Shown here: positions 1 through 45,127 of the stretch, piece after piece
Layout of the letters: the number at the start of each line of letters is the position of its first letter
Position numbering within the stretch: position 1 is the first letter of the stretch
The notes under the pieces: model-generated
Told to the model about the DNA's origin: nothing
Database searches by the model: none
What the model saw: the letters and a program-made list of their open reading frames with translations, nothing else
Made by a program: the position numbers and the translations under genes
Origin: a virus
Strand: one strand, 5' to 3'
Virus record (IMG/VR): IMGVR_UViG_3300035043_000056
Location: 1 to 45,127 of that record
Length of the DNA stretch: 45,127 nucleotides

Positions 1-127
1 GGGGGGTCGGATCGGATATGTAAACTAATCAATGGGTTATGAAAAGAGGGGTGGGGGTGCGGATTCAAAAACGCCTTATACAGGCATTCTAAACCTTTGT
101 TATTCCATCATGTTATCTAACACGCCT
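1..127. repeat. Terminal exact duplication, copy 1 (identical to 45001-45127)
   Basis: Bases 1-127 match 45001-45127 at every position. The unique sequence is therefore 45,000 bp. Confidence 0.97.
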
Positions 128-567
128 GTATCAATAGGCTTTGCACGTTTCACGGCTTCAGCTTGTAAAGCCTTCAAACGCCTGGCAAGCTGATCCTGTG
201 TCATGGTGCTAGGTGCATCATCAAAAGTTCCTAAGTTATTGAGTTCTAGGGCTTTTTCAGCTAACCATTGATTAGCCTTTAGGCGTGTTGCCTTTGATCC
301 TTCGTTATCCTGGGCGATCAACTTAATGTTTTTGATAGCCAAGAGGCCGGAAAGCTGAATATCACGCTCTAAATATTCTTTTACACGCTCTGAAAAAACA
401 TTACTCCCCATAATCTGCATAACTAGCTTTAAATCGCATGAGTACGCACTTGCAACCGTGTCGGGGTTTTCACCCTGCAACAGCTTCAAAACAATGTTTT
501 CCATTAAATCTTGTTTGATAAGGTCATTCATAAGGCCATAAATACAGGCTTTTGACAGGCTTTGCAA
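100..567 (-). CDS. Putative small terminase subunit or DNA-binding protein (tentative)
   Basis: 155-aa ORF. The tracked start is TTG at 567; an in-frame ATG at 531 is an alternative. The segment TRLKANQWLAEKALELNNLGTFDD resembles the oligomerisation helix of P27/Terminase_2-type small terminases. It lies next to the repeat-rich non-coding region. The C-terminus is VLDNMME. Confidence 0.4.
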   Translation of the reverse strand: MQSLSKACIYGLMNDLIKQDLMENIVLKLLQGENPDTVASAYSCDLKLVMQIMGSNVFSERVKEYLERDIQLSGLLAIKNIKLIAQDNEGSKATRLKANQWLAEKALELNNLGTFDDAPSTMTQDQLARRLKALQAEAVKRAKPIDTGVLDNMME

Positions 568-582
568 GATAAATAAAAAAAG

Positions 583-600
583 TGCTGGGCATTCCCAACA
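583..600. promoter_or_regulatory. Operator-like dyad box, copy A (minus-strand reading TGTTGGGAATGCCCAGCA)
   Basis: Lies in the divergent intergenic region 568-669. It matches the 18-bp boxes at 10895-10912, 20640-20657 and 44824-44841. Confidence 0.55.
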
Positions 601-669
601 AAAAGGACTAGATTATAAATAGATGTCGGGGTTTTCCTGACTTCATAAACAAAAACAAAGGATTAGGAC

Positions 670-825
670 ATGATCAAAACAATAACCCTTTGCACCGTTG
701 CCGCTGGTTTGCTGCTAGGTGCCTTTTATATCGGGATAAGCCGCGACCTATGCCGCCGCGACAATATCACCCCCGCCGAATATGCGGAAATGAAACTAGA
801 TTGCTCAAACTGGCTTTACAGATAA
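670..825 (+). CDS. Small single-pass membrane protein (51 aa)
   Basis: ATG at 670, TAA at 823-825. The N-terminal hydrophobic stretch is ITLCTVAAGLLLGAFYIGI. It is too short to appear in the ORF track. Confidence 0.45.
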   Translation: MIKTITLCTVAAGLLLGAFYIGISRDLCRRDNITPAEYAEMKLDCSNWLYR

Positions 826-837
826 GGAGATCAAACC

Positions 838-1590
838 ATGACACAGCCATTTAAAAAAACCGTCTTTATCGGATCACAGCCCGAATGGTATCGAGGCAAC
901 GAAACGCACCCCGCAAAAGTATTTTGCAAAATCGAGGTAAAGGAAAAAGAAAAAAGCGGTCTTTGCCTTTCTATATCCGGTGTAATCGGGCCGCTTTCAA
1001 ACGGTGATGCAATCGGGTCATGCGGTCAAATTTATGACAGCATCGACATAAAAACTTTTGCGCCTGGATGGAATAAAACCAAGCTGCAAAAATTCTTGTC
1101 TATATGGCGCGATCATCACTTAAACGATATGAACGCCGCAACCCCTGAGATGAAAAAAGCGGGATGGTGCGAGCTTGCCAGTAAAGAGATTTTTAAATTC
1201 TCTTACATTCAAACAAACGAAGCCAGCAAACGCCGGAAAGAATTACAGGCGAACGCAACACAGGCCGCGCTTGATGGAAAAACGCTTGAATTGTCAGAGG
1301 ATGACAAACGCCTTTTATTGTCCGATACCTCAAAAGACATTTACGCCTATGACCTGCCCGAAACGCCGGAATTTATGGAGCCTTGGACAGATTACCAAAG
1401 CAAAAAGCACAAAATCGAGCGTAAAACATTGGGTTGGGTAAACATGCAAGAGCATCCAGACGGATTACTAGGCCGCGAACTTGACGGAAAAAAATATGGT
1501 CATGCCTGGTATTTTCACGAAGTCCCCGCCGATGTTCTGCAATGGCTTTTTGAACTGCCCGAAACAGAAACCAAACCCGCCTGGATATAA
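838..1590 (+). CDS. Hypothetical protein (250 aa)
   Basis: Long ORF with GGAG 8 nt upstream of the ATG. I recognise no family. Confidence 0.75.
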   Translation: MTQPFKKTVFIGSQPEWYRGNETHPAKVFCKIEVKEKEKSGLCLSISGVIGPLSNGDAIGSCGQIYDSIDIKTFAPGWNKTKLQKFLSIWRDHHLNDMNAATPEMKKAGWCELASKEIFKFSYIQTNEASKRRKELQANATQAALDGKTLELSEDDKRLLLSDTSKDIYAYDLPETPEFMEPWTDYQSKKHKIERKTLGWVNMQEHPDGLLGRELDGKKYGHAWYFHEVPADVLQWLFELPETETKPAWI

Positions 1591-1604
1591 GAGGAGTAAA
1601 GCAC

Positions 1605-1784
1605 ATGACCCTTACCGAACTTAGAAAAATGATAGTTAAGCACAGCCGCGAAATGGAACTGGCTTATGATTTGTGTGACGAAACGCTAACAACTGAAGGT
1701 ATGGAAGACCTACGCAAAGTAAAAGCGCATTATGACCGTGCGTGCGACACGTTTTTTAACCTTTTTGGCCACGGAGTAAAATAA
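1605..1784 (+). CDS. Hypothetical protein (59 aa)
   Basis: ATG at 1605 follows GAGGAG. Its stop overlaps the next start (TAATG at 1782-1786). Confidence 0.5.
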   Translation: MTLTELRKMIVKHSREMELAYDLCDETLTTEGMEDLRKVKAHYDRACDTFFNLFGHGVK

Positions 1785-2086
1785 TGAAACACAAGCACTA
1801 TGACACAGCATATAACGCGCACCGCAATACCAGCTTTAGCCCAGATAAACGGTATGAAGCAACCCGCGCACTTGAAAAAATAAAGCATTCACATGCTTTC
1901 AATGTGCCTGGGTATCAATACAAAAAAAAGATAAATCAACATGCAACGCTTTACCATTTTGCGGATAATTCGCGCATGGTGATTTATCACAGCACAAGCC
2001 GCGCCGATTGTTTCCATTTAGACTGGAAAGGCACCGCGCAAGATGTGCATTTAGGCCCGATAAAAGGCACCCCCATTAAACATTAA
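1784..2086 (+). CDS. Hypothetical protein (100 aa)
   Basis: ORF translationally coupled to the upstream gene. Confidence 0.65.
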   Translation: MKHKHYDTAYNAHRNTSFSPDKRYEATRALEKIKHSHAFNVPGYQYKKKINQHATLYHFADNSRMVIYHSTSRADCFHLDWKGTAQDVHLGPIKGTPIKH

Positions 2087-2105
2087 CCAAAGAGGAAACT
2101 AAACC

Positions 2106-2603
2106 ATGAAAAAACATAGCAAGCCATATCTGGCAATCATTGCAGAACTTGAAAAAGGCACGATCACAAAAGGCCGGATAACCGGAATAAAACGCGCCTT
2201 AAATAACCAGTACAGAAAAAATAATGGTTGGTCTATTTCTGTCACTGCTACCAAAATCACAGACGACGAATTAAGCGACATTCTGCAACGCATTGAACGC
2301 AACCCGCCCCGCGTATCTGATGACATGGCAGCGCAAGGCATCGAATGGTTGCGAAAACTTTGGAAAACACCAAAAGACCGCGAACGCAAAAACAACCCTT
2401 TTTCAGATCGACAAGCGCGGATTATATCACCGCAATATTTTAGCCATTTCACACTTGCCGGTTTCGATGAGATTGGACGCGGGAACCATTACCCGATTTA
2501 TGGAGTGCATAGTATTGCAGGGCTAGGCTTGCAAAAAGCTGATGTTTTTTATTATACGCCGTTGCCCTGGCAAGCCTCAAACGATCAACTTATTTTTCAA
2601 TAG
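2106..2603 (+). CDS. Hypothetical protein (165 aa)
   Basis: ORF with AGAGGA upstream of the start. Confidence 0.7.
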   Translation: MKKHSKPYLAIIAELEKGTITKGRITGIKRALNNQYRKNNGWSISVTATKITDDELSDILQRIERNPPRVSDDMAAQGIEWLRKLWKTPKDRERKNNPFSDRQARIISPQYFSHFTLAGFDEIGRGNHYPIYGVHSIAGLGLQKADVFYYTPLPWQASNDQLIFQ

Positions 2604-2611
2604 GTGAAGCC

Positions 2612-2821
2612 ATGACAAAACCAGATCTAAAAAACCGGTTGCCAATCCGCGACGATGTGAAGCTAATCACATATCATAGACCGCCAACACAAGGGGAAAT
2701 TCGTTTCGGTCATGGTGCTACACATTACCGCGATTTTGAGCCTTCAGAATGTTGTCATCCAGGGACGCGCATTTTAAAGGCGTGGTTTATAGCTGATGAC
2801 GGATTGCGCTATTACAGATGA
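2612..2821 (+). CDS. Hypothetical protein (69 aa)
   Basis: ORF lying tightly after the previous gene. Confidence 0.6.
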   Translation: MTKPDLKNRLPIRDDVKLITYHRPPTQGEIRFGHGATHYRDFEPSECCHPGTRILKAWFIADDGLRYYR

Positions 2822-2892
2822 AAACACTAATTCACATTTACGCGGTTTTATATCTGCTGTTTATTGCCGCGCTCTTAATTGGCCTCGTATAA
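2818..2892 (+). CDS. Possible 24-aa hydrophobic micro-peptide
   Basis: ATGA overlap with the upstream stop. The product, MKTLIHIYAVLYLLFIAALLIGLV, is essentially one transmembrane helix. Confidence 0.3.
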   Translation: MKTLIHIYAVLYLLFIAALLIGLV

Positions 2893-2912
2893 TTCCCCTA
2901 TCCTAAACTTTG

Positions 2913-2939
2913 CCCCCGCCTTGCGCGGGGGTTTTTTTT
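2913..2939 (+). terminator. Intrinsic terminator between convergent genes (possibly bidirectional)
   Basis: Stem CCCCCGC (2913-2919) pairs with GCGGGGG (2925-2931) around a 5-nt loop, followed by T8 (2932-2939). The reverse reading has an A-run before the stem. Confidence 0.75.
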
Positions 2940-3360
2940 AATCCATCATCATATTGCGAAACCATTTAGGCAACCGCTGATTAAGCCGCCATATTTCATG
3001 TGCCTGTATAGCTTTTAATGTTGCGTCTGTATGTGCATTCTTGCCGGATCTCAGGCGGTCGAATTTCACGCGCTCAAAAGGCTTGCCGGTTTGCCTGTAA
3101 AGATATTCGGGAATTGATGACAGACCCCTTACACCGCTTTTTAATCCTGAAGGCTTCACCGCTCTTTCAAGATGACCGCTTTTTATCAGTTCAGCTAAAT
3201 ATGCAGATAACGATCTATAGAATGTTTTGACCTCGACCCCTTCAGCTTCACTAATCAGGCTGCAAATACGATCATGTGAATACCATAGCCAAGCCTCTCT
3301 GTTATTCCGGCCCGAGGTCGCCGCCATGATCCTTTCTTTCCAAGTGAGGGTGGTTTTCAT
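2938..3360 (-). CDS. Putative winged-helix DNA-binding protein (140 aa)
   Basis: SLSAYLAELIKSGHLER resembles a wHTH recognition helix. The gene lies directly downstream of the iteron cluster and the primase-helicase. The C-terminus is FRNMMMD. Confidence 0.55.
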   Translation of the reverse strand: MKTTLTWKERIMAATSGRNNREAWLWYSHDRICSLISEAEGVEVKTFYRSLSAYLAELIKSGHLERAVKPSGLKSGVRGLSSIPEYLYRQTGKPFERVKFDRLRSGKNAHTDATLKAIQAHEIWRLNQRLPKWFRNMMMD

Positions 3361-3430
3361 TTTATTTTCACATTCTGACGGTTTTTAGTTTCAATTTCAA
3401 AATCACCAATTAGCCCCATGATCGACCCGA

Positions 3431-3670
3431 ATGGACAAGTGGACATGCCTTTAGGCATTTGTCCATTTTGTCCACTCTCAGGGTTGCGGTGGACATTTAT
3501 GGTGTCCACTCATTGTCCACTGTGTCCACTCCATCCGTAACTAATTGATGTTTAACAGTTTCTTTCGTGATGCCTTTTGTCCTCAGCGTGTCCAATGCTC
3601 TTGAAAATGCTTTCATTTGCGTCTTATTTGGGATTGCCATAACTTCTAATTGGACAAGCGATTTGTCCAC
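3431..3670. repeat. Iteron cluster TGTCCAC / GTGGACA (candidate replication origin or operator array)
   Basis: Exact TGTCCAC at 3469-3475, 3503-3509, 3514-3520, 3523-3529 and 3664-3670. Exact GTGGACA at 3439-3445 and 3489-3495. One-mismatch copies at 3431-3437, 3460-3466 and 3650-3656. Confidence 0.65.
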
Positions 3671-5719
3671 TGAAACCCCGACATCGAATACCCCATTCGC
3701 TTTCAAAATATCATGGAAGATGACGCATTTTGCCTGAAGCTCGGTATGTGAATAATTGACATCCATGTCGGGGTTTTGAATTGCCTCATCATAATATTTG
3801 ATGGCGCGATATGCCGCCAGGGGTGCCGCGTCCAATTCCTCTTCAATCGATGGCGCGATGGCATCGAACTCGGTTTCACCTTCCACGACGACCGAACAGG
3901 TTGTGATCGGATCGCCATCCTCATCTTTTGCCAATTCGACGATGTTCAACCCGAAGCGTTTTTGCTGACCGGTTTCATCGTCCTTCTGTTTCGTGCTACT
4001 GAAGGAGCGATACCACTTCTCGCCGCGCTTTTCAGCCTTGACCTGGATCTCTGTATCGATGTTGCCTTTGAGCGACGAGTGACCCCGCGCCCCTGCGCTC
4101 TCATCCTTGCCGGTGTGATGCACGACCATAACGGCGACCTTGCGATTGAATTTAATGCTTGACATGTTGTTCACGAACTTCGTCATGTCCTCGCTGTTTT
4201 CATTCCCGCCACCAAATGCGGCACTGAGCGTATCGACGATCACGAGGCCGCATTTATAACCTGACTTCGCTTCCAGGTCGGTAATCAATTTGGCGATCAG
4301 CTTCAGGTGATCTTTGTTGTTCAGCAGGTCAACGTGCGCCGGATAATAAGCGAACGGGTGTTCCTTCAAACTCGTACCTGCCTTCACTCCGACACGCGAT
4401 CTTGCTGCCACGGCCCGTTTGCCGAATGATGCACCGCTTTCCGTACAGATATAAAGCACAGCCATTTTGCGCTTGCATTTAAAACCCGCCCAATCTTTAC
4501 CGGCAGCTAAGTGCATCGCCATGTCCAGCGTCAAAAAAGATTTTCCGCTTCCTGATGGGCCGAATAATACATTCACCGTTTCGGCATTCATAAAATGTTT
4601 GAAGAGTGGTGTGCCACTGCTTTTAATCGTTGCATCACCTGAACTGATGAATGCGGCAGTGTCGAATAATTGCTGGACTTTCTCACGTTCTTTTTGCAGC
4701 GGGTTTACCTGCGCGGCAATTCGATCAAGATCAACCTGGTCAAGTCCGGCTGTGAAATCGTTGCCTGATCGCTCATAGCAGCGAATAATTTCCCGCGCTG
4801 TGAGATCCTTATTCTTTCCATGTTCGAAATGCCAAAGGATTTGCGCTGTTTCCAGCAATGAAAACCCTTCGTATTTTAATTCCTTCGCCATCGTAAAGTC
4901 GCGCTCGGATCTCGATGGCTTCATGTCGATCTTGTTTGTCCACAGATCGTCGATCTTATCATTGCGGTTCCGCGCTGCCTCGAACTTATTTTTCACATCG
5001 GCTGGCAGCGGCAATTTCACTTTGTCCATATCAAGCTGTGTGTAATCGATCTCGCTTGTCGTGCTGTCTGCCTCTGAAGGCGTGACGAAATCAATCTGTT
5101 GGTATCGCTGACCAATGCGCGTCGATCTGGCGAGTGCCTTCTTCCTGCCTTTTTTCTTGGCGGTCGGCATGTTCCATGTGTACGGAATACGCATGATCCG
5201 GTCGATATTTTGAACGCGATCGGTGTCGTATTTATCTGCCAATCCTCGTGACAGTGCTTCGTATTGAAGGCGGGTTTCTTCTGTGACCGGCACCGGCTCA
5301 TTGAGCATCCAAAACGCCTGGATACCGCCTCCGCTGTCCGTTATAACTGTCGGCGGGTTATCGCCTTCCGCAAGCTGCTCTGCCAACTGGCGCAGCCTGA
5401 CACGCTCTTGATCGAAGTCCTTATCCTTTGCCGGATCTGCGTCCAACCAGATCGCGTTGATTTCCTTAATATGCTCTTTCTTTAATTTATTGTCCGGCGC
5501 GTCATCCTTTGGTGTATTGACAGAATAATAAAGGTTGCGCTTACCGTTATTTTTCTCGATAAAGTTTTCGATGGCTTCGCTGCCTACGGGCCGTGTCAGA
5601 CCGGTGACGTTTAAGCTGAAGGGATCGATGGCGACAACATTGATGAGCTTATCTTTAAAGAGCGTTTTGAGGAACGTTACAGCTTTTTTTGTGTTGTCGG
5701 ATAATTGATTTTCTGTCAT
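3497..5719 (-). CDS. Bifunctional primase-polymerase / RepA-DnaB-like helicase
   Basis: The N-terminus has prim-pol motifs (IWLDADP, DSGGGIQAFW). The centre resembles a primase C-terminal domain. The C-terminal half has Walker A GPSGSGKS and Walker B VIVDT. I prefer the ATG at 5719 (MTENQ) to the tracked start at 5806, because 5806 falls inside the predicted promoter. Confidence 0.88.
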   Translation of the reverse strand: MTENQLSDNTKKAVTFLKTLFKDKLINVVAIDPFSLNVTGLTRPVGSEAIENFIEKNNGKRNLYYSVNTPKDDAPDNKLKKEHIKEINAIWLDADPAKDKDFDQERVRLRQLAEQLAEGDNPPTVITDSGGGIQAFWMLNEPVPVTEETRLQYEALSRGLADKYDTDRVQNIDRIMRIPYTWNMPTAKKKGRKKALARSTRIGQRYQQIDFVTPSEADSTTSEIDYTQLDMDKVKLPLPADVKNKFEAARNRNDKIDDLWTNKIDMKPSRSERDFTMAKELKYEGFSLLETAQILWHFEHGKNKDLTAREIIRCYERSGNDFTAGLDQVDLDRIAAQVNPLQKEREKVQQLFDTAAFISSGDATIKSSGTPLFKHFMNAETVNVLFGPSGSGKSFLTLDMAMHLAAGKDWAGFKCKRKMAVLYICTESGASFGKRAVAARSRVGVKAGTSLKEHPFAYYPAHVDLLNNKDHLKLIAKLITDLEAKSGYKCGLVIVDTLSAAFGGGNENSEDMTKFVNNMSSIKFNRKVAVMVVHHTGKDESAGARGHSSLKGNIDTEIQVKAEKRGEKWYRSFSSTKQKDDETGQQKRFGLNIVELAKDEDGDPITTCSVVVEGETEFDAIAPSIEEELDAAPLAAYRAIKYYDEAIQNPDMDVNYSHTELQAKCVIFHDILKANGVFDVGVSVDKSLVQLEVMAIPNKTQMKAFSRALDTLRTKGITKETVKHQLVTDGVDTVDNEWTP

Positions 5720-5766
5720 ACTGGTTCTGCTTTTAGGGCCATTGTTTATCTCCGTTGGACAAAGGA

Positions 5767-5800
5767 GAACCCCATTGCGGATCGGTGGGGTTCTTTTTTT
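5767..5800 (+). terminator. Hairpin plus T7 run in the divergent control region
   Basis: GAACCCCA (5767-5774) pairs with TGGGGTTC (5786-5793), followed by T7 (5794-5800). On the + strand it reads as an intrinsic terminator. On the - strand it would form the 5' end of the primase mRNA leader. Confidence 0.45.
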
Positions 5801-5827
5801 ATACATCTACAATGAACTGAGCGTCAA
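5798..5827 (-). promoter_or_regulatory. Sigma70-like promoter for the primase-helicase unit
   Basis: Minus-strand reading is TTGACG (5827-5822), an 18-nt spacer, then TATAAA (5803-5798). Confidence 0.5.
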
Positions 5828-5859
5828 TATAAAATGTTGGTGATTTCCTTCTTTTTCTG

Positions 5860-5888
5860 TTGACACCGCTTTTTTGCTGTTCTATGTT
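5860..5888 (+). promoter_or_regulatory. Sigma70-like rightward early promoter
   Basis: TTGACA (5860-5865), a 17-nt spacer, then TATGTT (5883-5888). A degenerate operator box, TGTTGGGTAAATCCAGAC (5885-5902), overlaps the -10. Confidence 0.6.
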
Positions 5889-5953
5889 GGGTAAATCCAG
5901 ACGAACACGGACGACCGTGAACGTTGATGGAAAGAAACAAAGGAACTGCTGAA

Positions 5954-6205
5954 ATGAAAAAATATTTTTTAATTGCTACGGCAATCACCCTCTTGACAAC
6001 TCCTGCAATCGCTGAAACTGCCACAATCTGTTATCCTCCTATCGAGGTCCAGGCTGAGATCGTTTCTCAACAGATCGCACAAAAAGTGATCGACGAATAT
6101 TGCAACCAACTCGATCCTGTGTCCAGTGAAAAAGGTGCGATCATTATTTATTATGATCGTGATGCCAATGGTGAATGTGTCGCCAAAGTTAAAGTGGTGA
6201 AATAA
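5954..6205 (+). CDS. Small secreted protein (signal peptide)
   Basis: ATG at 5954 follows AAGGA. The N-terminus, MKKYFLIATAITLLTTPAIA|ETA, looks like a Sec signal peptide. Confidence 0.7.
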   Translation: MKKYFLIATAITLLTTPAIAETATICYPPIEVQAEIVSQQIAQKVIDEYCNQLDPVSSEKGAIIIYYDRDANGECVAKVKVVK

Positions 6206-6411
6206 TGCGACGGGGGGATAGCAGAGTTCGTACAGGTGCTTCGCTTCGATCAGTGTGTGGTGATGTCACCATTCGCGGTCAGGCGAAGCAGATTGCAGCC
6301 AAGTATGAAGAGCTTGCTATTGAGGCTCACCGGAACCGTGATAACGTAATGGCGCACAACTACCTGCAACACTCGGAACACTATAAAAGGGTTCAAGAAA
6401 ATGTCCAATAA
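6205..6411 (+). CDS. DUF4167-like protein
   Basis: IRGQAKQIAAKYEELAIEAHRNRDNVMAHNYLQHSEHYKRV follows the alphaproteobacterial DUF4167 pattern (G-A-Q-YE-LA, then ENY-QHAEHY-R). TAATG coupling to the upstream gene. Confidence 0.6.
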   Translation: MRRGDSRVRTGASLRSVCGDVTIRGQAKQIAAKYEELAIEAHRNRDNVMAHNYLQHSEHYKRVQENVQ

Positions 6412-7192
6412 ACTTCACATCGATACGATGGATGCGCGTGGCGCGGCTGTGCTGTCCGAATACCTTGAACTGCAAGGTTTCCGCTATGGATATAACGGTC
6501 GCGCCTGTCAACGTCGCTCACCGAGCAACATGCGCTTCGTCACTGTTGATCGTGATGCGCTGTTTTACAGCGGCAGCAAAGGTGCGGCAACCGATGTCAC
6601 ATGGCACGAGTTGACCAAGCATGAGATCAAAGAAATGCTGAAGGCGATCAAGGATGAGGCATTGTCGGCAGATGTGATGCGCGAAGCCAAATACCATCGT
6701 CTGTCGGCAACGCAATATCTTGTTGTGCAGGAATTCAAAAGCGAATTCGGCAATGATGAATATAAATCGATGTGCAGAAACTTCGGTAAATATAAAGAGG
6801 ATGTTTCTGAACTGTCCGGCTATCAACTGGAAAAGTGCATCTCAATGATGCAGGAGCAAATCAATTTACTCAAAGCAAGGCGGCTCACTGGTGACTATAC
6901 CAACATGTCGCGCAATCACCGCCTCGTGATGAGCAAAGACGAATCCAAACTCGAAAGAGTGTGGGTGACGCAGAATGGTTATGAGATGCCAATCTCAAAA
7001 ATGAAAGATGACCATCTGCACAACACGATACTGTTAATTGATCGCAGTATCAGCAAAGGCATGTACCGCCTTGGTGGGAACGAAGATCTTCCTGAACTCT
7101 TAGAGATGCTGGAAGTCGAACGCACCGAACGCGGTATGCCGATGCCTCTTATCCCGATCAAATCACTTGAATGGAGAAAAGCAAATGTCTGA
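6401..7192 (+). CDS. Hypothetical protein (263 aa)
   Basis: Long ORF overlapping both of its neighbours. Confidence 0.75.
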   Translation: MSNKLHIDTMDARGAAVLSEYLELQGFRYGYNGRACQRRSPSNMRFVTVDRDALFYSGSKGAATDVTWHELTKHEIKEMLKAIKDEALSADVMREAKYHRLSATQYLVVQEFKSEFGNDEYKSMCRNFGKYKEDVSELSGYQLEKCISMMQEQINLLKARRLTGDYTNMSRNHRLVMSKDESKLERVWVTQNGYEMPISKMKDDHLHNTILLIDRSISKGMYRLGGNEDLPELLEMLEVERTERGMPMPLIPIKSLEWRKANV

Positions 7193-7532
7193 CCATGACC
7201 CTGAAACTGGCGAAGTGAAAACTTCGACATCAACTGCCTTGGCTCTCAACAGCCAGGAATCCCTTGACGCTCTGAAGAAGGAAGTGATGGATGAATTCAT
7301 TACGTCCGATAAGGAAGTGTTCAAAGCCGCAATGCGTTCGCTGCTCACACAAGAGCAGAAGTTGAACAAACAAAAAGCGTCCATCGACCAGGACATCGAG
7401 CAGCTTCACAAAGCTCGTGCTGCACTGGAAGAGGCGTTCAAAAACGGCACTCTGCATTCCGCAGAAGATGCGCGTGGTGTTGTTCGCACTGTCGGTAAGC
7501 GTACCAACGTTCTTGACGATTTTGAGGATTAA
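7185..7532 (+). CDS. Hypothetical coiled-coil protein
   Basis: ATG at 7185 follows GGAGAA. The C-terminus is VLDDFED. Confidence 0.7.
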   Translation: MSDHDPETGEVKTSTSTALALNSQESLDALKKEVMDEFITSDKEVFKAAMRSLLTQEQKLNKQKASIDQDIEQLHKARAALEEAFKNGTLHSAEDARGVVRTVGKRTNVLDDFED

Positions 7533-7535
7533 GCC

Positions 7536-8156
7536 ATGTTGAACGGAAAAAAGAAATCCCATCTCGAAGCTCGTGCCTCACTGAAACAGAAAATGTTGAA
7601 GTCCGGCCCGTTGGCGTTCATCGAAGTAACAGCGGCAGAGTTGTCGATTACACTCAGTCCTGAATTTCCTGAACTGATCGAAGAGGTTCGTCAGGAACTC
7701 AAAGAGCGTGAAGTGAAAGCGGCTGTTGCCAAACAACGCGCAGAGCTTGGATCTGAAAGCGGCCTTGCAGCGATGGCGGGTTATCGTCATCCGATGGAAG
7801 GTTTGTCACGCGATCCTGAGTTCACGAAAGAGCCGGACCACAAAGCCCATCTCGAACGGCAGGAGCGCAGCGAACCTGGCGACCTGACATTTGAACAGGC
7901 GGTGCGGCCTCTCATTCGTTATCATTTCGGCCTGTCGTATTGCAGCTATTACACAGTGCCGCGCCTTGCGCTTCAGGAGATGCCGCGCTGGTGGCAGTGG
8001 CTCTTCTGCTTCCTTGTAAATATGCTGCCTGAAACCCCAACCTACACCTGCCAGCGTCGTGATAAGAAAGGTCACTTCATCAAGAATGATCCGTGGGCTA
8101 ACTATCGTCGCGGCAGTGTAAAAGACGTTCAAGAATTGGAGTGTGAACATGACTGA
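7536..8156 (+). CDS. Hypothetical protein (206 aa)
   Basis: Long ORF. I recognise no family. Confidence 0.75.
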   Translation: MLNGKKKSHLEARASLKQKMLKSGPLAFIEVTAAELSITLSPEFPELIEEVRQELKEREVKAAVAKQRAELGSESGLAAMAGYRHPMEGLSRDPEFTKEPDHKAHLERQERSEPGDLTFEQAVRPLIRYHFGLSYCSYYTVPRLALQEMPRWWQWLFCFLVNMLPETPTYTCQRRDKKGHFIKNDPWANYRRGSVKDVQELECEHD

Positions 8157-8715
8157 ACAAGTAGTAATTTTTGATCTCGATGGCACACTTGCTGACATCA
8201 ATCACCGGCTGCATTTCGTGCAGAACGGCAATAAACAGTGGGATGAGTTCTACAAGGCTTGTCCCAATGACGGGCCGAAAGAACCGATCATCGAGCTTGC
8301 CCGTATGTGTGACGATGCTGGTCACACGATTGTCATCTCGTCCGGTCGTTCTGAAAACGTGCGCCAGGAAACAATCGATTGGCTTGAAAAGCACAATATC
8401 AATTATGCGCGGCTTTTCATGCGGCCTGATAACTGCTACGTCAAAGACACGATCCTGAAAAAGAACTGGCTCGATGAGGGTTTATTTGGCCCGAAAGAGA
8501 ACATCCTGTTCGTTGTTGAAGATCGTGATAGCATGGTCGAGATGTGGCGCAAGCAAGGTCTGACATGTTTGCAGGTCGAACGCTGGATCGAAGAAGGTGA
8601 GATGTCCTTTCCATTGAAGAAAATCGAGATGGCGCGTAACATGGCAAAGTTCATTAGCGCGACCGATCAGGACAAACGCTTCAACGATTGGTGTATCGCA
8701 CAGGAGAGAAAATAA
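8149..8715 (+). CDS. HAD-superfamily phosphatase (T4 Pnk 3'-phosphatase / 5'-nucleotidase-like)
   Basis: Motif I FDLDGTLAD, motif II SSGR, motif III K-(x)n-VEDRDSMVEMWRKQGLTCLQV. I prefer the ATG at 8149 after GGAG to the tracked GTG at 8143. Confidence 0.8.
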   Translation: MTEQVVIFDLDGTLADINHRLHFVQNGNKQWDEFYKACPNDGPKEPIIELARMCDDAGHTIVISSGRSENVRQETIDWLEKHNINYARLFMRPDNCYVKDTILKKNWLDEGLFGPKENILFVVEDRDSMVEMWRKQGLTCLQVERWIEEGEMSFPLKKIEMARNMAKFISATDQDKRFNDWCIAQERK

Positions 8716-8783
8716 TGGTACGTTATATCTTACCTGTGCTGTTTTGGAGTTCGCTTTTCGCAATCATTTTTGTGGGGTTTTAA
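8715..8783 (+). CDS. Possible 22-aa hydrophobic micro-peptide
   Basis: Strong RBS (CAGGAGAG) 7 nt upstream and TAATG coupling. The product is MVRYILPVLFWSSLFAIIFVGF. Confidence 0.4.
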   Translation: MVRYILPVLFWSSLFAIIFVGF

Positions 8784-8784
8784 A

Positions 8785-8994
8785 ATGGCTGAAAAAAATA
8801 AATGGGGTCCATACGACATCACGCTCAAAGTGCTGAAGAACAAGGTGTACATCCTTGAATATAAACAGCACGAGAGCGAACATCGTAAGATCCTGACAAA
8901 GGCAATGGCGATCAGGATGGCGAACGATTTCAATGTGCGCCGTGAGATCCGCGACGTAATTATCGAAGCATTCAAAGAAGGAGTAATCGCATGA
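8785..8994 (+). CDS. Hypothetical protein (69 aa)
   Basis: ATG at 8785 lies inside the tracked ORF 8770-8994. Confidence 0.6.
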   Translation: MAEKNKWGPYDITLKVLKNKVYILEYKQHESEHRKILTKAMAIRMANDFNVRREIRDVIIEAFKEGVIA

Positions 8995-9254
8995 ACGCAG
9001 AAACAAAACACGGTGGACCCGAAAATCCCTATGAAACAATCAAGGTGATCGAAGCATGGGGTCTTGACCAGAATTTCAACCTTGCAAACGTTGTCAGCAA
9101 AATTTGCACTGCTGAAAAATCTGAAGACAATGTGCAAACGTTGAAAGATGCCCGATGGTATCTTGACCGCGAAATCAAGAAACTCGAAGGGATGCCTGAT
9201 CCGGCACAAATGGATTTACTCAACCAACCTGAAGGAGAAACTACCAATGGCTAA
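8991..9254 (+). CDS. DUF3310-like protein
   Basis: PYETIKVIEAWGL...FNLANVVSKI...LKDARWYLDREI follows the DUF3310 pattern. ATGA coupling. Confidence 0.55.
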   Translation: MNAETKHGGPENPYETIKVIEAWGLDQNFNLANVVSKICTAEKSEDNVQTLKDARWYLDREIKKLEGMPDPAQMDLLNQPEGETTNG

Positions 9255-9549
9255 AACCCGCAAAGCACCAACCGGTGCAAAACCTGCACAGAAGCCTGTT
9301 CAGAATGCACCAGCAGCGACAGCACCGCAACAAACTATCGTGATGGTTCACTACGTCTGCTTTTCATTTAAGAACGGCAACACGATCAAGGCACCTGTTG
9401 ACAGCGGTGATTCTGCAAAAGCTGTCCTGCGCGATGTCCTGGTGAGCGTCACCAGTGGTAAGCCGTACATCAACGAAGAGAAAGGCATCCTGTTCAATCC
9501 TGTTGAACTGAGCCATTCATTCGCCGTTGTTGAAAGGGCAGCACAATGA
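9247..9549 (+). CDS. Hypothetical protein with a basic, Pro/Ala-rich N-terminus
   Basis: ATG at 9247 follows GAAGGAGAA. Confidence 0.7.
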   Translation: MAKTRKAPTGAKPAQKPVQNAPAATAPQQTIVMVHYVCFSFKNGNTIKAPVDSGDSAKAVLRDVLVSVTSGKPYINEEKGILFNPVELSHSFAVVERAAQ

Positions 9550-9950
9550 ACCAAATCGAGCAAAAAACAGTACCGACGCTTTCCGAAACGGAAATGGCGG
9601 CAATCATCCTGACAGGCGCATGTCACAATCGCGCCTGGAATGCAGGATGGTGGCACGATCTCAATACCGGTGCGAAACTTGATCGCAACGTGCCTGAGAT
9701 GCTGTGTTTGATCCACAGTGAGATCAGCGAGGGTCTTGAAGGTTTCCGCAAAAACCTGAACGACGACAAGCTGCCTCACCGCAAGATGCTCGAAGTCGAA
9801 TTGGCTGATGCAGCCATTCGCATCTTCGATCTTGCTGGTGGTCTTGGCCTTGACATCGCTGGTGCCATCGCTGAAAAGATGGCGTTCAACGAGCAGCGTG
9901 AAGATCATAAGATCGAAAACCGCCAAGGCGAAAACGGAAAGAAGATCTAA
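9546..9950 (+). CDS. MazG-like nucleoside triphosphate pyrophosphohydrolase
   Basis: LIHSEISEGLE...ELADAAIRIFDLAG...KMAFNEQR is a typical MazG-family helix pattern. Confidence 0.78.
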   Translation: MNQIEQKTVPTLSETEMAAIILTGACHNRAWNAGWWHDLNTGAKLDRNVPEMLCLIHSEISEGLEGFRKNLNDDKLPHRKMLEVELADAAIRIFDLAGGLGLDIAGAIAEKMAFNEQREDHKIENRQGENGKKI

Positions 9951-9951
9951 C

Positions 9952-10194
9952 ATGTCAGGTGAGGTCATCTTTATGAACAAAAAAGGTGTCCACTCGTTCG
10001 ACGGGAAAGAGGTCAAGCCTCTTTTTCGTCGGGCGAAAACTGATGAAGAACGCAAGGAAGAATTTGCAGCATGGGCGAAGCTGAAGCCGGTTTATTTTCC
10101 GACCTGGGTGTGGGAAGAAATCAGCAAACGCTATCCTGATCGCTATAAAATGTTCTTGCCGGTTTATCAGGGACAGCGGGTAATTTTAACATAG
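9952..10194 (+). CDS. Hypothetical protein (80 aa)
   Basis: ATG at 9952, immediately after the MazG stop. Confidence 0.6.
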   Translation: MSGEVIFMNKKGVHSFDGKEVKPLFRRAKTDEERKEEFAAWAKLKPVYFPTWVWEEISKRYPDRYKMFLPVYQGQRVILT

Positions 10195-10204
10195 GAAAAA
10201 TCAA

Positions 10205-10498
10205 ATGCGAAATCTGAAATCAATTCTCTCGATGGGTGCTGCAATGTCTGCAATCGCAGCGATGGGTATGCAGGTGCAACGGCCTGTTCGTGCCACGCCT
10301 CGCAAGCCGAAGGTGATGGTCAAACCTGAGCCTTACAAACCAGTCGTCCACTACGTCAATCCTGACCCTCTGCAAGCGGCTCTGAACAAGATGACCAACT
10401 GGCAGCGCAATCAGGCCGGTCGTGCGTGTAAAGGCAATTTCCGTCGCCTCACACCCGAACTGCTGGAACACTTTTGCAATCTGAAGAAACCGGCATGA
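10205..10498 (+). CDS. Hypothetical protein with a hydrophobic N-terminus (97 aa)
   Basis: ORF whose N-terminus, SILSMGAAMSAIAAMGM, is signal-like. Confidence 0.65.
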   Translation: MRNLKSILSMGAAMSAIAAMGMQVQRPVRATPRKPKVMVKPEPYKPVVHYVNPDPLQAALNKMTNWQRNQAGRACKGNFRRLTPELLEHFCNLKKPA

Positions 10499-10686
10499 GC
10501 GCACGATACAAATTAAAAACTGGTCAGATCAATTTCGAGAGCCTGGACAACCCAGGTGCCTATTCCTGCATCGTGATTAAGGACGGGCAGTTTTACAACC
10601 TCTCGGAAGATCTGCGCCAGATGCTCATCGAAAAACTTCAACAGCCCCAACGGGCCGAAACCACCAGCTTAGAGGATATGTTCTAA
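10495..10686 (+). CDS. Small protein ending in SLEDMF (63 aa)
   Basis: ATGA coupling at 10495. It looks like a paralogue of the next gene (INFESLDNPGA versus ISFIRFGNTGA). Confidence 0.65.
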   Translation: MSARYKLKTGQINFESLDNPGAYSCIVIKDGQFYNLSEDLRQMLIEKLQQPQRAETTSLEDMF

Positions 10687-10892
10687 TGGCACAGTTTGAA
10701 TACGACATGGACAAAAACGACATCAGTTTTATTCGCTTCGGTAACACTGGCGCAGCCGGTTCTGAAAGCTGGATGAAAGGGTCGAAAATGAAACCTTATC
10801 AGATCAAAAAACTGAAAGAGCTTTTGAGATCGGTGGAAGGCGCAGATGTCAAGCCTGAAAACACCCCAAATCTCGAAAATATGTTCGAATAA
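10686..10892 (+). CDS. Small protein ending in NLENMFE (68 aa)
   Basis: TAATG coupling. Tandem paralogue of 10495-10686. Confidence 0.65.
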   Translation: MAQFEYDMDKNDISFIRFGNTGAAGSESWMKGSKMKPYQIKKLKELLRSVEGADVKPENTPNLENMFE

Positions 10893-10894
10893 AG

Positions 10895-10925
10895 TGTTGA
10901 CAATTCCCAACAGGAGTTTTAAAAA
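10895..10925 (+). promoter_or_regulatory. Sigma70-like promoter with overlapping operator box, copy B
   Basis: TTGACA (10897-10902), a 17-nt spacer, then TAAAAA (10920-10925). The dyad TGTTG-N8-CAACA (10895-10912) covers the -35. Confidence 0.55.
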
Positions 10926-10931
10926 TTGAGT

Positions 10932-11141
10932 ATGAAAGTTCCTACCCACAAAGAATTCACCGATCACATCAAAGACCATCTGAAAGAAACCGGCGAAAAG
11001 CCATCATCTTTCGGTCGTCGTGTATTGGGTGACAGTGGCGCAATCCCGCGCCTCTTCGAAGGCACCGATCCTCGGCTGTCAACGATGCAACGCATTTTGA
11101 AAGCAATCGAAAAGGCCGCGAAGAATGTTACTCGCTCTTGA
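10932..11141 (+). CDS. Small HTH DNA-binding regulator (candidate repressor/Cro-like), probably leaderless
   Basis: SFGRRVLGDSGAIPRLFEGTDPRLSTMQRILKAI is HTH-like. The ATG at 10932 lies 7 nt after the -10 and has no SD. The tracked start is TTG at 10926. Confidence 0.6.
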   Translation: MKVPTHKEFTDHIKDHLKETGEKPSSFGRRVLGDSGAIPRLFEGTDPRLSTMQRILKAIEKAAKNVTRS

Positions 11142-11604
11142 TCTCGGTACAAAAACAGGTTGGGCGACCAACAGTAATGCTGGCATCCAACATGGTATGC
11201 AGGAATTCAAGAACGACCGTTTTTCCGGTGGCGGGATGCGTTTCCTGAAATTCGAAAAATGGTTGAACGAGATTCCACGACCCACTCAGGTTGTGTTTGA
11301 AGAAGTGCGTCGTCATGCTGCCACCGATGCCGCGCATGTGTACGGGGGCTTGATGGCAATCGTCACAAAATTCTGTGAACAACATGGTATTCCATATCAG
11401 GGTGTTCCGGTTGGCACGATCAAAAAGTTTTGGACCGGCAAAGGCAACGGTAACAAAGAAGCCATGCTCAAAGCCGGTCATAAGCGCGGATTTAAAACCG
11501 TGGATGATGATAACGAAATGGATGCGATTGCCCTCTTGCATTACTGGATTTCAGAGTGTATGGTGGACAAATCCAATATTGAATTGGAAGACATGTTGAA
11601 CTGA
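11125..11604 (+). CDS. RuvC-like Holliday junction resolvase
   Basis: N-terminal LALDLGTKTGWA and C-terminal DDNEMDAIALLHY are the catalytic acidic motifs of phage RuvC-family resolvases. The C-terminus is ELEDMLN. Confidence 0.82.
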   Translation: MLLALDLGTKTGWATNSNAGIQHGMQEFKNDRFSGGGMRFLKFEKWLNEIPRPTQVVFEEVRRHAATDAAHVYGGLMAIVTKFCEQHGIPYQGVPVGTIKKFWTGKGNGNKEAMLKAGHKRGFKTVDDDNEMDAIALLHYWISECMVDKSNIELEDMLN

Positions 11605-11642
11605 TACCCTGCCTGAAATGATGAACTGAAAGACCTGCTGAA

Positions 11643-12989
11643 ATGATCCAAGAACCCAACCTTTTTCCCTACCAGATCGAAGGCGCGAAATTTCTCGCAG
11701 CAAGGCAATATGCCGGTCTGTTCGACGGAATGCGTATGGGTAAAACACGCCAGTTCCTCAAAGCAGCAAGAATGATTGGTGCCGAAACGATTGCGGTCGT
11801 TGCGAAAGCATCAGGTGTTTATGTGTGGGAAAAAGAAGCGCGTGAATGGGGCTTCGATCCGATCATCCTGAAAGCTGGCGACGAGCCACAATGGAAAAAA
11901 TTCAATATCCTTTCGTACAACGGTTTGATCTCTGAATTACACGATCAACTGATCGCCATGTGCTACGACTTACTCGGTGGTGATGAAAGCGATGCGTTCA
12001 AAAATATGCAAGCCGCCAGGACACAAAAATTCTTCGGTCTGCGCGAAGATAAATATCGCGCCAACGTCTTTGTTTTCGACGTTGATTTAGGTCTTATGGC
12101 CTATGCTGATCGCGTGTGGGTGATGACCGGAACGCCTGTGCTGAACAACCCGTCCGAGCTTTACCCGATGATGCGTACCATGTTCCCCGATGCCATCTTG
12201 AACGACAAAACGGGTGAACCGATGTCTTTTAATAATTTCTGCGGTATGTATTGCCGGTACGGAAAAAGCAATGGTTTCGGTCGCAAAATCGTCGGCGGCA
12301 AGAACCTTCAAAAACTGCGCGATCAACTGCGCGGTCGTGTGCTGCGCCGGACAAAAGAGCAGGTGTGGGAAGAATGGAAAGAGCCGATCATCGATCTGCT
12401 GCCTGTTCCTGGCAACGTCGATGGCATCCCGTCGAACGAAATTGCGATGGTGCGCGAAGCTCTCGCTTCTGAAGACATTGTTTCCGCGCTACGGGCCGTG
12501 GCACCGCATTGCGCCAGCTTACGCCGGTTGACCGGTCTTGCGAAAGTCAATGGTGTTGTGGATTGGATTGACGACAATATTGAACTCACTGAAAAACTGA
12601 TCGTGTTCGCGCATCACAAGGAAGTGATTGCCGCGCTGAAAAACAAGATCAAAAAATACAAATACGTCGAGATCATCGGCGGCATGACACAAGAGCAAAA
12701 ATACAACGCATATACGGCTTTTCAGGAAGATCCGAAAGTGCAGATTTTTATCGGGCAGAACCAGGCAGCGCGTGACAGTATCCCGCTGTGGAAAGCCTCG
12801 ACAACGATTTCCATTGAACCCGATTGGGTTCCTGGAAACAACGATCAGATGCTTGATCGTATGACCCACTTCTCAAAGAAAGAACCGTGTGTCGGGTATT
12901 ATGCTACGCTGCGCGGTTCAATCGATGAGGATATACAGAAGGCCAATATCACGAAGCGAGAAATCACTTCTGAGCTTGGATTGAATTAA
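11643..12989 (+). CDS. SNF2-family DNA helicase/translocase
   Basis: LFPYQIEGAKFL...GMRMGKTRQ (motif I), GDESD (motif II), MTGTPVLNNPSELYPMM (motif III), and a C-terminal helicase lobe containing IGQNQAARDSI. Confidence 0.88.
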   Translation: MIQEPNLFPYQIEGAKFLAARQYAGLFDGMRMGKTRQFLKAARMIGAETIAVVAKASGVYVWEKEAREWGFDPIILKAGDEPQWKKFNILSYNGLISELHDQLIAMCYDLLGGDESDAFKNMQAARTQKFFGLREDKYRANVFVFDVDLGLMAYADRVWVMTGTPVLNNPSELYPMMRTMFPDAILNDKTGEPMSFNNFCGMYCRYGKSNGFGRKIVGGKNLQKLRDQLRGRVLRRTKEQVWEEWKEPIIDLLPVPGNVDGIPSNEIAMVREALASEDIVSALRAVAPHCASLRRLTGLAKVNGVVDWIDDNIELTEKLIVFAHHKEVIAALKNKIKKYKYVEIIGGMTQEQKYNAYTAFQEDPKVQIFIGQNQAARDSIPLWKASTTISIEPDWVPGNNDQMLDRMTHFSKKEPCVGYYATLRGSIDEDIQKANITKREITSELGLN

Positions 12990-13008
12990 CCAAACCTCTA
13001 AAGGAGAA

Positions 13009-13626
13009 ATGACAATGCCTATCCAACTTATCATTACCGGCGATCACATCACCGATGTTTTTGCTGAAATCTCAAACTTCGCTGCTGCAATCGGTGGTGA
13101 TGCACCAAAAAACGAAGCTGGCGCGACGAGTGGGTCGAAAGGCTCGACCGCCTCTGCGCCATCCCCCAAGACTGCACCGGCATCGACAGAAGCCCCTGCA
13201 ACTGGTGGAAAAACCGATGCGAAACTGACTCGTAACGAGCAGGATGCAGCGGTTGAAGAAATGGTCGAAGCCGGTGAAAAAGATGCTCGTTACGAGCAGC
13301 TTACCAAAGGTCGCAAAAAAGCGGTCGATGACGGTATCGCCAAAAAAGCCGAAGCAGAAAGCACTGAAGACGCGCTTTCCGACATGTTCGACGACACCCC
13401 TTCAGAGAGTGAAGAGGAAGAAGTCGAAATCACTGCTGACACGATCCGCGACATGATGGGTAAACTCGGCAAAGATGCCAAGGGCAACCCGATCCAGGAA
13501 AACCTGCTCAAGATCAAATCCGTTCTTGAAAAAGCGATCCCGAAAGGCGTGGAAATCAAAGTCGGCAACATCCCTGCTGACAAGCTGCAAACCGTCTTCG
13601 CTGAACTCAAAAAGCTGGAAGGTTAA
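13009..13626 (+). CDS. Acidic low-complexity protein (205 aa)
   Basis: ORF following AAGGAG; ATG 13015 is an alternative start. It has an Ala/Pro/Ser-rich linker, an acidic block SESEEEEVE and an internal LSDMFDD. Confidence 0.7.
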   Translation: MTMPIQLIITGDHITDVFAEISNFAAAIGGDAPKNEAGATSGSKGSTASAPSPKTAPASTEAPATGGKTDAKLTRNEQDAAVEEMVEAGEKDARYEQLTKGRKKAVDDGIAKKAEAESTEDALSDMFDDTPSESEEEEVEITADTIRDMMGKLGKDAKGNPIQENLLKIKSVLEKAIPKGVEIKVGNIPADKLQTVFAELKKLEG

Positions 13627-13627
13627 T

Positions 13628-13819
13628 ATGGCATCGGTCGATATTGATTTTGATCGTATCGATCCCGAAAGGGAAACGAAACACGCATATTTCATCATCT
13701 TCGAAGAAGGTTTTGATGAGGTATCGTGTTTCGTTCCGAAGTCGCAGGTCGAGGTGGATGAAAAACGCAAGGTCGTCACGATGCCTGAATGGATGGCGAC
13801 AGAGAAAGGACTCGTGTGA
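13628..13819 (+). CDS. Hypothetical protein (63 aa)
   Basis: ATG at 13628, immediately after the upstream stop. Confidence 0.6.
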   Translation: MASVDIDFDRIDPERETKHAYFIIFEEGFDEVSCFVPKSQVEVDEKRKVVTMPEWMATEKGLV

Positions 13820-14031
13820 TGTTTATTGAGCAAGCTAGAAAAGCATTACAGGTTAGCCCGAAACCAGAAGCATTTCGCATTGAAAGTGATGAGGTTAAAG
13901 ATTTAGCTGAAGAATTTGAATACAGACTTCAACCAGACGGTCGTAGTAAAAAACAACGATTGAAGGACATCGAGATTCAAATTCGAAGTGGAAACTGCAA
14001 ACTTTTTGGAATTCCAGTGAGGGTTCAATGA
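13819..14031 (+). CDS. Hypothetical protein (70 aa)
   Basis: TGATG coupling at 13817-13821. Confidence 0.55.
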   Translation: MFIEQARKALQVSPKPEAFRIESDEVKDLAEEFEYRLQPDGRSKKQRLKDIEIQIRSGNCKLFGIPVRVQ

Positions 14032-15221
14032 GCGAAGATAACGGACACAGCCTGAACAGCCCTTCATCGTTCGCACGGCGAATCGGCTGCCCTGGATCTG
14101 CAAACCTTGAAAAGCAGTTCCCCAATGAAAGCTCGTCGTATGCCGATGAAGGCACCGCTGCTCACGCGCTCGGAGAGATGTGCCTTAAAGAAGGTAAGGA
14201 TGCCGACTATTATGAAGGCGAGGAAATCAACGCTGAAGACGATCCGACAAAACCGGCGAAGATGTTTACGGTCGATCAGGACATGATTTCGGCGGTGCAG
14301 GAATACGTTGACCATTGCCGACCCCTGTTGGGCCATCATCTGATTGAACACAAGTTTCAGCTTCCATTTCTCGGCTCAGGTGAGAAAGGGACATCCGACT
14401 TTACCGCGCTGAAAGACCGGATCTTGCATGTCGTCGATTACAAACACGGTAAAGGTGTGACGGTCGAGCATGTCGGCAATATTCAAGGTCTGTGCTACGG
14501 ATTAGGAGCCGCGCATCACTTCGACAATCACGAATGGCACACGCTGCGGATCACCATCGCGCAGCCCCGCGCATACCATGAAGAAGGTGGTATCCGGTCA
14601 TGGGATGTGCCTCGTGCAGAATTACTGGATTACATGATCAATTTCGCCGCTGCTGCAAAAGCGACCGAAGATCCAAACGCACCCCTACGGGTCGGATCGT
14701 GGTGCCGCTTCTGCAAGGCCAAGGCACAATGCCCTGAGCAAGCGCGGTCGGCGGCAGAGATCATGGAAATGGATTTCGGTGAACCGACTTCACAGCCGGT
14801 GCCGGTAAATTTTTTGAGTGACGCGCAAATTGCTGACATCGTATTGAACAAGATTAAAATCATTGAGCAATGGTGTGCTTCACTCAAAGACTATGCACAA
14901 ACACGCGCTGAAAGCGGTAAACCGCTTCCTGGCACCAAGCTCGTCGCAACAAGAGCCGTTCGCGTGTGGAAGGATCGTGTAAAGGCTGAAAAATTCTTCG
15001 CAAAACAGTTAGGTGATAACGCCTACAAGATTGTGAAGGAATTTCACAGCGCACCGCAGATCGAAAAAGTTGTGGGTAAAAAAGAGTTCGCAAAACTCAC
15101 CACAGACAAGAAATTCGTGGATCAAATTGGTGTTGAGGCGGTTTCGACCGGCGCAACACTGGTTTCCGAATCGGACCCTAGAGATAGTGTTCGTTCATCA
15201 GTCGAAGATGATTTCGGCTAA
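14028..15221 (+). CDS. PD-(D/E)XK Cas4-like exonuclease (DUF2800-like)
   Basis: SPSSFARRIGCPGS, ADEGTAAHAL, SDFT...VVDYKHGKG (the D...D/E-x-K core) and a C-terminal Cys cluster, WCRFCKAKAQC. Confidence 0.82.
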   Translation: MSEDNGHSLNSPSSFARRIGCPGSANLEKQFPNESSSYADEGTAAHALGEMCLKEGKDADYYEGEEINAEDDPTKPAKMFTVDQDMISAVQEYVDHCRPLLGHHLIEHKFQLPFLGSGEKGTSDFTALKDRILHVVDYKHGKGVTVEHVGNIQGLCYGLGAAHHFDNHEWHTLRITIAQPRAYHEEGGIRSWDVPRAELLDYMINFAAAAKATEDPNAPLRVGSWCRFCKAKAQCPEQARSAAEIMEMDFGEPTSQPVPVNFLSDAQIADIVLNKIKIIEQWCASLKDYAQTRAESGKPLPGTKLVATRAVRVWKDRVKAEKFFAKQLGDNAYKIVKEFHSAPQIEKVVGKKEFAKLTTDKKFVDQIGVEAVSTGATLVSESDPRDSVRSSVEDDFG

Positions 15222-15489
15222 ACACAAAAGGAGAAAACAATGGTCGATAACCAACACCAAAAAAATCAAAGGATATAGAGATTTATCAGAGGAAGAAATT
15301 GCTCTGATGAATGAGGGGAAAGAACTGTCCGTCAAGGTCGGTGAATTCCTCGAAAAGTTGGAGAAAGCAGAGTTCGCACAGACGAGCGATGCCGTACCTG
15401 ACAAACGCTGGCTGTCGATTGGTAAGACGCATCTGCAACAGGGCTTCATGGCTGTGATCAGATCGATTGCCAAACCGACAACCTTTTAA
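15208..15489 (+). CDS. Conserved small phage protein (start uncertain)
   Basis: The ORF frame has an in-frame ATG at 15208 with no RBS. A strong RBS and ATG at 15240 lie in another frame (see the finding). The protein contains YRDLSEEEIALMNEGK and DKRWLSIGKTHLQQGFMAVIRSIAKP. Confidence 0.5.
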   Translation: MISAKHKRRKQWSITNTKKIKGYRDLSEEEIALMNEGKELSVKVGEFLEKLEKAEFAQTSDAVPDKRWLSIGKTHLQQGFMAVIRSIAKPTTF

Positions 15490-15524
15490 CAACCTAAACT
15501 GCTAATCTGAAAGGAACTGCTAAC

Positions 15525-16178
15525 ATGACTAACAAATCAGACGTAACCAAGTGCCATATTTCGAATTCCGGCACGATCATCACCCCATCCGGTCGCCTCT
15601 CATACGCGCAATACCTGATCGAACCACAGGAACGCACCTATGAAGACAGCGGCAAGACGGTTAAGGTTTACAGCATGAACTTGCTGCTGCCTCCTGGTCG
15701 TGATCTTGTGGAATTGAAAAAGGCAATGGGTAAAATCGCCCTCGAAAAATGCAAAGGTGACAAGAACCGCGCAGCTAATTTTGTCAACAAGCGTTTCCTC
15801 GATCCGAACAACCTGCCCCAAGGTGGTAAACCGATGGGTGAAGAGTTCGAAGGCTGGACGCTCATTCGCGCAACGTCTTCTTACAAGCCGAAATTTGCTT
15901 ATCCGAACGGTAAGGAAATTCCTGCGGAAGAAGTCGAAAACGAACTGTATTCCGGTCGTTGGGCGCGTGTGACCATCAACCCATACTGGACGGACAACAA
16001 GAAGAACCCTGGTGTCTGCCTCGGCCTTCAGAACGTCCACCTGCTCGATCACGATGAAAAGCTCGGTGGTGCAATCGCATCTGCTGAAGATGATTTCGGT
16101 GATGCAGGTGTTGGTGAAGACGCTGGCAGCAATGCCGGTGGCGACACCAGCAGCAGCGTTGACGACATGTTCAACTAA
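15525..16178 (+). CDS. T7 gp2.5-like ssDNA-binding protein (DUF2815-like)
   Basis: GRLSYAQYL...YSMNLLLP...YSGRWARVTINPYW...GLQNVHLL follows the DUF2815 pattern. It has an acidic tail ending in VDDMFN. Confidence 0.78.
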   Translation: MTNKSDVTKCHISNSGTIITPSGRLSYAQYLIEPQERTYEDSGKTVKVYSMNLLLPPGRDLVELKKAMGKIALEKCKGDKNRAANFVNKRFLDPNNLPQGGKPMGEEFEGWTLIRATSSYKPKFAYPNGKEIPAEEVENELYSGRWARVTINPYWTDNKKNPGVCLGLQNVHLLDHDEKLGGAIASAEDDFGDAGVGEDAGSNAGGDTSSSVDDMFN

Positions 16179-16184
16179 TCCTCT

Positions 16185-16222
16185 GACGGGCCGGTTTCGA
16201 AAGTTTCCGGCCCGTCTTTGGT
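16185..16222 (+). terminator. Intrinsic terminator after the SSB gene
   Basis: 10-bp GC-rich stem, GACGGGCCGG (16185-16194) with CCGGCCCGTC (16207-16216), followed by TTTGGTT. Confidence 0.7.
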
Positions 16223-16261
16223 TATTATAATGATCAAAAAACAACGAAAGTGAGCAGAATA

Positions 16262-16495
16262 ATGTCCAAGCAAATCCCCATTATAGGTTCGGTGACGGAA
16301 CAGAAATTGATCATCACGTTCGCCAAACAGGAAAACGGTGAAGGCGCGATCAATTTTGATTTCGAGCCACCCATCGCGGAAGCAATTTCGCCGGAACAAC
16401 GTGCAGCCGTAAATGTCGCGGAACAAATCATCAAAATGTTTGGCCTTGATGTTGCGAAGGCTGAGAAGGAGAAAAAGAATGCCATCATCCAGTGA
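16262..16495 (+). CDS. Hypothetical protein (77 aa)
   Basis: ATG at 16262 within the tracked ORF 16250-16495. Confidence 0.6.
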   Translation: MSKQIPIIGSVTEQKLIITFAKQENGEGAINFDFEPPIAEAISPEQRAAVNVAEQIIKMFGLDVAKAEKEKKNAIIQ

Positions 16496-16763
16496 TCACA
16501 TGCAGATCGGCGGTAATGCCGGTGCAAGACTGAAATCTTTCGTTGATCGGATCTGCCGGTTGGAACAGGAGAAGAAGGATCTCGGTGAAGATGTAAAAGA
16601 CGTTTACTCGGAAGCCAAAGGTGTCGGTTTTGACACCAAGATCCTGCGTAAAGTCGTGAAGCGTTCGCAGATGGACCCTGATAAACGCCAGGAAGAAGAC
16701 GATCTGCTCGACACATACGAAATCGCGCTGAAAAACAGCCTGAATTCGATGATGGAGGATTGA
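16479..16763 (+). CDS. GapR-like nucleoid-associated protein (DUF2312/UPF0335)
   Basis: LKSFVDRICRLEQEKKDLGEDVKDVYSEAKGVGFDTKILRKVVKRSQMDPDKRQEEDDLLDTY aligns closely with my recollection of Caulobacter GapR. ATG at 16479 follows AAGGAG. Confidence 0.8.
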   Translation: MPSSSDHMQIGGNAGARLKSFVDRICRLEQEKKDLGEDVKDVYSEAKGVGFDTKILRKVVKRSQMDPDKRQEEDDLLDTYEIALKNSLNSMMED

Positions 16764-16766
16764 TCG

Positions 16767-17042
16767 ATGAATGTCCTCGAACGCGCAAATCAGATCACCA
16801 AAGAACGCGGGAAAACATACGGTCATCCTTATGAAGACTATGTTCGCACCGCGAAGATGTGGTCGGCAATTCTCGGTGTCGAAATCACGCCTGACCAGGC
16901 TATCAAGTGCATGATCGCTGTGAAGCTATCGCGCCTCAGCAAAACACCGGATCATCAAGATAGCATCGATGATCTTGCCGGTTATACATGGTGCCTCGAT
17001 GAGGTCGTGAAGATCCAACGCGGGGTGGATATTGAGGCATGA
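16767..17042 (+). CDS. DUF6378-like protein
   Basis: RGKTYGHP...TAKMWSAILGVEITPDQAIKCMIAVKLSRL...DSIDDLAGY follows the DUF6378 pattern. Confidence 0.6.
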   Translation: MNVLERANQITKERGKTYGHPYEDYVRTAKMWSAILGVEITPDQAIKCMIAVKLSRLSKTPDHQDSIDDLAGYTWCLDEVVKIQRGVDIEA

Positions 17043-17392
17043 CTTGCGCGAAGAAACGGGTGAAGTGCTGGATCGTGGTGTCGAAAATAAGCGGCTACCA
17101 TCAATTCGAAGGCACCAACGATGTGCAGAACGCACAGGAAGCCTGTCCACGCACTGAGGGTGAAGGATACGAGAAGTGCCGCACAATCTGCAAACAACCT
17201 GCTCACGCTGAGTTAATCGCATTAAAAAAAGCACTGGAATCCGGTGTGGATCTACATGATGCCACTGCCTACATCGAAGGCATCGATCACTGCTGTAAAA
17301 ACTGTCAGCGGCAGATGTATGCTGCTGGAATTCGAACCATTAAATTCATCGAAGGAGAAGCACATGATAAAGGAAATAAAAGAGATAATTAA
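17039..17392 (+). CDS. dCMP/cytidine deaminase-family zinc enzyme
   Basis: HAE (PAHAELIAL) plus CCKNC zinc ligands, at the usual spacing for deoxycytidylate deaminases. Confidence 0.75.
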   Translation: MTCAKKRVKCWIVVSKISGYHQFEGTNDVQNAQEACPRTEGEGYEKCRTICKQPAHAELIALKKALESGVDLHDATAYIEGIDHCCKNCQRQMYAAGIRTIKFIEGEAHDKGNKRDN

Positions 17393-17504
17393 AGACCTCA
17401 AATCTGACGGTTGGGTTGAAATATCACGCAATGGTCACATAAAAATGCGTCATCCTATAATGGGGATGCAGATGATACCGAACTCGCCGCGCTGCCCTCA
17501 CTAG
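17364..17504 (+). CDS. HicA/YcfA-like ORF truncated by an in-frame TAG
   Basis: LKSDGWVEISRNGHIKMRHP matches the HicA core. ATG at 17364 follows GAAGGAG. It stops at TAG 17502-17504, but the frame stays open to 17564 (see the finding). Confidence 0.5.
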   Translation: MIKEIKEIIKDLKSDGWVEISRNGHIKMRHPIMGMQMIPNSPRCPH

Positions 17505-17560
17505 AAGAAGAATTTACTGAAACAGATCGAGCATAAATACAAAGCCGCAGGAATAAAAAC

Positions 17561-19570
17561 ATGACCAACAACGACATCATCAACGATATTGAAACATACC
17601 CGAATTGCTTCCTGATCTCGTTTTTGCAGATCTCGACCGGCAAGATTAAAGTGTTTGAGATGTCGCCCTGGCGCAACGATTGGAATGAATTCCGGCTGTT
17701 TGCGCGAAACTGCTCAAATGGCTTCGTCCGATGGGTCGGCTTCAACAATTATTATTTCGACTATCCCGTCATCCATTATATGCTGCAAAAATTCAAGCTC
17801 GGAAATTACACCGGAGAGCAGCTTGCGAAAGCCGCCTATGAAAAGGCGCAGATGCTCATCAATGCCGGTAAAGACGACAAGTTCCAGCAGATCATTTGGG
17901 ACAATAACCAGATCGTGCCGCAGGTCGATTTATTCCGCATTCATCACTTCGATAACGTCGCCAGAGCGACATCGTTGAAGGTGCTGGAATTCAATATGCG
18001 CTCGGATAGCGTCGAGGATCTGCCGTTTGATTTTAGAAAAACCCTGACACGCGAAGAATGCGTTGTGCTGGTCGAGTACAACAAACACGACCTGCGCGAA
18101 ACTGAAAAATTCTATCATAAATCGCTCGATATGATCCGGTTCCGCGAAGAACTCAGTAAAAAATATGAGCGCAATTTCTTGAACCATAATGACACAAAAA
18201 TCGGCAAAGATTACTTCATCATGGAACTCGAAAAAGCCGGTGTGAAGTGCTACAATTTCGATGATGGATCTCGCGCACCAAATCAGACGAAGCGCGAAAA
18301 GATCAAAATCCGCGACATCATTTTTTCCTATATTCAGTTTGACCGGCCCGAATTCGACGCGGTGCTGTCATGGTTGAAACGGCAGGAGATCAGTCACACG
18401 AAAGGCGTGTTCACCGAACTCGATCACGAAGGGCTGCGGGATCTCGAACAATACACCAATTTGAAGACCACCAAAGGCAAGGTGAAAAACCTGAATTGCA
18501 TCGTGGATGGTTTTCAGTTCGATTTCGGCACTGGTGGCATCCACGGATCGGTGGCATCCACCATCGTCGAAGAGGATGAGGATTTCGCGCTCCTGGACTA
18601 CGATGTGACCAGCCTTTACCCCTCAATCGCCATCGTGAACGAGGTATTCCCGAAACACCTGAGCAAGAAATTTTGCAGCGTGTATGAGCAGCTTAAAAAG
18701 GACCGTGTTAGTTACAAAAAAGGCACCCCTGAGAACGCCATGTTGAAGCTGGCGTTGAACGGGGTCTATGGCGACAGTAACAACCAATATTCGCCTTTTT
18801 ATGATCCGCAGTACACAATGACGATCACGATCAACGGTCAGTTGATGCTCTGCATGTTGGCTGAGATGTTTTTGCAGGTCGAGGATCTGAAGATCATCCA
18901 AATCAACACAGACGGTATCACGATCAAAGTGCGCCGGAATAAAATCGACGAGGTGGAAGCCAAGTGCAAGGAATGGATGAAGATCACGCGGCTCGACCTC
19001 GAACGGGCCGATTACAGCAAAATGTTTATCCGCGATGTCAACAATTATATCGGGAAATACACTGAAAAATCCGCTGAGGAACAAAAGAAAAAAGTCAAGT
19101 GTAAAGGTGTCTATGAATGGGAAAGCCTGTATCGCCCGAACCATCCGAAACCGGCTGACATCACATGGCACAAAAATCACTCAGCCGTTGTGGTGCAACA
19201 GGCGGTCCAGGCGCATCTTATCGAGGGTAAAAATATCGCTGAATTTATCCGGCAGCACCAAGATCCTTTTGACTTTATGCTGCGCGTGAAAGTCAACAAA
19301 AAAGATCGCTTGATGTGGGGTGACGATCAGATCCAAAACACCACGCGCTATTTTATCAGCACTGACGGTCGGCAGCTTGTGAAGGTGATGGCACCGCTGG
19401 CGAAGAACCCTGACAAGGAACGTCCGATCAAGGTGCATGATGGATTTAAAGCGACACCGATGAACAAAATGGGTGAAGTGAAAAATATCGATTATAGCTG
19501 GTACATCGAAGAGGCTGAAAAATTGGTCAGGCCGCTTTATGACGGAATGCTCACAGATATGATGATTTAG
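17561..19570 (+). CDS. Family B DNA polymerase with 3'-5' exonuclease domain
   Basis: Exo I DIETYPN, Exo II GFNNYYFDYPV, Exo III YNKHDLRE, motif A DYDVTSLYPS, motif B KLALNGVYG, motif C QINTDGI. The C-terminus is MLTDMMI. Confidence 0.88.
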   Translation: MTNNDIINDIETYPNCFLISFLQISTGKIKVFEMSPWRNDWNEFRLFARNCSNGFVRWVGFNNYYFDYPVIHYMLQKFKLGNYTGEQLAKAAYEKAQMLINAGKDDKFQQIIWDNNQIVPQVDLFRIHHFDNVARATSLKVLEFNMRSDSVEDLPFDFRKTLTREECVVLVEYNKHDLRETEKFYHKSLDMIRFREELSKKYERNFLNHNDTKIGKDYFIMELEKAGVKCYNFDDGSRAPNQTKREKIKIRDIIFSYIQFDRPEFDAVLSWLKRQEISHTKGVFTELDHEGLRDLEQYTNLKTTKGKVKNLNCIVDGFQFDFGTGGIHGSVASTIVEEDEDFALLDYDVTSLYPSIAIVNEVFPKHLSKKFCSVYEQLKKDRVSYKKGTPENAMLKLALNGVYGDSNNQYSPFYDPQYTMTITINGQLMLCMLAEMFLQVEDLKIIQINTDGITIKVRRNKIDEVEAKCKEWMKITRLDLERADYSKMFIRDVNNYIGKYTEKSAEEQKKKVKCKGVYEWESLYRPNHPKPADITWHKNHSAVVVQQAVQAHLIEGKNIAEFIRQHQDPFDFMLRVKVNKKDRLMWGDDQIQNTTRYFISTDGRQLVKVMAPLAKNPDKERPIKVHDGFKATPMNKMGEVKNIDYSWYIEEAEKLVRPLYDGMLTDMMI

Positions 19571-20423
19571 AAAGCTCGTCTTCCAGCGATCCCATCGAAA
19601 TATGCCCGTATGTTTTCTGCACCGTGGTCGGATTGTCGCCCAGGAGCTTCGACACCGCATAGATCGACACACCATCTTCCAGCAGGTGCGTTGCGCGGGT
19701 GTGGCGCAGGATGTGAGGTGTGATCCGACCTGCTGGTCGCCCGTCACGCTCAGGTACTTCCAGCAACCCGACTTTCTCGCATAGTTTCGTAAAATCGATC
19801 AAAAGATCTTGATCTGACCCTAGAACCCATTCATTCGTGCGCCGGTCGTGCATTTCCTTCAGCAGATCGAAAAGGTCGCCCATCGGCACCACCGGACGAC
19901 GCTTATTGGTCTTCACAGCACCCCGCTTATCGAGGTTGATCGTGCGCCGGTTGAAATCACACTGATACCATTCGAGGCATTCCACGGCCCGTCTGCGGCT
20001 GGCGGTGCCATATACGATCTTGATAAATTGCTGCATGGTGCCATCTGCCGCCTCGATCAGGGTTTTCAGTTCGTCTTTGAACAACCAAACCTCGCGCTTC
20101 GGCAGGTCGGTCGGGATCTCGAACGTGGGTTTATGCAATTCCGAGATCCGCTTCCATTGCAGGGCATGATTACAGGCCGCACGAAGCGTTGTCAGTTCCC
20201 GCGCCACTGTGGACATGGTGACACCTTTCCCCATCCTGTACGCGACGTATTGGCGGCATAATGGGATGTCGATCTCATAGACCAGCCGACCCTTGAAAAA
20301 GGGTGTCAGAGCATTGATTGCCGCCCTTGTGCGCCTCCAATCCACAGCTTTATTCTCGCGGCTGTAGGCAGTCAGGATCTCTATAACATCATTGCTTCTA
20401 GCTGGCGTTTGCTTTTTAGCCAT
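19551..20423 (-). CDS. int: Tyrosine recombinase / phage integrase
   Basis: C-terminal catalytic region ITPHILRHTRATHLLEDGVSIYAVSKLLGDNPTTVQKTYGH (R...HxxR...Y). Its 3' end overlaps the polB 3' end by 20 nt. Confidence 0.9.
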   Translation of the reverse strand: MAKKQTPARSNDVIEILTAYSRENKAVDWRRTRAAINALTPFFKGRLVYEIDIPLCRQYVAYRMGKGVTMSTVARELTTLRAACNHALQWKRISELHKPTFEIPTDLPKREVWLFKDELKTLIEAADGTMQQFIKIVYGTASRRRAVECLEWYQCDFNRRTINLDKRGAVKTNKRRPVVPMGDLFDLLKEMHDRRTNEWVLGSDQDLLIDFTKLCEKVGLLEVPERDGRPAGRITPHILRHTRATHLLEDGVSIYAVSKLLGDNPTTVQKTYGHISMGSLEDELSKSSYL

Positions 20424-20581
20424 AAAACTTGCTCCTTTGAATAGCGAGAGTGGTTTCCAGGGGTTCGGACATCCGGCACAAAATAACCGCTTTCACGCCA
20501 TCTTTCGACGGTGCGAACGGTCACATCGAGATCTTTGGCGACCTCTTTTGTGGTCAAGAATGGTGTTGTCGGGGTTTTCAC
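20381..20581 (-). CDS. xis: Excisionase/MerR-type HTH DNA-binding protein
   Basis: FLTTKEVAKDLDVTVRTVERWRESG is an HTH_17/excisionase-type motif. GTG start at 20581 follows AAGGA. It overlaps the int start by 43 nt. Confidence 0.72.
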   Translation of the reverse strand: MKTPTTPFLTTKEVAKDLDVTVRTVERWRESGYFVPDVRTPGNHSRYSKEQVLWLKSKRQLEAMML

Positions 20582-20618
20582 AATATATCCTTATATTTCA
20601 ATCTTATAAGGATATATT
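20582..20618. repeat. Perfect 14-bp inverted repeat abutting the xis start codon
   Basis: AATATATCCTTATA (20582-20595), a 9-nt spacer, then TATAAGGATATATT (20605-20618). One arm contains the xis SD (AAGGA) and the other the complementary TCCTT. Confidence 0.85.
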
Positions 20619-20657
20619 ACCTCATGTCGGGGTTCATGTCAATGGGAATTTCCAACA
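20614..20657 (-). promoter_or_regulatory. Near-consensus promoter for xis-int with adjacent operator box, copy D
   Basis: Minus-strand reading is TTGACA (20642-20637), a 17-nt spacer, then TAATAT (20619-20614). The spacer contains AACCCCGACA. The box CAATGGGAATTTCCAACA (20640-20657) overlaps the -35. Confidence 0.6.
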
Positions 20658-20681
20658 TTAGTTTTGATTTTTCAAAATTTT

Positions 20682-22832
20682 TTAGCGACGATTAGCGTCT
20701 GAGGGTCTGACAGTGATCCGCAGGGGTGGACGCTCTTCAGCTTGAACATCATCGCTGGCAGCGTGAGAAATCGCACCAGGAACACGCGCACCAACCGCAC
20801 CCATCGCTGTCGGGGTTTTACCTGCCGCCCAACGCGCCAGCGTTTCAGACATCAGGGCTTTGACCGTTCCATAGGTCATCCCTGCAACTGTCGCTGTGGC
20901 TGGTAAATTGGCGTATCCAGCCGCACCACCGACACCGGCAGCAGCAACTTCCTTGATACCCATCGCGCTCATACCTGTACCGGCTGTGCGGCTGGTATTG
21001 GCTTCGAGGCCGCGTTGTTTGAACGCATCAGCGATCAGCGCGAGGTCATCGAGTGTCTGACGGGTGCCGAGATCATCATCAAACAGCATGTTTTTGACGC
21101 GAGGGTCCATGTTGTTCCATTCGGTGACGAATTTCGTCGGGCTGACAATCTCACCGGTCGCATCCTGTGCGCCAGCTTTGGCAAGACCGAGATCCTGCAC
21201 GATATTGGCGCGAAGGTTGTCCCACTGCTCAGGTGTCGCATTGCGCTGGATATAATTCATCTTGTCAGGGTTTTTGTACGCCTGACGTAGGAATTCACCA
21301 CTGCGTTCAAGCTGACCTGTCATCAGTTTTTCAGCTTGTGGTAGATCCCCGCCTTGTGAAAGCAGGATCTCATCGTTGTGTGCTGCCGCCTGTTCACTCA
21401 TCAGCTTGCGGAAATCATCACCGACACCGGCAGTATCAGCCGCGCCTTCGAGATCCTTCGTGATGGCAGAATAAAGCTGCTTGCTCTGACCACCTTTGAT
21501 GCTCGGTTGATCAGTCCGGCGACCGACATTCGTGCGCCAGGAACGGAATTGCTCGTAAGGCACCGTATTGGTGGCTGTGATCTGCTCGACCGGCGCGTCA
21601 ACCTTCATCGGCACACCATCGGGACCGAGGACAGAAGATGCTTTTGGCTGCATGGTTGTAGTTTTATTCTTGACCAGCATATCATCAAGCAATGCGAGTT
21701 CATGCCTCAATGCGCTCTGAAGCTCAGGATCGACTTTCGGGATCATCTCAGCGATAGCGTTGCGCGTGTTCGTCACATCGATTGGGGTTCTTGCTCCAAT
21801 CTTCGTCATCAGCGCATCTTCACGACCACCAAAGCTGCCGCGCATCTTCTTCGCACCACCTTCAGCAATGTCATAGGTCTGCTGCGCGAGATCGACTTTA
21901 TTGACCATTGGGCCGGTTCCAGCAGGACGCACGTTATCAGCCGCATCGGTGAGCGCGTCAGTGAATTGATCGAACTGTTTGGTGCGAACATTTTCAGGAA
22001 CAGCAGAGAAGAACGGCAGCGCAGATGCACCGGATTCAAGCTGTGCGCCCATCCGATTACCAGTCATACCGACAGAAGGACGAACACCTTGTCTTGTCAT
22101 CGCTTCCAGTGTTTCTCCACCACCTTCACGAGAGAAGATCTTACCGATTGCTTTTGGACCGCTGTATGTGAGTGCGCCAGGTCCAAGAGATCCAAAGAAT
22201 TGCATCATAGCCGAAGCAATCGGACCCATATCATTCTGTTCTGCCACGACACGGCCCATCTCGCCACCACCGGCTGATGCAAGCTCTGCGGCAACGGCTG
22301 TTTTGGGTGCCGCCTGAATAGGTGCGTTCAATGCTGCTGCGAATTTACCGGCTGCACCAGGCGTTTTGGCAGCAAGACCAACTGCACCAAGACCGGTCAC
22401 ACCAGAGCCAAATGCTTCAGCAATATTCGAGGAAATAGGGTAGTTAGTGTTCGGCTCATTGATGCCGCCTACACCACCCATGCGCGGAATGCTGCCGATG
22501 GCATCGATCAGAGGATCTTCACCCATCCATGCCATGAAATCACCTACAGGACCGCCAACTTCGGCACCATATTCACTGTTCTTTTTGAAACCCTGTTCAC
22601 CAGGAAGAAGGTTGAGCAGCTTGGGTGCGTTGTTGATGATATTCCACGGTGTTTCGGCAACCTGAGCCATGCCGCGCAACGTCGATCCGGCAAGGTTGCG
22701 GATATACGGCTTCACACCCATGTTGTCTTGTTTGCTGTTCGTCTTTTCAATCGCAGCACGAAGATCAACAGGCGGCAATTCCTGTTGTTTTCCTCTATTC
22801 TCTGCTAAAAACGATTGAAGGTCATTTGCCAT
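20682..22832 (-). CDS. Large internal virion / ejection protein (716 aa)
   Basis: Last and largest gene of the virion-core block, in the position of T7 gp16-type proteins. Gly/Ala-rich segments. No motif that I recognise. Confidence 0.65.
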   Translation of the reverse strand: MANDLQSFLAENRGKQQELPPVDLRAAIEKTNSKQDNMGVKPYIRNLAGSTLRGMAQVAETPWNIINNAPKLLNLLPGEQGFKKNSEYGAEVGGPVGDFMAWMGEDPLIDAIGSIPRMGGVGGINEPNTNYPISSNIAEAFGSGVTGLGAVGLAAKTPGAAGKFAAALNAPIQAAPKTAVAAELASAGGGEMGRVVAEQNDMGPIASAMMQFFGSLGPGALTYSGPKAIGKIFSREGGGETLEAMTRQGVRPSVGMTGNRMGAQLESGASALPFFSAVPENVRTKQFDQFTDALTDAADNVRPAGTGPMVNKVDLAQQTYDIAEGGAKKMRGSFGGREDALMTKIGARTPIDVTNTRNAIAEMIPKVDPELQSALRHELALLDDMLVKNKTTTMQPKASSVLGPDGVPMKVDAPVEQITATNTVPYEQFRSWRTNVGRRTDQPSIKGGQSKQLYSAITKDLEGAADTAGVGDDFRKLMSEQAAAHNDEILLSQGGDLPQAEKLMTGQLERSGEFLRQAYKNPDKMNYIQRNATPEQWDNLRANIVQDLGLAKAGAQDATGEIVSPTKFVTEWNNMDPRVKNMLFDDDLGTRQTLDDLALIADAFKQRGLEANTSRTAGTGMSAMGIKEVAAAGVGGAAGYANLPATATVAGMTYGTVKALMSETLARWAAGKTPTAMGAVGARVPGAISHAASDDVQAEERPPLRITVRPSDANRR

Positions 22833-22834
22833 TA

Positions 22835-24448
22835 TTACATCCCCAACATATTAGCGCGTTGGATCACAGCATCTTTGAGATCCTGCGGCGGGTTGTAGTT
22901 GAAGAATTCAAGAACGCCTTGAAGCTCTTCAGGCGAATTCATGCGACCAACACTTTCCAGCGTCGGAATGTTGTGCATCACCGGTCCCATGTCGTTCTGC
23001 GTTCTCAGGCTACCATCATCGTTGTAACCACGATAGATGATGTTGTTGTAAGTGTTTTGCAGACGCATCATGTTATAGCGAAGCTGCTCAGGCGATTGAC
23101 TTTGTGCCAGCGATCCGAATACCGCCTGAAGCAAACGGTTCTCGAATTCAGAAACCTGACCGAGCGCACCACCTGTCGGAGATGCTTCACGCATCGACTG
23201 CAATTTGTCGAAGCCGATATTCGCCTTGATGGTGTCAAGCATTTGGCTGAAGTCGTGCGAAGGCAGACCAGGAATACCACTGGTCATGTTACCGACGAAA
23301 CCTGCGACCGCACCACCTTTTTCATTGAGCATGTTCAAGCTGCGATTGAGTTCATCATTCACAAGATCACCCTGAATATAACGAAGGCGATCATGCTCGT
23401 TCTGCTTCTGCTGCTGAACAGGTGATGTCGGCAACGGTGTGATAACCGTACCGTCAGGTTGCTGGACCGGCGCGTTCTGCGGCTGCTGACCGAACGGACC
23501 TTGCGGTGCCATCGGTTGCTGAGGCTGCATTCCTGCCGGTGCCATTTGCTGACCACCACCCATCTGCTGCGATACATCGGTGCCAAGCACTTTTTGCACA
23601 TAGGGCTGCGTTTCTTCAGGCTTCGGCAGCACTGCGTAATTGCGACCGGCTTGAAGCCATTTATCAGCGTTGGCAGGACCGGCATTGTAAGCTATCAACG
23701 CGGCCTCTTCATCACCTTGATAGCGTTGCAGCATCGCACCGAGATAATCGATACCGACACGCACGTTTTCTTCCTGCGATCCGTCTGCTGCGGGTTGAAC
23801 GCCAAAACCAGGTTTCGCTGCCGTGGAAGGCATCACCTGCATTGGGCCGATTGCGCCAGCCGGTGACGGACCTTGGTTCATACCGTAGCTGCTTTCCGCA
23901 CCGAACACACCATCTGCGAGAGCAGGGCGAACACCAGCTTGATCTGCCGAAGCCATGACGAATTCGCGGCCTTGCTGACCTTGGATAGGCATTGCAGGTC
24001 GGTTGGTCGCCGGACGCGCTGGTGTGTAGATCTGACGACCACCCTCTTTGTCGATTGTAACTTCTGGTGCAACGCCAACCCCGTATTCTTGCATGGGAAG
24101 ACCAGTGCTACCGTCAACAATATACTTAGCATCACCCGCATCAACCTGCATCGGCTTGTTGACATACGTTCCAAATAATTTCGCAGCATCCGTTTCCCCC
24201 CGACTTTCGATGTCACGACGATACATGTCGTTTCGAATTTCTGGTGACAGGTTTGGCAGTGCATAGTTGCCAAGCCCCATCTGACGATTATCCATTTCGT
24301 TTTGAGTGTTCAAACGTTCCATCTGCGCTTGCATATACTGCTGCTTTTGCAGATCCGCTTGTGTAGGCTGCGACAGATAATATTTGTACAGTGCGCCAAC
24401 TGCTTGATTGGCGGCATCGGCCCAAGGGTCTTTATATTGTTCTGCCAT
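22835..24448 (-). CDS. Internal virion protein with lytic transglycosylase (SLT) domain
   Basis: GVFGAESSYG...GAIGPMQVMPSTA...ALIAYNAGPANADKW gives the catalytic Glu-Ser, GxMQ and AYNAG motifs of SLT lysozymes. Confidence 0.82.
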   Translation of the reverse strand: MAEQYKDPWADAANQAVGALYKYYLSQPTQADLQKQQYMQAQMERLNTQNEMDNRQMGLGNYALPNLSPEIRNDMYRRDIESRGETDAAKLFGTYVNKPMQVDAGDAKYIVDGSTGLPMQEYGVGVAPEVTIDKEGGRQIYTPARPATNRPAMPIQGQQGREFVMASADQAGVRPALADGVFGAESSYGMNQGPSPAGAIGPMQVMPSTAAKPGFGVQPAADGSQEENVRVGIDYLGAMLQRYQGDEEAALIAYNAGPANADKWLQAGRNYAVLPKPEETQPYVQKVLGTDVSQQMGGGQQMAPAGMQPQQPMAPQGPFGQQPQNAPVQQPDGTVITPLPTSPVQQQKQNEHDRLRYIQGDLVNDELNRSLNMLNEKGGAVAGFVGNMTSGIPGLPSHDFSQMLDTIKANIGFDKLQSMREASPTGGALGQVSEFENRLLQAVFGSLAQSQSPEQLRYNMMRLQNTYNNIIYRGYNDDGSLRTQNDMGPVMHNIPTLESVGRMNSPEELQGVLEFFNYNPPQDLKDAVIQRANMLGM

Positions 24449-25188
24449 TAGAGCCTCCCTGCCAGTTGATAGCCGAATAAATTCACCGGCTTGTTATCCA
24501 TGAAGAGGCCGTATGATGTCTGAGGTGCGCCAGGTCCATAAACGCCTGGTGGCATCGGTCCTGGCACCGTATTGGAGAATGAACCGCCAGCAGAGCCGTA
24601 CAGCGACAAACCTGTTCCTGCGGCCTTCATCAGCGTCGGGAACAAGGATGGCGACTTGGATGCGTTGTTTGCAGCAGCACTCATTTCAATCGGCAGCAAG
24701 CGCGTGTTCGCACCGGCCTTATCCTGAATGCCGCCAAACAGACGGGCAAAATCGGTCTGAGAAAGGCCGCTGTTGAACAGCGCACCACCATAACCGGAAA
24801 GAGCAGCTTGATTGCCAACATCACGATCCGTCTTGGCAGCGGCATCCTCGGATTCCTTCTGACGCGCCAGCACCACGTTCTTCGGCGCATTCGCAGTCAA
24901 GCCCATATTATAATCAGGTTGGGTGCGAACATCGTTGAACGCTCTTTCGATTTTTTCAGCTTCGAGTTGACGCTGCTGATCGAATTCTTCACGACCTTGT
25001 TTTTGTGTGTTGTTGGCCTGGATCGATCCTGCATCGGCAGCGAATTGCGTGTTACGCGCCATGTTGTCAGTGAACGCCTGGTTCTTCGCGTTCATAACGC
25101 GCTGCTCATTCTTCGCCGCTTCACGCGACTGAAGATACGTTCCCCCTGCGGAGAGAGCTAGGCCAACGGCTGTTACTGGATCGCACAT
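24448..25188 (-). CDS. Virion-module protein (246 aa)
   Basis: ORF with TAATG coupling to the downstream gene. Function is suggested by position only. Confidence 0.65.
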   Translation of the reverse strand: MCDPVTAVGLALSAGGTYLQSREAAKNEQRVMNAKNQAFTDNMARNTQFAADAGSIQANNTQKQGREEFDQQRQLEAEKIERAFNDVRTQPDYNMGLTANAPKNVVLARQKESEDAAAKTDRDVGNQAALSGYGGALFNSGLSQTDFARLFGGIQDKAGANTRLLPIEMSAAANNASKSPSLFPTLMKAAGTGLSLYGSAGGSFSNTVPGPMPPGVYGPGAPQTSYGLFMDNKPVNLFGYQLAGRL

Positions 25189-25649
25189 CTCTTCATCTCA
25201 AATCGTGTAAACATTTCGCCTCGTGGTCCAAGCGGCTCAGGATCATAAGTTTTGAAACCGAGCCACCGCAACCACGCGACAGATTTTTCATTCTTCGAAT
25301 GGACGTAGTTATAAATGAACTCATAACCACTGACCATTTTCTCAACAACTTTCTGGCACCGGACAGCAAACATCCTTGAATATTTATCGAAGTCCGGTGT
25401 TGCCAGCATCCAAATCATTCCGACCTTCTGCTCGAACTCGTCAATCGGTGTGACACCAAACATGCACACGACTTTTCCATCGACTTCCCACACTTCGGAA
25501 TTTTCCAGGAGATCAGGCGTAGCTTCAAGCGATTCACGGATCGTGGACCCGTCGAATGCGTCAACTTCCTCGATGTCTTCAGGTCTTACATGATCAATAA
25601 GATATTCGACATCATCCTGTGTGGGTTTGCGAATGAGTTCTTTGATCAT
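25173..25649 (-). CDS. Virion-module protein, weak acetyltransferase-like C-terminal pattern (158 aa)
   Basis: ORF in which NYVHSKNEKSVAWLRWLGFK resembles the GNAT beta-alpha end. This is tentative. Confidence 0.55.
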   Translation of the reverse strand: MIKELIRKPTQDDVEYLIDHVRPEDIEEVDAFDGSTIRESLEATPDLLENSEVWEVDGKVVCMFGVTPIDEFEQKVGMIWMLATPDFDKYSRMFAVRCQKVVEKMVSGYEFIYNYVHSKNEKSVAWLRWLGFKTYDPEPLGPRGEMFTRFEMKRCAIQ

Positions 25650-25653
25650 GTCC

Positions 25654-26265
25654 CTACCCGATTACATCGACGCTACCATTACCGGCTTTGCCATACTGTT
25701 GAACACCGGTTCCTTGTCTGTAGGTTCTGGCGTTTTGGATTGCTGCCGCGTTGCCGAGGTTTCCGAAGAAGTCAGCAAAGACGTTAGCCAGCGGTGAGGA
25801 TGGTGCTGTGGGTTGCAGTGCTTGCACAGCAGAGGCGGCAGCAGCGGAAGCAGAGCCAGGATCGGCAGCAGCGCGGTTGTCGGCATAAAGCTGCGACTTG
25901 CGACTGTCGATGTTGCTGCGAAGACCTTGAACAGCCGTTTGCGCCTGATTGCTGATCGCCAGTTTTTGTGTGTCAAAATATTTCTGAAGATCTGCCATCT
26001 GCTTCGCACCGACCGAACCTGTCAGGTTGCCGGTCTGCGCCAGTTGCAGCGTCAAGCGTTTTACAGCGTCAGCATACTGGTCGTCAAGCTGCGGGGTGTA
26101 ATACCCCATGTATTGATCGTTGTATCCTTGGTAGAAATCGTCATTGAAGCCAGCGAAAGCCTGGTCGATGCTAGTCTGACCTTGCGTGATACGCGCCTGT
26201 CTTGCAGCTTCCTGTTGACGAGCGATTTCAGCCGAATTGTCTTTGGGTTTTGAACTCTTGCACAT
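25654..26265 (-). CDS. Virion-module protein (203 aa)
   Basis: I prefer the ATG at 26265, after GAGGA and one base past the upstream TAA, to the tracked start at 26292. Confidence 0.65.
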   Translation of the reverse strand: MCKSSKPKDNSAEIARQQEAARQARITQGQTSIDQAFAGFNDDFYQGYNDQYMGYYTPQLDDQYADAVKRLTLQLAQTGNLTGSVGAKQMADLQKYFDTQKLAISNQAQTAVQGLRSNIDSRKSQLYADNRAAADPGSASAAAASAVQALQPTAPSSPLANVFADFFGNLGNAAAIQNARTYRQGTGVQQYGKAGNGSVDVIG

Positions 26266-26266
26266 G

Positions 26267-28705
26267 TTATCCGTCCTCGTGTAGTCCGACATAGTGCATG
26301 GCGAGTGCAGATAACGTTGCCTGTCCTGCCGATGAGCAGGTGAGGTTTACCGCAAAGAGGCTGGACACGCCTGTTACCCCGTATCGCGGTTTACCGTAAG
26401 TAGTTCCTGTTGCGATGCCCTGATTGACCTTCGTGGCCTCATTAGCAGGGTCAGGCAACAATTCTACCTTCCAACTATTTGTACCAATAATATCGAATCC
26501 AAGCAACTCTTTAAATGCAGCAGGGTTCTTTGCGCTAAAATAAGGCAGTTCAATGATGCAAATATCTTCATTTTCATCAGGATAGGTGTTATTATCAGCA
26601 CCCCCATAGAGATAAAGCCGGTCAACCCCACCATCATCCTTGCCGCGCACATATATCCGGTCGCCCACCTTGGCGAAGTGCTGGATGTCAAAATCCACCT
26701 CGTAATAGGACCATGCTGAGATCTTCGCCGCAGGGAAATAGCTCAGGACGTAGATCCGGTTCTTGATCCCAAGCCAGAAACGACCGTCAATCGGTTCCAC
26801 AACACCGACCGCAGCCGCAATTTCTTCCTCGGTGAGCGTATCCATATAATCGCGGATATGCGTGTCGATGGGTGTGCCGACATCGGACACATAAGCAGCG
26901 TTCGAACTGTCACGCGCCTTGATGCTTCGAATACCAGAGGTATCGAGATAAAACACATCGTTGTTACCGTATGGCACCACGGACCCAGGCGCAGTCGTGC
27001 CGGTGTTTTGCAGCGTTTGCAGGAACACGTTAATGCTGGAATCTTCAGAGATAGACCAAATACGAATGTTGTTCGCAGAGAAAATCGCCATCAAGCCTTG
27101 ATATTCCTGCGCGACGGTCAGGGTTTCTTCACCGGCTGTTTGCGAGGCCATGTTGATGAAACCGTAATCGACACCGGACACCCATTGCGTCGGTGCGCCG
27201 AGCGCGGAGAAATAAAGGTTGCTGCTGGCTGTCGAATACATCTTCTGCTTAAACGTGAGCGCAGAAATACCCGTACCGGATGCGCGACCTGTCACGATAT
27301 ATTCTTCAGTGCCGTTGATCGTAATTTTAAACTGATCTGCGGATTCGAACGTTCCTGTGATTTGGGCCGTATAAACCTGCGCGACAGCGGTTGTTGCAGT
27401 GACACCGCCACTCATTGTCGCGTCATGGGTTGATGTCACGTTTCCGCTTTCATTCGTGACAACGACAAAGCCGTTCGGAGATGCGCCAGATCCGGCAACA
27501 GCGGAAATCGTAACAACCGGCCCGTCAGCGGTCGCTGTATAATTCGGTGAAGACGTTTCAGCGTTGATCGCATCGGCAATGTCTTCAGCGGTTGCTGAGT
27601 TCGAAGTCACCCACGGCACACCGGCATACGCACCGCCTGTCAAGTTGGTCACACTACCGACCGTAACGTCACCTGTCACACCTGGCGCGACGACAAAACC
27701 ATTTGGCGACGATCCGGTGCCAGCCAGCGCAGTGATCGAAACGACCGCGCCAGATCCACCGGCTGTATATTCAGGTGAAGACGAATATGAATTGATCTGA
27801 GCGCGAATTGCGGCTGCGGTCGTGCTGTTGTCGCCTGTGTGATCGACCGGCGCACCGAGAATATCGACACCATTGACCAAAACCTCATCGACGGTGTTCA
27901 CACCCGCGCTGTTCGTGCCGCCTGTGACCGTGAAAGATCCTGCGGCAAGCGTTTCACTATCACCACCAAGGATATTGACACCATCAACTGTGATCGAAAC
28001 CATGTTGTTTGTGCCAGCACTCGCGCTGCCGCCTGTGATCGTGATCTCTGCTGTGGCAAGCACTTCCGCTATATCAACAACGTTCGCCTGAGTTTGCGTT
28101 AAAGTGATGTCCTGATCAGGATTCGATCCGTTGTTCGTCGTCGATTTCGAGATCGTGAACGGTACACCCGCTGTTTGCGATGTGATCGTGATCGTGTTTG
28201 TCGATGCGTTCGCGTTGACAGCCGGTGAGTTGTTGATGGCGGTCGCCAAAGCAGCCGCAACAGCGTTATTAGAGCCGATAGTCGTTGCCAACGTGTCCCA
28301 ATCGGTGACACGAGAAGTGTTGTAGAAGTGATAAATGTTACCGTCAGCAAATTCGATGATTGAATAAAGCTGACCGTTGAATGCTTCCGCATCTTTAATA
28401 CTGTCGATGGCTGTTGCAGGTGTCGGATGCTGCGTGAGAAGATGCGTGACACCTGCTGGAACGTTACCCGCCTGAGCCGCGCTATAACCGCAGGTATAAA
28501 GCGTTTCGTTGATCGCAAAAAGTCCTCGCGTCGTTGAAGGAAAAGAACCTGACTGCTGGACGAATTTTTTACGCCGCGCAACGTCACCGCCGCGTGTGAG
28601 ATGCCCGTCTTTTACCGTCCAGGCAGAACCAAGCTCTGCCGCAACACGAGAAGCCCGTTTGCGGTCCATTCCGAGCCTGACATCTTGCATCTGAACATAA
28701 GGCAT
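26267..28705 (-). CDS. Tail tubular protein B / nozzle-like protein with an inserted repeat domain (812 aa)
   Basis: Size and position match T7 gp12 (after the gp11-like gene). Residues ~137-440 contain internal duplications (see the finding). Confidence 0.6.
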   Translation of the reverse strand: MPYVQMQDVRLGMDRKRASRVAAELGSAWTVKDGHLTRGGDVARRKKFVQQSGSFPSTTRGLFAINETLYTCGYSAAQAGNVPAGVTHLLTQHPTPATAIDSIKDAEAFNGQLYSIIEFADGNIYHFYNTSRVTDWDTLATTIGSNNAVAAALATAINNSPAVNANASTNTITITSQTAGVPFTISKSTTNNGSNPDQDITLTQTQANVVDIAEVLATAEITITGGSASAGTNNMVSITVDGVNILGGDSETLAAGSFTVTGGTNSAGVNTVDEVLVNGVDILGAPVDHTGDNSTTAAAIRAQINSYSSSPEYTAGGSGAVVSITALAGTGSSPNGFVVAPGVTGDVTVGSVTNLTGGAYAGVPWVTSNSATAEDIADAINAETSSPNYTATADGPVVTISAVAGSGASPNGFVVVTNESGNVTSTHDATMSGGVTATTAVAQVYTAQITGTFESADQFKITINGTEEYIVTGRASGTGISALTFKQKMYSTASSNLYFSALGAPTQWVSGVDYGFINMASQTAGEETLTVAQEYQGLMAIFSANNIRIWSISEDSSINVFLQTLQNTGTTAPGSVVPYGNNDVFYLDTSGIRSIKARDSSNAAYVSDVGTPIDTHIRDYMDTLTEEEIAAAVGVVEPIDGRFWLGIKNRIYVLSYFPAAKISAWSYYEVDFDIQHFAKVGDRIYVRGKDDGGVDRLYLYGGADNNTYPDENEDICIIELPYFSAKNPAAFKELLGFDIIGTNSWKVELLPDPANEATKVNQGIATGTTYGKPRYGVTGVSSLFAVNLTCSSAGQATLSALAMHYVGLHEDG

Positions 28706-28709
28706 CTCA

Positions 28710-29414
28710 TTAGCTCACTACGATTGTTGTTTTTCCGCTGTGAGGGCGGTTTCCATTACGATTTCCAAGACCAACCTGGACCATTTTGCTGTCGGATTGC
28801 GAATTCCGGCGCAACATCATCAGTCTGCGTTCGGCCTGTGATAATTTGTTCTTTGCGTCGTTCGATTTCTGCCGCGCAAGGATCTCTGCTGCTGCAAAAA
28901 GCACGATCAGGCGATCATCGAGATCAGCCGTGTCGCTTTCCTCGATCAAATCGCCAAGTTTTTTGGTGCCGAGCAGATAAATCGTTGCAGCCTGATTTGG
29001 CACAGGCCATGCTTCAAGCTTCTCTGCGCTGCCGGTGTCACGAATATCCCATTTCAGCGTCGGAAACGACTTTTCCATCGGTGAAGCGTTGCTGTCATAG
29101 ATGGAATAATCTTCAAGCAAGATGCCACGCTCAATCGGCACATAAACACCGTTGTATTTGAGCTTGACATCTTGAATGCGGTCGAAATTCAGATCCGCTG
29201 GAAGATCATAATAACGCTGGTTATTCGCCAGCGTGATCGTGCGTTGAACCCGCAGGTGAGGCCACTCATATTCTTCGTACAGAAGCTCCTGAGTGCGTTG
29301 CAGGATGACCTTTAGGTTTTCAACCTCGTCAACCCCCACCGCGACGTTCTGAGTACGGCCCGTTTCAGCGCGGAGTTGCGCGATAAGAGAAAGAAGCTGC
29401 TTTCCACGAGCCAT
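28710..29414 (-). CDS. Tail tubular protein A / adaptor-like protein (234 aa)
   Basis: Its position between the capsid genes and the gp12-like gene. No diagnostic motif. Confidence 0.55.
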   Translation of the reverse strand: MARGKQLLSLIAQLRAETGRTQNVAVGVDEVENLKVILQRTQELLYEEYEWPHLRVQRTITLANNQRYYDLPADLNFDRIQDVKLKYNGVYVPIERGILLEDYSIYDSNASPMEKSFPTLKWDIRDTGSAEKLEAWPVPNQAATIYLLGTKKLGDLIEESDTADLDDRLIVLFAAAEILARQKSNDAKNKLSQAERRLMMLRRNSQSDSKMVQVGLGNRNGNRPHSGKTTIVVS

Positions 29415-29419
29415 TTATG

Positions 29420-29866
29420 TTACCCCGCCAGGTCTTGTAAGCTCACCTGTTCTGCTGGAATGACACGATCCATGCGATCCTGTTCGTTTTGCGTCATGGT
29501 TTGAGAATGATTTTCTCTCTTGTCGGCTTTCGTCACCGATTTTGCGACAGAGATTACATCGTCTTCGTCAACCATTCCGAAACGCTCAACGAGATCGGAC
29601 GGAAGTTGTTCCGGTACAGAACCCAATGGGCCGAAAATTGTGTCGATTGATTGTTCGCGTTTCACGAGAGCCTGGTCGTACAGACCTTTCAGACGCTCTT
29701 TTTCTTCGCGCAAATTGATGCGTTTTTCCTCATGGACTTCCACACCAACCACGGCATCAACACCGTGAATGTACTGAAGCACCAGAATTTCTGGTGCAGA
29801 AAAGATCTTCTCGATCTCGTTCATGGTAGATCCGGCTAACCGGAGTTTCGCTTTGTAATACTGCAT
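29420..29866 (-). CDS. Hypothetical virion-module protein (148 aa)
   Basis: ORF following AAGGCAAGG. Confidence 0.6.
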   Translation of the reverse strand: MQYYKAKLRLAGSTMNEIEKIFSAPEILVLQYIHGVDAVVGVEVHEEKRINLREEKERLKGLYDQALVKREQSIDTIFGPLGSVPEQLPSDLVERFGMVDEDDVISVAKSVTKADKRENHSQTMTQNEQDRMDRVIPAEQVSLQDLAG

Positions 29867-29897
29867 TTTGTACCTTGCCTTTCGCAGTTAGAGTGAA

Positions 29898-29926
29898 GGA
29901 GTGCCGTGTGGCGAACACGGCACTCC
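29898..29926 (-). terminator. Strong hairpin after the capsid-region genes (attenuator or partial terminator)
   Basis: 12-bp perfect stem, GGAGTGCCGTGT (29898-29909) with ACACGGCACTCC (29915-29926), and a 5-nt loop. There is no clear U-tract on either strand. Confidence 0.45.
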
Positions 29927-29936
29927 CCTTGAAAAA

Positions 29937-31178
29937 TTAACCAGCGTACTGTGTAACGCCTTTGTAGGCCGGATCGGGTTCTGCAACAAGCAGAGTGATC
30001 TCGGTTGCTCCATCAAGCGTTGCCAGCGGTTCGTATGTGCCGCGAACGTCACCGGTCGTTGCCGTAGCAGCGTCAGAAACACCTGCTACCAACAGACCGC
30101 CTGGTTCGATGACAGTCGTGATCGAAGCTGCGCCAGCAGAAGGTGCTGCGTCATTTTCGACTTCGACAGTGCCGCCAGCCAATACGGTCGTGTTTGCAGG
30201 ACCGGAGAGGCTATCGACAACACCAACCGCAGAGCCGGAAAGTGCAATCGTGATCGTACCGACTGTGCCAGCCGCAGTTTTCACCGTTAAGGTGGAATCC
30301 GCAGTTGCGACAGCCGTGTTGGTCACGGCATACACATCCTTGATGTGACCACCAATCGGGGAAACACCGTAAACCTGACCCGCATCAGCCAGTGAAGGCG
30401 TATCGGAATTTAGGAATACCTTGCTACCCTTGTCATAGACGACTGAGCCTTCTTTGACATTGATCACATTGGCTTCGTTGCTCAGGAAAGCAGGAAGGCC
30501 GAGCTTGTTGCCCGTACCGACCGTCAAGCTGGTGACGTTTGCAGACACGGAAATATCCGTGACTTCAGCAAATGCTTTCGCGCCAGTGAAGGAAGTGCCG
30601 GAACCGGAACTTTCAACAATGGTGTTACCATACTCGTCTTTACCCGTCACAGTCAGAACGGCAGTGCCGGTCCAAGATGCGACAACGTTACGCGGTACGT
30701 CAGGAACACCGTTCAGTGCTGCTGCCGCAAGAGCCGCTGCTGCCGTGGTGTCAACCGAGAACACACCCGCTGAGGTGAGGTTCTGCGATTCCACATAACC
30801 ATTGGTATCTGCCACTGCTGGCGAACCCAGGGTTACACGAACAACCGACCCAAGGACGGTGCGTTTGATGTCGGCTTCGTTGATAGCGGCCTGAGCAGCT
30901 TCATTCGAATCCGAACCTTCAACGTTGAACTGAGCGTTCAAACGCGCACCGGTCGGGATGGTTGTTGCACCAAGATAGGTCACAGTAATTTCGGATGCAC
31001 CGAACGCAACTGTGAAGTCGGACGGAGAACTCAGCAAACGCTGGAACTTGTCAACCCACAATTTATGTCCGTATGCAGCGAAAGTACCTGCACTCGTCCC
31101 TGCCGGATAAGCAAAGGTCTTCGTGCCACTCGTAGCAATCGGAGTACCGACTACTGTTTCAGAATTTTTGAAAGACAT
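29937..31178 (-). CDS. Abundant-looking virion protein (capsid decoration or head-fibre candidate, 413 aa)
   Basis: Lies directly after the major capsid gene and has its own RBS. It is Ala/Thr/Gly/Val-rich, consistent with beta structure, and is followed by the hairpin. Confidence 0.55.
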   Translation of the reverse strand: MSFKNSETVVGTPIATSGTKTFAYPAGTSAGTFAAYGHKLWVDKFQRLLSSPSDFTVAFGASEITVTYLGATTIPTGARLNAQFNVEGSDSNEAAQAAINEADIKRTVLGSVVRVTLGSPAVADTNGYVESQNLTSAGVFSVDTTAAAALAAAALNGVPDVPRNVVASWTGTAVLTVTGKDEYGNTIVESSGSGTSFTGAKAFAEVTDISVSANVTSLTVGTGNKLGLPAFLSNEANVINVKEGSVVYDKGSKVFLNSDTPSLADAGQVYGVSPIGGHIKDVYAVTNTAVATADSTLTVKTAAGTVGTITIALSGSAVGVVDSLSGPANTTVLAGGTVEVENDAAPSAGAASITTVIEPGGLLVAGVSDAATATTGDVRGTYEPLATLDGATEITLLVAEPDPAYKGVTQYAG

Positions 31179-31200
31179 GATTTGATCTCCTTTCTTTCAA

Positions 31201-32244
31201 TTAAGCGATTGACACGATACCGGAAGTGTTACGCTGGCGGCAAACCAGACCGACAACATCCGTAACAGCACGATACATGACGTATTTATCGTGAGGACGC
31301 GCAGGGCTGTGACGCTTGTTGCGTTCACTGTCCATGTACATCGGATAAATGGCGTTCGTATCGATGATATACAGATATTTGCTTTCGCCTTCGTCGTCGA
31401 GGGTCGGGTCATAGTTGATGACCATACCTTTGAACGAAGTGTCGGCAACACTGATGTCGATGGAGCCTTTTTGCGCCCAACCGCTATCAGTGTAGGTGCC
31501 GTTCGTGCGAAGCTCTTTTTCCAACGCATCCAGGAACGCGGAACCCGCGAACATGACATGCTTCGGAGAGCCGTAACGCTTCAACTGACGGAACTCGTTT
31601 TGCAGAGCTTGTGCGATGGTCGAGTTCTGCGGCGAAGCTGTGGACAGGCCGAGGTTCACTCGGTTTCTCCACCAGGTATTCGTCGATTGGTCGATACCAC
31701 CTACAATCAATGCAGAGGTCGGGTTGGTCAGAATGAACGACTTGATGCCAGGGCAAAGTTCGCTGTCTTGCGAACCGTCGCGCCAGAACATTGCGTTCAT
31801 ACCACGAGCGTGACCTTCCATCATGTCTTCAATCTTATCGTCGAAGATGTCTGCAAGAGCAGTCATTTCACGATCCGAGTGACGACTTTCACCGCGACCG
31901 GTTGTGGTATCGCTGATCGAGATACCGTTCCGTTGCAGTTCATCAAACGTGACCTCGATACCAGCGTGGATACGCTTGTAAGGGAAGGTCGCCATTTTGA
32001 TGTTGGCAGGGTTGCTGTAGCTGACCGTATCGTCATGGCTGAAGCCTTGGATGCCGGTTGTGTACTCGCCTTTCACGCGAACAGTCAGGAATTCCTTACC
32101 CGCAGGGAAGGTCTTCGCTTTCTTTTCGAACATGCTCAGGAGAGGTTTGTCCTGGATCGTTTGTGAATAAATCGTACCACGGTCCAGGTGATGATCGAGA
32201 GTAGCGTTAGCCAAACTCTCTAGTTCTTGTACTGTAAATGACAT
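31201..32244 (-). CDS. Major capsid protein
   Basis: 347 aa, lying after the acidic scaffold gene and the portal. Size and placement match T7 gp10-class HK97-fold capsid proteins. Confidence 0.75.
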   Translation of the reverse strand: MSFTVQELESLANATLDHHLDRGTIYSQTIQDKPLLSMFEKKAKTFPAGKEFLTVRVKGEYTTGIQGFSHDDTVSYSNPANIKMATFPYKRIHAGIEVTFDELQRNGISISDTTTGRGESRHSDREMTALADIFDDKIEDMMEGHARGMNAMFWRDGSQDSELCPGIKSFILTNPTSALIVGGIDQSTNTWWRNRVNLGLSTASPQNSTIAQALQNEFRQLKRYGSPKHVMFAGSAFLDALEKELRTNGTYTDSGWAQKGSIDISVADTSFKGMVINYDPTLDDEGESKYLYIIDTNAIYPMYMDSERNKRHSPARPHDKYVMYRAVTDVVGLVCRQRNTSGIVSIA

Positions 32245-32263
32245 GATTCGCTCCTTTTTGTCA

Positions 32264-33316
32264 TTACTGGTTGAGCGTTCTGCGGATCACATCAAGGGTG
32301 TTTTTCGGTTCGGGCATGTTCGAAGCGGAGCTACCACCATCAACAGTTCTGACTTGCTTGCGCGGAGGTGTCAACTTTTTCAAATCGGCTTCGATTTCAG
32401 CCTTGGCCTGATTTGCAAGTTTGACAGCCTCGTCAACTGTCTTCGGCATTGTCCCGTTTCTCTGTGCGCGTACCAGCAACAACTCGACGCGATCAAGAAC
32501 GCGATCTTTTTTCTTCGCGTAGTCAGGGTCAGATGCCGCCCAACTTCTCTCCCAATCCGCTACCGCGTTTTGCATCGAGAGGTTGTTCTGCTGTTGACGG
32601 GTCGTGTCTTGCTGTTGCTGGTACTGCTGCCGTTCCTCATTGATGGCTTGCGAGGTGCGCCCCATCATGCGGTGGCGGGATAATTCGAAAGCATGTTCCT
32701 TCGTAATGTACCCCTGCTTCACTTGCTGCGCCAGATCAGGCTGCAAAACATTGCCGGTGATCTGAAGCAGGTCATTATAATATGGCGTGATGAGTTCCAA
32801 TGCCTTTGCAGGATCGTTCTTCATCAATGCGCCGATATGAAACAGTTCGTTTGCTTCATCTTGTGAGATGCGGTTTTCGTCAAGAAAACCCACAAACTTC
32901 CTGTAGTAACCAGCTTCAGTGTTTGCCTGTTCCAGTTGAGTTGAAAGAGTGTTTAACTTCTCTTTGCTCTCGCGGTACAAGCCTTTGAGTTTATCAAACC
33001 GTTCGGTCGTAGCCTTTTTTAAATGCTTACGCTCTTCGGGTGTGAAATCCTCAAAGTCGTCGTCAACTTCGTCCTTGTCGTCCTTGGGTTTTTTATCACC
33101 TTCGGCCTTCTTGGACTTATCTTCTTCTGAACTACCACCATCTTCATCTTCACCTTCTTTATCGAGCGCATCTTTGATGAGTTCGAATGTGGAAGGAGAA
33201 TCTTCCGATGGATTTGGATCGGACGAATCCGCAGTATCCTGGTCCGTGTCAGAAGTGGACGATGCTCCTGGTTTTTGCTGGTCCTCTAGTTCTTCAGTAT
33301 CGGCTGGCGAAGCCAT
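32264..33316 (-). CDS. Scaffolding protein
   Basis: A highly acidic N-terminus (DEDGGSSEEDKSKKAEGDKKPKDDKDEVDDDFEDF) followed by long helical, Gln-rich segments. Lies between portal and capsid. Confidence 0.72.
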   Translation of the reverse strand: MASPADTEELEDQQKPGASSTSDTDQDTADSSDPNPSEDSPSTFELIKDALDKEGEDEDGGSSEEDKSKKAEGDKKPKDDKDEVDDDFEDFTPEERKHLKKATTERFDKLKGLYRESKEKLNTLSTQLEQANTEAGYYRKFVGFLDENRISQDEANELFHIGALMKNDPAKALELITPYYNDLLQITGNVLQPDLAQQVKQGYITKEHAFELSRHRMMGRTSQAINEERQQYQQQQDTTRQQQNNLSMQNAVADWERSWAASDPDYAKKKDRVLDRVELLLVRAQRNGTMPKTVDEAVKLANQAKAEIEADLKKLTPPRKQVRTVDGGSSASNMPEPKNTLDVIRRTLNQ

Positions 33317-33404
33317 ATCTTAGCCTCCATTTAAAGGAAAGTGGACGTTTCACAACGTTCACGAATTTATAATCTCAAACCCCGACATCGAAGTCAAGCG
33401 TTTA

Positions 33405-35522
33405 TTACTGGATATTATCTACCGGTTGTGTATAGCCAGGTTGGGGTCCAGGTTCGTTTGTCTGTGTCGAGGTTTGATTAGTCGCACCTTCACCTCCTTG
33501 GGCCGCTGGATCGTCTTCAGTGCCAGCCGCGCCAGCCACCGCAGGTTTACCCATCTGCGCGTTAATTGCTTGAATTGATGGCATTCCTTCAACAATGATG
33601 TCATCGAGATCGATTTCCAGCAGATTTGCGTATCTACGGCCCAACGGGAAGGGGTTTACACCAGGAAGCTGCAACAGATACGGCATTCCGCGCTCCATAT
33701 TTGCCAGTTCTGCGGCCTTGTTCGGGCGACCGGAAGATCCGGCGCGAACTTTGAGGAAGATCTGCTTGGCAACGGTTTCACGGTCCATTTCAGGCCATAC
33801 CGCGCCAACCCCGACAATCTCTTCGACTGTTTCCACGGAAAGCTCCATAATCAAAAGCTGACCGAGCGCACCGAAAACATCGGTTAAGAATTCATCAAGG
33901 TCATCAACGTTCGATGACAAAGTGGACATGCGAGAACCTTCAGCAATCGAGCTTTCGGTCGCTGTCGCACCGGACACACCACCAATATTGGCTTCCTGAA
34001 CCCCGACAATGCGAAGAGTGTCTTCCATCTCGGAATTGGTTTCATAAAGCGCAGGATCAATCGGAACACTTTCAAAACGCTGAACGAGATCCGCAATCTT
34101 TTCACCCTGACCCAAACTCTCGAACTCAATAACAGCATGTGCCGGTGCGTTCGATAATTTTTCCTTGTCATTATCAGACAAGCGACCTTTGACTGCCGCG
34201 TATTTCGGCTTGTTCGCTTCACGATGAAGGCGACGATATTCGCGGGATCTGTTATATTCAGCCTGAACATGTTTGAGCATGTGAACATCGGACAACGGAT
34301 AAAGATCGGTTTCGCTTTCAACATCGTTGAATGTCTGTGCAAAAATAGGCCAGAATCCTTCCATCCAGTAATCCGGCTCTTTTGGTTTTACCAAGTGACC
34401 AGGATAACCATCTGCGATGGTGAATGTTTGCTGAAGTTCTTTATTATAAACTTCCCAAATGCAAACCATTCCAGCTTCTTTTGAATGTTTGGAACCAGCG
34501 TCATCGCTGTCTGCGCGGCGATGATATTCAGCAATCTCACCTTTTCCATCCTGCTTGTATGCGGTGAAGCTCTTACCAAGGTCAACATTATAGATTTTCT
34601 TCACCTCGTCAGGTGATTTGTGAAATTCACGAGCAACCCATCCTGCACCGATGAAACCCATCAACTGTGTACAGCGTGGATCAACAATAATCTCGGTTGC
34701 ACGAGGGAACATAAATTTCGGACCTTCGCGCACAATGATATTTTGTTTGTTTTCGAGATCCGCAATGATATTCTGAAGCTCAAATTCCTCACTCTTGCAG
34801 GAATCGTACATCTCACCATCAATGTAATCCTGCATCCGACGCTGAAGCTCACCGAGCTTGTTACGCGAATCTTCTAGGCTTGATGTTTCATCCGGTGAAA
34901 GTTCTGCATACTCACGCTGGAAGCCGAGCATCACATACGAAACACCACAGGTCTTTGCGCGGCGAACGAAGGCTTTCATCAAAGGTTTCAGGCGAGGTTT
35001 TTGTTCGTTGGCATAATAGTCGAAAAGGATCTCCAACGTGCGCCCGATCTTTTTGAGCATTTCATATTTCTGGCGACCTTGCTCAATGTCCTGGACCATT
35101 GCTGCCGCATTCGGATCACCCGCCATCGCGTTTTGTAGCGCAGCCATCGCTGTGTCGGGTTTTTCATCCCACATCTTGTAATCCAACGTTTTGCGCTTCT
35201 CTGCTGTCGCTGTCGGGTTTTTAGCGTAAAGTGATGCAACCGCCTGGTTCAAATACTGGTTGATGATCGGAACAGTGTAGTTTCCACCGTCAACCCATTC
35301 TTTAGAACCACCTTGACGCGCAACCATCATGTCTTCGCGCATCCGTTTGAAATCTTTTTCAAAATATTTTTTAGAAGCAAGGATCTTTTGCTGCCATTTT
35401 TTGACAGATTGTTCTTCAGCCGGATCGAGTGTCGGGGTTTCGCGCTGCATACCGCTTTGCGATTTACCGGTATCGTCACCACCTAACATGTCTTCGAGAG
35501 ATAAATCAGCCACAGCTACCAT
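33405..35522 (-). CDS. Portal protein
   Basis: 705-aa ORF overlapping the TerL stop, with an acidic Gly/Ala-rich C-terminal tail. This is the canonical portal position. Confidence 0.82.
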   Translation of the reverse strand: MVAVADLSLEDMLGGDDTGKSQSGMQRETPTLDPAEEQSVKKWQQKILASKKYFEKDFKRMREDMMVARQGGSKEWVDGGNYTVPIINQYLNQAVASLYAKNPTATAEKRKTLDYKMWDEKPDTAMAALQNAMAGDPNAAAMVQDIEQGRQKYEMLKKIGRTLEILFDYYANEQKPRLKPLMKAFVRRAKTCGVSYVMLGFQREYAELSPDETSSLEDSRNKLGELQRRMQDYIDGEMYDSCKSEEFELQNIIADLENKQNIIVREGPKFMFPRATEIIVDPRCTQLMGFIGAGWVAREFHKSPDEVKKIYNVDLGKSFTAYKQDGKGEIAEYHRRADSDDAGSKHSKEAGMVCIWEVYNKELQQTFTIADGYPGHLVKPKEPDYWMEGFWPIFAQTFNDVESETDLYPLSDVHMLKHVQAEYNRSREYRRLHREANKPKYAAVKGRLSDNDKEKLSNAPAHAVIEFESLGQGEKIADLVQRFESVPIDPALYETNSEMEDTLRIVGVQEANIGGVSGATATESSIAEGSRMSTLSSNVDDLDEFLTDVFGALGQLLIMELSVETVEEIVGVGAVWPEMDRETVAKQIFLKVRAGSSGRPNKAAELANMERGMPYLLQLPGVNPFPLGRRYANLLEIDLDDIIVEGMPSIQAINAQMGKPAVAGAAGTEDDPAAQGGEGATNQTSTQTNEPGPQPGYTQPVDNIQ

Positions 35523-37183
35523 CCTTTAGATTGAAGTTCTTGCCGCTTTTGATTTTCACTCGCATGAATAACCCAAGCAGCCGTACCCGTTTTCGGGGCA
35601 TTGCTCTTAGGTGGACGGTAAGAACTTGCAGCAAGTTCCTTGACCAATCCTAAACCAATCCATGCTAACCAGTCAACGAAATCATCATTCGCGGCATAGG
35701 GAAATCTTAATAATTGATTTTTTGCGTCTTGAAACCAAGGTGCGAAGGCGGGAAAATGGACTTTTTTCATCGCCATGCGGCCCTGGATCGACCGAGCGCG
35801 GGTCATTTTGTCTTTTGAAGGCACTACAGGGTCAATCAAGGTGTAAATTCGCTCTTCAATCATGCGCTTCCGTAAAAACGGCCCAAACGACTTCGAGATC
35901 AACTCGCTTTCAAGCCAGTGACACGATGGTTTGCGCTTTCTGAACATCATCAAAAGCTCTTCGACTGTGCGGTCGGTTTCCATCGCTTGCCACACTAGGT
36001 CAGGCATGATCCAAATATCGTCATTGGCATCAACACCAACCGATCCAATGACAGTTTTGTCGCGTGTCTGCTTCGCGCTCACGGCATGATCAGATGCAGA
36101 ATAAAAACGAAGTGTTTTCGGCACCTCATCCATCGAATTATATTCGACAAGCATGTCGCTGGTGAAATACATCCCGTCTTCAGGTGTCGGAGATCCCATC
36201 ACCAACGCAGAGAATGATCGCGGATCGCCGCGCTTCCATTGTGCGAAGAATTCGAGCGATTTTTCATTGGGCCAAAGCGCGGTGCATGGCGCGGTGCCGA
36301 ACTGATCGATGATCTTTTGATCAAACTGCTTCTGTAACTTCAGACCAAGAGCTTTTGCAAGTCGGTCATCACGGATCACACCTGGGATGTTCATAAATTC
36401 CCAATCATCAGCGATACCTGCGAAGCGTTTATTGCGCTCAGGATGCGTCGGATCACACAAACGACCGATCAAGTCGTCCTCGTTCCAACGGGTATGGATC
36501 ACACAGATCTTTGTTTTGTTGGAACCACGAGAGTAAGCGATTTTGAAGAACCATGACCAGATCTTCTCCAAATGTTGTGGTGTGAATTCATCATCGTCAC
36601 CTTTGAACGGGTCATCGATGATGATGTAATCTGCTGTACGACCTGTGATCGTACCACCGACACCGATAAAGAAAATCTTCCCGCCTTTTTTGTTCTGCAT
36701 GAAAGATTTCGACTTGGCATCAGCCATAAATTCGGTTTCAGGAAAAATCTGCCGGTAAACGGGCCGGTCTTTAATCATCTGCCGGAATTCGTGACCAAGC
36801 TCGTCTGCGCGGGTTTGGTTGTAGGTCACAACAACGATATTTTTACGAGGATTCTTACCCCAAATCCACGAAAGGCCGATTTGCGAAAAGTGGATGGTTT
36901 TACCATGTTGTGGTGGGATCGAAACAGCGATCCTCTTCGATTTTCCGCTTTCAAAACGCTCAACAATGTCGCAAAGCATTTTTGCGTGACCGGTGCGCTG
37001 ATATTCTGTCTTACGGGTGTCATCGGGATCTGATGTGTCAGGCATCATAAGATGACAATAATCCTGCATCTTATTTTTCGCCTCACCAATCATATACTGA
37101 CGGTGTGTTAGAAGGATCTCGCGCTCGATGTGATCGGTCGATAAATGTGAAAGATCTGGTGAGCCTGTATTAGCGTTCAACAT
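35516..37183 (-). CDS. terL: Terminase large subunit
   Basis: Walker A-like SIPPQHGKT, Walker B YIIIDDPF, coupling motif VIHTRW, and a C-terminal RNase H-like nuclease (YSASDHAVS ... NDDFVD). Confidence 0.9.
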   Translation of the reverse strand: MLNANTGSPDLSHLSTDHIEREILLTHRQYMIGEAKNKMQDYCHLMMPDTSDPDDTRKTEYQRTGHAKMLCDIVERFESGKSKRIAVSIPPQHGKTIHFSQIGLSWIWGKNPRKNIVVVTYNQTRADELGHEFRQMIKDRPVYRQIFPETEFMADAKSKSFMQNKKGGKIFFIGVGGTITGRTADYIIIDDPFKGDDDEFTPQHLEKIWSWFFKIAYSRGSNKTKICVIHTRWNEDDLIGRLCDPTHPERNKRFAGIADDWEFMNIPGVIRDDRLAKALGLKLQKQFDQKIIDQFGTAPCTALWPNEKSLEFFAQWKRGDPRSFSALVMGSPTPEDGMYFTSDMLVEYNSMDEVPKTLRFYSASDHAVSAKQTRDKTVIGSVGVDANDDIWIMPDLVWQAMETDRTVEELLMMFRKRKPSCHWLESELISKSFGPFLRKRMIEERIYTLIDPVVPSKDKMTRARSIQGRMAMKKVHFPAFAPWFQDAKNQLLRFPYAANDDFVDWLAWIGLGLVKELAASSYRPPKSNAPKTGTAAWVIHASENQKRQELQSKGW

Positions 37184-37433
37184 CGACCTTCATTCCTAAT
37201 GCTGCACGAGCCTGATCGCGCATCCGTCCAAAATCATTGACCATCTGGCAGAGCATCGGAACCTTGTCGCAAAAGTTTTCCATCTCAGTCGCAGCCTGGT
37301 CTTGCTGTGCGGGTGTGTATTGCTTTACAGCCGGTACGACCAGTTTATCTGTCTTGACATCAAGATCAGAAGGTGTGGTTCCGCAACCGGCGCACAGTAA
37401 CGCTGTTGTCAATAGGAGCGTTTTGAATTTCAT
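37170..37433 (-). CDS. Outer-membrane spanin lipoprotein (Rz1-like)
   Basis: MKFKTLLLTTALLCAGC is a signal peptide with a lipobox-like end. It overlaps the 3' end of the i-spanin gene by 68 nt in another frame. Confidence 0.72.
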   Translation of the reverse strand: MKFKTLLLTTALLCAGCGTTPSDLDVKTDKLVVPAVKQYTPAQQDQAATEMENFCDKVPMLCQMVNDFGRMRDQARAALGMKVDVER

Positions 37434-37638
37434 CTTGCTTCGCTTTCACATCCAGTTTTTGATCGACCGCTTCAAGAGTTGCCTCTTTATGATCTGCCTC
37501 ACACCAATTATAACCCCAATCCTGAATTTTATAAACGGTAAATCCCAACAAACCCAAAATAAGGGCTACCGAGATCCCGATCACCCAGGGTTTTGCTGGT
37601 GCTGGAAGGAAAGCCCAAAGCCATTTTAACAGTTTCAT
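37366..37638 (-). CDS. Inner-membrane spanin (Rz-like)
   Basis: ATG at 37638 follows GGGAGA. An N-terminal TM (WVIGISVALILGLLGFTV) is followed by a charged helical periplasmic part. Confidence 0.7.
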   Translation of the reverse strand: MKLLKWLWAFLPAPAKPWVIGISVALILGLLGFTVYKIQDWGYNWCEADHKEATLEAVDQKLDVKAKQDEIQNAPIDNSVTVRRLRNHTF

Positions 37639-38090
37639 AACTTTCTCCCTTTTAACCACCGCTGCACATCAAAAGAAGGACATTCTTTTTGTGCAAACTC
37701 ACGGTGTCCATGAGTTGTTGCCTTGGGATAAACACTCTTGATGAAACGAAGGGTGCTTTCCAGTGTTTCAAATTGTTTCAGAGTAAAGTTATTTTCAGCC
37801 TTCCCGTCATCACCTTTACCGCCAACCATACAGATCGCAATCGACGCACCATTATAACCAACGGTATGTGCGCCAACTTCTTCAAAAATGTCACCATCTT
37901 TGTCGAGATCACGGCCCGTTTCGAGGGTTCCATCGCGCCGGATGACAAAGTGATAACCGATGTCTTTCCAGCCGCGCTCTTCGGTGTGCCATTTACGAAT
38001 TTCCTCAGCACCAATATCCATTCTGGCATAGGTATCCGAACAATGGATGATAATCTGTTTGACTTTGCGCGTGTTACTTTGTTTTTCCAT
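37635..38090 (-). CDS. N-acetylmuramoyl-L-alanine amidase endolysin (T7 lysozyme / PGRP fold)
   Basis: IIIHCSDT...WHTEERGWKDIGYHFVIRRDG...GAHTVGYN...HGHREFAQKECPSFD are Amidase_2 zinc and catalytic motifs. I prefer the ATG at 38090 (151 aa). Confidence 0.9.
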   Translation of the reverse strand: MEKQSNTRKVKQIIIHCSDTYARMDIGAEEIRKWHTEERGWKDIGYHFVIRRDGTLETGRDLDKDGDIFEEVGAHTVGYNGASIAICMVGGKGDDGKAENNFTLKQFETLESTLRFIKSVYPKATTHGHREFAQKECPSFDVQRWLKGRKL

Positions 38091-38313
38091 TGTCATCATC
38101 CTTCTGTGAGGCGCGGAGATAACCCCAAACAGGCAGTCCCGCCACTGTTGAAACAAATCCGAGATACGCAACCACTTTTGCTGCATCAAGACCCCATGCT
38201 ACATCGCAGAACAATACTATCCCGCCCCATAATACAGCATAAATGGTCACAAAAACAGCAAGTCTTCGCCGGTTGTAAAAACGGTCGTCTGAAATATGCT
38301 TAAATCCAAGCAT
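38074..38313 (-). CDS. Class II-like holin (79 aa, two TM helices)
   Basis: ATG at 38313 is coupled (TAATG) to the upstream gene. It has two hydrophobic helices and a charged tail, SQKDDDNGKTK. Confidence 0.62.
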   Translation of the reverse strand: MLGFKHISDDRFYNRRRLAVFVTIYAVLWGGIVLFCDVAWGLDAAKVVAYLGFVSTVAGLPVWGYLRASQKDDDNGKTK

Positions 38314-38642
38314 TAGATACCTCCATGTGTCACCAACCATCCGATCCCTGCCGTTAAAAGTGCGGTTACAAAAATCCACGCAGCCCTCTCAATACGAGTG
38401 CTGATTGCCTTACTGCCGATGTCGCTCTTCTCGACCTCAACGAGCCTGTTCTGAAGCTGAAACAGCCACTCGGTTTTCTTTTGGTCTGCTTCCAAAAGAC
38501 GAACAACTCGTTCTTCCGTCCGAGCCATCTGCACGAACGCTGTTTGCATAGCGTCAACCTTTCCTTCGATGCGGTTCATCTGCGTCATCATCTGAGTAAC
38601 CAGGGGATCTTGATAAACCCCATTCATCTTGTTATCTGGCAT
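38313..38642 (-). CDS. Coiled-coil protein with C-terminal TM anchor (lysis-cassette associated)
   Basis: 109-aa ORF with a C-terminal AAWIFVTALLTAGIGWLV. It lies between the tailspike and the holin. Confidence 0.6.
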   Translation of the reverse strand: MPDNKMNGVYQDPLVTQMMTQMNRIEGKVDAMQTAFVQMARTEERVVRLLEADQKKTEWLFQLQNRLVEVEKSDIGSKAISTRIERAAWIFVTALLTAGIGWLVTHGGI

Positions 38643-38660
38643 CTTACCGTTCTCCCTTCA

Positions 38661-40670
38661 TTAAGCCGGTGGTGGATCTGCTACTGCTTTAACGCAATAG
38701 AGATCGACCGATGCCACCGCCACCTGAATTTCCGAATTGAATGTTTTCAAATTCGAAGAAACATAGAGTGTCGGATTAGTCGTATTGCGCGTTGCGAATA
38801 GAATTTCTTTTTCGTCTTCACCACCTGGATCATAAATAGAATAAGAAAAAGCGTCCTGATAGCTACCCGAAACACTGAAGGTATAATTTGCACCACTGTC
38901 ATTCTGCGCCCAGGTCAAACCATCTGAACTTTCATACACACCAATCGTAGCAGAATGCGCGATAAACTGTCCAAGAACATCACTGTAAAACACATAATAA
39001 AAACCATCAAATGTGTTGAGATTTTGTTCTTCCAAAGTCCATGACGTTCCATTCGAGGAAGACTGAATACCACAGTCATCACCAACCGCAACCCACAGTC
39101 CTTCGGTTGCTGAATAACAAATGGATTGAAGACGATCAGTGTTTGTATCGGGATTTCGATCAGTCCATGTTCCACCGGTCGAGTTCGATGATTTAATGTG
39201 ATCAAAAGAGCTATCACCTACAGCGACAACCATGTCAACACCGTTGTCTGCAAACGCATAACAACCACCGGCACCCGCCTGAGTGAAGACATACGAAAAT
39301 GCAGCACCATCTGTCGAACGAGCAATGTCATTGCCGTTACCGACAAATGTGTCTTGTAAAAAGTCGCAATAATGAATGCCGTAATTTGTGCCGCTGCCTA
39401 CAATATCACCAGTACACGCTGTCCATGTCGCACCATCATCATCACTATAATAACCACCGTTATTCAATGTTGCTGACACCAGAATAATCCAGCGATCCTG
39501 GTTGCTGTCATGGGTGATCGCAACGACATTCCTAGAATCAGCACTTTCAAAAAGATAATTGCTATAGGTCGAAATGTTGGTTGTCGTGATCGTATAAATA
39601 CCAGCATTATCATAACCAAATAGAATATAGTCACCGTTTACACTATCATAGGCGAGTGCGTTATTTGATGTGAGATCGATACCAAGACCTGTTGAATTTG
39701 CAGTCCATGACGATGATGCACCGGTAGTCGAAGTTAAAAAATATGTTTGGTTAAAACCATTAGAACCTGATGCAACAAATTGAGAGCCATCCCAAATAAT
39801 ACCACCAGCCACATAAGCAAAACTTGCTTCAGTTCGTGTCCATGTTGCACCATTATCCGTTGAGCGATGAACCTCACCACCAAAATGTGTGACAATAACC
39901 CATGTTCCAGATCCATCAGTCGCAACATCAAATACGTCTTCCGTGGAAGATGATCCTAATGCTGAAACCGTAAATGTGGCACCATGATCAGTGGAATAAG
40001 CGACATACCCATCTTCCCCACCAACAACGACATTACCAGAACCATCATGTGTCACACAAACACCATCACTGAAGCTCGATGTCACATCAACACGCGCACT
40101 GGAAATTTCGGACCAGTTGGTTCCATCAGTCGATCTGTTCACACCAACATAATAAGTTGTGAAACCACTACTATAAAAAGTGACAACACAAACATAAGCG
40201 GAACCGGTCCAAACAACTTCACCTGTGCCACCACTACTGATCCTTCCACCCGCAATCGGGGTCAGGGTAGTCGATGTCCAGCTAGAACCACCGTTTGTTG
40301 AATAATAAAAATTATTACTCGCAGAAATCCACAAACGACCATTTGCATAGCTGAGTGAATTTGTTCCACAAAAAGAGGAAGGAAGATTGCCGGTGATATT
40401 CGTCCACGTTGCACCTGCATCATCCGATGTCCAAAACTCCTGAGAGCTTGTGACATCGTTCCGCATGTGAACCCACCAAGTTCCATTATTGTCAGTGACA
40501 ATTTTATATGACCGACCATCCGTGGGTGCATAAGGTAACGGTCTTAATGTCCATGACGCACCAGCATTGTCGGAGAACCAGATATTCCCCGCCTGTCCAC
40601 CAGTCATAATCCGACCTTGCCAGCTTGCCGGTGGTTCACCTCCAAAATGTGTGGTAGGAAACGTGAACAT
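38661..40670 (-). CDS. BNR/Asp-box repeat beta-propeller tailspike (sialidase/glycosidase-like)
   Basis: About 11 S-x-D-x-G-x-(T/S)-W boxes, for example SDNAGASW, SDDAGATW, STNGGSSW, STDGTNW, STDNGATW, SDDDGATW and SSDGLTW. Confidence 0.8.
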   Translation of the reverse strand: MFTFPTTHFGGEPPASWQGRIMTGGQAGNIWFSDNAGASWTLRPLPYAPTDGRSYKIVTDNNGTWWVHMRNDVTSSQEFWTSDDAGATWTNITGNLPSSFCGTNSLSYANGRLWISASNNFYYSTNGGSSWTSTTLTPIAGGRISSGGTGEVVWTGSAYVCVVTFYSSGFTTYYVGVNRSTDGTNWSEISSARVDVTSSFSDGVCVTHDGSGNVVVGGEDGYVAYSTDHGATFTVSALGSSSTEDVFDVATDGSGTWVIVTHFGGEVHRSTDNGATWTRTEASFAYVAGGIIWDGSQFVASGSNGFNQTYFLTSTTGASSSWTANSTGLGIDLTSNNALAYDSVNGDYILFGYDNAGIYTITTTNISTYSNYLFESADSRNVVAITHDSNQDRWIILVSATLNNGGYYSDDDGATWTACTGDIVGSGTNYGIHYCDFLQDTFVGNGNDIARSTDGAAFSYVFTQAGAGGCYAFADNGVDMVVAVGDSSFDHIKSSNSTGGTWTDRNPDTNTDRLQSICYSATEGLWVAVGDDCGIQSSSNGTSWTLEEQNLNTFDGFYYVFYSDVLGQFIAHSATIGVYESSDGLTWAQNDSGANYTFSVSGSYQDAFSYSIYDPGGEDEKEILFATRNTTNPTLYVSSNLKTFNSEIQVAVASVDLYCVKAVADPPPA

Positions 40671-40679
40671 TGAAACCCC

Positions 40680-43600
40680 TTATGCAAATGCCAACTGTGC
40701 CACACCGTACATATTCGTACCGTCAGACACAAAGGTTAGAATATCGACTGCACCTGCGCCTGTTGAAAGTGTCGGTGCGACACCACCAGGCCATTTATAG
40801 TTGGCACCGTATCCAAGCGTTCTGCTGCCGGTGCCATCCTGAACAACACGAAGAATGTATGTGCCACCATTGACAGCATTCGTCGGGTTTGCAAGCGTCC
40901 GGTTGCCACCAAGGGTGACATGCGCGACCTGCTGAGTTGCAAGGTTCCAGTTGATCGTAGCACCGTCAGACAGACCTTGACTTCCAAAGTTCTGCTGCGC
41001 AGTGAAGGTTGTTGATGTCCCTGGTGCAACATAATCAGTGCCAGCAACCGCAGCCGAAAATGCTGAAGTACCGTTGCCTTTCAAAACACCAGTAAGAGTT
41101 GCCGCACCAGAACCGCCGTTTGCAACAGCAAGGGTGCCGGTCACTGCATTCGACTGTGCAAGGTTGACAGCACCAAAACCTAACGATGTGCCGGATCTAC
41201 GAAGAACCTGATGATCAGAACCGGCTGCGATGGAAGCCTGAACACCTGTTGAGTTCGCAGAACGGCCCGTCACAGAGAGCGCAGATCCGTTGACGAAGTT
41301 TGCAAAAAGAAGTGTGCCGGTCACACCTGAAGAAAGTGGAAGACCAGTACAACTTGTCAACACACCGGAAGCCGGTGTTCCAAGAGCAGGTGTCGTCAGT
41401 GTCGGAGAAGTGAGTGTTTTGTTGGTCAGTGTTTGCGTTGCCGCCAGCGTCACAACATTGTCACCTTCAACAGCAATCACACCAGCCGAAACGCGGGTGA
41501 TTGTAGTGTCGGAAGCATGACCAACATTGATTGCCGTGAATTGAGGCGAATCACCAGTGCCTAAACCAAGCGACGTTCTTGCGGTCGCACCACTCTCAGC
41601 AACCCATGTCGAGCCGTTACCAACGATGATATTTCCGTCCGTAACCGCAAGAGCCGCAATCGCAGCGAGATTTGTGCTATAAGCCTGAACAGAAGAGCCA
41701 ATGAGGTTCGCGGTTAGGATGTTGTTGCCTTCGATAGCCAGAACACCTGCTGAAACACGAGTGATGGTACTATCGGATGCGTGACCGACATTGACAGCCG
41801 TAAATTCAGGCGAGTTGGATGTACCAAGAGAAAGATTATCACGCGCTGTGGACGCATTATCGAGATCCGAGAGGTTATTTGCAACGAGAAGCGCACCAAC
41901 CGCAGAAGATGCAGCCGCAGCAAGCATCCAATAATCAGCTTCGTTGGTGCCGGTGCCAGGTCGATCATTCGCAAGGTCGGATGTGTGAGCCTGAAGACAG
42001 AAATAACTCGCACCATCATAGCTCACACAATCGCCGTACTGGTAAGCGGTCATGTCTGCCCATGCACCACGGAAAATCACACCACCGTCACCAGCAGATG
42101 CAATATAAATCGTCCAATCAGAGTGAGAGCCGGAACCCTCATAACGTTTGACGGAAACCTGAAGCGATGTGCCGGTGTAATCAGAAATTTGTCCGAAAAT
42201 ATAATCGTTCATCGGATCTGCATCCGAAACGATCATCACATACTGACCAACATTAAACTGCTTACCGGATTGTGTGGTGAATGTTTTGCTACCCAAGCCG
42301 ATTGTCACGCTCGTCGTTGATGTACCGCGCAAATTCGCAGCCGCCGCAGCCGCAATCGCAGCGTTTTCTTCGGCATTTTGAATATCAACAATATTCGCAG
42401 CAACCGTTTGCACATCTGCACTGATACCGGCAACCGTGGTCACATCTGTTGAAATTCCAGCCACCGTGGTCACGTTCGCACTGATACCGGCAACCGTGGT
42501 GACGTTTGCGCTGATACCGGCAACAGTCGTGACGTTCGCATTGATACCAGCGACCGTATTGACGTTCGTGATGTTTGTGGAAACGGTGTTGACAGATGCA
42601 ATATTCGTCGAAACAGTCGTGATCGGTGAAAGATTGGATGCAACCGTACTGACCGCGCTGCTGATACCGGCAACAGTGGTGACATTCGCAGAAATTCCCG
42701 AAACAGTCGTTACATCCGAACTGATAGATGAAACATTTGACACCGCTGCATCGATTGCAGCCACCGCAGCGATCTCTGTATCGATTGCAGCCACCGCAGC
42801 AAGATCAGCCTGGTTGATTGCAGTTGCAGCCGTAATATCAGCCGCGATGGATGCGACAGTTTGAACATCAGCATCGATTGCAGCCACCGCTGAAACATCC
42901 GAAGAGATCCCTGCCACAGTTCCAACATTCGCGCTGATACCTGCGACAGTCGTGACCGCATTATCGATTGCAGCTACCGCTGAAACATCAGTGTCGATTG
43001 CAGCGACCGCCTGGATTTCAGTCGAAATCGCAAGCACTGTCGAAATATCACCTGCAATCGCAGCAATACCGGCAAGATCACCCGCAACCGCTGCCACAGC
43101 TTCAATATCATCTTCGATAGCTGCAAGGCTCACGATTTTAGGTGCAAGGCCAGCAACAATTTCAACTTCAGTATCGATTGCAGCGACCGCATTCACACTT
43201 GTCAACGCACCGGCAACCGCCGTGACCTCAGCATTAATGACAGAAACAGTTTGAACATGAGTTGCGACACCCGCAACAGTCGTAACGTCGCTATCGATGC
43301 CAGCAACCGTGTTGATGTTCGTCGTGTTACCAGCAACAGTCGTGATATTCGCGCTGATCGGGCCGAGGGCTGTAATTTCAGTGTCAAGGCCAGCAACCGT
43401 GTTGATGTTCGTCGCATTTCCAGCCACGCTGGTCACGTTCGCAGCGATGCCAGCGACCGTATCGACATCACCTGCAATCGCACCGACCGCTGCAACGTTG
43501 CCAGCGATGCCAGCCACAGTCGTTACATCGCTATCGATTGCCGCAACTGCCGAGATCGCTGAAGAGATCGGGCCGAGGGCTGCAACAGAGGCCGCAATAC

Positions 43601-44132
43601 CGGCTACCGTGGTCACTTCACTGTCAACTGCCGCAACCGTGGAAATCGCGCTCGTGATCGCACCCAATGCAGACACCTGAGAAGCGACACCGGCAACTGC
43701 CGACACATCACTATCGATACCAGCGACGGTCGTGACGTTCGCTGCAATCGCATTCACACCTGAAATCGCTGCCGAGATCGCGCCTAAAGCTGCAACCTCA
43801 GTATCAAGACCAGCAACGGTCGTGACATTCGCTGCGATACCCGCAACGGTCGTAATATCTGCTGCAATTCCGGCAACAGTCGCAATATCACCAGATCCGG
43901 CACCTAAAATCGCCAAAATTCCAGGCGCAAGGTGTTCGGTATCGACGATTTCATTCGCAAGGGTGCCATCCGACTTTTGGATCAAGCCTAAATTGGTGAT
44001 CAACTCATCGGTTGTGATCTGAATATTGTTAAATTCGATCTCAATCTTATCAGCCGGAAGCGGGGTAGTCGGGTTCGCGGTCTGAAAAGACGTAAAATCG
44101 TAACTTGGCTCGTATGGTGTAGGTGCTGACAT
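40680..44132 (-). CDS. Tail fibre (1150 aa) with a decapeptide-repeat shaft, a CBM5/12-like module and a C-terminal receptor-binding region
   Basis: The N-terminal fibre-attachment-like segment is followed by ~50 x 10-aa repeats. GAWADMTAYQYGDCVSYDGASYFCLQAHTS is a CBM5/12-like pattern. The fibre motif NLSDLDNASTARDNLSLG is also present. Confidence 0.85.
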   Translation of the reverse strand: MSAPTPYEPSYDFTSFQTANPTTPLPADKIEIEFNNIQITTDELITNLGLIQKSDGTLANEIVDTEHLAPGILAILGAGSGDIATVAGIAADITTVAGIAANVTTVAGLDTEVAALGAISAAISGVNAIAANVTTVAGIDSDVSAVAGVASQVSALGAITSAISTVAAVDSEVTTVAGIAASVAALGPISSAISAVAAIDSDVTTVAGIAGNVAAVGAIAGDVDTVAGIAANVTSVAGNATNINTVAGLDTEITALGPISANITTVAGNTTNINTVAGIDSDVTTVAGVATHVQTVSVINAEVTAVAGALTSVNAVAAIDTEVEIVAGLAPKIVSLAAIEDDIEAVAAVAGDLAGIAAIAGDISTVLAISTEIQAVAAIDTDVSAVAAIDNAVTTVAGISANVGTVAGISSDVSAVAAIDADVQTVASIAADITAATAINQADLAAVAAIDTEIAAVAAIDAAVSNVSSISSDVTTVSGISANVTTVAGISSAVSTVASNLSPITTVSTNIASVNTVSTNITNVNTVAGINANVTTVAGISANVTTVAGISANVTTVAGISTDVTTVAGISADVQTVAANIVDIQNAEENAAIAAAAAANLRGTSTTSVTIGLGSKTFTTQSGKQFNVGQYVMIVSDADPMNDYIFGQISDYTGTSLQVSVKRYEGSGSHSDWTIYIASAGDGGVIFRGAWADMTAYQYGDCVSYDGASYFCLQAHTSDLANDRPGTGTNEADYWMLAAAASSAVGALLVANNLSDLDNASTARDNLSLGTSNSPEFTAVNVGHASDSTITRVSAGVLAIEGNNILTANLIGSSVQAYSTNLAAIAALAVTDGNIIVGNGSTWVAESGATARTSLGLGTGDSPQFTAINVGHASDTTITRVSAGVIAVEGDNVVTLAATQTLTNKTLTSPTLTTPALGTPASGVLTSCTGLPLSSGVTGTLLFANFVNGSALSVTGRSANSTGVQASIAAGSDHQVLRRSGTSLGFGAVNLAQSNAVTGTLAVANGGSGAATLTGVLKGNGTSAFSAAVAGTDYVAPGTSTTFTAQQNFGSQGLSDGATINWNLATQQVAHVTLGGNRTLANPTNAVNGGTYILRVVQDGTGSRTLGYGANYKWPGGVAPTLSTGAGAVDILTFVSDGTNMYGVAQLAFA
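42378..43895 (-). repeat. 30-bp periodic coding repeat array (decapeptide VAGIxxxVxT, ~50 units)
   Basis: Covers residues ~81-585 of the fibre. Near-identical 30-bp DNA units are visible at 42421-42560. Confidence 0.9.
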
Positions 44133-44250
44133 GGGAATAGACCGCTTTTCGCTGATTTTCTTAAATCCGTGGCGAACGGGTCAATTACTGCCAACCTAAT
44201 ATTTACATCAAACGGCCCGTCAGGGCAAGACTTTATCTTTTGGGCTTGAC

Positions 44251-44664
44251 TTAGATGAAATCCGCAAGGATGCCGGTCGTAACCTTCGGGTTTTCCATAC
44301 CTTTGATCCTCTGCACCCCAAAAAAGTTGCAAACCGCATTGGCTGCGTCGTGGGTGTTCCGAATACCGGTGTGGGTCCAGCCGACGAAGAAGTCGCAATC
44401 CCCGTTCATTTCGCGGTGATAGATCGGCTTGTGATCCGAGAAGCGCACCTTGAACGATTTTCCGTTGTGCCGGACAGTGCAATATTTCGATTTCGTCTGC
44501 CTTGCCTCGTAAAGCTCGACCGTGAAACCCAGGCGCATCATCTCTTCACAAAAATAGATCCATTTGCTCTTCGAAAAACCGGCAGCGACCAAACCTTCAG
44601 CGCGACCCTTCAAATAATCCATCGTCAAAATTTTGTTCGTCGCTTTTTTATTTCGTTTTCCCAT
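44251..44664 (-). CDS. Hypothetical protein (137 aa) with an F-S-D-H-K-P motif
   Basis: ORF following GAGAG. It is the first gene after the large non-coding region. Confidence 0.68.
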   Translation of the reverse strand: MGKRNKKATNKILTMDYLKGRAEGLVAAGFSKSKWIYFCEEMMRLGFTVELYEARQTKSKYCTVRHNGKSFKVRFSDHKPIYHREMNGDCDFFVGWTHTGIRNTHDAANAVCNFFGVQRIKGMENPKVTTGILADFI

Positions 44665-44691
44665 CTCTCAGATCCTTGTGTTGTTGAAACC

Positions 44692-44802
44692 TGCTGACCA
44701 CCACAGCGTCCTGTGTGCGACCCGTAAGGGGATCGAACCCTCTGTACTCCGGTCCTTGCGGAACACCCGTTACAACCTGTCGGTCGTGCGTCTAGGTCAG
44801 CA
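44692..44802 (-). other. Structured element resembling a tRNA 3' half (not a complete tRNA)
   Basis: Minus-strand T-arm-like GAGGG-TTCGATC-CCCTT (core at 44728-44740) and anticodon-arm-like TTCCG-CAAGGAC-CGGAG. An 8-bp closing stem pairs TGCTGACC with GGTCAGCA (44795-44802 with 44692-44699). No 5' acceptor or D-arm can be paired. Confidence 0.4.
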
Positions 44803-44822
44803 TTAAAATGACCTTCGCATAT

Positions 44823-44842
44823 CTGTTGGGAATTTACAACAG
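44823..44842. promoter_or_regulatory. Operator-like dyad box, copy C (CTGTTG-N8-CAACAG)
   Basis: TGTTGGGAATTTACAACA at 44824-44841, with perfect 6-bp inverted arms. Confidence 0.6.
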
Positions 44843-44901
44843 TGAATTTCAAAATTTCAGATTTTATTTTTTGGAGATGGGGCCGCTTCTTTTGACAGTG
44901 A

Positions 44902-44953
44902 TTTTCAAAAATGCAAATTTTTGCAGACCTTGGTTTTCAAAAATGCAAATTTT
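44902..44953. repeat. 20-bp perfect direct repeat x2 in an AT-rich tract
   Basis: TTTTCAAAAATGCAAATTTT at 44902-44921 and 44934-44953. Related TTTCAAAA units lie at 44847-44870. Confidence 0.9.
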
Positions 44954-44993
44954 GTCGGGTTGGGGGCGCACCCACGCTGGCGCAGCGCGGGGT

Positions 44994-45058
44994 GAGGGGT
45001 GGGGGGTCGGATCGGATATGTAAACTAATCAATGGGTTATGAAAAGAGGGGTGGGGGT
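44994..45058. repeat. G-rich direct repeat GAGGGGTGGGGG(G)T x2
   Basis: Copies at 44994-45007 and 45046-45058; the second is also present as 46-58. GGGTTGGGGG lies upstream at 44958-44967. Confidence 0.85.
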
Positions 45059-45127
45059 GCGGATTCAAAAACGCCTTATACAGGCATTCTAAACCTTTGT
45101 TATTCCATCATGTTATCTAACACGCCT
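45001..45127. repeat. Terminal exact duplication, copy 2 (identical to 1-127)
   Basis: Identical to bases 1-127 at every position. Confidence 0.97.

Follow-up and report, generated by a model that had tools for sequence, protein, structure and literature searches.

The P1 C1 repressor controls scattered promoters from dispersed, single, asymmetric operators of 17 bp, and for Arc/Mnt of phage P22 the operator lies between the -35 and -10 elements, blocking RNA polymerase. The L5/cluster A repressor is bound as a monomer to an asymmetric 13-mer at more than 20 sites of the genome, at the promoter as well as elsewhere (PMC9283540). Short asymmetric sites are also read by BldC, whose protomers recognize 9-bp repeats (PMC5859096), and in the lytic phage D29 the Xis homologue Gp36 acts through GC-rich direct repeats to repress both early and late genes (PMC12266134). 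186 Apl and P2 Cox combine the functions of excisionase and promoter repressor by means of multiple short asymmetric boxes (see the discussion in PMC12266134). Q and AlpA bind elements of constitutive promoters that are situated between the -35 and the -10 (PMC9371919).

The window, i.e. the whole analysed stretch of 45,127 nucleotides, represents the complete circular genome (45,000 bp) of an uncultured podovirus-like phage that has no close relative in culture. It contains 11 exact copies of TGTCGGGGTT compared to 0.09 expected; these numbers of the first-pass annotation were confirmed by a recount and by 100 dinucleotide-preserving shuffles (mean 0.09 copies, maximum 1). The one-mismatch count proposed there gave 17 matches against an expected 2.4. 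TGTCGGGGTT is the most over-represented 10-mer of the window, and the consensus of the motif can be written as (A)TGTCGGGGTTT, comprising 10–11 bases. Its copies are clustered (median nearest-neighbour distance 165 bp, P=0.002 by simulation) and occur on both strands with no orientation polarity along the genome, their orientation relative to transcription being mixed (7 vs 4). Eight of the 11 are located within genes, and eight lie outside promoters. As claimed earlier, exact search found no copy in positions 3776–20566. The copy listed before at 623–632 was off by one base and is found at 624–633. The copies and the features discussed with them are:

100–531, - strand: small-terminase-like (terS-like) HTH protein, 143 aa, first gene of the leftward late block, apparently leaderless
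459–468, + strand: motif copy inside the small-terminase-like gene, in the codons of a conserved G-E-N-P-D
624–633, + strand: motif copy in the control region from which the terS-like gene and the rightward accessory genes diverge, approximately at the transcription start
2938–3360, - strand: winged-helix protein, 140 aa, downstream of primase and iterons
3674–3683, - strand: motif copy at the 3' end of the primase-helicase gene, with a GTGGACA iteron directly after it
3766–3775, + strand: motif copy in the primase-helicase gene, forming an inverted pair with the copy at 3674; preceded by TTGACA-N4, with no good -10
19551–20423, - strand: Xer-like tyrosine integrase, 290 aa, lacking an arm-binding domain
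20381–20581, - strand: MerR-type winged-HTH protein, 66 aa, BldC/excisionase-like (xis-like), Pfam MerR_1 and HTH_17
20567–20576, + strand: motif copy that overlaps the first codons of the 66-aa gene, about +45 from its promoter
20614–20642, - strand: sigma-70-type promoter of the 66-aa HTH gene and the integrase, TTGACA-17-TAATAT, from an independent promoter scan
20625–20634, + strand: motif copy in the spacer of this promoter
20808–20817, + strand: motif copy 166 bp upstream of the xis-like promoter, at the 3' end of a structural gene of 716 aa
33369–33397, - strand: sigma-70-type scaffold/capsid promoter, TTGACT-17-GATTAT with extended -10 TG, from an independent promoter scan
33378–33387, - strand: motif copy in the spacer of this promoter, which precedes the genes for scaffold and major capsid protein
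33807–33816, - strand: portal-gene copy of the motif, read as I-V-G-V; private to this genome
33999–34008, - strand: portal-gene copy of the motif, read as I-V-G-V; private to this genome
35430–35439, + strand: portal-gene copy of the motif close to the 5' end, read as T-P-T; private to this genome

The motif is a lineage-wide element that is selected at the DNA level. The reading frames given earlier (V-G-V three times, T-P-T three times, N-P-D twice) were found again, and the motif encodes 3 of the 11 VGV, 3 of the 4 TPT and 2 of the 7 NPD tripeptides of the window, where codon usage predicts 0.08, 0.12 and 0.19, respectively. The codons involved are rare, with GGG amounting to 8% of the Gly and CCC to 12% of the Pro codons. 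Over the start codon of the xis-like gene the motif encodes K-T-P-T in the window and in relative C but K-P-R-Q in relative A. Rare codons and this shift of frame bear out the earlier view that DNA and not protein is conserved.

The relatives contain 29 copies in 304 kb. In phage and MAG loci that are more distant but have the DNA polymerase in common (1.03 Mb), there is a single copy, which is the chance level. Although the DNA of the relatives is only 65–76% identical, the comparison of orthologous positions suggested in the first-pass annotation showed the promoter-associated copies still in place, and synteny around the copies is kept. Since the portal copies are private to this genome, orthologous conservation is limited to the regulatory copies.

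The most conserved copy is that of the capsid promoter, with the genes for scaffold (32264–33316) and major capsid protein (31201–32244) downstream. The geometry TTGACW-N4-motif-TGA-(-10) is kept in at least 12 relatives with a portal identity of 71–83%, and this fixed spacing could partly reflect common descent. The independent promoter scan also recovered the copy at 20625 within the TTGACA-17-TAATAT spacer, where it had been placed before. Here the presence of the motif in the spacer is constant, while the motif itself is reversed in the window, A and L025 and forward in C and L155; in B, D, L026 and L023 it is cut to ATGTCGGG and adjoins the -10. A motif that is flipped or truncated yet always found in the spacer fits occupancy mattering above orientation. 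The copy at 20567 is kept in A, C and L025 in differing reading frames, and the site in A orthologous to the copy at 20808 has one mismatch.

The names xis, portal, integrase and iterons used in the earlier annotation are broadly right. The 66-aa protein matches the BldC family of NCBIfam (4e-11, 42.5 bits) as well as an excisionase domain, and each of the motif-bearing relatives that were examined (A, B, C and D) has it. The pattern V..RT.+RWR..G...P...T.G.HSRY is invariant across the protein set, including L031/L032, which do not carry the motif, and the commonest form of the conserved segment is VTVRTVERWR. Among three candidate binders, the DNA-reading segment of this protein is the most conserved. 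The more distant lineage L031 possesses its own enriched word, ATGTCAT, which occurs 10 times in 10.2 kb; the xis-like promoter of L031 has two of these copies, one within the spacer and one across the -10. This word has ATGTC in common with the motif, and the recognition segment of L031 has diverged.

From these sequence data we infer, with moderate confidence, that (A)TGTCGGGGTTT is an operator for a sequence-specific DNA-binding protein encoded by the lineage, that binding mainly represses, and that the 66-aa BldC/Xis-like protein is the best candidate for the binder. The motif fills the 17-bp spacer in two conserved near-consensus sigma-70 promoters, those of scaffold/capsid and of the 66-aa HTH gene with the integrase, and appears to cover the transcription start of a third, divergent promoter beside the terS-like gene, so that a bound protein would occlude RNA polymerase. 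The first two promoters combine a consensus -35 with 17-bp spacing and an extended -10, and should therefore need repression rather than activation. The intragenic copies, a few hundred bp away and held despite codon preference, may serve as auxiliary sites that raise local occupancy, permit looping or block read-through. As the site is short and asymmetric, its reader is probably a monomer-type winged-HTH protein. The 66-aa protein would then be a moonlighting regulator similar to D29 Gp36, 186 Apl and P2 Cox, and motif copies on its own promoter and start codon suggest autoregulation. The promoter of the replication module (5860–5888) carries no copy, which counts against a complete immunity circuit.

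As a counterpoint to repression, a binder expressed from a self-repressed promoter leaves the release of the capsid genes to be explained.

Conserved copies also adjoin the genes of the terS-like HTH protein and of the 140-aa winged-helix protein. Both are alternative candidates for the binder, the latter being more likely the binder of the iterons. The composite of motif and GTGGACA at 3674 recurs in A (44242) and L151 (6915), and copies in the same region occur in B (18862 and 19272) and L150 (6633); the copy at 3766 is not conserved in A. The copy at 459, which employs the rare Pro codon CCC, is kept in C (position 193) and L151 (10064) with the same spacing of about 165 bp to the upstream copy at 624. 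The latter is situated just downstream of a conserved outward -10 element and is kept in C (28), L151 (9901) and B (21158), and as the variant TGACGGGGTT in D and L150. The minus-strand TATAAT reported to abut this copy is indeed present, at a distance of 6 nt from the corrected position.

The terS-like gene has one copy inside and another 165 bp upstream, and this pair might suggest that the motif is the pac-type recognition word of the small-terminase-like protein, with the other copies as secondary terminase sites. The private copies gather in packaging genes as well (portal of the window and of L012, TerL of B), and the N-terminal HTH and helical hairpin of the 143-aa protein resemble the small terminases of NV1 and PaP3. 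The earlier label of a 155-aa TerS-like protein stands as to the fold, at weak scores (E 0.3–1, TM 0.5–0.6), and the length is 143 aa when counted from its ATG. However, the predicted recognition helix varies within the terS-like family while the motif does not, and neither the spacer placement in the capsid and xis-like promoters nor the copies beside the origin-like iterons would be explained, so that we regard a role in packaging as unlikely.

We are similarly doubtful of a positive factor acting at the spacer copy, be it the loading of a lambda Q/AlpA-like antiterminator or a spacer-binding activator of late genes. Elements for Q and AlpA likewise lie between -35 and -10 (PMC9371919), the geometry of the capsid promoter is invariant, and in relative C the stretch from this promoter to the scaffold gene holds a strong hairpin followed by U6. 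Most relatives, however, show neither a terminator nor a conserved -10-like pause element downstream of the capsid promoter, just a small 5' hairpin with a 4–5-nt loop, mostly of GNRA type. No Q- or AlpA-like protein was found, and the 66-aa protein is too small for a ring at the RNA exit channel, as the DNA-contacting residues of P. aeruginosa AlpA are at 128–142 (PMC9371919). Additionally, both the orientation and the exact position of the motif vary within the xis-like promoter, most copies (eight of 11) lie outside promoters, and with a 17-bp spacer and an extended -10 a MerR-style realignment is unneeded.

The motif could also be a signal of the host genome (Chi-like, uptake or host-factor site) or a host transcription-factor site that was copied by the phage. 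The contigs L118, L153 and L158 exhibit the capsid-promoter geometry with the motif though they are unrelated, with no detectable homologues of the window's proteins, which leaves room for a host factor. On the other hand, a search for TTGACW-N4-motif-TGA through 241 million metagenome records had just 12 matches, 6 of them from this phage family, and this geometry is hence no general promoter element. The chance-level count in the more distant loci, the missing orientation polarity and the fixed positions in promoter spacers, not expected of Chi or uptake signals, also make a host-wide word improbable. These three explanations are weaker than that of an operator.

Integrase arm-type sites, one of the roles proposed earlier, were rejected. 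The SAM-like domain of the 290-aa enzyme begins at residue 17, leaving no space for an arm-binding domain, and both the motif and the xis-like gene are retained in B and D, where the syntenic position is devoid of an integrase. Among the candidate roles named before, sites for another phage DNA-binding protein or for Xis are best supported. That the copies are excisionase sites which merely shape an attP intasome and have no transcriptional role is nevertheless quite unlikely. Around the xis-like gene, a stretch of 250 bp holds three copies of the same orientation, of which two flank a 13-bp inverted repeat (approximately 20583–20617) as a possible recombinase core, and excisionase models also match the 66-aa protein. 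Against this stand its retention, along with the motif, in B and D, the integrase architecture, the most conserved copy being 13 kb away in the capsid promoter, and a tRNA-like relic at 44717–44785, possibly the real attP, with no copy nearby.

Site-specific nicks, modification sites or recombination hotspots at module boundaries, partly suggested before, have nothing but the vicinity of copies to module junctions in their favour, leave the fixed spacer placement unexplained and are very improbable, given that both strands carry copies, no adjoining nickase or modification genes were recognized, synteny is not broken at the copies, and spacer placement together with orientation flips in one promoter points to protein occupancy.

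Compared to the described systems, the operator interpretation shares with lambda Q, 21Q and AlpA the element between -35 and -10 of a constitutive late promoter (PMC9371919), whereas here the pause element, a general downstream terminator and a Q-like protein are missing. P1 C1 and P22 Arc/Mnt differ in their proteins and site lengths. The boxes of 186 Apl and P2 Cox form arrays at the switch region and attP and are neither dispersed over the genome nor found in structural genes. Similar to L5, a single asymmetric word is present at many sites over the genome, promoter included; in contrast, L5 sites lie in short intergenic gaps with an orientation that follows transcription, while 8 of the 11 copies here are intragenic and of mixed orientation, and no 183-aa HTH repressor of the stoperator type was recognized in this phage. 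BldC multimers assemble head to tail on tandem 9-bp repeats of the AATT type, and D29 Gp36 needs two GC-rich repeats 13 bp apart, whereas single words of 10–11 bp, 45–430 bp apart and in both orientations, are found here. Since BldC/Xis-type proteins usually need tandem head-to-tail repeats, the single sites count against the 66-aa protein as binder, and its 42.5 bits are below the NCBIfam family cutoff of 77. The closest likeness to D29 Gp36 and BldC is that of MerR-type winged-HTH proteins of about 60–70 aa with no dimerisation or effector domain, reading short asymmetric repeats (PMC12266134, PMC5859096), in our case as the predicted binder of a motif in its own and in the capsid promoter. 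The phage of Gp36 needs no excision, and here the 66-aa protein is kept without a syntenic integrase. Operator control of this type would be a real and fairly ordinary kind of phage gene regulation.

Counted over both strands, the window contains 11 exact copies of the word TGTCGGGGTT, compared to a mean of 0.09 and a maximum of 1 in dinucleotide-preserving shuffles, which bears out the over-representation noted in the first-pass annotation. It is the most over-represented 10-mer of the window, and 17 matches with one mismatch are found against 2.4 expected. The positions listed in that annotation agree with ours with the exception of the second copy, which lies at 624-633. Copies span 35 kb and are clustered, the median nearest-neighbour distance being 165 bp (P=0.002). 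Of the 11, three are intergenic and eight lie within ORFs, coding sequence making up 92% of the genome. Read along the local coding strand, seven copies are AACCCCGACA and four TGTCGGGGTT, and no strand polarity along the phage genome is seen for the 11 copies. The flanks have only a preference for A ahead of (−1) and T behind (+1) the word in common. Since they show no further likeness, TGTCGGGGTT is a short word and not a piece of a longer repeat; a longer repeat or a mobile element as its source was rejected on these grounds. Three one-mismatch copies, at 18040, 19406 and 21263, carry the identical substitution (TGTCAGGGTT); the one at 19406 is kept in the related contig A, and these copies may be weaker sites.

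The window ends share an exact overlap of 127 bp (1-127 = 45001-45127), so that the window corresponds to a circularly closed genome of 45,000 bp. It encodes replication proteins (primase-helicase, DNA polymerase, SNF2 helicase), a PD-(D/E)XK nuclease, an Enc34-type SSB, a GapR-like protein and a Xer-like integrase as well as virion and lysis functions (large terminase, portal, SU10-type capsid and adaptor, lysis cassette). Megablast with both window halves revealed no close GenBank phage, the best protein-level matches to phages reach at most 35% for TerL and at most 49% for the DNA polymerase, and a 39-nt promoter query gave chance matches only. Contigs with the integrase of the window are all of viral length, and a scan of genome collections by DNA polymerase returned only distant MAG contigs, all of them without the word. 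Relatives were found in IMG/VR and among other metagenome contigs. Their large terminases are 72-91% or their DNA polymerases 57-80% identical to those of the window, and they are syntenic with it at a DNA identity of merely 65-76%.

Several further features of the genome were observed. The GapR-like nucleoid protein (16413-16763, +) and a DUF4167 protein (6205-6411, +) belong to families that are typical of Alphaproteobacteria, which hints at an alphaproteobacterial host; among related contigs, one of 6 kb fell into the bin of an Opitutaceae MAG. A gene of the Acb2/Tad1-hairpin family (15208-15489, +) encodes a nucleotide sponge against host defence signalling. The sequence CGATTGCAG(C) and its complement occur in nine copies at 42752-43742, within a 1150-aa fibre-like gene, and in three elsewhere, probably representing a repeated peptide module and not a DNA signal.

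In the relatives 29 exact copies of the word were counted in 304 kb (0.95 per 10 kb), whereas the 1.03 Mb of 82 more distant loci that share the polymerase contain a single copy (0.01 per 10 kb), as expected by chance. The comparison with related phages suggested in the first-pass annotation speaks for conservation of the promoter-associated copies. Copies within genes draw on GGG and CCC, rare codons that account for 8% of Gly and 12% of Pro, respectively, and the word encodes the following shares of three tripeptides:

V-G-V: 3 of 11 encoded by the word, expectation from codon usage 0.08
T-P-T: 3 of 4 encoded by the word, expectation from codon usage 0.12
N-P-D: 2 of 7 encoded by the word, expectation from codon usage 0.19

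Where the word overlaps the beginning of the 66-aa gene, its translation is K-T-P-T in both the window and the related contig C, whereas A has K-P-R-Q. From the rare codons and the differing frames between relatives we conclude that the word is under selection at the DNA level and that the central claim of the earlier annotation, conservation at this level, is correct. A role at the RNA level is unlikely, since the copy in the promoter spacer is not transcribed. Neither Rfam families (gathering thresholds) nor tRNAs (default settings) were detected in the window, and a known RNA was therefore rejected as the identity of the word.

Three conserved locations of the word lie at promoters, the first two of which were recovered by a promoter scan that was independent of the word.

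33397 to 33369 (−): capsid promoter, flanked by the portal gene on one side and by the scaffold and capsid genes on the other; TTGACT-17-GATTAT plus an extended −10 TG, the word filling the spacer
20642 to 20614 (−): xis-like promoter, for the 66-aa gene and the integrase; TTGACA-17-TAATAT with copy 20625 in the spacer
624-633: divergent region that separates the terS-like gene from the rightward accessory genes

The capsid geometry, TTGACW-N4-TGTCGGGGTT-TGA-(−10 hexamer), is found in at least 12 distinct relatives with portals 71-83% identical, among which N4 and the −10 hexamers vary. In L013, a contig with a portal identity of 52%, a promoter at the same position contains an unrelated spacer. 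For the xis-like promoter the −35 element and an upstream palindrome are kept across relatives and the spacer element varies:

window, A, L025: word in reversed orientation
C, L155: word forward, in the geometry of the capsid promoter
B, D, L026, L023: word truncated to ATGTCGGG, directly abutting the −10

In the window, A, C and L025 a second copy, 45-59 bp further downstream, covers the start codon. Counterparts of copy 624 in B, C and D are situated 8-12 nt downstream of a conserved outward TGGACA-18-TATAAT, approximately at the transcription start; in D the copy has the form TGACGGGGTT, and L150 shows the same variant at the same position. Both enrichment in the lineage and conserved overlap with core promoter elements, by which an operator class can be judged, are thus observed.

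These promoter regions contain other elements besides the word. The palindrome TGGRAAWTYCCA lies directly upstream of the xis-like −35 (20643-20654), near the terS-like promoter (586-597) and in the region after terS (44827-44838), with seven strand-matches in comparison to 2.4 expected. At the xis-like promoter it is kept across relatives, even in the distant L031 lineage without the 10-mer. This second regulatory motif is probably recognized by a dimeric factor. A perfect 13-bp inverted repeat, ATATATCCTTATA-N9-TATAAGGATATAT (20583-20617), overlaps both the −10 element and the 5' end of the xis-like transcript and may represent a further operator or the core site of a recombinase. In A, B, C and D boxes of the TATAAGG type are again repeated, either directly or inverted. 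In the window (531-570) as in B, C and D, a distance of 6-7 nt separates the end of the −10 hexamer (TATTTA, TATATA, TATTAT or TATTGT) from the ATG of the terS-like gene, and the mRNA of this gene seems to be leaderless.

On balance we consider it probable that the word is the operator of a regulator of this phage lineage, binding, repression and the identity of the reader being putative. With consensus or near-consensus −35 elements and 17-bp spacers, and an extended −10 in the capsid promoter, neither the capsid nor the xis-like promoter should depend on an activator, and a protein placed on the spacer or the start site would block RNA polymerase, an arrangement found with many repressors. 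The presence of the word in the xis-like spacer in either orientation or shifted, but always there, fits such occupancy; mechanisms that require an exact orientation toward RNA polymerase would fit poorly with a flipped word. Its length of 10-11 bp and its asymmetry suggest that each site is occupied by a single winged-HTH protomer. The nearby copies inside genes, maintained in spite of codon bias, might serve as auxiliary sites by local concentration, looping or roadblocks.

Three DNA-binding proteins kept in the word-bearing relatives were considered as candidate readers.

20381-20581 (−): 66-aa BldC/xis-like protein
100-531 (−): 143-aa terS-like HTH protein
2938-3360 (−): 140-aa winged-helix protein

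The strongest case, as far as sequence allows a prediction, can be made for the 66-aa protein of MerR-type wHTH fold. It matches Pfam MerR_1 (8e-10) and HTH_17 (8e-7) and has the form of a wHTH-only MerR-like protein of ~60-70 aa; its top NCBIfam match is the BldC family (4e-11, 42.5 bits, below the cutoff of 77 bits), followed by excisionase models. Its own promoter and start codon bear the word, and the gene is present in B and D without an integrase after it at the syntenic position. The pattern V..RT.+RWR..G...P...T.G.HSRY is invariant in the whole set of homologues. Since this includes the word-less L031 and L032, and VTVRTVERWR is just the commonest form, part of the conservation is generic to the fold. 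The L031-lineage homologue has the altered recognition segment VSKRTLIRWR, and L031 is enriched in ATGTCAT (10 copies in 10.2 kb, ~2 expected), which shares ATGTC with TGTCGGGGTT. At the xis-like promoter of L031 two direct copies of ATGTCAT are found, one in the spacer and one over the −10. This hints at a covariation of recognition segment and word. The copies of the L031 lineage (also L029, L030 and L032) include a 27-bp-spaced pair of GATGTCATTTTCTTA at 7208 and 7235. The lack of tandem head-to-tail repeats of ~9 bp speaks against the 66-aa protein as the reader; the copies of the word stand alone, separated by 45-430 bp and oriented both ways, and no conserved second repeat adjoins them in the flanks.

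The 143-aa protein has 58 homologues, a weak fold similarity to small terminases, no match in Pfam, PHROGs or NCBIfam, and a variable predicted recognition helix. For the 140-aa protein a generic winged-helix fold but no specific family was recognized. Its gene adjoins GTGGACA iterons (GTGGACA/TGTCCAC, 3439-3529 and 3664-3670), which are located at the 3' end of the primase gene, upstream of the 140-aa gene, and the protein is their natural predicted partner. The iterons are DnaA-box-like with 7 of 9 matches to TTATCCACA, relative A (A/L104) contains AGTGGACAAA seven times, and the cluster is likely an origin or an operator array. Within the 3' end of the primase gene, copies of the word adjoin this cluster. 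A/L151 shows the composite of word and GTGGACA as well, and copies are found in the corresponding region of B and L150.

A more far-reaching combined reading can be formulated, which in its entirety we consider rather unlikely. The 66-aa protein would be an excisionase-derived, BldC-like global regulator of a widespread uncultured phage lineage, bound as a monomer to single asymmetric sites of 10-11 bp in spacers and at genic positions that defy codon bias. A titration timer would free the late promoters, and lineages would diversify through co-evolution of the recognition helix with the 3' half-site (GGGGTTT versus AT...). As the regulator would be autoregulated and its sites multiply with genome replication, titration could act as a copy-number timer.

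Alternatively, the word might be a pac-like recognition site of the small-terminase-like protein. The two conserved copies in and beside the terS-like gene would be accounted for, copy 459 lying inside this gene at a spacing of 163-165 bp to copy 624 that is kept in C and L151. So would the private, unconserved copies, which lean toward packaging genes: in the window these are the three portal copies and 3766, and private intragenic copies elsewhere are found near packaging genes as well, in TerL of B, in the portal gene of L012 and in structural genes of C and B. The copies in promoter spacers are left unexplained, and we regard this function as improbable.

A Q- or AlpA-like loading or activation element in the spacer would sit in the right place, between −35 and −10 (PMC9371919). 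The capsid-transcript leaders, compared in the window, L001, L003, L008-L014 and L126-L141, speak against it, since no conserved −10-like pause element was found downstream of the capsid promoter and a terminator-like structure, an additional strong hairpin followed by U6, occurs solely in C/L003. Searches of the scanned proteins with Pfam, PHROGs and NCBIfam recognized no such protein, and an AlpA-type antiterminator role of the 66-aa protein is ruled out by its size together with the absent pause element and terminator (PMC9371919). We assign a low probability to this function. The scaffold/capsid leader itself (33320-33362, −) begins with a small hairpin. Most relatives have a GUGA loop in it; GAAA was found in two relatives, GUUA in one, the 7-nt UGUGAUG in L141 and UCGUGAG in L009. 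The hairpin stem shows compensatory substitutions (ACGUU/AACGU, GCGUU/AACGC, ACGC/GCGU, GUAGG/CCUAC), and for about two-thirds of the relatives a second hairpin is predicted, which pairs with the GGAGG ribosome-binding site.

A host-wide word or a host factor, which would extend beyond the lineage, finds some support in L118 (96-115), L153 (1695-1717) and L158 (1365-1387). These unrelated contigs, with no detectable homologue of the proteins of the window, show TTGACA-N4-TGTCGGGGTT-TGA followed by a good −10 (TATACT, TATACT and GAGTAT, respectively). The L118 promoter is divergent from a terS-terL pair, whose terS-like protein has no detectable homology to that of the window. This geometry might go back to a shared host factor or mobile regulator, or to chance. 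Against a host-wide word, a scan of 241 million metagenome records yielded 12 such promoters, half of them from the family of the window; most other IMG/VR pattern matches are chance occurrences inside genes, and in distant loci the 10-mer by itself is no more frequent than expected by chance. We consider a host origin hardly probable.

Excisionase sites within an attP architecture as the sole role of the copies are very improbable. B and D bear the word without an integrase at the syntenic position, and the copy in the capsid promoter contradicts a role confined to attP. A degenerate tRNA-Pro-like sequence at 44717-44785 (−), detected by relaxed ARAGORN and missed at default settings, may mark attP instead, ~20 kb (clockwise) from the integrase gene; it has a good T-arm (GGTTCGATCCCC) and acceptor 3' strand and no counterpart in the relatives. 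The integrase arm-type sites proposed in the first-pass annotation have to be discarded, as the 290-aa Xer-like integrase, with its SAM-like domain from residue 17, has no arm-binding domain, the copies are spread over 35 kb, and B and D carry the word in spite of the missing syntenic integrase. Nicks, modification or recombination hotspots at the copies found no support and are extremely unlikely.

The element is real and conserved, and the principle is already established, so that general principles of phage regulation are unchanged by the finding. It provides a concrete regulatory code for an uncultured phage family, consisting of one word, three conserved target promoters and three candidate readers. 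The word is a practical metagenome marker for members of the lineage and their promoters, and promoter and putative operator could be reused as a repressible part. If the 66-aa protein were the reader, it would be the second independent excisionase-type general transcription regulator of phages after D29 Gp36, and a case outside the actinobacteriophages.

In comparison with known systems, BldC protomers read 9-bp asymmetric repeats (PMC5859096), and Gp36 of the lytic phage D29, a Xis homologue, represses early and late genes via GC-rich direct repeats (PMC12266134). Both use closely spaced tandem repeats, which the word copies of the window do not form. L5 stoperators are oriented along transcription and located in promoters and short intergenic gaps, whereas the word is oriented seven to four and lies in ORFs in 8 of 11 cases (PMC9283540). 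A lambda-like attP has an arm-binding integrase and sites confined beside int, both absent in the window, and of the Q/AlpA system the spacer element is present, but the pause element and a general terminator are absent. By analogy, we would file the element under the general kind of phage regulators with dispersed operators, in an uncultured lineage and with candidate readers. In function it resembles the dispersed asymmetric operators of P1 C1 and L5 gp71 on the one hand, and the excisionase-type regulators D29 Gp36, 186 Apl, P2 Cox and BldC on the other.

Follow-up and report, generated by a model that had tools for sequence, protein, structure and literature searches.

Why do at least ten unrelated proteins of one uncultured temperate phage share a single five-residue end peptide? 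The question is raised by the stretch of DNA analysed here as a whole (the window; 45,127 nucleotides, IMG/VR record IMGVR_UViG_3300035043_000056), in which these proteins finish with an aliphatic residue, any residue, D, N, S or E, then M (or L in sister clades) and F, L or M, followed by 0-2 further residues. The motif is placed either at most two residues from the free end or in a flexible loop. A literature search did not find a description of this tail motif. The carriers, two proteins with a second type of tail and a neighbouring integrase gene are:

100..567, minus strand: 155-aa protein, tail VLDNMME
2938..3360, minus strand: 140-aa protein, tail WFRNMMMD
7167..7532, plus strand: 121-aa protein, second-class tail VLDDFED
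10495..10686, plus strand: small protein A, 63 aa, tail SLEDMF (tail codons 10669-10683)
10686..10892, plus strand: small protein B, 68 aa, tail NLENMFE
11125..11604, plus strand: RuvC-like Holliday-junction resolvase (phrog_159, E 2e-26), tail ELEDMLN
13009..13626, plus strand: 205-aa multi-domain protein, internal ALSDMFDD at residues ~121-128 (about nt 13369-13392)
14028..15221, plus strand: Cas4-like DUF2800/PD-(D/E)XK nuclease (PF10926, E 3e-78), second-class tail VEDDFG
15525..16178, plus strand: SSB of T7 gp2.5/Enc34 type (PF10991, E 1.5e-20), terminal VDDMFN
16479..16763, plus strand: GapR-like nucleoid protein (PF10073, E 2.5e-28), tail LNSMMED
17561..19570, plus strand: divergent family-B DNA polymerase (PolB), C-terminal extension G-MLTDMMI
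19551-20423: integrase (PF00589), adjoining the Xis-like gene
20381..20581, minus strand: Xis-like MerR/HTH_17 protein (PF13411, E 8e-10), tail QLEAMML
29420..29866, minus strand: 148-aa virion-module protein, related tail VSLQDLAG
33405..35522, minus strand: portal protein, N-terminal motif LSLEDML at residues 7-13

A sequence-only reading of this DNA had argued from the C-termini of eight proteins that the recurrence is unlikely to be due to chance. All eight are present in the sequence as listed, as are the quoted VLDDFED, VEDDFG, internal LSDMFDD and portal LSLEDML, and the counts bear the argument out. With methionine contributing 2.85% of residues, [DN]M[FLM] occurs within the last five residues of 8 of the 57 window proteins, compared to 0.17 expected from internal windows (binomial p 1e-11), and the maximum reached in 5000 shuffles was 3. 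For the generalised pattern [LVIMF]x[DNESTAQG]M[FLMI] in the last seven residues, 9/57 proteins stand against an expectation of 0.25 (p about 4e-12). The Xis-like protein, which was not on the earlier list, is a tenth case. Apart from chance, such tails could be artefacts of a repeated DNA element, of embedded ribosome-binding sites or of gene calling, and one detail fits this explanation, as the tail codons GAG GAT of small protein A contain GAGGA, nine bases ahead of where B starts. Codon choice, however, differs from tail to tail and no DNA-level repeat was found behind them. Moreover, the genes of PolB, SSB and the 155-aa and 140-aa proteins have no close downstream neighbour, which rules out a Shine-Dalgarno by-product. 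Since both codons and downstream contexts vary, an origin from a DNA repeat or Shine-Dalgarno sites was rejected and, with dozens of orthologues conserving the tails at the amino-acid level, an artefact of any of these kinds is effectively refuted, its probability being close to nil.

In orthologues of 40-85% identity, the tails are kept while the preceding linkers are free to vary, so that the motif forms a short conserved island whose flanking linkers differ in sequence and length, as befits a short linear motif. Absence of the tails from orthologues, named by the sequence-only reading as a refutation of its idea, is thereby contradicted. In the SSB, which consists of an OB domain, a conserved internal AEDDF, a variable Gly/acidic linker and the VDDMFN end, residues D213, M215 and F216 are invariant amid the variable linker, and all orthologues (16/16) end in [VI]DxMF plus 0-2 residues. 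The GapR-like protein (87 aa in the database gene call, with an ORF that could begin as early as 16413) ends in LxxMM(E) in 63 of 64 phage-clade clusters, on an extension of ~8 aa which cellular GapR (...YKHALGMT) does not possess. The PolB family profile matches archaeal family-B polymerases (E 1.7e-7). Its homologues of at least ~52% identity carry G-phi-phi-x-[DE]-[ML]-[MLIF] after a conserved EKLVxPL, whereas more distant ones, including that of Sashavirus, end in ...KLVxPVKRKV without a tail. Hence, compared to cellular GapR and to the distant PolB homologues, the tail is an add-on, which favours a portable docking motif. In case of the RuvC-like resolvase, the tail is present in seven of ten orthologues (DLADMLN, NLADMMT, DLDAMLD, DLENMID and others) and lost in relatives L003, L004 and L012. 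The motif sits on members of PF10991 and PF10073, on a family-B polymerase, on RuvC-like and MerR-like proteins and on orphan families, as convergent acquisition would produce.

The two small proteins display the tail in its simplest setting. Small protein A, whose ATG at 10495 agrees with the orthologue starts, comprises a folded domain of ~45 aa, a flexible linker and the tail; its AF2 model shows beta-beta-beta-alpha at residues 9-49 (pLDDT >90), whereas pLDDT drops to about 60 in the linker and tail, where residues 59-62 form a short helix. Despite this confident model, a fold search against the PDB gave no significant match. All nine orthologues end in [LVF][ED][DN]MF, the tail remaining constant over linkers of 6 to 30 aa. 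The start of B overlaps the stop of A (TAATG), and its orthologues end in NLENMLE (L002) and NLENMFD (L013). The two had been described as tandem paralogues. They are indeed tandem and translationally coupled, but paralogy is weakly supported by sequence comparison: pairwise identity is 27%, and hhalign (probability 54%, E 1.2e-4) aligns only the C-terminal 33 columns, that is, the helix and the shared tail.

While replication proteins are among the carriers, as the earlier idea of a replication network held, the set is wider and also includes the Xis-like protein, the portal N-terminus and a virion-module protein. Orthologues of the Xis-like protein end in L[EQ]xMM[LYS], three of the 155-aa protein in DLDGMLG, SLDDMLE and DMDNLLS, and those of the 140-aa protein in WFRLMMLD and WFRELLK. 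The labels previously given to the last two, TerS-like and wHTH, found no match in Pfam, PHROG or NCBIfam. The 205-aa protein bears its copy in an acidic linker, with F invariant and M nearly invariant in 41 homologues. In its AF2 model, residues 73-123 and 141-202 form helical domains and the long disordered linkers have low pLDDT; Foldseek found no fold match for the model in the PDB. The portal provides the sole N-terminal match in the window; about 17 relatives of at least 71% identity keep L-x-L-x-x-M-M at residues ~5-12, while more distant relatives do not. Finally, the 148-aa protein, without a family match in the Pfam, PHROG and NCBIfam scans, has orthologues ending in VDMNDIME, VSLEDMAG, IDMNDMVE and VNLADLME, and is an uncertain member of the motif class.

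VLDDFED and VEDDFG had been listed as related forms. Both sequences are real, yet they form a separate acidic-Phe class resembling the tails of T7 gp2.5 and gp4, which makes two tail classes in all. This class ([VA]E[DE][DE]F) is found on the nuclease, on the 121-aa protein and inside the SSB. Nuclease orthologues end in [VA]E[DES][DE]F plus 1-4 residues, outgroups L005 and L006 included, and orthologues of the 121-aa protein in VSDAFEG and IDDDFS.

The phage, which encodes an integrase plus the Xis-like protein, belongs to a clade of uncultured temperate podophages. With 11 kb as the query, megablast gave no match among 50,697 phage records, and the closest annotated polymerases are those of siphophages, 49% identical and tail-less. 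Copies of the relatives labelled 'NCBI' are metagenome assemblies, the only match in a host search of genome contigs was a 3.7-kb MAG contig labelled Opitutaceae, and a tRNA and Rfam scan of the window found no matches. Judging by the GapR homologue, the host may be alphaproteobacterial. Among relatives, the tail-bearing repertoire changes from genome to genome, as expected of a portable motif, and some genomes add a methyltransferase, the DUF2800 nuclease, gp49_66 or small ORFs. Outgroups with the same replication module bear no such tails (0/22 proteins in Sashavirus, 0/47 in L005 and L006). The primase-helicase and the SNF2 helicase occur in all relatives, and neither is tailed in any of them. 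In seven more distant genomes (L-type), Met is replaced by Leu jointly in SSB, GapR, PolB, the Xis-like protein and the 205-aa protein, the covariation being counted without phylogenetic correction and with L071 PolB and L063 GapR as exceptions. Thus, the endings MF, ML and MM of the window clade stand against LF, LL and LI in the L-type genomes, where the SSB ends in VDALFG, VDDLFS or similar, the Xis-like protein in KLDRLLG, LKDLLD or MEDLLS, and the 205-aa motif reads xNLF/GLF-DDE. The nuclease gains a [DN]LF tail there, after its acidic-Phe motif. A joint change in unrelated proteins speaks for a single common partner. From the sequences, the tails are very probably a portable short linear docking motif serving such a partner, whose existence we infer. 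The in-step switch is what the one-pocket hub network proposed by the sequence-only reading predicts.

Shared hub-docking tails are a kind of system already known from the clients of T4 gp45. There, too, the same short hydrophobic-acidic peptide is found on functionally unrelated proteins of one phage. In most of them a divergent flexible linker leads up to it and it forms the very end of the chain, while in one case it lies in an internal loop; gp43, gp33, gp55 and the ligase loop present a common LDFLF to gp45 (PMC2988020, PMC6212786). The phi-x-x-phi-phi spacing is similar, and also here the polymerase shares its terminal peptide with DNA-binding factors that are not polymerases. In contrast to T4, which has its own clamp and clamp loader, none is detectable among the proteins of this phage; Met (or Leu) is used, the SSB, nucleoid protein, Xis-like protein, resolvase and portal N-terminus are further carriers, and docking is predicted. 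A putative RB69 counterpart, KKASLFDMFDF, gave no match in a literature search. Similar in spacing is the PIP-box (QxxLxxFF), by which archaeal and eukaryotic proteins bind PCNA. It is a short helix-forming phi-x-x-phi-phi peptide with which family-B polymerases, nucleases, resolvases and methyltransferases end, and the short helix predicted by AF2 in the tail of small protein A is PIP-box-like. The Gln and the aromatic pair are absent here, however, the phage has no PCNA-like protein and, to our knowledge, bacteria lack PCNA. In T7, the tails of gp2.5 (...EDGDF) and gp4 (...NDTDF) dock on the T7 DNA polymerase; the C-terminal tip of bacterial SSB is DDDIPF. The SSB of this phage is of the gp2.5 family, with an acidic, disordered C-terminus rich in Gly, Asp and Glu and a tail that ends in an aromatic residue like T7-type tails. 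While T7 has two tailed proteins and its polymerase is the hub, ten or more are tailed here, the polymerase included. Furthermore, Phe is rarely last (only in small protein A and a few orthologues), and most tails carry 1-2 more residues (N, E, D, G, S, DD), so that the distance to the carboxylate is not fixed.

The motif of the bacterial beta clamp (QADMF in E. coli Pol III alpha, QLGLF in Pol II, Qx[D/E][L/M]F in phage Mu) is likewise placed at N-termini, at C-termini and in loops, and phage DNA-binding regulators ride the host clamp by means of it. The resemblance to it claimed earlier holds in part. Positions 3-5 of Q-phi-x-[L/M]-[F/L] equal the core [DNS]-[LM]-[FL] of the tails, including [L/M] at position 4 and [F/L(/I)] at position 5, the subsite I residues, which favours a clamp. 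Gln, on the other hand, occupies position 1 in no tail, being replaced by L, V or I; position 2 is E, D, N, T, S or A, with the aliphatic residue one place earlier, and the common Met-Met endings (next to Met-Leu) put Met at position 5, outside the published definition. The tails are putative ligands.

For the shared pocket, the leading candidate, put forward tentatively, is a sliding clamp used as a tool-belt, namely the host beta clamp (DnaN). It would be the clamp of the host because the phage has no recognisable clamp or loader: scans of the window proteins against Pfam, PHROG and NCBIfam found neither, in line with the previous statement, consistent with the Pfam and PHROG results, that the phage encodes no clamp. 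As hidden clamps, two orphans of 250 and 263 aa were discarded, for which the PDB gave no sequence match and which relatives do not conserve, and so was the 205-aa protein with its helical domains, disordered linkers and lack of a fold match; it is the sole conserved unannotated ORF of at least 200 aa in the replication module and is largely disordered. C-termini of family-B polymerases classically bear clamp-binding peptides, and the polymerase here being of family B, as well as the similarity of the carrier list to known sets of clamp and PCNA clients, favours a clamp. An LF moiety alone binds the beta clamp (PMC11139829), and Mor and MuC of phage Mu bind E. coli DnaN by N- and C-terminal Qx[D/E][L/M]F, of which Mor retains only DLF (PMC12867686). 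Motif copies were gained independently by unrelated phage proteins and would tether all carriers to one common hydrophobic pocket. The family-B polymerase could gain processivity by contacting the clamp through its C-terminal tail, and the resolvase, nuclease, Xis-like, HTH-type and GapR-like proteins might be concentrated on replicating phage DNA. A and B, built from domain, linker and tail, could conceivably act as adaptors or as competitors ousting host clients. Several points argue against the clamp. Gln at position 1 is important for binding to beta, the delta subunit being the only natural ligand without it, and the beta pocket is highly conserved (PMC11139829), so that DnaN gives no evident reason for a clade-wide M/L switch. 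The phi-x-x-phi-phi spacing is that of the PIP-box and of gp45 ligands, not of beta ligands, and the motif on the portal N-terminus and the virion-module protein is odd. SSBs are not classical clamp clients. Moreover, relative L004 has lost the tail on PolB, though it is kept on SSB, GapR and small protein A.

The main rival, considered somewhat unlikely, keeps the same docking peptide and assumes a phage-encoded hub of T7 type. The tail-less primase-helicase (3497-5806) and SNF2-type helicase (11643-12989) are candidates, as are the PolB surface and the OB cleft of the SSB (their own tails serving as pseudo-ligands) and a domain of the 205-aa protein. A fast-evolving phage pocket is the easiest account of the M/L switch, given the conservation of the DnaN pocket, and both helicases are universal in relatives and never tailed; the SSB is of the gp2.5/Enc34 type (PF10991; PMC5686142), and T7 gp2.5 and gp4 each end in DF. 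T7 tails, however, depend on strong acidity and on the carboxylate of a final Phe, whereas here the hydrophobic pair is followed by 0-2 residues. Nor is there an evident reason for Xis-like, HTH-type, methyltransferase and portal proteins to bind an enzyme of the replisome; no fold match was found for the 205-aa protein, and a candidate pocket was not identified. A variant that makes the hub a phage-encoded organiser rather than a clamp, such as the 205-aa protein, appears quite unlikely. With its linker-joined folded domains and its own internal motif copy, this protein could self-associate and bring SSB, polymerase, resolvase, GapR-like and Xis-like proteins, regulators and, through its N-terminal copy, the portal into one compartment for replication, recombination and packaging. 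The tail would then be a clade-specific 'entry ticket' co-evolving with the hub in M-type and L-type clades.

Carriers outside replication are more readily accommodated if the tail addresses proteins to a host machine other than the clamp, be it a protease or unfoldase (a shared degron clearing lytic-cycle proteins), a chaperone, or a polar or nucleoid organiser. This is judged unlikely, even though the phage is temperate and many bacterial degrons are short terminal peptides: known C-terminal degrons end non-polar at a defined distance from the carboxylate, while the tails are mostly acidic or polar at an offset of 0 to 2. The motif is internal in the 205-aa protein and N-terminal in the portal, and little benefit is seen in degrading SSB, polymerase and portal together. 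The remaining explanation dispenses with a common partner and regards the tails as independent self-inhibitory DNA mimics or partner-specific contacts of the Xis-Int kind, alike because acidic-hydrophobic ends are favoured. Lambda Xis indeed contacts Int by its C-terminus, and single-protein tail losses in some relatives agree with independence, as do the acidic tails of T7 gp2.5 and Enc34 ORF6, which occupy their own or a neighbour's DNA-binding groove (PMC5686142). It is nevertheless improbable, since unrelated folds are not expected to select one phi-x-[DN]-M-[FLM] string, nor a parallel M to L change in 4-5 families without a shared constraint, and since Sashavirus, L005 and L006 use the same replication module without any such tail.

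If one pocket serves all carriers, no wider network of shared tails would have been described for a phage, T4 gp45 having a handful of clients and T7 two tails, and the five-residue signature would predict which orphan phage genes, tiny ones included, act on replicating DNA. Should the hub be host DnaN, a clamp-less phage with a family-B polymerase would run its whole DNA metabolism on the host tool-belt, using a non-canonical, Gln-less motif that may be of relevance to clamp-targeting antibacterial peptides. For specificity swaps, the M-type and L-type clades offer natural material.

The window (45,127 bp, 49% G+C) appears to be the nearly complete genome of a temperate, uncultured podovirus and is organized as follows:

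About 5.9-19.6 kb, + strand: replication and recombination block
19.5-20.6 kb (19551-20581), - strand: tyrosine integrase and MerR/HTH_17 Xis-like gene, convergent with the polymerase gene
Long virion block, - strand: T7-like internal virion proteins, transglycosylase, tubular proteins, major head protein, portal, TerL, amidase and tail fibres

The phage is regarded as temperate because of the integrase and Xis-like gene; despite this lifestyle, its virion module is T7/SU10-like, with internal virion proteins and, in relatives, an SU10_adaptor. Megablast against 50,697 phage records returned no relative, and the best identity of the polymerase is 49%, to Sashavirus and Klebsiella siphophage polymerases, in alignments ending ten residues short of its C-terminus. 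Related loci were obtained by scanning IMG/VR and metagenomes (about 20 around the SSB, 36 around the portal), and ten further genomes via their polymerases; NCBI copies of the relatives are metagenome contigs, and host genome scans returned solely one MAG fragment.

The replication block holds accessory genes of nucleotide-metabolism type at 8143-8715, 9546-9950, 16767-17042 and 17039-17392 (+), namely polynucleotide-kinase-like, MazG-like pyrophosphatase, DUF6378-like (PHROG label 'phosphofructokinase') and dCMP/cytidine-deaminase-like. Five or six ORFs at 838-2821 (+; 250, 59, 100, 165 and 69 aa), for which no family matches and no orthologues in L022, a related contig covering the region, were found, probably form a variable accessory (moron or anti-defence) island. 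Relatives carry accessory genes missing from the window, for Acb2/Tad1-hairpin (anti-CBASS-type), DnaJ-domain, RNA-polymerase alpha-CTD-domain and ART-PolyVal proteins (L067 7863-8111 and 11753-12649, L070 932-1375, L064 296-973 and 13298-13834).

Unrelated proteins of this phage end in a common peptide, a hydrophobic residue followed by x-[D/N/S/E]-M-[F/L/M] and zero to two further residues, referred to here as the tail. All C-termini quoted in the sequence-only reading were found as stated, and the Xis-like protein is a ninth carrier absent from its list.

Carriers of the tail or of related motifs
100-567: 155-aa protein
2938-3360, - strand: 140-aa protein
7167-7532, + strand: 121-aa protein
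10495-10686, + strand: small protein A, 63 aa, ending SLEDMF
10686-10892, + strand: small protein B, 68 aa, ending NLENMFE
11125-11604: RuvC-like protein (phrog_159)
13009-13626, + strand: 205-aa protein
14028-15221, + strand: DUF2800/PD-(D/E)XK nuclease
15525-16178: Enc34/T7 gp2.5-type SSB (PF10991)
16479-16763: GapR-like protein (PF10073)
17561-19570: family-B polymerase (PolB)
20381-20581, - strand: Xis-like MerR/HTH_17 protein, ending QLEAMML
33405-35522, - strand: portal

PolB gave no Pfam match and, as a single sequence, no PDB match; a 31-sequence profile matches archaeal family-B polymerases (E 1.7e-7). The 155-aa, 140-aa, 121-aa and 205-aa proteins and small A and B have no match in Pfam, PHROGs or NCBIfam, and the labels 'TerS-like' (155-aa) and 'wHTH' (140-aa) are hence unverified. 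At 2900-2937, downstream of the 140-aa gene, an A-run is followed by a strong hairpin of terminator type (cccccgcgcaaggcggggg).

Among the 57 ORFs (45 aa or longer; 14,217 residues, 2.85% of them Met) of a strand-block gene call, 8 proteins have [DN]M[FLM] in their last five residues compared to 0.17 expected from internal windows (binomial p 1e-11), and 5000 shuffles reached a maximum of 3, in line with the initial judgement that such recurrence is hardly random. The generalized pattern [LVIMF]x[DNESTAQG]M[FLMI] is present in the last seven residues of 9 proteins (0.25 expected, p 4e-12), while N-terminal 16-mers give one match only, the portal. The gene call is approximate, a real small gene at about 13630-13819 having first been called in the wrong frame, which did not materially alter the statistics. 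This gene (+, about 63 aa, MASVDIDF...MPEWMATEKGLV), overlooked by the longest-ORF call, is highly conserved at DNA level in the related locus L001, and distant relatives keep the end PEW[LM]AxEKxL[IV]. A DNA repeat or embedded ribosome-binding site as source of the tails was ruled out, as Leu, Asp and Glu codons differ between tails, downstream sequences are unrelated, and PolB, SSB and the 155-aa and 140-aa proteins are followed by no nearby gene; only in small A does the GAG-GAT of the tail double as a Shine-Dalgarno, that of small B. Chance or a sequence-level artefact is a negligible prospect.

Retention of the tails in orthologues, on which the sequence-only reading had itself staked its proposal, was observed as follows.

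Orthologues retaining the tail
SSB: 16/16, [VI]DxMF plus 0-2 residues
GapR-like: 13/13, LxxM[MF]E
Small A: 9/9, [LVF][ED][DN]MF
Small B: 2/2
PolB: 9/10
RuvC-like: 7/10
Xis-like: 7/9
155-aa protein: 3/3

The SSB alignment shows three invariant positions, D213, M215 and F216, within a linker variable in sequence and length, and in small A a linker of 6-30 residues precedes a constant LEDMF. A database search found the L-x-x-M-M-E ending of GapR in 63 of 64 phage-clade clusters, on an eight-residue extension lacking from cellular GapRs, which end earlier at ...YKHALGMT. From about 52% identity upwards, PolB homologues have G-phi-phi-x-[DE]-[ML]-[MLIF] after a conserved EKLVxPL, whereas more distant ones, including Sashavirus, end in ...KLVxPVKRKV. 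Outgroups sharing the nuclease-SSB-polymerase module showed no such tails (0/22 proteins in Sashavirus, 0/47 in outgroup genomes L005 and L006).

Seven of the ten further genomes have an SSB ending V-D-A/D-L-F in place of V-D-x-M-F. In these, GapR ends in EELFS, EDLLK or EDLIA, PolB in DLL, DLF or DLI and the Xis-like protein in LLG, LLD or LLS, and NLF or GLF replaces DMF in the 205-aa homologue.

Key residue of each family scored against SSB type (M/L counts; Fisher test, phylogeny ignored)
GapR: SSB=M genomes 16/0; SSB=L genomes 1/5; p 2e-4
Xis-like: 9/1; 0/5; p 0.002
205-aa protein: 9/0; 0/4; p 0.001
PolB: 11/3; 1/6; p 0.02

As M-type and L-type genomes are probably two clades, the change may be essentially one evolutionary episode. 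It nevertheless required substitutions to occur in parallel in four or five unrelated proteins, the signature of a shared constraint. Exceptions (PolB in L071, GapR in L063) indicate that Met and Leu are partly interchangeable.

The motif, first described as a tail on many replication proteins, is limited neither to these nor to C-termini. The portal carries LSLEDML at residues 7-13, its extreme N-terminus, and about 17 relatives (identity of 71% or more) share L-x-L-x-x-M-M at residues ~5-12. This hints that packaging is connected to the docking network, or else that a similar peptide has been put to separate use. A possibly related ending, VSLQDLAG, is found on a 148-aa virion-module protein (orthologues VDMNDIME, VSLEDMAG and similar). 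Relatives bear the tail also on extra small ORFs and a 237-aa protein, distant genomes on the DUF2800 nuclease, a methyltransferase and a gp49_66 protein. In the 205-aa protein, DDLxDMFxDD is internal; among 41 homologues its F is invariant and its M nearly so. This conserved protein, encoded next to the SNF2 helicase on one side and the nuclease on the other, consists of a ~30-aa N-terminal element, an Ala/Pro/Ser/Thr-rich disordered linker, a helical middle domain, the acidic linker with the motif and a C-terminal helical domain. AlphaFold2 (41 sequences) gave two helical domains with disordered linkers between and located the motif where a long helix frays at its end, without fold match; the protein could be a scaffold. 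Distinct from this tail is a second class, [VA]-E-[DE]-[DE]-F, which is terminal on the nuclease (VEDDFG) and the 121-aa protein (VLDDFED) and internal in the SSB (AEDDFG, 16095-16115, +), directly before the variable linker. It resembles the T7 ends of gp2.5 (...EDGDF) and gp4 (...NDTDF) and is the older class; it is present also in outgroups without the M-type tail, on the nuclease. The nuclease of L-type genomes bears the two classes one after the other, like the SSB.

Several partners can be envisaged for the tails. Host DnaN is the leading, if tentative, candidate: no protein scanned matched a clamp or clamp-loader family, in agreement with the initial statement that the phage encodes no clamp, a family-B polymerase bears a C-terminal tail, and the client list is similar to that of clamp and PCNA. 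In T4, gp43, gp33, gp55 and a DNA ligase loop share LDFLF for the gp45 clamp, with divergent linkers and interchangeable tails (PMC2988020; PMC6212786), the nearest single-phage precedent. Among clamp-less phages the nearest is Mu, whose Mor/MuC regulators bind host DnaN via N- and C-terminal Qx[D/E][L/M]F, Mor keeping only DLF (PMC12867686). Of the canonical beta motif Q-phi-x-[L/M]-[F/L], the LF part is able to bind by itself, but the Gln is important, and the pocket shows high conservation (PMC11139829). The tails of our phage are identical to it at positions 3-5, but never have its Gln and have their aliphatic residue one position further away, a spacing similar to PIP-box and gp45 peptides. 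They may also resemble an RB69 peptide.

A phage-encoded hub of the T7 kind, in favour of which speak the SSB of gp2.5 type and the co-evolution of M and L, comes second and is rather unlikely. That the tails address another host machine, for instance as degrons, seems less likely still, and the absence of any common partner is distinctly improbable.

Small A and B were described as tandem paralogues. They are tandem and translationally coupled; their paralogy is not established, because profile-profile alignment covers only the C-terminal helix and tail (probability 54%). Between them and RuvC, at 10926-11141 (+) and directly downstream of a TTGACA promoter-like box at ~10897, is a conserved, tail-less 69-71-aa protein with Cro/XRE-like HTH signature (PSSFGRRVLGDSGAIPRL), which all relatives have. 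AlphaFold2 (9-sequence alignment) confidently models residues 9-49 of small A as a beta-beta-beta-alpha domain (pLDDT >90), followed by a linker of low confidence and, over the tail, a short helix; Foldseek gave no significant PDB match. Both proteins are best described as a small domain plus linker plus docking tail. Taken as a whole, the tails are quite probably a portable short linear motif docking many proteins into one pocket, where small A and B may serve as adaptors or competitors.

What the first reader, a model, noticed from the sequence alone, without database searches (positions are those of the whole stretch)
10895..10912. An 18-bp dyad box, TGTTGGGAATTnnCAACA, marks four intergenic control regions plus a degenerate copy on the early promoter
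Aligned copies are: 583-600 (minus reading TGTTGGGAATGCCCAGCA), 10895-10912 (minus reading TGTTGGGAATTGTCAACA), 44824-44841 (TGTTGGGAATTTACAACA) and 20640-20657 (CAATGGGAATTTCCAACA). The arms form the dyad TGTTG-N8-CAACA, which is the shape expected for a dimeric HTH protein. All four lie in non-coding DNA. Copy B covers the -35 of the promoter for the small HTH gene. Copy D overlaps the -35 of the xis-int promoter. Copy A sits in the divergent left control region. Copy C sits in the large non-coding region. A weaker fifth copy, TGTTGGGTAAATCCAGAC (5885-5902), overlaps the -10 of the rightward early promoter. This layout is what I would expect for the operator set of the lysis-lysogeny regulator, which has not been identified in this genome.
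Basis: seen in the sequence. Interest (0 to 1): 0.62.

Follow-up and report, generated by a model that had tools for sequence, protein, structure and literature searches.

The report
Conserved operator box on phage promoters
An 18-bp palindrome sits on every recognisable promoter of this uncultured temperate phage and its relatives, and is most likely the binding site of the phage's own small Cro-like DNA-binding protein; this is a real but ordinary kind of phage gene switch.

Summary
The window is a complete circular 45,000-bp phage genome.

The box is a 9+9 palindrome, TGTTGGGAA|TTCCCAACA. A matrix built only from related phages ranks the four reported copies as the four best hits. They score 19.9-22.6 bits against a null maximum averaging 13.4 bits. 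All four lie in the roughly 5% of the genome that is non-coding.

The same four positions carry the box in about a dozen related phage genomes that share only 65-77% DNA identity.

- **Copies A, B and C:** the box holds the -35 hexamer and half the spacer of a sigma-70-type promoter.
- **Copy D:** the box abuts the -35 of a near-consensus xis-int promoter, centred near -42.
- **The weak fifth copy (5885-5902):** conservation shows it is real.
it lies exactly between the two divergent early promoters.

The best candidate binder is the 69-aa product of 10932-11141. It has a predicted XRE/Cro-type fold resembling HipB, P22 c2 and R-M C-proteins. A box always lies immediately upstream of its gene, and its mRNA is probably leaderless.

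The likely mode of action is repression by promoter occlusion. Binding and a lysis-lysogeny role have not been shown. This is a new member of a known kind, of modest interest.

The parts
583..600 (.). Box A, TGCTGGGCATTCCCAACA (+). It overlaps the -35 (585-590) and spacer of the rightward promoter of the 670-2821 operon, with an inferred -10 TAGATT at 609-614. It lies 16-52 bp upstream of the small-terminase gene on the other strand.
   Evidence: 20.2 bits. The position is conserved in G001-G005, L089, L091 and L092.
10895..10912 (.). Box B, TGTTGACAATTCCCAACA (+). It contains the -35 TTGACA (10897-10902). The -10 TAAAAA (10920-10925) ends 6 nt before the ATG of the HTH gene. The inferred span is -37 to -20.
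   Evidence: 22.5 bits. A box sits upstream of the HTH gene in G003, G005 and L095-L098.
44824..44841 (.). Box C, read on the minus strand as TGTTGTAAATTCCCAACA. It holds a -35-like TTGTAA (44839-44834) and the spacer of the promoter facing the late (structural) operon, which starts at 44664. The tentative -10 is GAAGGT (44816-44811).
   Evidence: 22.6 bits. Conserved in G001-G005, L089 and L092, always preceded by A/T-rich iterons.
20640..20657 (.). Box D, read on the minus strand as TGTTGGAAATTCCCATTG. Its last 3 nt are the first 3 nt of the -35 TTGACA (20642-20637) of the xis-int promoter. The spacer is 17 nt and the -10 is TAATAT (20619-20614). The inferred span is -50 to -33.
   Evidence: 19.9 bits. 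CAATGGG...CCAACA plus TTGACA is conserved in G001, G002, G004 and G005.
5835..5852 (.). Box E-up (new), TGTTGGTGATTTCCTTCT. It lies 7 bp from the -35 of the leftward primase promoter (cgtcaa, 5822-5827) and 7 bp from the -35 of the rightward early promoter (TTGACA, 5860-5865). It is centred near -52 for both.
   Evidence: 9.4 bits, rank 6, non-coding. Conserved in position in 8 of 8 genomes. L098 carries the identical 18-mer.
5885..5902 (.). It starts inside the -10 TATGTT (5883-5888) of the rightward early promoter. The inferred span is -10 to +8.
   Evidence: A degenerate dyad at the same place in 8 of 8 genomes, 46-50 bp from E-up.
10932..11141 (+). Gene for a 69-aa XRE/Cro-type helix-turn-helix protein, the candidate box-binding regulator. 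It is the first gene of the RuvC-SNF2-exonuclease-SSB-DNA polymerase operon, and its stop overlaps the RuvC start.
   Evidence: AlphaFold model with pLDDT 85 and four helices. Foldseek hits are HipB, SinR-N, P22 c2, 434 repressor and C.AhdI/C.Esp1396I, with TM 0.60-0.70 and probability 0.7-0.99. There are 80 homologue clusters, and JGI names some of them 'predicted transcriptional regulator'. Helix 2-3 residues are invariant.
100..567 (-). Small-terminase gene (likely start ATG at 531), flanked by boxes A and C. It is not a regulator candidate.
   Evidence: The model (pLDDT 77) best matches the small terminases of PaP3, NV1, E217 and Sf6 (probability 0.99 and 0.97 for the top two).

Best explanation
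The box is the operator of a phage-encoded dimeric DNA-binding regulator. The most likely binder is the 69-residue XRE/Cro-type helix-turn-helix protein encoded at 10932-11141. A dimer would recognise the 9+9 palindrome TGTTGGGAA|TTCCCAACA. At promoters A, B and C the operator contains the -35 hexamer and the upstream half of the spacer. At the early promoter one site covers the -10 and start point, and a second lies between the two divergent -35 hexamers. Bound protein should therefore exclude RNA polymerase and turn these promoters down, including the protein's own promoter. At the xis-int promoter the site abuts the -35 (centre near -42). That geometry allows either repression or lambda-CI-at-PRM-type activation. 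What is shown: the sites, their symmetry, their restriction to promoters, their conservation, and the fold class of the protein. What is inferred: which protein binds, the transcription start points, and the sign of regulation.
For: (1) Statistics. The four sites are the top four hits of an independent matrix, and all are non-coding. (2) Phylogenetic footprint. Among phages with only 65-77% DNA identity, boxes occupy the same five promoter regions. Information content rises to 1-1.8 bits inside the 18 bp and falls below 0.4 bits immediately downstream of it. (3) The strong half-site lies on either side in different genomes. For example L091 site A reads TGTTGGGAATAACCAATA and G001 site A reads TGATGGACATTCCCATCA. 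This fits a symmetric dimer site rather than a directional promoter element. (4) Promoter overlap. B has TTGACA-17-TAAAAA. In relatives the same promoter is TTGACC/TGGACA-17-TATAAC. Pxis is TTGACA-17-TAATAT. PE is TTGACA-17-TATGTT. Near-consensus promoters do not need an activator, so a protein lying on -35/spacer or -10 is most simply a repressor. (5) The 10932-11141 product has an XRE-type fold. Its best structural match, HipB, binds TATCC-N8-GGATA (PMC3376134), the same 5-N8-5 geometry. (6) A recognisable box lies directly upstream of this gene in 7 of the 10 genomes checked there, while G004 keeps a good half-site and G001 and G002 keep only a degenerate remnant. The -10 ends 6-8 nt before the ATG in most relatives, so the mRNA is probably leaderless, as for R-M controller proteins (PMC2175313, PMC2275141). 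(7) Negative control. Rhizobium phage RHph_N65 is the closest cultured relative whose whole genome I scanned. No homologue of this protein was found there by tblastn, and it has no box (best 11.6 bits). It uses a different inverted repeat at its own cro/repressor region. (8) The other DNA-binding candidates have better-fitting sites of their own. The 2938-3360 product sits next to the GTGGACA iterons. Xis has a conserved inverted repeat in its own leader.
Against: There is no binding data. The assignment to 10932-11141 rests on fold class, adjacency and co-occurrence only. The recognition helix and the box are both invariant across all genomes available, so no covariation test was possible. 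Pfam gives no HTH family hit for the protein, only a sub-threshold SeqA_N match. In G001 and G002 site B is degenerate although the protein is 79-86% identical. In G003 and L096 site B has two perfect half-sites split by 10 bp, which a single compact dimer could not span. If the protein represses the late promoter C as well, something else must turn late genes on. Promoter C has a weak -10 (GAAGGT, GATGGT), which would also fit activation. Start points are inferred.
Confidence: 0.58

Rival explanations
1. The box is the site of a phage-encoded activator, or a dual activator/repressor like R-M C-proteins, Mu Mor/C or T4 MotA. This protein would switch on the middle (B), late (C) and xis-int (D) promoters after early expression.
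For: Site D lies at about -42, the classic class II / lambda OR2-PRM activating position (coordinates worked out). Promoter C has poor -10 hexamers in several genomes. Some class A promoters have 19-21 bp between the in-box -35 and TATAAT, as in G001, G004 and G005. A phage without its own RNA polymerase needs some late-gene switch, and no polymerase was found.
Against: In B the in-box -35 is consensus TTGACA at a 17-bp spacing. In L091, L092 and G003 the class A box fills the spacer between a good -35 and -10 at 17-18 bp. E-down covers the -10 and start of a consensus early promoter. These positions occlude polymerase and do not recruit it.
Confidence: 0.15
2. The box is bound by a different phage protein: the winged-helix 140-aa product of 2938-3360, the MerR-type excisionase (20381-20581), or the DUF4167 protein (6205-6411).
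For: All three are conserved in the relatives that carry boxes. Winged-helix (MarR-like) dimers also bind 16-20 bp palindromes over promoters. The excisionase gene lies directly downstream of box D.
Against: The 140-aa protein lies next to an array of GTGGACA iterons. It ends in the tail shared with replisome proteins, which points to an origin-binding role. Excisionase-type proteins usually bind direct repeats as monomers, and this one has its own conserved leader repeat. DUF4167 has no known DNA-binding fold.
Confidence: 0.14
3. The box is the site of a conserved host transcription factor, so that the phage wires all its promoters to a host signal.
For: A single motif on every promoter, including early ones that must fire before any phage protein exists, would suit a host sensor. 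The motif is unchanged among phages of 41-52% G+C.
Against: The motif matches none of the alphaproteobacterial or other regulator boxes I could recall, such as LexA, CtrA, Fur or FNR types (from memory, not a database test). The box always accompanies a phage-encoded XRE protein. It is absent from the related Rhizobium phage, where no homologue of that protein was found. No host genome or prophage copy could be found to test this.
Confidence: 0.08
4. The box is not a protein operator. It would be either an RNA hairpin/terminator or simply a lineage-specific extended promoter element read by RNA polymerase.
For: On the minus strand, copy A folds to -9.8 kcal/mol and is followed by T7, so the scan lists it as terminator-like. 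In A, B and C the well-kept half always faces the downstream gene in the window. Box positions 3-8 coincide with the -35.
Against: The other copies fold weakly (-2 to -7 kcal/mol) and lack U-runs. The T-run after A becomes an A-run in G004 and G005. The strong half flips side in L091 and L092. D lies upstream of its -35, and E-down lies over a -10, so no single register relative to the start point exists. Positions 1-2 (TG) and 14-18 (CAACA) are conserved as mirror images, which polymerase does not require.
Confidence: 0.05

Closest known systems
Lambdoid Cro/CI operators (lambda OR/OL, P22 c2 18-bp operators, 434)
   Same: These are 17-18 bp palindromic sites bound by dimers of an XRE-fold HTH. 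They overlap the -35/-10 of early promoters. One site next to a -35 at about -42 can activate, as OR2 does at PRM. The cI mRNA from PRM is leaderless. The candidate protein's model superposes on the P22 c2 and 434 DNA-binding domains.
   Different: There is no divergent CI/Cro gene pair, no tripartite operator, and no C-terminal cleavable domain. Six single sites are spread over five promoter regions, including the late and xis-int promoters. The candidate gene heads the replication operon.
HipB antitoxin and its operators (TATCC-N8-GGATA)
   Same: HipB is the best structural match (TM 0.66-0.70). Its operator has the same 5-N8-5 dyad geometry (PMC3376134). It represses its own promoter through sites over -35/-10.
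   Different: There is no toxin partner here. The sequence specificity is different. The targets are phage promoters rather than a single operon.
Controller (C) proteins of restriction-modification systems (C.PvuII, C.AhdI, C.Esp1396I)
   Same: These are small XRE proteins of about 70-80 aa. They are the first gene of an operon and are made from a leaderless mRNA. They regulate themselves through dyads at or next to the -35 (PMC2175313, PMC2275141). They appear among the fold hits.
   Different: C-boxes come as two adjacent dyads that give activation then repression. In the window site B is a single dyad, and only G003, G005 and L096 have a second upstream half-site. No R-M genes are present.
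Mycobacteriophage L5 repressor gp71 and its 'stoperators'
   Same: One small phage repressor has many copies of one site spread through the genome, silencing several transcription units (from general knowledge, not checked in a paper here).
   Different: L5 sites are 13-bp asymmetric and number about 30. Many lie within transcribed regions and act as roadblocks. Here there are six symmetric sites, all on promoters.

Membership tests
XRE/Cro-CI-type HTH regulator with palindromic operator | Protein has the 4-5 helix lambda-repressor-like (XRE) DNA-binding fold | tested here: met
   The model has pLDDT 85 and helices at 6-20, 24-32, 37-42 and 49-67. Foldseek hits HipB, SinR, P22 c2, 434 and C-proteins with TM 0.60-0.70.
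XRE/Cro-CI-type HTH regulator with palindromic operator | Sequence-level membership (Pfam HTH_3/HTH_XRE-type model above threshold) | tested here: not met
   No Pfam HTH family was found at E up to 5. The only hit is SeqA_N, below threshold at 20.5 versus 23 bits, and it came from the G005 homologue rather than the window's own protein, which gave no Pfam hit at all. A PDB profile search gives only the SeqA N-domain at E 0.009.
XRE/Cro-CI-type HTH regulator with palindromic operator | Operator is a 14-20 bp dyad with two half-sites about one helical turn apart | tested here: met
   The box is a 9+9 palindrome with arms TGTTG-N8-CAACA. Symmetry is seen in all four window copies and in 22 sites from relatives.
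XRE/Cro-CI-type HTH regulator with palindromic operator | Operators overlap core promoter elements | tested here: met
   Shown by sequence only: -35 inside A, B and C; D abuts a -35; E-down covers a -10. Start points are inferred and not mapped.
XRE/Cro-CI-type HTH regulator with palindromic operator | The protein binds the operator specifically | not testable with these tools
   This needs EMSA or footprinting. Only adjacency and co-occurrence are available.
Lambda-like bistable lysis-lysogeny switch (CI/Cro) | Divergently transcribed repressor and cro genes sharing an operator region | tested here: not met
   The genes flanking the divergent regions are primase versus early genes, and small terminase versus small unknown genes. 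No HTH gene is among them. By contrast, RHph_N65 has such a pair.
Lambda-like bistable lysis-lysogeny switch (CI/Cro) | Maintenance repressor with an oligomerisation or S24 self-cleavage domain | tested here: not met
   The candidate has 69 aa and is a single domain. No S24 or Peptidase hit appeared in any ORF scanned.
R-M controller (C) protein circuit | Two adjacent C-box dyads upstream of the C gene, and linkage to R-M genes | tested here: not met
   There is a single dyad at B in the window. The downstream genes are RuvC and an SNF2 helicase, with no R-M genes.
Intrinsic terminator | G+C-rich stem followed by a U-run on the transcribed strand | tested here: not met
   Only copy A (minus strand) qualifies. 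The others fold at -2 to -7 kcal/mol and have no U-run.

The most novel reading that the evidence does not exclude
One 69-residue XRE protein would be the only transcription regulator of this temperate podovirus lineage. It would sit on all promoters: early, replication, late, terminase-side and xis-int. Its half-site doubles as a -35 hexamer (TGTTGACAA versus TTGACA), so protein and sigma factor compete for the same bases. It would repress five promoters while activating xis-int from the lambda-OR2-like -42 position. That would be a one-protein, CI-less switch between silence and development.
Probability: 0.15. Interest if true: 0.55.

Novelty: new member of a known kind. Interest (0 to 1): 0.33.

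Why it matters
The result gives a testable regulatory map for an uncultured family of temperate podovirus-like phages, with at least 80 homologue clusters of the regulator in metagenomes. The map has six operator sites, five promoter regions and one candidate regulator. It also shows how promoter and operator sequences are merged in these phages. It does not change how phage gene control is understood. It would become more interesting if the small protein proves to be the only switch of a temperate phage that has no CI-type repressor.

Tried and rejected
- **Exact-pattern scan of IMG/VR for the box.** It returned 43 hits, about what chance gives for 16 fixed bases, so it was uninformative.
- **Megablast of 9 kb against GenBank phages.** No match.
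- **ARAGORN and Rfam on the whole window.** Nothing was found. The tRNA-like piece at about 44700-44760 is not a gene. The 166-nt late leader folds no better than shuffles (z -0.23).
- **Host search.** I searched for small-terminase relatives in one genome per prokaryote species and for the tRNA-like 25-mer. Both found nothing, so the host is unknown.
- **First guess that 11643-12989 was the large terminase.** Rejected: it is an SNF2 helicase. The large terminase is 35516-37183.
- **A phage RNA-polymerase promoter.** Rejected: no such polymerase was found, and the box has no fixed register to start points.
- **Ribbon-helix-helix reading of the small protein, from the SeqA_N hit.** Rejected after the model showed a four-helix XRE fold.
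- **Synechococcus phage MinM1 hit.** It lies in an unannotated frame opposite annotated genes and was not pursued.
- **The 37533 matrix hit.** I first counted it as non-coding. It lies in an unlisted spanin-like gene.
- **Literature search for a TGTTG/CAACA operator.** Nothing relevant.

Full report
**What the window is**

The first 127 bases recur at the end. The record is an IMG/VR virus genome classed as having direct terminal repeats and 100% complete. It is therefore a circular assembly of 45,000 bp with 49% G+C.

Family searches give the following gene layout.
- **Minus strand:** a primase-helicase operon (5806 to 2938).
- **Plus strand, early genes (5924-10892):** these include polynucleotide kinase and MazG.
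- **Plus strand, replication block (10932-19570):** a small HTH protein, RuvC, an SNF2 helicase, an exonuclease, a gp2.5-like SSB, a GapR-like protein and a DNA polymerase.
- **Minus strand, structural and lysis genes (44664 to 20682):** tail fibre, amidase, large terminase, portal, capsid, tail tube and internal virion proteins. These are followed by a MerR-type excisionase and a tyrosine integrase.

The lone minus-strand gene 100-567 is a small terminase by predicted fold. No phage RNA polymerase and no CI-type repressor were found. The closest cultured phages are distant. Microcystis phage Mae-Yong1326-1 and Rhizobium phage RHph_N65 have about 39% capsid identity. The GapR and DUF4167 genes hint at an alphaproteobacterial host. 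No host could be identified.

**Checking the observation**

The pattern is enriched, with 7 strand-hits against 0.76 expected.

Read as two halves, every copy has one near-perfect half and one weaker half.

| Copy | Left half | Right half (reverse complement) |
|---|---|---|
| A | TGTTGGGAA | TGCTGGGCA |
| B | TGTTGGGAA | TGTTGACAA |
| C | TGTTGGGAA | TGTTGTAAA |
| D | CAATGGGAA | TGTTGGAAA |

The ideal site is therefore the 18-bp palindrome TGTTGGGAATTCCCAACA.

To avoid circularity I built a symmetric matrix from 22 sites in related phages only. It returns the same consensus. It ranks the four window copies first to fourth (19.9-22.6 bits). Sixty shuffles give a mean maximum of 13.4 and a 95th percentile of 17.2.

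All four copies lie in non-coding DNA, about 5% of the genome. The best coding hit scores 15.4 bits (11561-11578). It resembles the GTGGACA iteron and is not conserved.

**Relatives**

The small HTH protein and the small terminase each have many homologues in metagenomes.

I assembled five IMG/VR relatives, G001-G005. They have 41-52% G+C and 65-77% DNA identity in alignable parts. I also fetched parts of eight further contigs.

Boxes occur at the same places in these genomes.
- **Class A:** between the small-terminase gene and the divergent operon (9 genomes).
- **Class C:** downstream of the terminase gene and its iteron/G-rich region, facing the late operon (8 sites in 7 genomes, plus a degenerate one in L089). 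It is lost in the two most distant contigs.
- **Class D:** upstream of xis (5 of 5).
- **Class B:** upstream of the HTH gene (7 clear, a half-site only in G004, and 2 degenerate).

Across the 24 class A-C sites, information content rises sharply at box position 1 and falls below 0.4 bits right after position 18. The sites were chosen by similarity to the palindrome, which inflates the values inside the box. It does not create the positional conservation.

**Anatomy relative to promoters (all start points inferred)**

- **Site B:** TG-TTGACA-ATTCCCAACAGGAGTTT-TAAAAA-ttgagt-ATG. The -35 is inside the box and the spacer is 17 bp. The -10 ends 6 nt before the start codon, so the transcript should begin at the ATG. 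Relatives keep this layout, with TTGACC/TGGACA-17-TATAAC followed by 6-8 nt and then ATG.
- **Sites A and C:** both use the same register, with box positions 3-8 as the -35-like hexamer. In G003, L091 and L092 the class A box instead fills the spacer between a separate TTGAC(A/T/G) and the -10.
- **Site D (minus strand):** TGTTGGAAATTCCCA-TTGACA-17 nt-TAATAT. The TTG of the -35 is the end of the box. This explains why the 'CAATG' arm is conserved as such in five phages.
- **Early region:** there are two back-to-back promoters. PL is TTGACG-18-TATAAA, followed by a conserved leader hairpin. PE is TTGACA-17-TATGTT. Box E-up lies exactly 7 bp from each -35. Box E-down begins inside the PE -10 (TA|TGTTGG). 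This architecture, with 46-50 bp between the two boxes, recurs in all eight genomes examined.

**What the box is not**

- **Not an RNA hairpin or terminator.** As RNA the boxes fold weakly, at -2 to -7 kcal/mol. The exception is copy A on the minus strand (-9.8 kcal/mol plus a T-run). That T-run is an A-run in some relatives, and it also serves as the A-tract upstream of the rightward -35.
- **Not a directional promoter element.** There is no common register to start points, and the strong half-site can lie on either side.
- **Not shared with the scanned cultured relative.** RHph_N65, where no homologue of the small HTH protein was found by tblastn, has no box (best 11.6 bits). It has a different inverted repeat at its own repressor/cro region.

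**Who binds it**

Four conserved phage proteins could bind DNA.

1. **The 69-aa product of 10932-11141.** It models confidently (pLDDT 85) as a four-helix XRE-type domain. Its best structural matches are HipB, SinR, P22 c2, 434 repressor and R-M controller proteins. All of these bind palindromes as dimers. HipB uses TATCC-N8-GGATA (PMC3376134), the same arm spacing as TGTTG-N8-CAACA. The helix 2-3 residues (SSFGRRVL-DSGAI-RL) are invariant in 31 homologues, as is the box half-site. A box lies directly upstream of its gene in most genomes. A leaderless, self-controlled small XRE gene heading an operon recalls C-proteins (PMC2175313, PMC2275141) and cI at PRM.
2. **The 140-aa product of 2938-3360.** By my reading of the sequence it looks like a winged helix. 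It lies beside the GTGGACA iterons. It ends in the tail shared by replication proteins. I read it as an origin binder.
3. **Xis.** It is a MerR/excisionase-type protein and has a conserved inverted repeat of its own in its leader.
4. **The DUF4167 protein.** It has no known DNA-binding role.

The small terminase flanked by A and C is excluded by fold. I put about 55-60% on the XRE protein.

**How it most likely works**

Host RNA polymerase fires the near-consensus promoters on entry. The XRE protein accumulates from promoter B, and also by read-through from PE.

Dimers then occupy the strong sites B, C and A, where they compete with sigma for the -35 embedded in the operator. They also occupy the weaker pair at the early region, covering the PE -10 and sitting between the two -35s.

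At Pxis the site touches only the first bases of the -35, centred near -42. The effect there could be repression or CI-like activation. By gene position the protein is Cro-like. In RHph_N65 the equivalent operon is headed by a small gene opposite a CI-like repressor.

Whether the protein also maintains lysogeny is open. The lack of any CI-like gene makes that possible. The coupling to RuvC and the replication genes argues against it.

How late genes are switched on is unresolved. The weak -10 of promoter C keeps an activator model alive.

**Comparison with known systems and novelty**

This works like a lambdoid, HipB or C-protein operator system. It is not a member of the lambda CI/Cro switch family, because it has no divergent pair and no cleavable repressor. 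It is not a member of the C-protein circuits, because it has no paired C-boxes and no R-M genes. The protein's membership of the XRE family holds at the fold level but not at the Pfam sequence level.

The motif and the lineage are new. The kind of system is not.

**Earlier notes of this scan**

The notes had already flagged several features of this same genome:
- the leaderless HTH gene;
- the TGTCGGGGTT 10-mer;
- the iterons;
- the candidate pac/cos region;
- the xis hairpin.

I used them as leads only.

**Limits**

- There is no experimental or transcript evidence.
- All start points are inferred from hexamers.
- The site sets were picked by similarity.
- The gene map is my own, built from ORFs and family hits.

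Noticed in passing
window 459-35439 (e.g. 623-632, 20567-20576, 20625-20634): The 10-mer TGTCGGGGTT/AACCCCGACA occurs 11 times against 0.1 expected. One copy lies 22 nt downstream of box A. One lies inside the 17-bp spacer of the xis promoter. Both placements are conserved in relatives, and at Pxis the motif occurs in either orientation. This may be a second regulator's site or a 5'-leader hairpin.
   Followed up: partly
window, scattered (e.g. 4410, 19984, 29355, 37911, 41262, 44212): 9-10-mers of the type CACGGCCCGTCA / ACGGGCCGT are 50-100 times over-represented and lie mostly inside genes on both strands. The meaning is unknown. It could be an uptake-, Chi- or methylation-type word.
   Followed up: no
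window 44842-45000 plus 1-99: Downstream of the small-terminase gene, all relatives have a G/C-rich palindromic element (CCGACCCC(C)TGGGGG type). It is followed by 2-6 A/T-rich iterons (TTTTCAAAAATGCAAATTTT type) that end at box C. This is a likely packaging (pac/cos) region.
   Followed up: partly
window 44700-44760 (minus strand): A tRNA 3'-half-like segment with a T-arm (GGGTTCGATCCCC) and an acceptor-like tail. ARAGORN and Rfam find nothing. There is no exact match in 185,579 species genomes. The surrounding leader folds no better than shuffles.
   Followed up: partly
window 5770-5797: A hairpin GAACCCCA...TGGGGTTC followed by a T-run reads as a terminator on the + strand. It sits right after the leftward primase promoter's -10, so it is a conserved 5'-leader hairpin of that transcript. 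Relatives keep the hairpin with different sequences. The primase start codon must therefore lie downstream of the listed ATG at 5806.
   Followed up: partly
window 37434-37640 (minus strand): An unlisted gene encodes a membrane protein (MKLLKWLWAF...). It overlaps the lipoprotein gene 37170-37433. The two look like a spanin pair next to the amidase.
   Followed up: no
G003 33359-33388; L096 about 9949-9988: In two relatives the site upstream of the HTH gene consists of two perfect 10-bp half-sites (TGTTGGRAAT ... ATTYCCAACA) separated by 10 bp instead of abutting. A single compact dimer could not span this. It may need two dimers or a bent complex.
   Followed up: no
window 20582-20618: An 11-14 bp inverted repeat (ATATCCTTATA ... 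TATAAGGATAT) lies in the xis leader. Relatives conserve it with compensating changes.
   Followed up: no
G002 25544-26677; G005 1482-2627: Two relatives carry a 377-381 aa gene between the integrase and the DNA polymerase. It has an N-terminal HTH and a metallophosphatase-like body, and it is absent from the window.
   Followed up: no
window 11561-11578 and 3469-3529: TGGTGGACAAATCCAATA, at the 3' end of RuvC, scores 15.4 bits with the box matrix. However, it matches the GTGGACA iteron array at 3469-3529 as an inverted repeat. It may be a stray origin-type site.
   Followed up: no

What the first reader, a model, noticed from the sequence alone, without database searches (positions are those of the whole stretch)
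42378..43895. About 50 in-register decapeptide repeats (VAGIxxxVxT) form a ~500-residue tail-fibre shaft
From residue ~81 to ~585 of the 1150-aa fibre, the sequence follows a strict 10-residue period. Examples are TVAGIAADIT, TVAGIAANVT, TVAGLDTEVA, ALGAISAAIS ... TVAGISANVT (x3), TVAGISTDVT. The hydrophobic V/L position stays in register for 36 consecutive units (residues 86-436). There is then a single 1-residue insertion near 440-447, followed by 14 more units. Known fibre periodicities that I can name are heptads and hendecads (coiled coils), collagen triplets, the T4 gp5 VxGxxxxx octads and the adenovirus 15-mers. A 10-residue Ala/Val/Gly/Thr-rich period fits none of these, and may indicate a different trimeric beta-helix or beta-spiral, or an unusual coiled coil. 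At the DNA level several 30-bp units are nearly identical (42421-42560), so shaft length could change by unequal recombination.
Basis: seen in the sequence. Interest (0 to 1): 0.63.

Follow-up and report, generated by a model that had tools for sequence, protein, structure and literature searches.

The report
Ten-residue-repeat helical tail-fibre shaft
A phage tail-fibre gene encodes 50 back-to-back ten-residue repeats that most likely form a very long three-stranded helical rod whose spacing sits at the theoretical limit for such rods; thousands of mostly marine phage fibres share the repeat, but no structure of it has been solved.

Summary
ORF 40680-44132 (-) encodes a 1150-aa tail fibre. 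Residues 85-585 are 35 decads, one 11-residue unit (435-445) and 14 more decads, with consensus T-V-A-G-I-x-a-D/N-V-T. The DNA claim is overstated. Units average 52% identity, the best pair is 26/30, and the longest exact repeat is 26 bp.

The hydrophobic period is 10/3 = 3.33, with none at 3.5. With an in-register alignment, AlphaFold2 predicts ten units as one continuous helix (pLDDT 91.9). The same register runs through Leu/Glu/Lys-rich units in coliphage N4 gp66. Relatives interleave 11- and 14-residue coiled-coil-type units.

Best reading (about 0.7): a parallel trimeric alpha-helical "decad" coiled coil about 65-73 nm long. It acts as a spacer between a 75-aa virion anchor and carbohydrate-binding distal domains. 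A beta-helix is unlikely.

The repeat is common: 2271 clusters at 50% identity and more than 600 IMG/VR stretches. Unit number varies from 9 to 52, and close relatives differ by 10-50-aa indels. No Pfam or NCBIfam model covers it, and no solved structure does (N4 gp66 is modelled only to about residue 80).

The scan had flagged this repeat before on other genomes, including N4 gp66. This is a new variant of a known kind, and trimer geometry is untested.

The parts
40680..44132 (-). Tail-fibre ORF, 1150 aa
   Evidence: ORF list. PHROG tail-fibre families phrog_22284 (E=1.6e-11), phrog_21412 and phrog_9017. tblastn to annotated tail fibres.
43911..44132 (-). N-terminal anchor module, residues 1-74 (presumed virion attachment)
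   Evidence: 60-70 of the first 84 residues are identical in P0001-P0006. The module is also joined to fibres that lack a decad shaft at that junction (P0061, P0008). AF2 gives helices 13-19 and 27-49 with pLDDT 80-87. It has no Pfam T7 N-terminal domain (PF03906) hit and no PDB relative.
43881..43910 (-). Degenerate lead-in unit, residues 75-84 (ILGAGSGDIA)
   Evidence: The PSSM chain starts at residue 75.
42831..43880 (-). Decad block 1: 35 units, residues 85-434
   Evidence: AF2 predicts residues 265-364 as one helix, pLDDT 91.9.
42798..42830 (-). Single 11-residue unit (hendecad) AATAINQADLA, residues 435-445
   Evidence: Register shift of +1. The same xVAGIDxxDL[A/S] 11-mer type recurs in many relatives. 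It lies inside the most confident helix of the first AF2 model (H408-499; pLDDT 83-90 over residues 421-460).
42378..42797 (-). Decad block 2: 14 units, residues 446-585
   Evidence: TRF period-30 arrays lie at 42400-42568.
42333..42377 (-). Ala/Glu-rich helical end of the shaft, residues 586-600 (NAEENAAIAAAAAAN)
   Evidence: Sequence. AF2 helix H531-600 runs through it. The same NAEENAA junction occurs in relatives P0012, P0016 and P0059.
42066..42332 (-). Post-shaft domain of unknown fold, residues 601-689
Evidence: Sequence. No family hit.
41958..42065 (-). Carbohydrate-binding module CBM_5_12, residues 690-725
   Evidence: Pfam PF02839, 37.8 bits against a cut-off of 26.2, E=1.9e-9. PDB hit to the chitinase A1 chitin-binding domain 1ED7.
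41274..41900 (-). Distal module with an internal 50-aa duplication (residues 758-807 and 846-895), shared with many other phage fibres
   Evidence: Self-alignment score 185. Residues 810-953 match many IMG/VR loci at 47-84% identity.
40698..40973 (-). C-terminal domain, residues 1054-1145, probable receptor-binding tip
   Evidence: phrog_9017 tail fiber protein, residues 1080-1145, E=3.2e-8. Shared at 57-64% identity with loci L011, L014 and L042.

Best explanation
Residues 85-585 form the shaft of a homotrimeric phage tail fibre. Three parallel alpha-helices wind around each other in a strongly left-handed coiled coil. Its core repeats every 10 residues over 3 helical turns (10/3 = 3.33), not every 7 over 2.

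Proposed anatomy (inferred): V at position 2, I at 5 (or 6) and V/I at 9 make the core, and all-beta-branched cores favour trimers. Small residues (T/A at 1, A at 3, G/A at 4, A/T/S at 7) allow a tight radius. Position 4 is where Gly and the rare Pro concentrate. It probably marks a local overwinding or 3-10-like turn in each unit that relieves strain. The single 11-residue unit is a local relaxation.

Proposed function (inferred): the rod is a spacer about 65-73 nm long. It holds the carbohydrate-binding distal domains away from the 75-aa virion anchor. It is a swappable module, and its length changes in whole units over evolutionary time.

Shown here: the periodicity, predicted helicity, spread, unit-number variation and modularity. 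Inferred: trimer state, parallel coiled-coil packing, the role of Gly at position 4, and the length.
For: 1. Periodicity: three near-equally spaced aliphatic positions per decad. Power at 3.33 is 7.7 against a shuffle maximum of 2.0, with none at 3.5.

2. Predicted helicity: AF2 with an in-register alignment of 55 decad windows gives one continuous helix over 10 units. Mean pLDDT is 91.9, and four of five models score 85.7 or more. The first, noisier run also gave mostly helix.

3. N4 gp66: residues 52-221 are 17 decads in one register. Classic helix-forming units such as KLDELQLIHN and NLDKLQELYN continue without a register change into TVA-type units. Power at 10/3 is 10.5 against a shuffle maximum of 1.6. 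gp66 is an appendage trimer (PMC13434306).

4. Irregular units in 120 relatives are mostly lengths that also occur in helical coiled coils. There are 41 units of 11 residues, 26 of 14 (TVAxDLxExxSEIx, two heptads rich in E/L/Q), 31 of 7 and 18 of 17. Units of 8 and 12 residues are rare, at 5 and 8.

5. The array ends in an Ala/Glu helix.

6. Position in the protein: in relatives the decads follow a T7 gp17-type N-terminal domain (PF03906; aligned to T7 gp17 residues 7-135). In T7 that position holds a triple-helical coiled coil (PMC13485008).

7. Geometry: at trimer radii an undistorted 3.63-residue helix cannot reach 10/3 by supercoiling alone. It must overwind to about 3.45-3.55 residues per turn. 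This agrees with the literature, where 10/3 is taken as the lower limit and single stammers form 3-10 turns (PMC4786415). Gly (37%) and Pro are concentrated at position 4, and Pro is coupled with Leu at position 2.
Against: - No trimer was modelled and no structure exists. The AF2 runs are monomer predictions, and Ala-rich periodic sequences can give over-confident helices.
- The first AF2 run had pLDDT 58 and left residues 265-335 and 500-530 as coil.
- The composition is unusual for a coiled coil: V+I+T make up 40%, G 7%, and there is almost no L/E/K/R.
- With continuous hydrophobicity scales the period-2 harmonic is as strong as the 10/3 harmonic.
- The motif V-A-G resembles the V-x-G corner of the T4 gp5 beta-helix.
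- Units of 13 and 16 residues with GxDTIG are also common in relatives: 54 and 30. They may be non-helical breaks.
- A continuous run of 50 stammers has no structural precedent.
Confidence: 0.7

Rival explanations
1. The decads are helical, but they do not form a continuous parallel three-stranded coiled coil. One possibility is a chain of short helical segments kinked at the G/P position of each unit or at LGP units. Others are a rod that folds back into an antiparallel bundle, or a different oligomer.
For: - Gly (37%) and Pro are concentrated at position 4, with coupled LGP/LAP variants.
- The first AF2 model breaks helices exactly at the GP units 185-186 and 255-256.
- Geometry shows that 10/3 cannot be met by an undistorted helix.
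- Single stammers are absorbed by 3-10 segments (PMC4786415).
Against: - AF2 gives an unbroken helix over 10 units, including a Pro-containing unit.
- The hydrophobic seam is perfectly periodic for 350 residues, which suggests one continuous packing mode.
- The fibre homologues N4 gp66 and T7 gp17 are parallel trimers.
Confidence: 0.15
2. The decads form a trimeric beta-structure. This would be a ten-residue-per-face relative of the T4 gp5 VxGxxxxx triple-stranded beta-helix, or a beta-spiral.
For: - The V-A-G motif resembles the gp5 V-x-G corner.
- The composition is rich in V/I/T/G/N/S and poor in L/E/K.
- The odd positions (T, A, I, a, V) are on average more hydrophobic than the even ones, which gives a strong period-2 harmonic.
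Against: - The most conserved aliphatic residue (V at position 2, 49/49 aliphatic) would point outward if the odd positions faced the core.
- AF2 predicts helix at pLDDT 91.9.
- N4 gp66 carries the same register through Leu/Glu/Lys/Gln-rich units that are typical helix formers.
- Relatives insert heptad-type 14-mers and 11-mers.
- The array merges into an Ala/Glu helix.
Confidence: 0.1
3. The repeat is a flexible, largely unstructured low-complexity linker with no defined fold.
For: - The N4 gp66 shaft is not resolved in cryo-EM; only about residues 1-80 are modelled (PMC13434306).
- The first AF2 run had low pLDDT.
Against: - Three aliphatic positions are strictly conserved over 50 units and across thousands of proteins, while codons have drifted to background. 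This indicates selection on a packed structure.
- Indels come in whole units.
Confidence: 0.05

Closest known systems
Coliphage N4 gp66 appendage ('60 kDa protein'; PDB 9LC0, 9YF4, 9YF5)
   Same: It is the only PDB sequence hit to the shaft (E=3.4e-4). It has 17 decads in one register with hydrophobic positions spaced 3-3-4. It is a trimeric side fibre of a podophage.
   Different: The array is much shorter (17 units against 50). About half of its units are Leu/Glu/Lys-rich rather than TVAG-type. Its N- and C-terminal domains differ. Its shaft is not modelled in the deposited structures (about residues 1-80 only), so it offers no structural template.
Tail fibres of marine T7-like podophages (pelagiphages HTVC series, roseophages CRP series, cyanopodophages such as S-TIP37)
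   Same: They share the TVAGIxxNVT decad shaft (23-44% of the query covered at 34-51% identity). Like the window's fibre, they are annotated as tail fibres.
   Different: Most carry the T7 gp17-type N-terminal domain PF03906, whereas the window's fibre has a different 75-aa anchor. Their arrays are shorter (median 24-27 units). Their distal domains differ.
T7 gp17 proximal rod (triple-helical coiled coil)
   Same: It occupies the same place in the fibre, between the tail-binding N-terminal domain and the receptor-binding distal part. It is also not yet resolved structurally.
   Different: From my memory of the gp17 sequence, T7 uses heptad-type repeats with charged and polar residues. The window shows no 3.5 or 7 signal at all.
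Stammers (single decads) in trimeric autotransporter stalks and GCN4 fusions (Hartmann et al. 2009, 2016)
   Same: They have the same local 10/3 periodicity within a trimeric coiled coil. The strain is absorbed by a short 3-10 segment (PMC4786415).
   Different: Those are isolated single insertions in a heptad background. Here 35 and 14 decads follow each other with no heptads at all.
T4 gp5 C-terminal triple-stranded beta-helix (VxGxxxxx)
   Same: It has a V-x-G motif and makes a trimeric phage fibre or needle rich in V/G/T/N.
   Different: Its period is 8, not 10. It shows a strict in/out alternation, which V at position 2 violates here. The window's repeat is predicted helical.

Membership tests
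Decad-shaft tail fibres (unnamed; N4 gp66 and marine podophage fibres; PHROG 22284/21412) | Tandem 10-residue units with aliphatic residues at positions 2, 5/6 and 9 | tested here: met
   49/49 units are aliphatic at positions 2 and 9. Lag-10 identity is 0.44.
Decad-shaft tail fibres (unnamed; N4 gp66 and marine podophage fibres; PHROG 22284/21412) | Significant sequence similarity of the shaft to other members | tested here: met
   phrog_22284 E=1.6e-11. More than 4133 hits in the 90% library. 2271 clusters in the 50% library. N4 gp66 E=3.4e-4.
Decad-shaft tail fibres (unnamed; N4 gp66 and marine podophage fibres; PHROG 22284/21412) | Shaft placed between an N-terminal virion anchor and variable distal binding domains in a phage structural gene | tested here: met
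   Anchor at residues 1-74. CBM_5_12 and distal modules. The window is a complete phage genome encoding terminase, portal and major capsid protein.
Alpha-helical trimeric coiled coil | Alpha-helical secondary structure | tested here: met
   Prediction only: AF2 gives a continuous helix at pLDDT 91.9 and mostly helix at pLDDT 58.
Alpha-helical trimeric coiled coil | Core periodicity within the accessible range (about 3.33-3.9 residues per turn) | tested here: inconclusive
   The periodicity is exactly 3.33. This is the value the literature takes as the lower limit. Simple geometry requires overwound helices.
Alpha-helical trimeric coiled coil | Canonical heptad repeat | tested here: not met
   Power at 3.5 and at 7 is about 0.02.
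Alpha-helical trimeric coiled coil | Three parallel chains with knobs-into-holes packing | not testable with these tools
   Only single-chain prediction was available. The trimer state is inferred from N4 gp66 and T7 gp17.
T4 gp5-type triple-stranded beta-helix | Octapeptide VxGxxxxx period | tested here: not met
   The period is 10. Power at period 8 is 0.02.
T4 gp5-type triple-stranded beta-helix | Beta-strand conformation with alternating inward-facing residues | tested here: not met
   AF2 predicts helix. V at position 2 breaks the alternation. The period-2 harmonic is present, so this is not fully excluded.
Collagen-like or adenovirus triple beta-spiral shafts | Gly every third residue, or a 15-residue repeat | tested here: not met
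   Gly occurs once per 10 residues. Power at period 15 is 0.02 and at period 3 is 0.05.
T7 gp17-type tail fibre (Pfam PF03906 N-terminal domain) | PF03906 N-terminal tail-binding domain | tested here: not met
   No PF03906 hit at E<=1. A profile of the N-terminal module finds no PDB sequence. Many relatives do carry PF03906.
CBM family 5/12 (distal domain only) | Pfam PF02839 above the gathering score | tested here: met
   37.8 bits against a cut-off of 26.2, residues 690-725.

The most novel reading that the evidence does not exclude
The shaft is a continuous, 500-residue, parallel trimeric coiled coil built only of decads. That amounts to 50 consecutive 'stammers'. It would be the most overwound natural coiled coil. 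Each unit might be an alpha/3-10 hybrid with its turn at the conserved Gly. This would define a new regular fibre geometry at the 10/3 limit that coiled-coil theory treats as the boundary, and it would be used by thousands of abundant ocean phages.
Probability: 0.5. Interest if true: 0.7.

Novelty: new variant of a known kind. Interest (0 to 1): 0.55.

Why it matters
Coiled coils are the best-parameterised protein fold. Published work treats 10/3 = 3.33 residues per turn as the lower limit, and it has been seen only as isolated single insertions that locally break into 3-10 helix (PMC4786415).

This fibre offers a natural, perfectly regular array of 35 and 14 consecutive decads. It is tied for the longest of the 249 proteins measured. 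It would make a good test object for how far helices can be overwound.

The module is also ecologically widespread. It appears in the fibres of pelagiphages, roseophages, cyanopodophages and N4-like phages. A structure and a family model would therefore improve annotation of host-recognition genes in marine viromes. They would also explain how shaft length is tuned in whole units.

For this particular window the protein itself is an ordinary tail fibre. The interest lies in the repeat class.

Tried and rejected
- Profile of five-decad windows (A2) against PDB sequences: 0 hits even at E<=10.
- Foldseek of the single-helix model against the PDB: 0 matches, so uninformative.
I used a single 110-aa piece instead.
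- Whole-fibre scan of IMG/VR: no full-length close relative, only shared modules. A same-species comparison of repeat number was therefore not possible.
Variation in unit number within a population could not be examined.
- Literature searches for 'decapeptide repeat' + tail fiber, '10-residue repeat' + phage + fiber, and 'decads' + coiled coil + phage: no papers.
- Pfam at E<=1 and NCBIfam: no model covers the shaft.
- N-terminal anchor profile against the PDB, and the anchor against PHROGs: nothing significant.
- Collagen, gp5-octad, adenovirus 15-mer, heptad and hendecad periodicities: rejected from the spectrum.
- Recent slippage as the origin of the array: rejected, because identical peptides use different codons and codon identity is near background.
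Full report
**What is there**

The window is a complete 45,127-bp virus record with direct terminal repeats. It encodes a large terminase, a portal, an SU10-type major capsid protein, an internal virion protein with an SLT domain, and a primase-helicase. Its capsid protein is only 38-40% identical to those of any isolated phage.

ORF 40680-44132 on the minus strand gives a 1150-aa protein. The finding's coordinates correspond to residues 80-585.

**The repeat**

Written in rows of ten, the sequence is visibly periodic. The exact parse is as follows:
- 35 decads at residues 85-434;
- one 11-residue unit, AATAINQADLA, at 435-445;
- 14 decads at 446-585;
- a degenerate lead-in unit at 75-84.

The position profile is 1 T/A, 2 V (V/L/I in 49/49), 3 A, 4 G/A, 5 I, 6 variable, 7 A/T/S, 8 D/N/E, 9 V/I, 10 T/S.

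Residue identity at lag 10 is 0.44, against about 0.1 at other lags. The hydrophobic spectrum peaks at 3.33 residues (7.7, against a maximum of 2.0 in 1000 shuffles). There is nothing at 3.5, 3.67, 7, 8, 11 or 15.

Three details are slightly off:
- The aliphatic position stays in register for 35 units, not 36.
- TVAGISANVT occurs twice, not three times.
- The DNA units are not nearly identical.

On the last point, mean unit identity is 52% and the best pair is 26/30. TRF gives 73-82% matches. The longest exact repeat is 26 bp. At positions with the same residue, the same codon is used in 40% of unit pairs, against 33% expected from codon usage. The array is therefore old and is maintained at the protein level.

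**How common it is**

- No Pfam model (E<=1) or NCBIfam model covers the shaft. Only PHROG 'tail fiber protein' families do.
- tblastn finds the shaft in 54 phage records. Most are pelagiphages, roseophages and cyanopodophages, with the match annotated as tail fibre.
- A word-seeded search gave more than 4133 hits.
- An exhaustive profile search of 1.84 billion cluster representatives gave 2271 clusters at E<=1e-3 and 390 at E<=1e-30.
- Partner domains vary: PF03906 (T7 N-terminal domain), PF13884, PF02839, PF00386 and others.
- Earlier notes of this scan describe the same repeat on at least ten other genomes. One follow-up identified it in N4 gp66.

**Repeat number**

In the 120 best relatives, the decad chain has 11-52 units (median 27). 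In 248 proteins it has 9-52 units (median 24). The window's 52, counting lead-in and cap, ties for the longest.

Six relatives share the window's N-terminal module (60-70 of 84 residues identical). They differ from the window in the shaft by indels of 10, 20, 30, 40 and 50 residues. Length therefore changes in whole units over evolutionary time. The diverged DNA argues against frequent present-day slippage.

**Alpha or beta**

Evidence for helix:
- With an in-register alignment of 55 non-redundant 100-aa decad windows, AlphaFold2 predicts residues 265-364 as one continuous helix. The windows came from the window itself and from IMG/VR loci. Mean pLDDT is 91.9, and four of five models score 85.7 or more.
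- A first run with a gappy whole-protein alignment also gave mostly helix, but at pLDDT 58.
- The only PDB sequence hit is coliphage N4 gp66, a trimeric appendage modelled only to about residue 80. Its residues 52-221 are 17 decads in one register. Typical helix-forming units (KLDELQLIHN, NLDKLQELYN) pass without a register change into TVA-type units. Power at 10/3 is 10.5, against a shuffle maximum of 1.6.
- In relatives, 91% of unit spacings are 10. The commoner exceptions include 11-mers (41), 14-mers made of two E/L/Q-rich heptads (26), 7-mers (31) and 17-mers (18). Spacings of 8 and 12 are rare.
- The array ends in an Ala/Glu helix.
- In relatives with a T7-type N-terminal domain, the decads occupy the place of T7's triple-helical proximal rod.

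Evidence against helix:
- The composition is unusual for a coiled coil: V+I+T make up 40% and there is almost no L/E/K/R.
- With continuous hydrophobicity scales, the period-2 harmonic is comparable to the 10/3 harmonic.
- V-A-G recalls the gp5 V-x-G corner.
- 13- and 16-residue units containing GxDTIG are common in relatives.
- All structure evidence comes from single-chain prediction.

I put a parallel trimeric decad coiled coil at about 0.7. A helical but kinked or otherwise non-canonical assembly is at 0.15, a beta-helix or beta-spiral at 0.1, and a disordered linker at 0.05.

**Why the geometry is unusual**

The coiled-coil literature takes 10/3 as the lower limit of accessible periodicities. 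It reports that single three-residue insertions are absorbed by a short 3-10 segment (PMC4786415).

A simple Crick-type calculation shows the constraint. At radii of 5-6.5 Å, an undistorted 3.63-residue helix cannot reach 10/3 by supercoiling at any pitch angle. With pitch angles of 15-30 degrees the helix must overwind to 3.45-3.58 residues per turn. The 501-residue rod would then be 65-73 nm long.

Across 2670 distinct units, Gly (37%) and Pro (2.6%, the highest of any position) concentrate at position 4. Pro there is coupled with Leu at position 2, as LGP or LAP. I read this, by inference, as the site of a regular local distortion.

**Rest of the fibre**

- Residues 1-74 are an anchor module. 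It is shared with fibres that lack a decad shaft at that junction and has no solved or named relative.
- After the shaft come a domain of unknown fold (601-689) and a CBM_5_12 module (690-725, above the Pfam cut-off).
- Next is a duplicated 50-aa module that is widely shared among phage fibres.
- The protein ends in a C-terminal tail-fibre domain (phrog_9017).
- The next gene downstream encodes a BNR/Sortilin-type repeat protein.

**Limits**

- No multimer prediction and no coordinates were available.
- No close full-length relative exists in IMG/VR.
- The literature library does not cover subscription journals. 'Not described' therefore means 'not found'.

**Verdict**

This is a real, highly regular, ancient repeat. 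It is an ordinary tail fibre by function. It is one member of a very large unnamed class of decad shafts whose likely structure is a continuous 10/3 coiled coil. That structure is unsolved and lies at the edge of what coiled-coil theory allows.

Noticed in passing
window 38661-40670 (-): The 669-aa ORF 10 bases downstream of the fibre gene is full of SxDxGxTW-type (BNR/Asp-box) repeats. It hits Pfam Sortilin-Vps10 (E=3.6e-9, 36.4 bits, above the 33-bit cut-off). It also weakly hits NCBIfam F510_1955 glycosylhydrolase, below that cut-off. It may be a second receptor-binding or glycan-degrading tail protein.
   Followed up: partly
window 42436-42864, 42952-43254, 43297-43680, 43732-44022 (+): Four antisense ORFs of 96-142 aa lie opposite the repeat. 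They show a mirrored decapeptide (PATVVTFALI...). They look like by-products of the periodic codon composition, not genes.
   Followed up: no
window 41712-41861 and 41448-41597 (-): An internal duplication of a 50-aa module (SPxFTAxNVGHASDxTITRVSAGVxAxEG) lies in the distal part of the fibre. The same module occurs in many IMG/VR fibres at 47-84% identity.
   Followed up: partly
window 43911-44132 (-); proteins P0061, P0008: The 75-aa N-terminal anchor (PxPYxxxYDFTxFQ...PLPA...LIQxxDGxLxN) is a separate module. In two relatives it is joined directly to non-decad sequence. It has no Pfam, PDB or significant PHROG match.
   Followed up: partly
relatives P0023, P0027, P0041, P0082 and others; P0002, P0009, P0028 and others: Two kinds of non-decad unit recur inside decad arrays of other fibres. 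One is a 14-residue TVAxDLxExxSEIx unit (two heptads). The other is a 13/16-residue unit with DLxGxDTIG. The second might be a hinge or another non-helical break. Neither occurs in the window.
   Followed up: partly
whole window: The window is a complete 45,127-bp phage genome with direct terminal repeats. Its SU10-type capsid protein is only 38-40% identical to the nearest isolates, Microcystis phage Mae-Yong1326-1 and Rhizobium phage RHph_N65. The host is unknown.
   Followed up: partly
window 43389-43414 and 43299-43324: The longest exact DNA repeat inside the array is 26 bp. Its two copies lie three units (90 nt) apart, in the TVAGNATNIN and TVAGNTTNIN units.
   Followed up: yes
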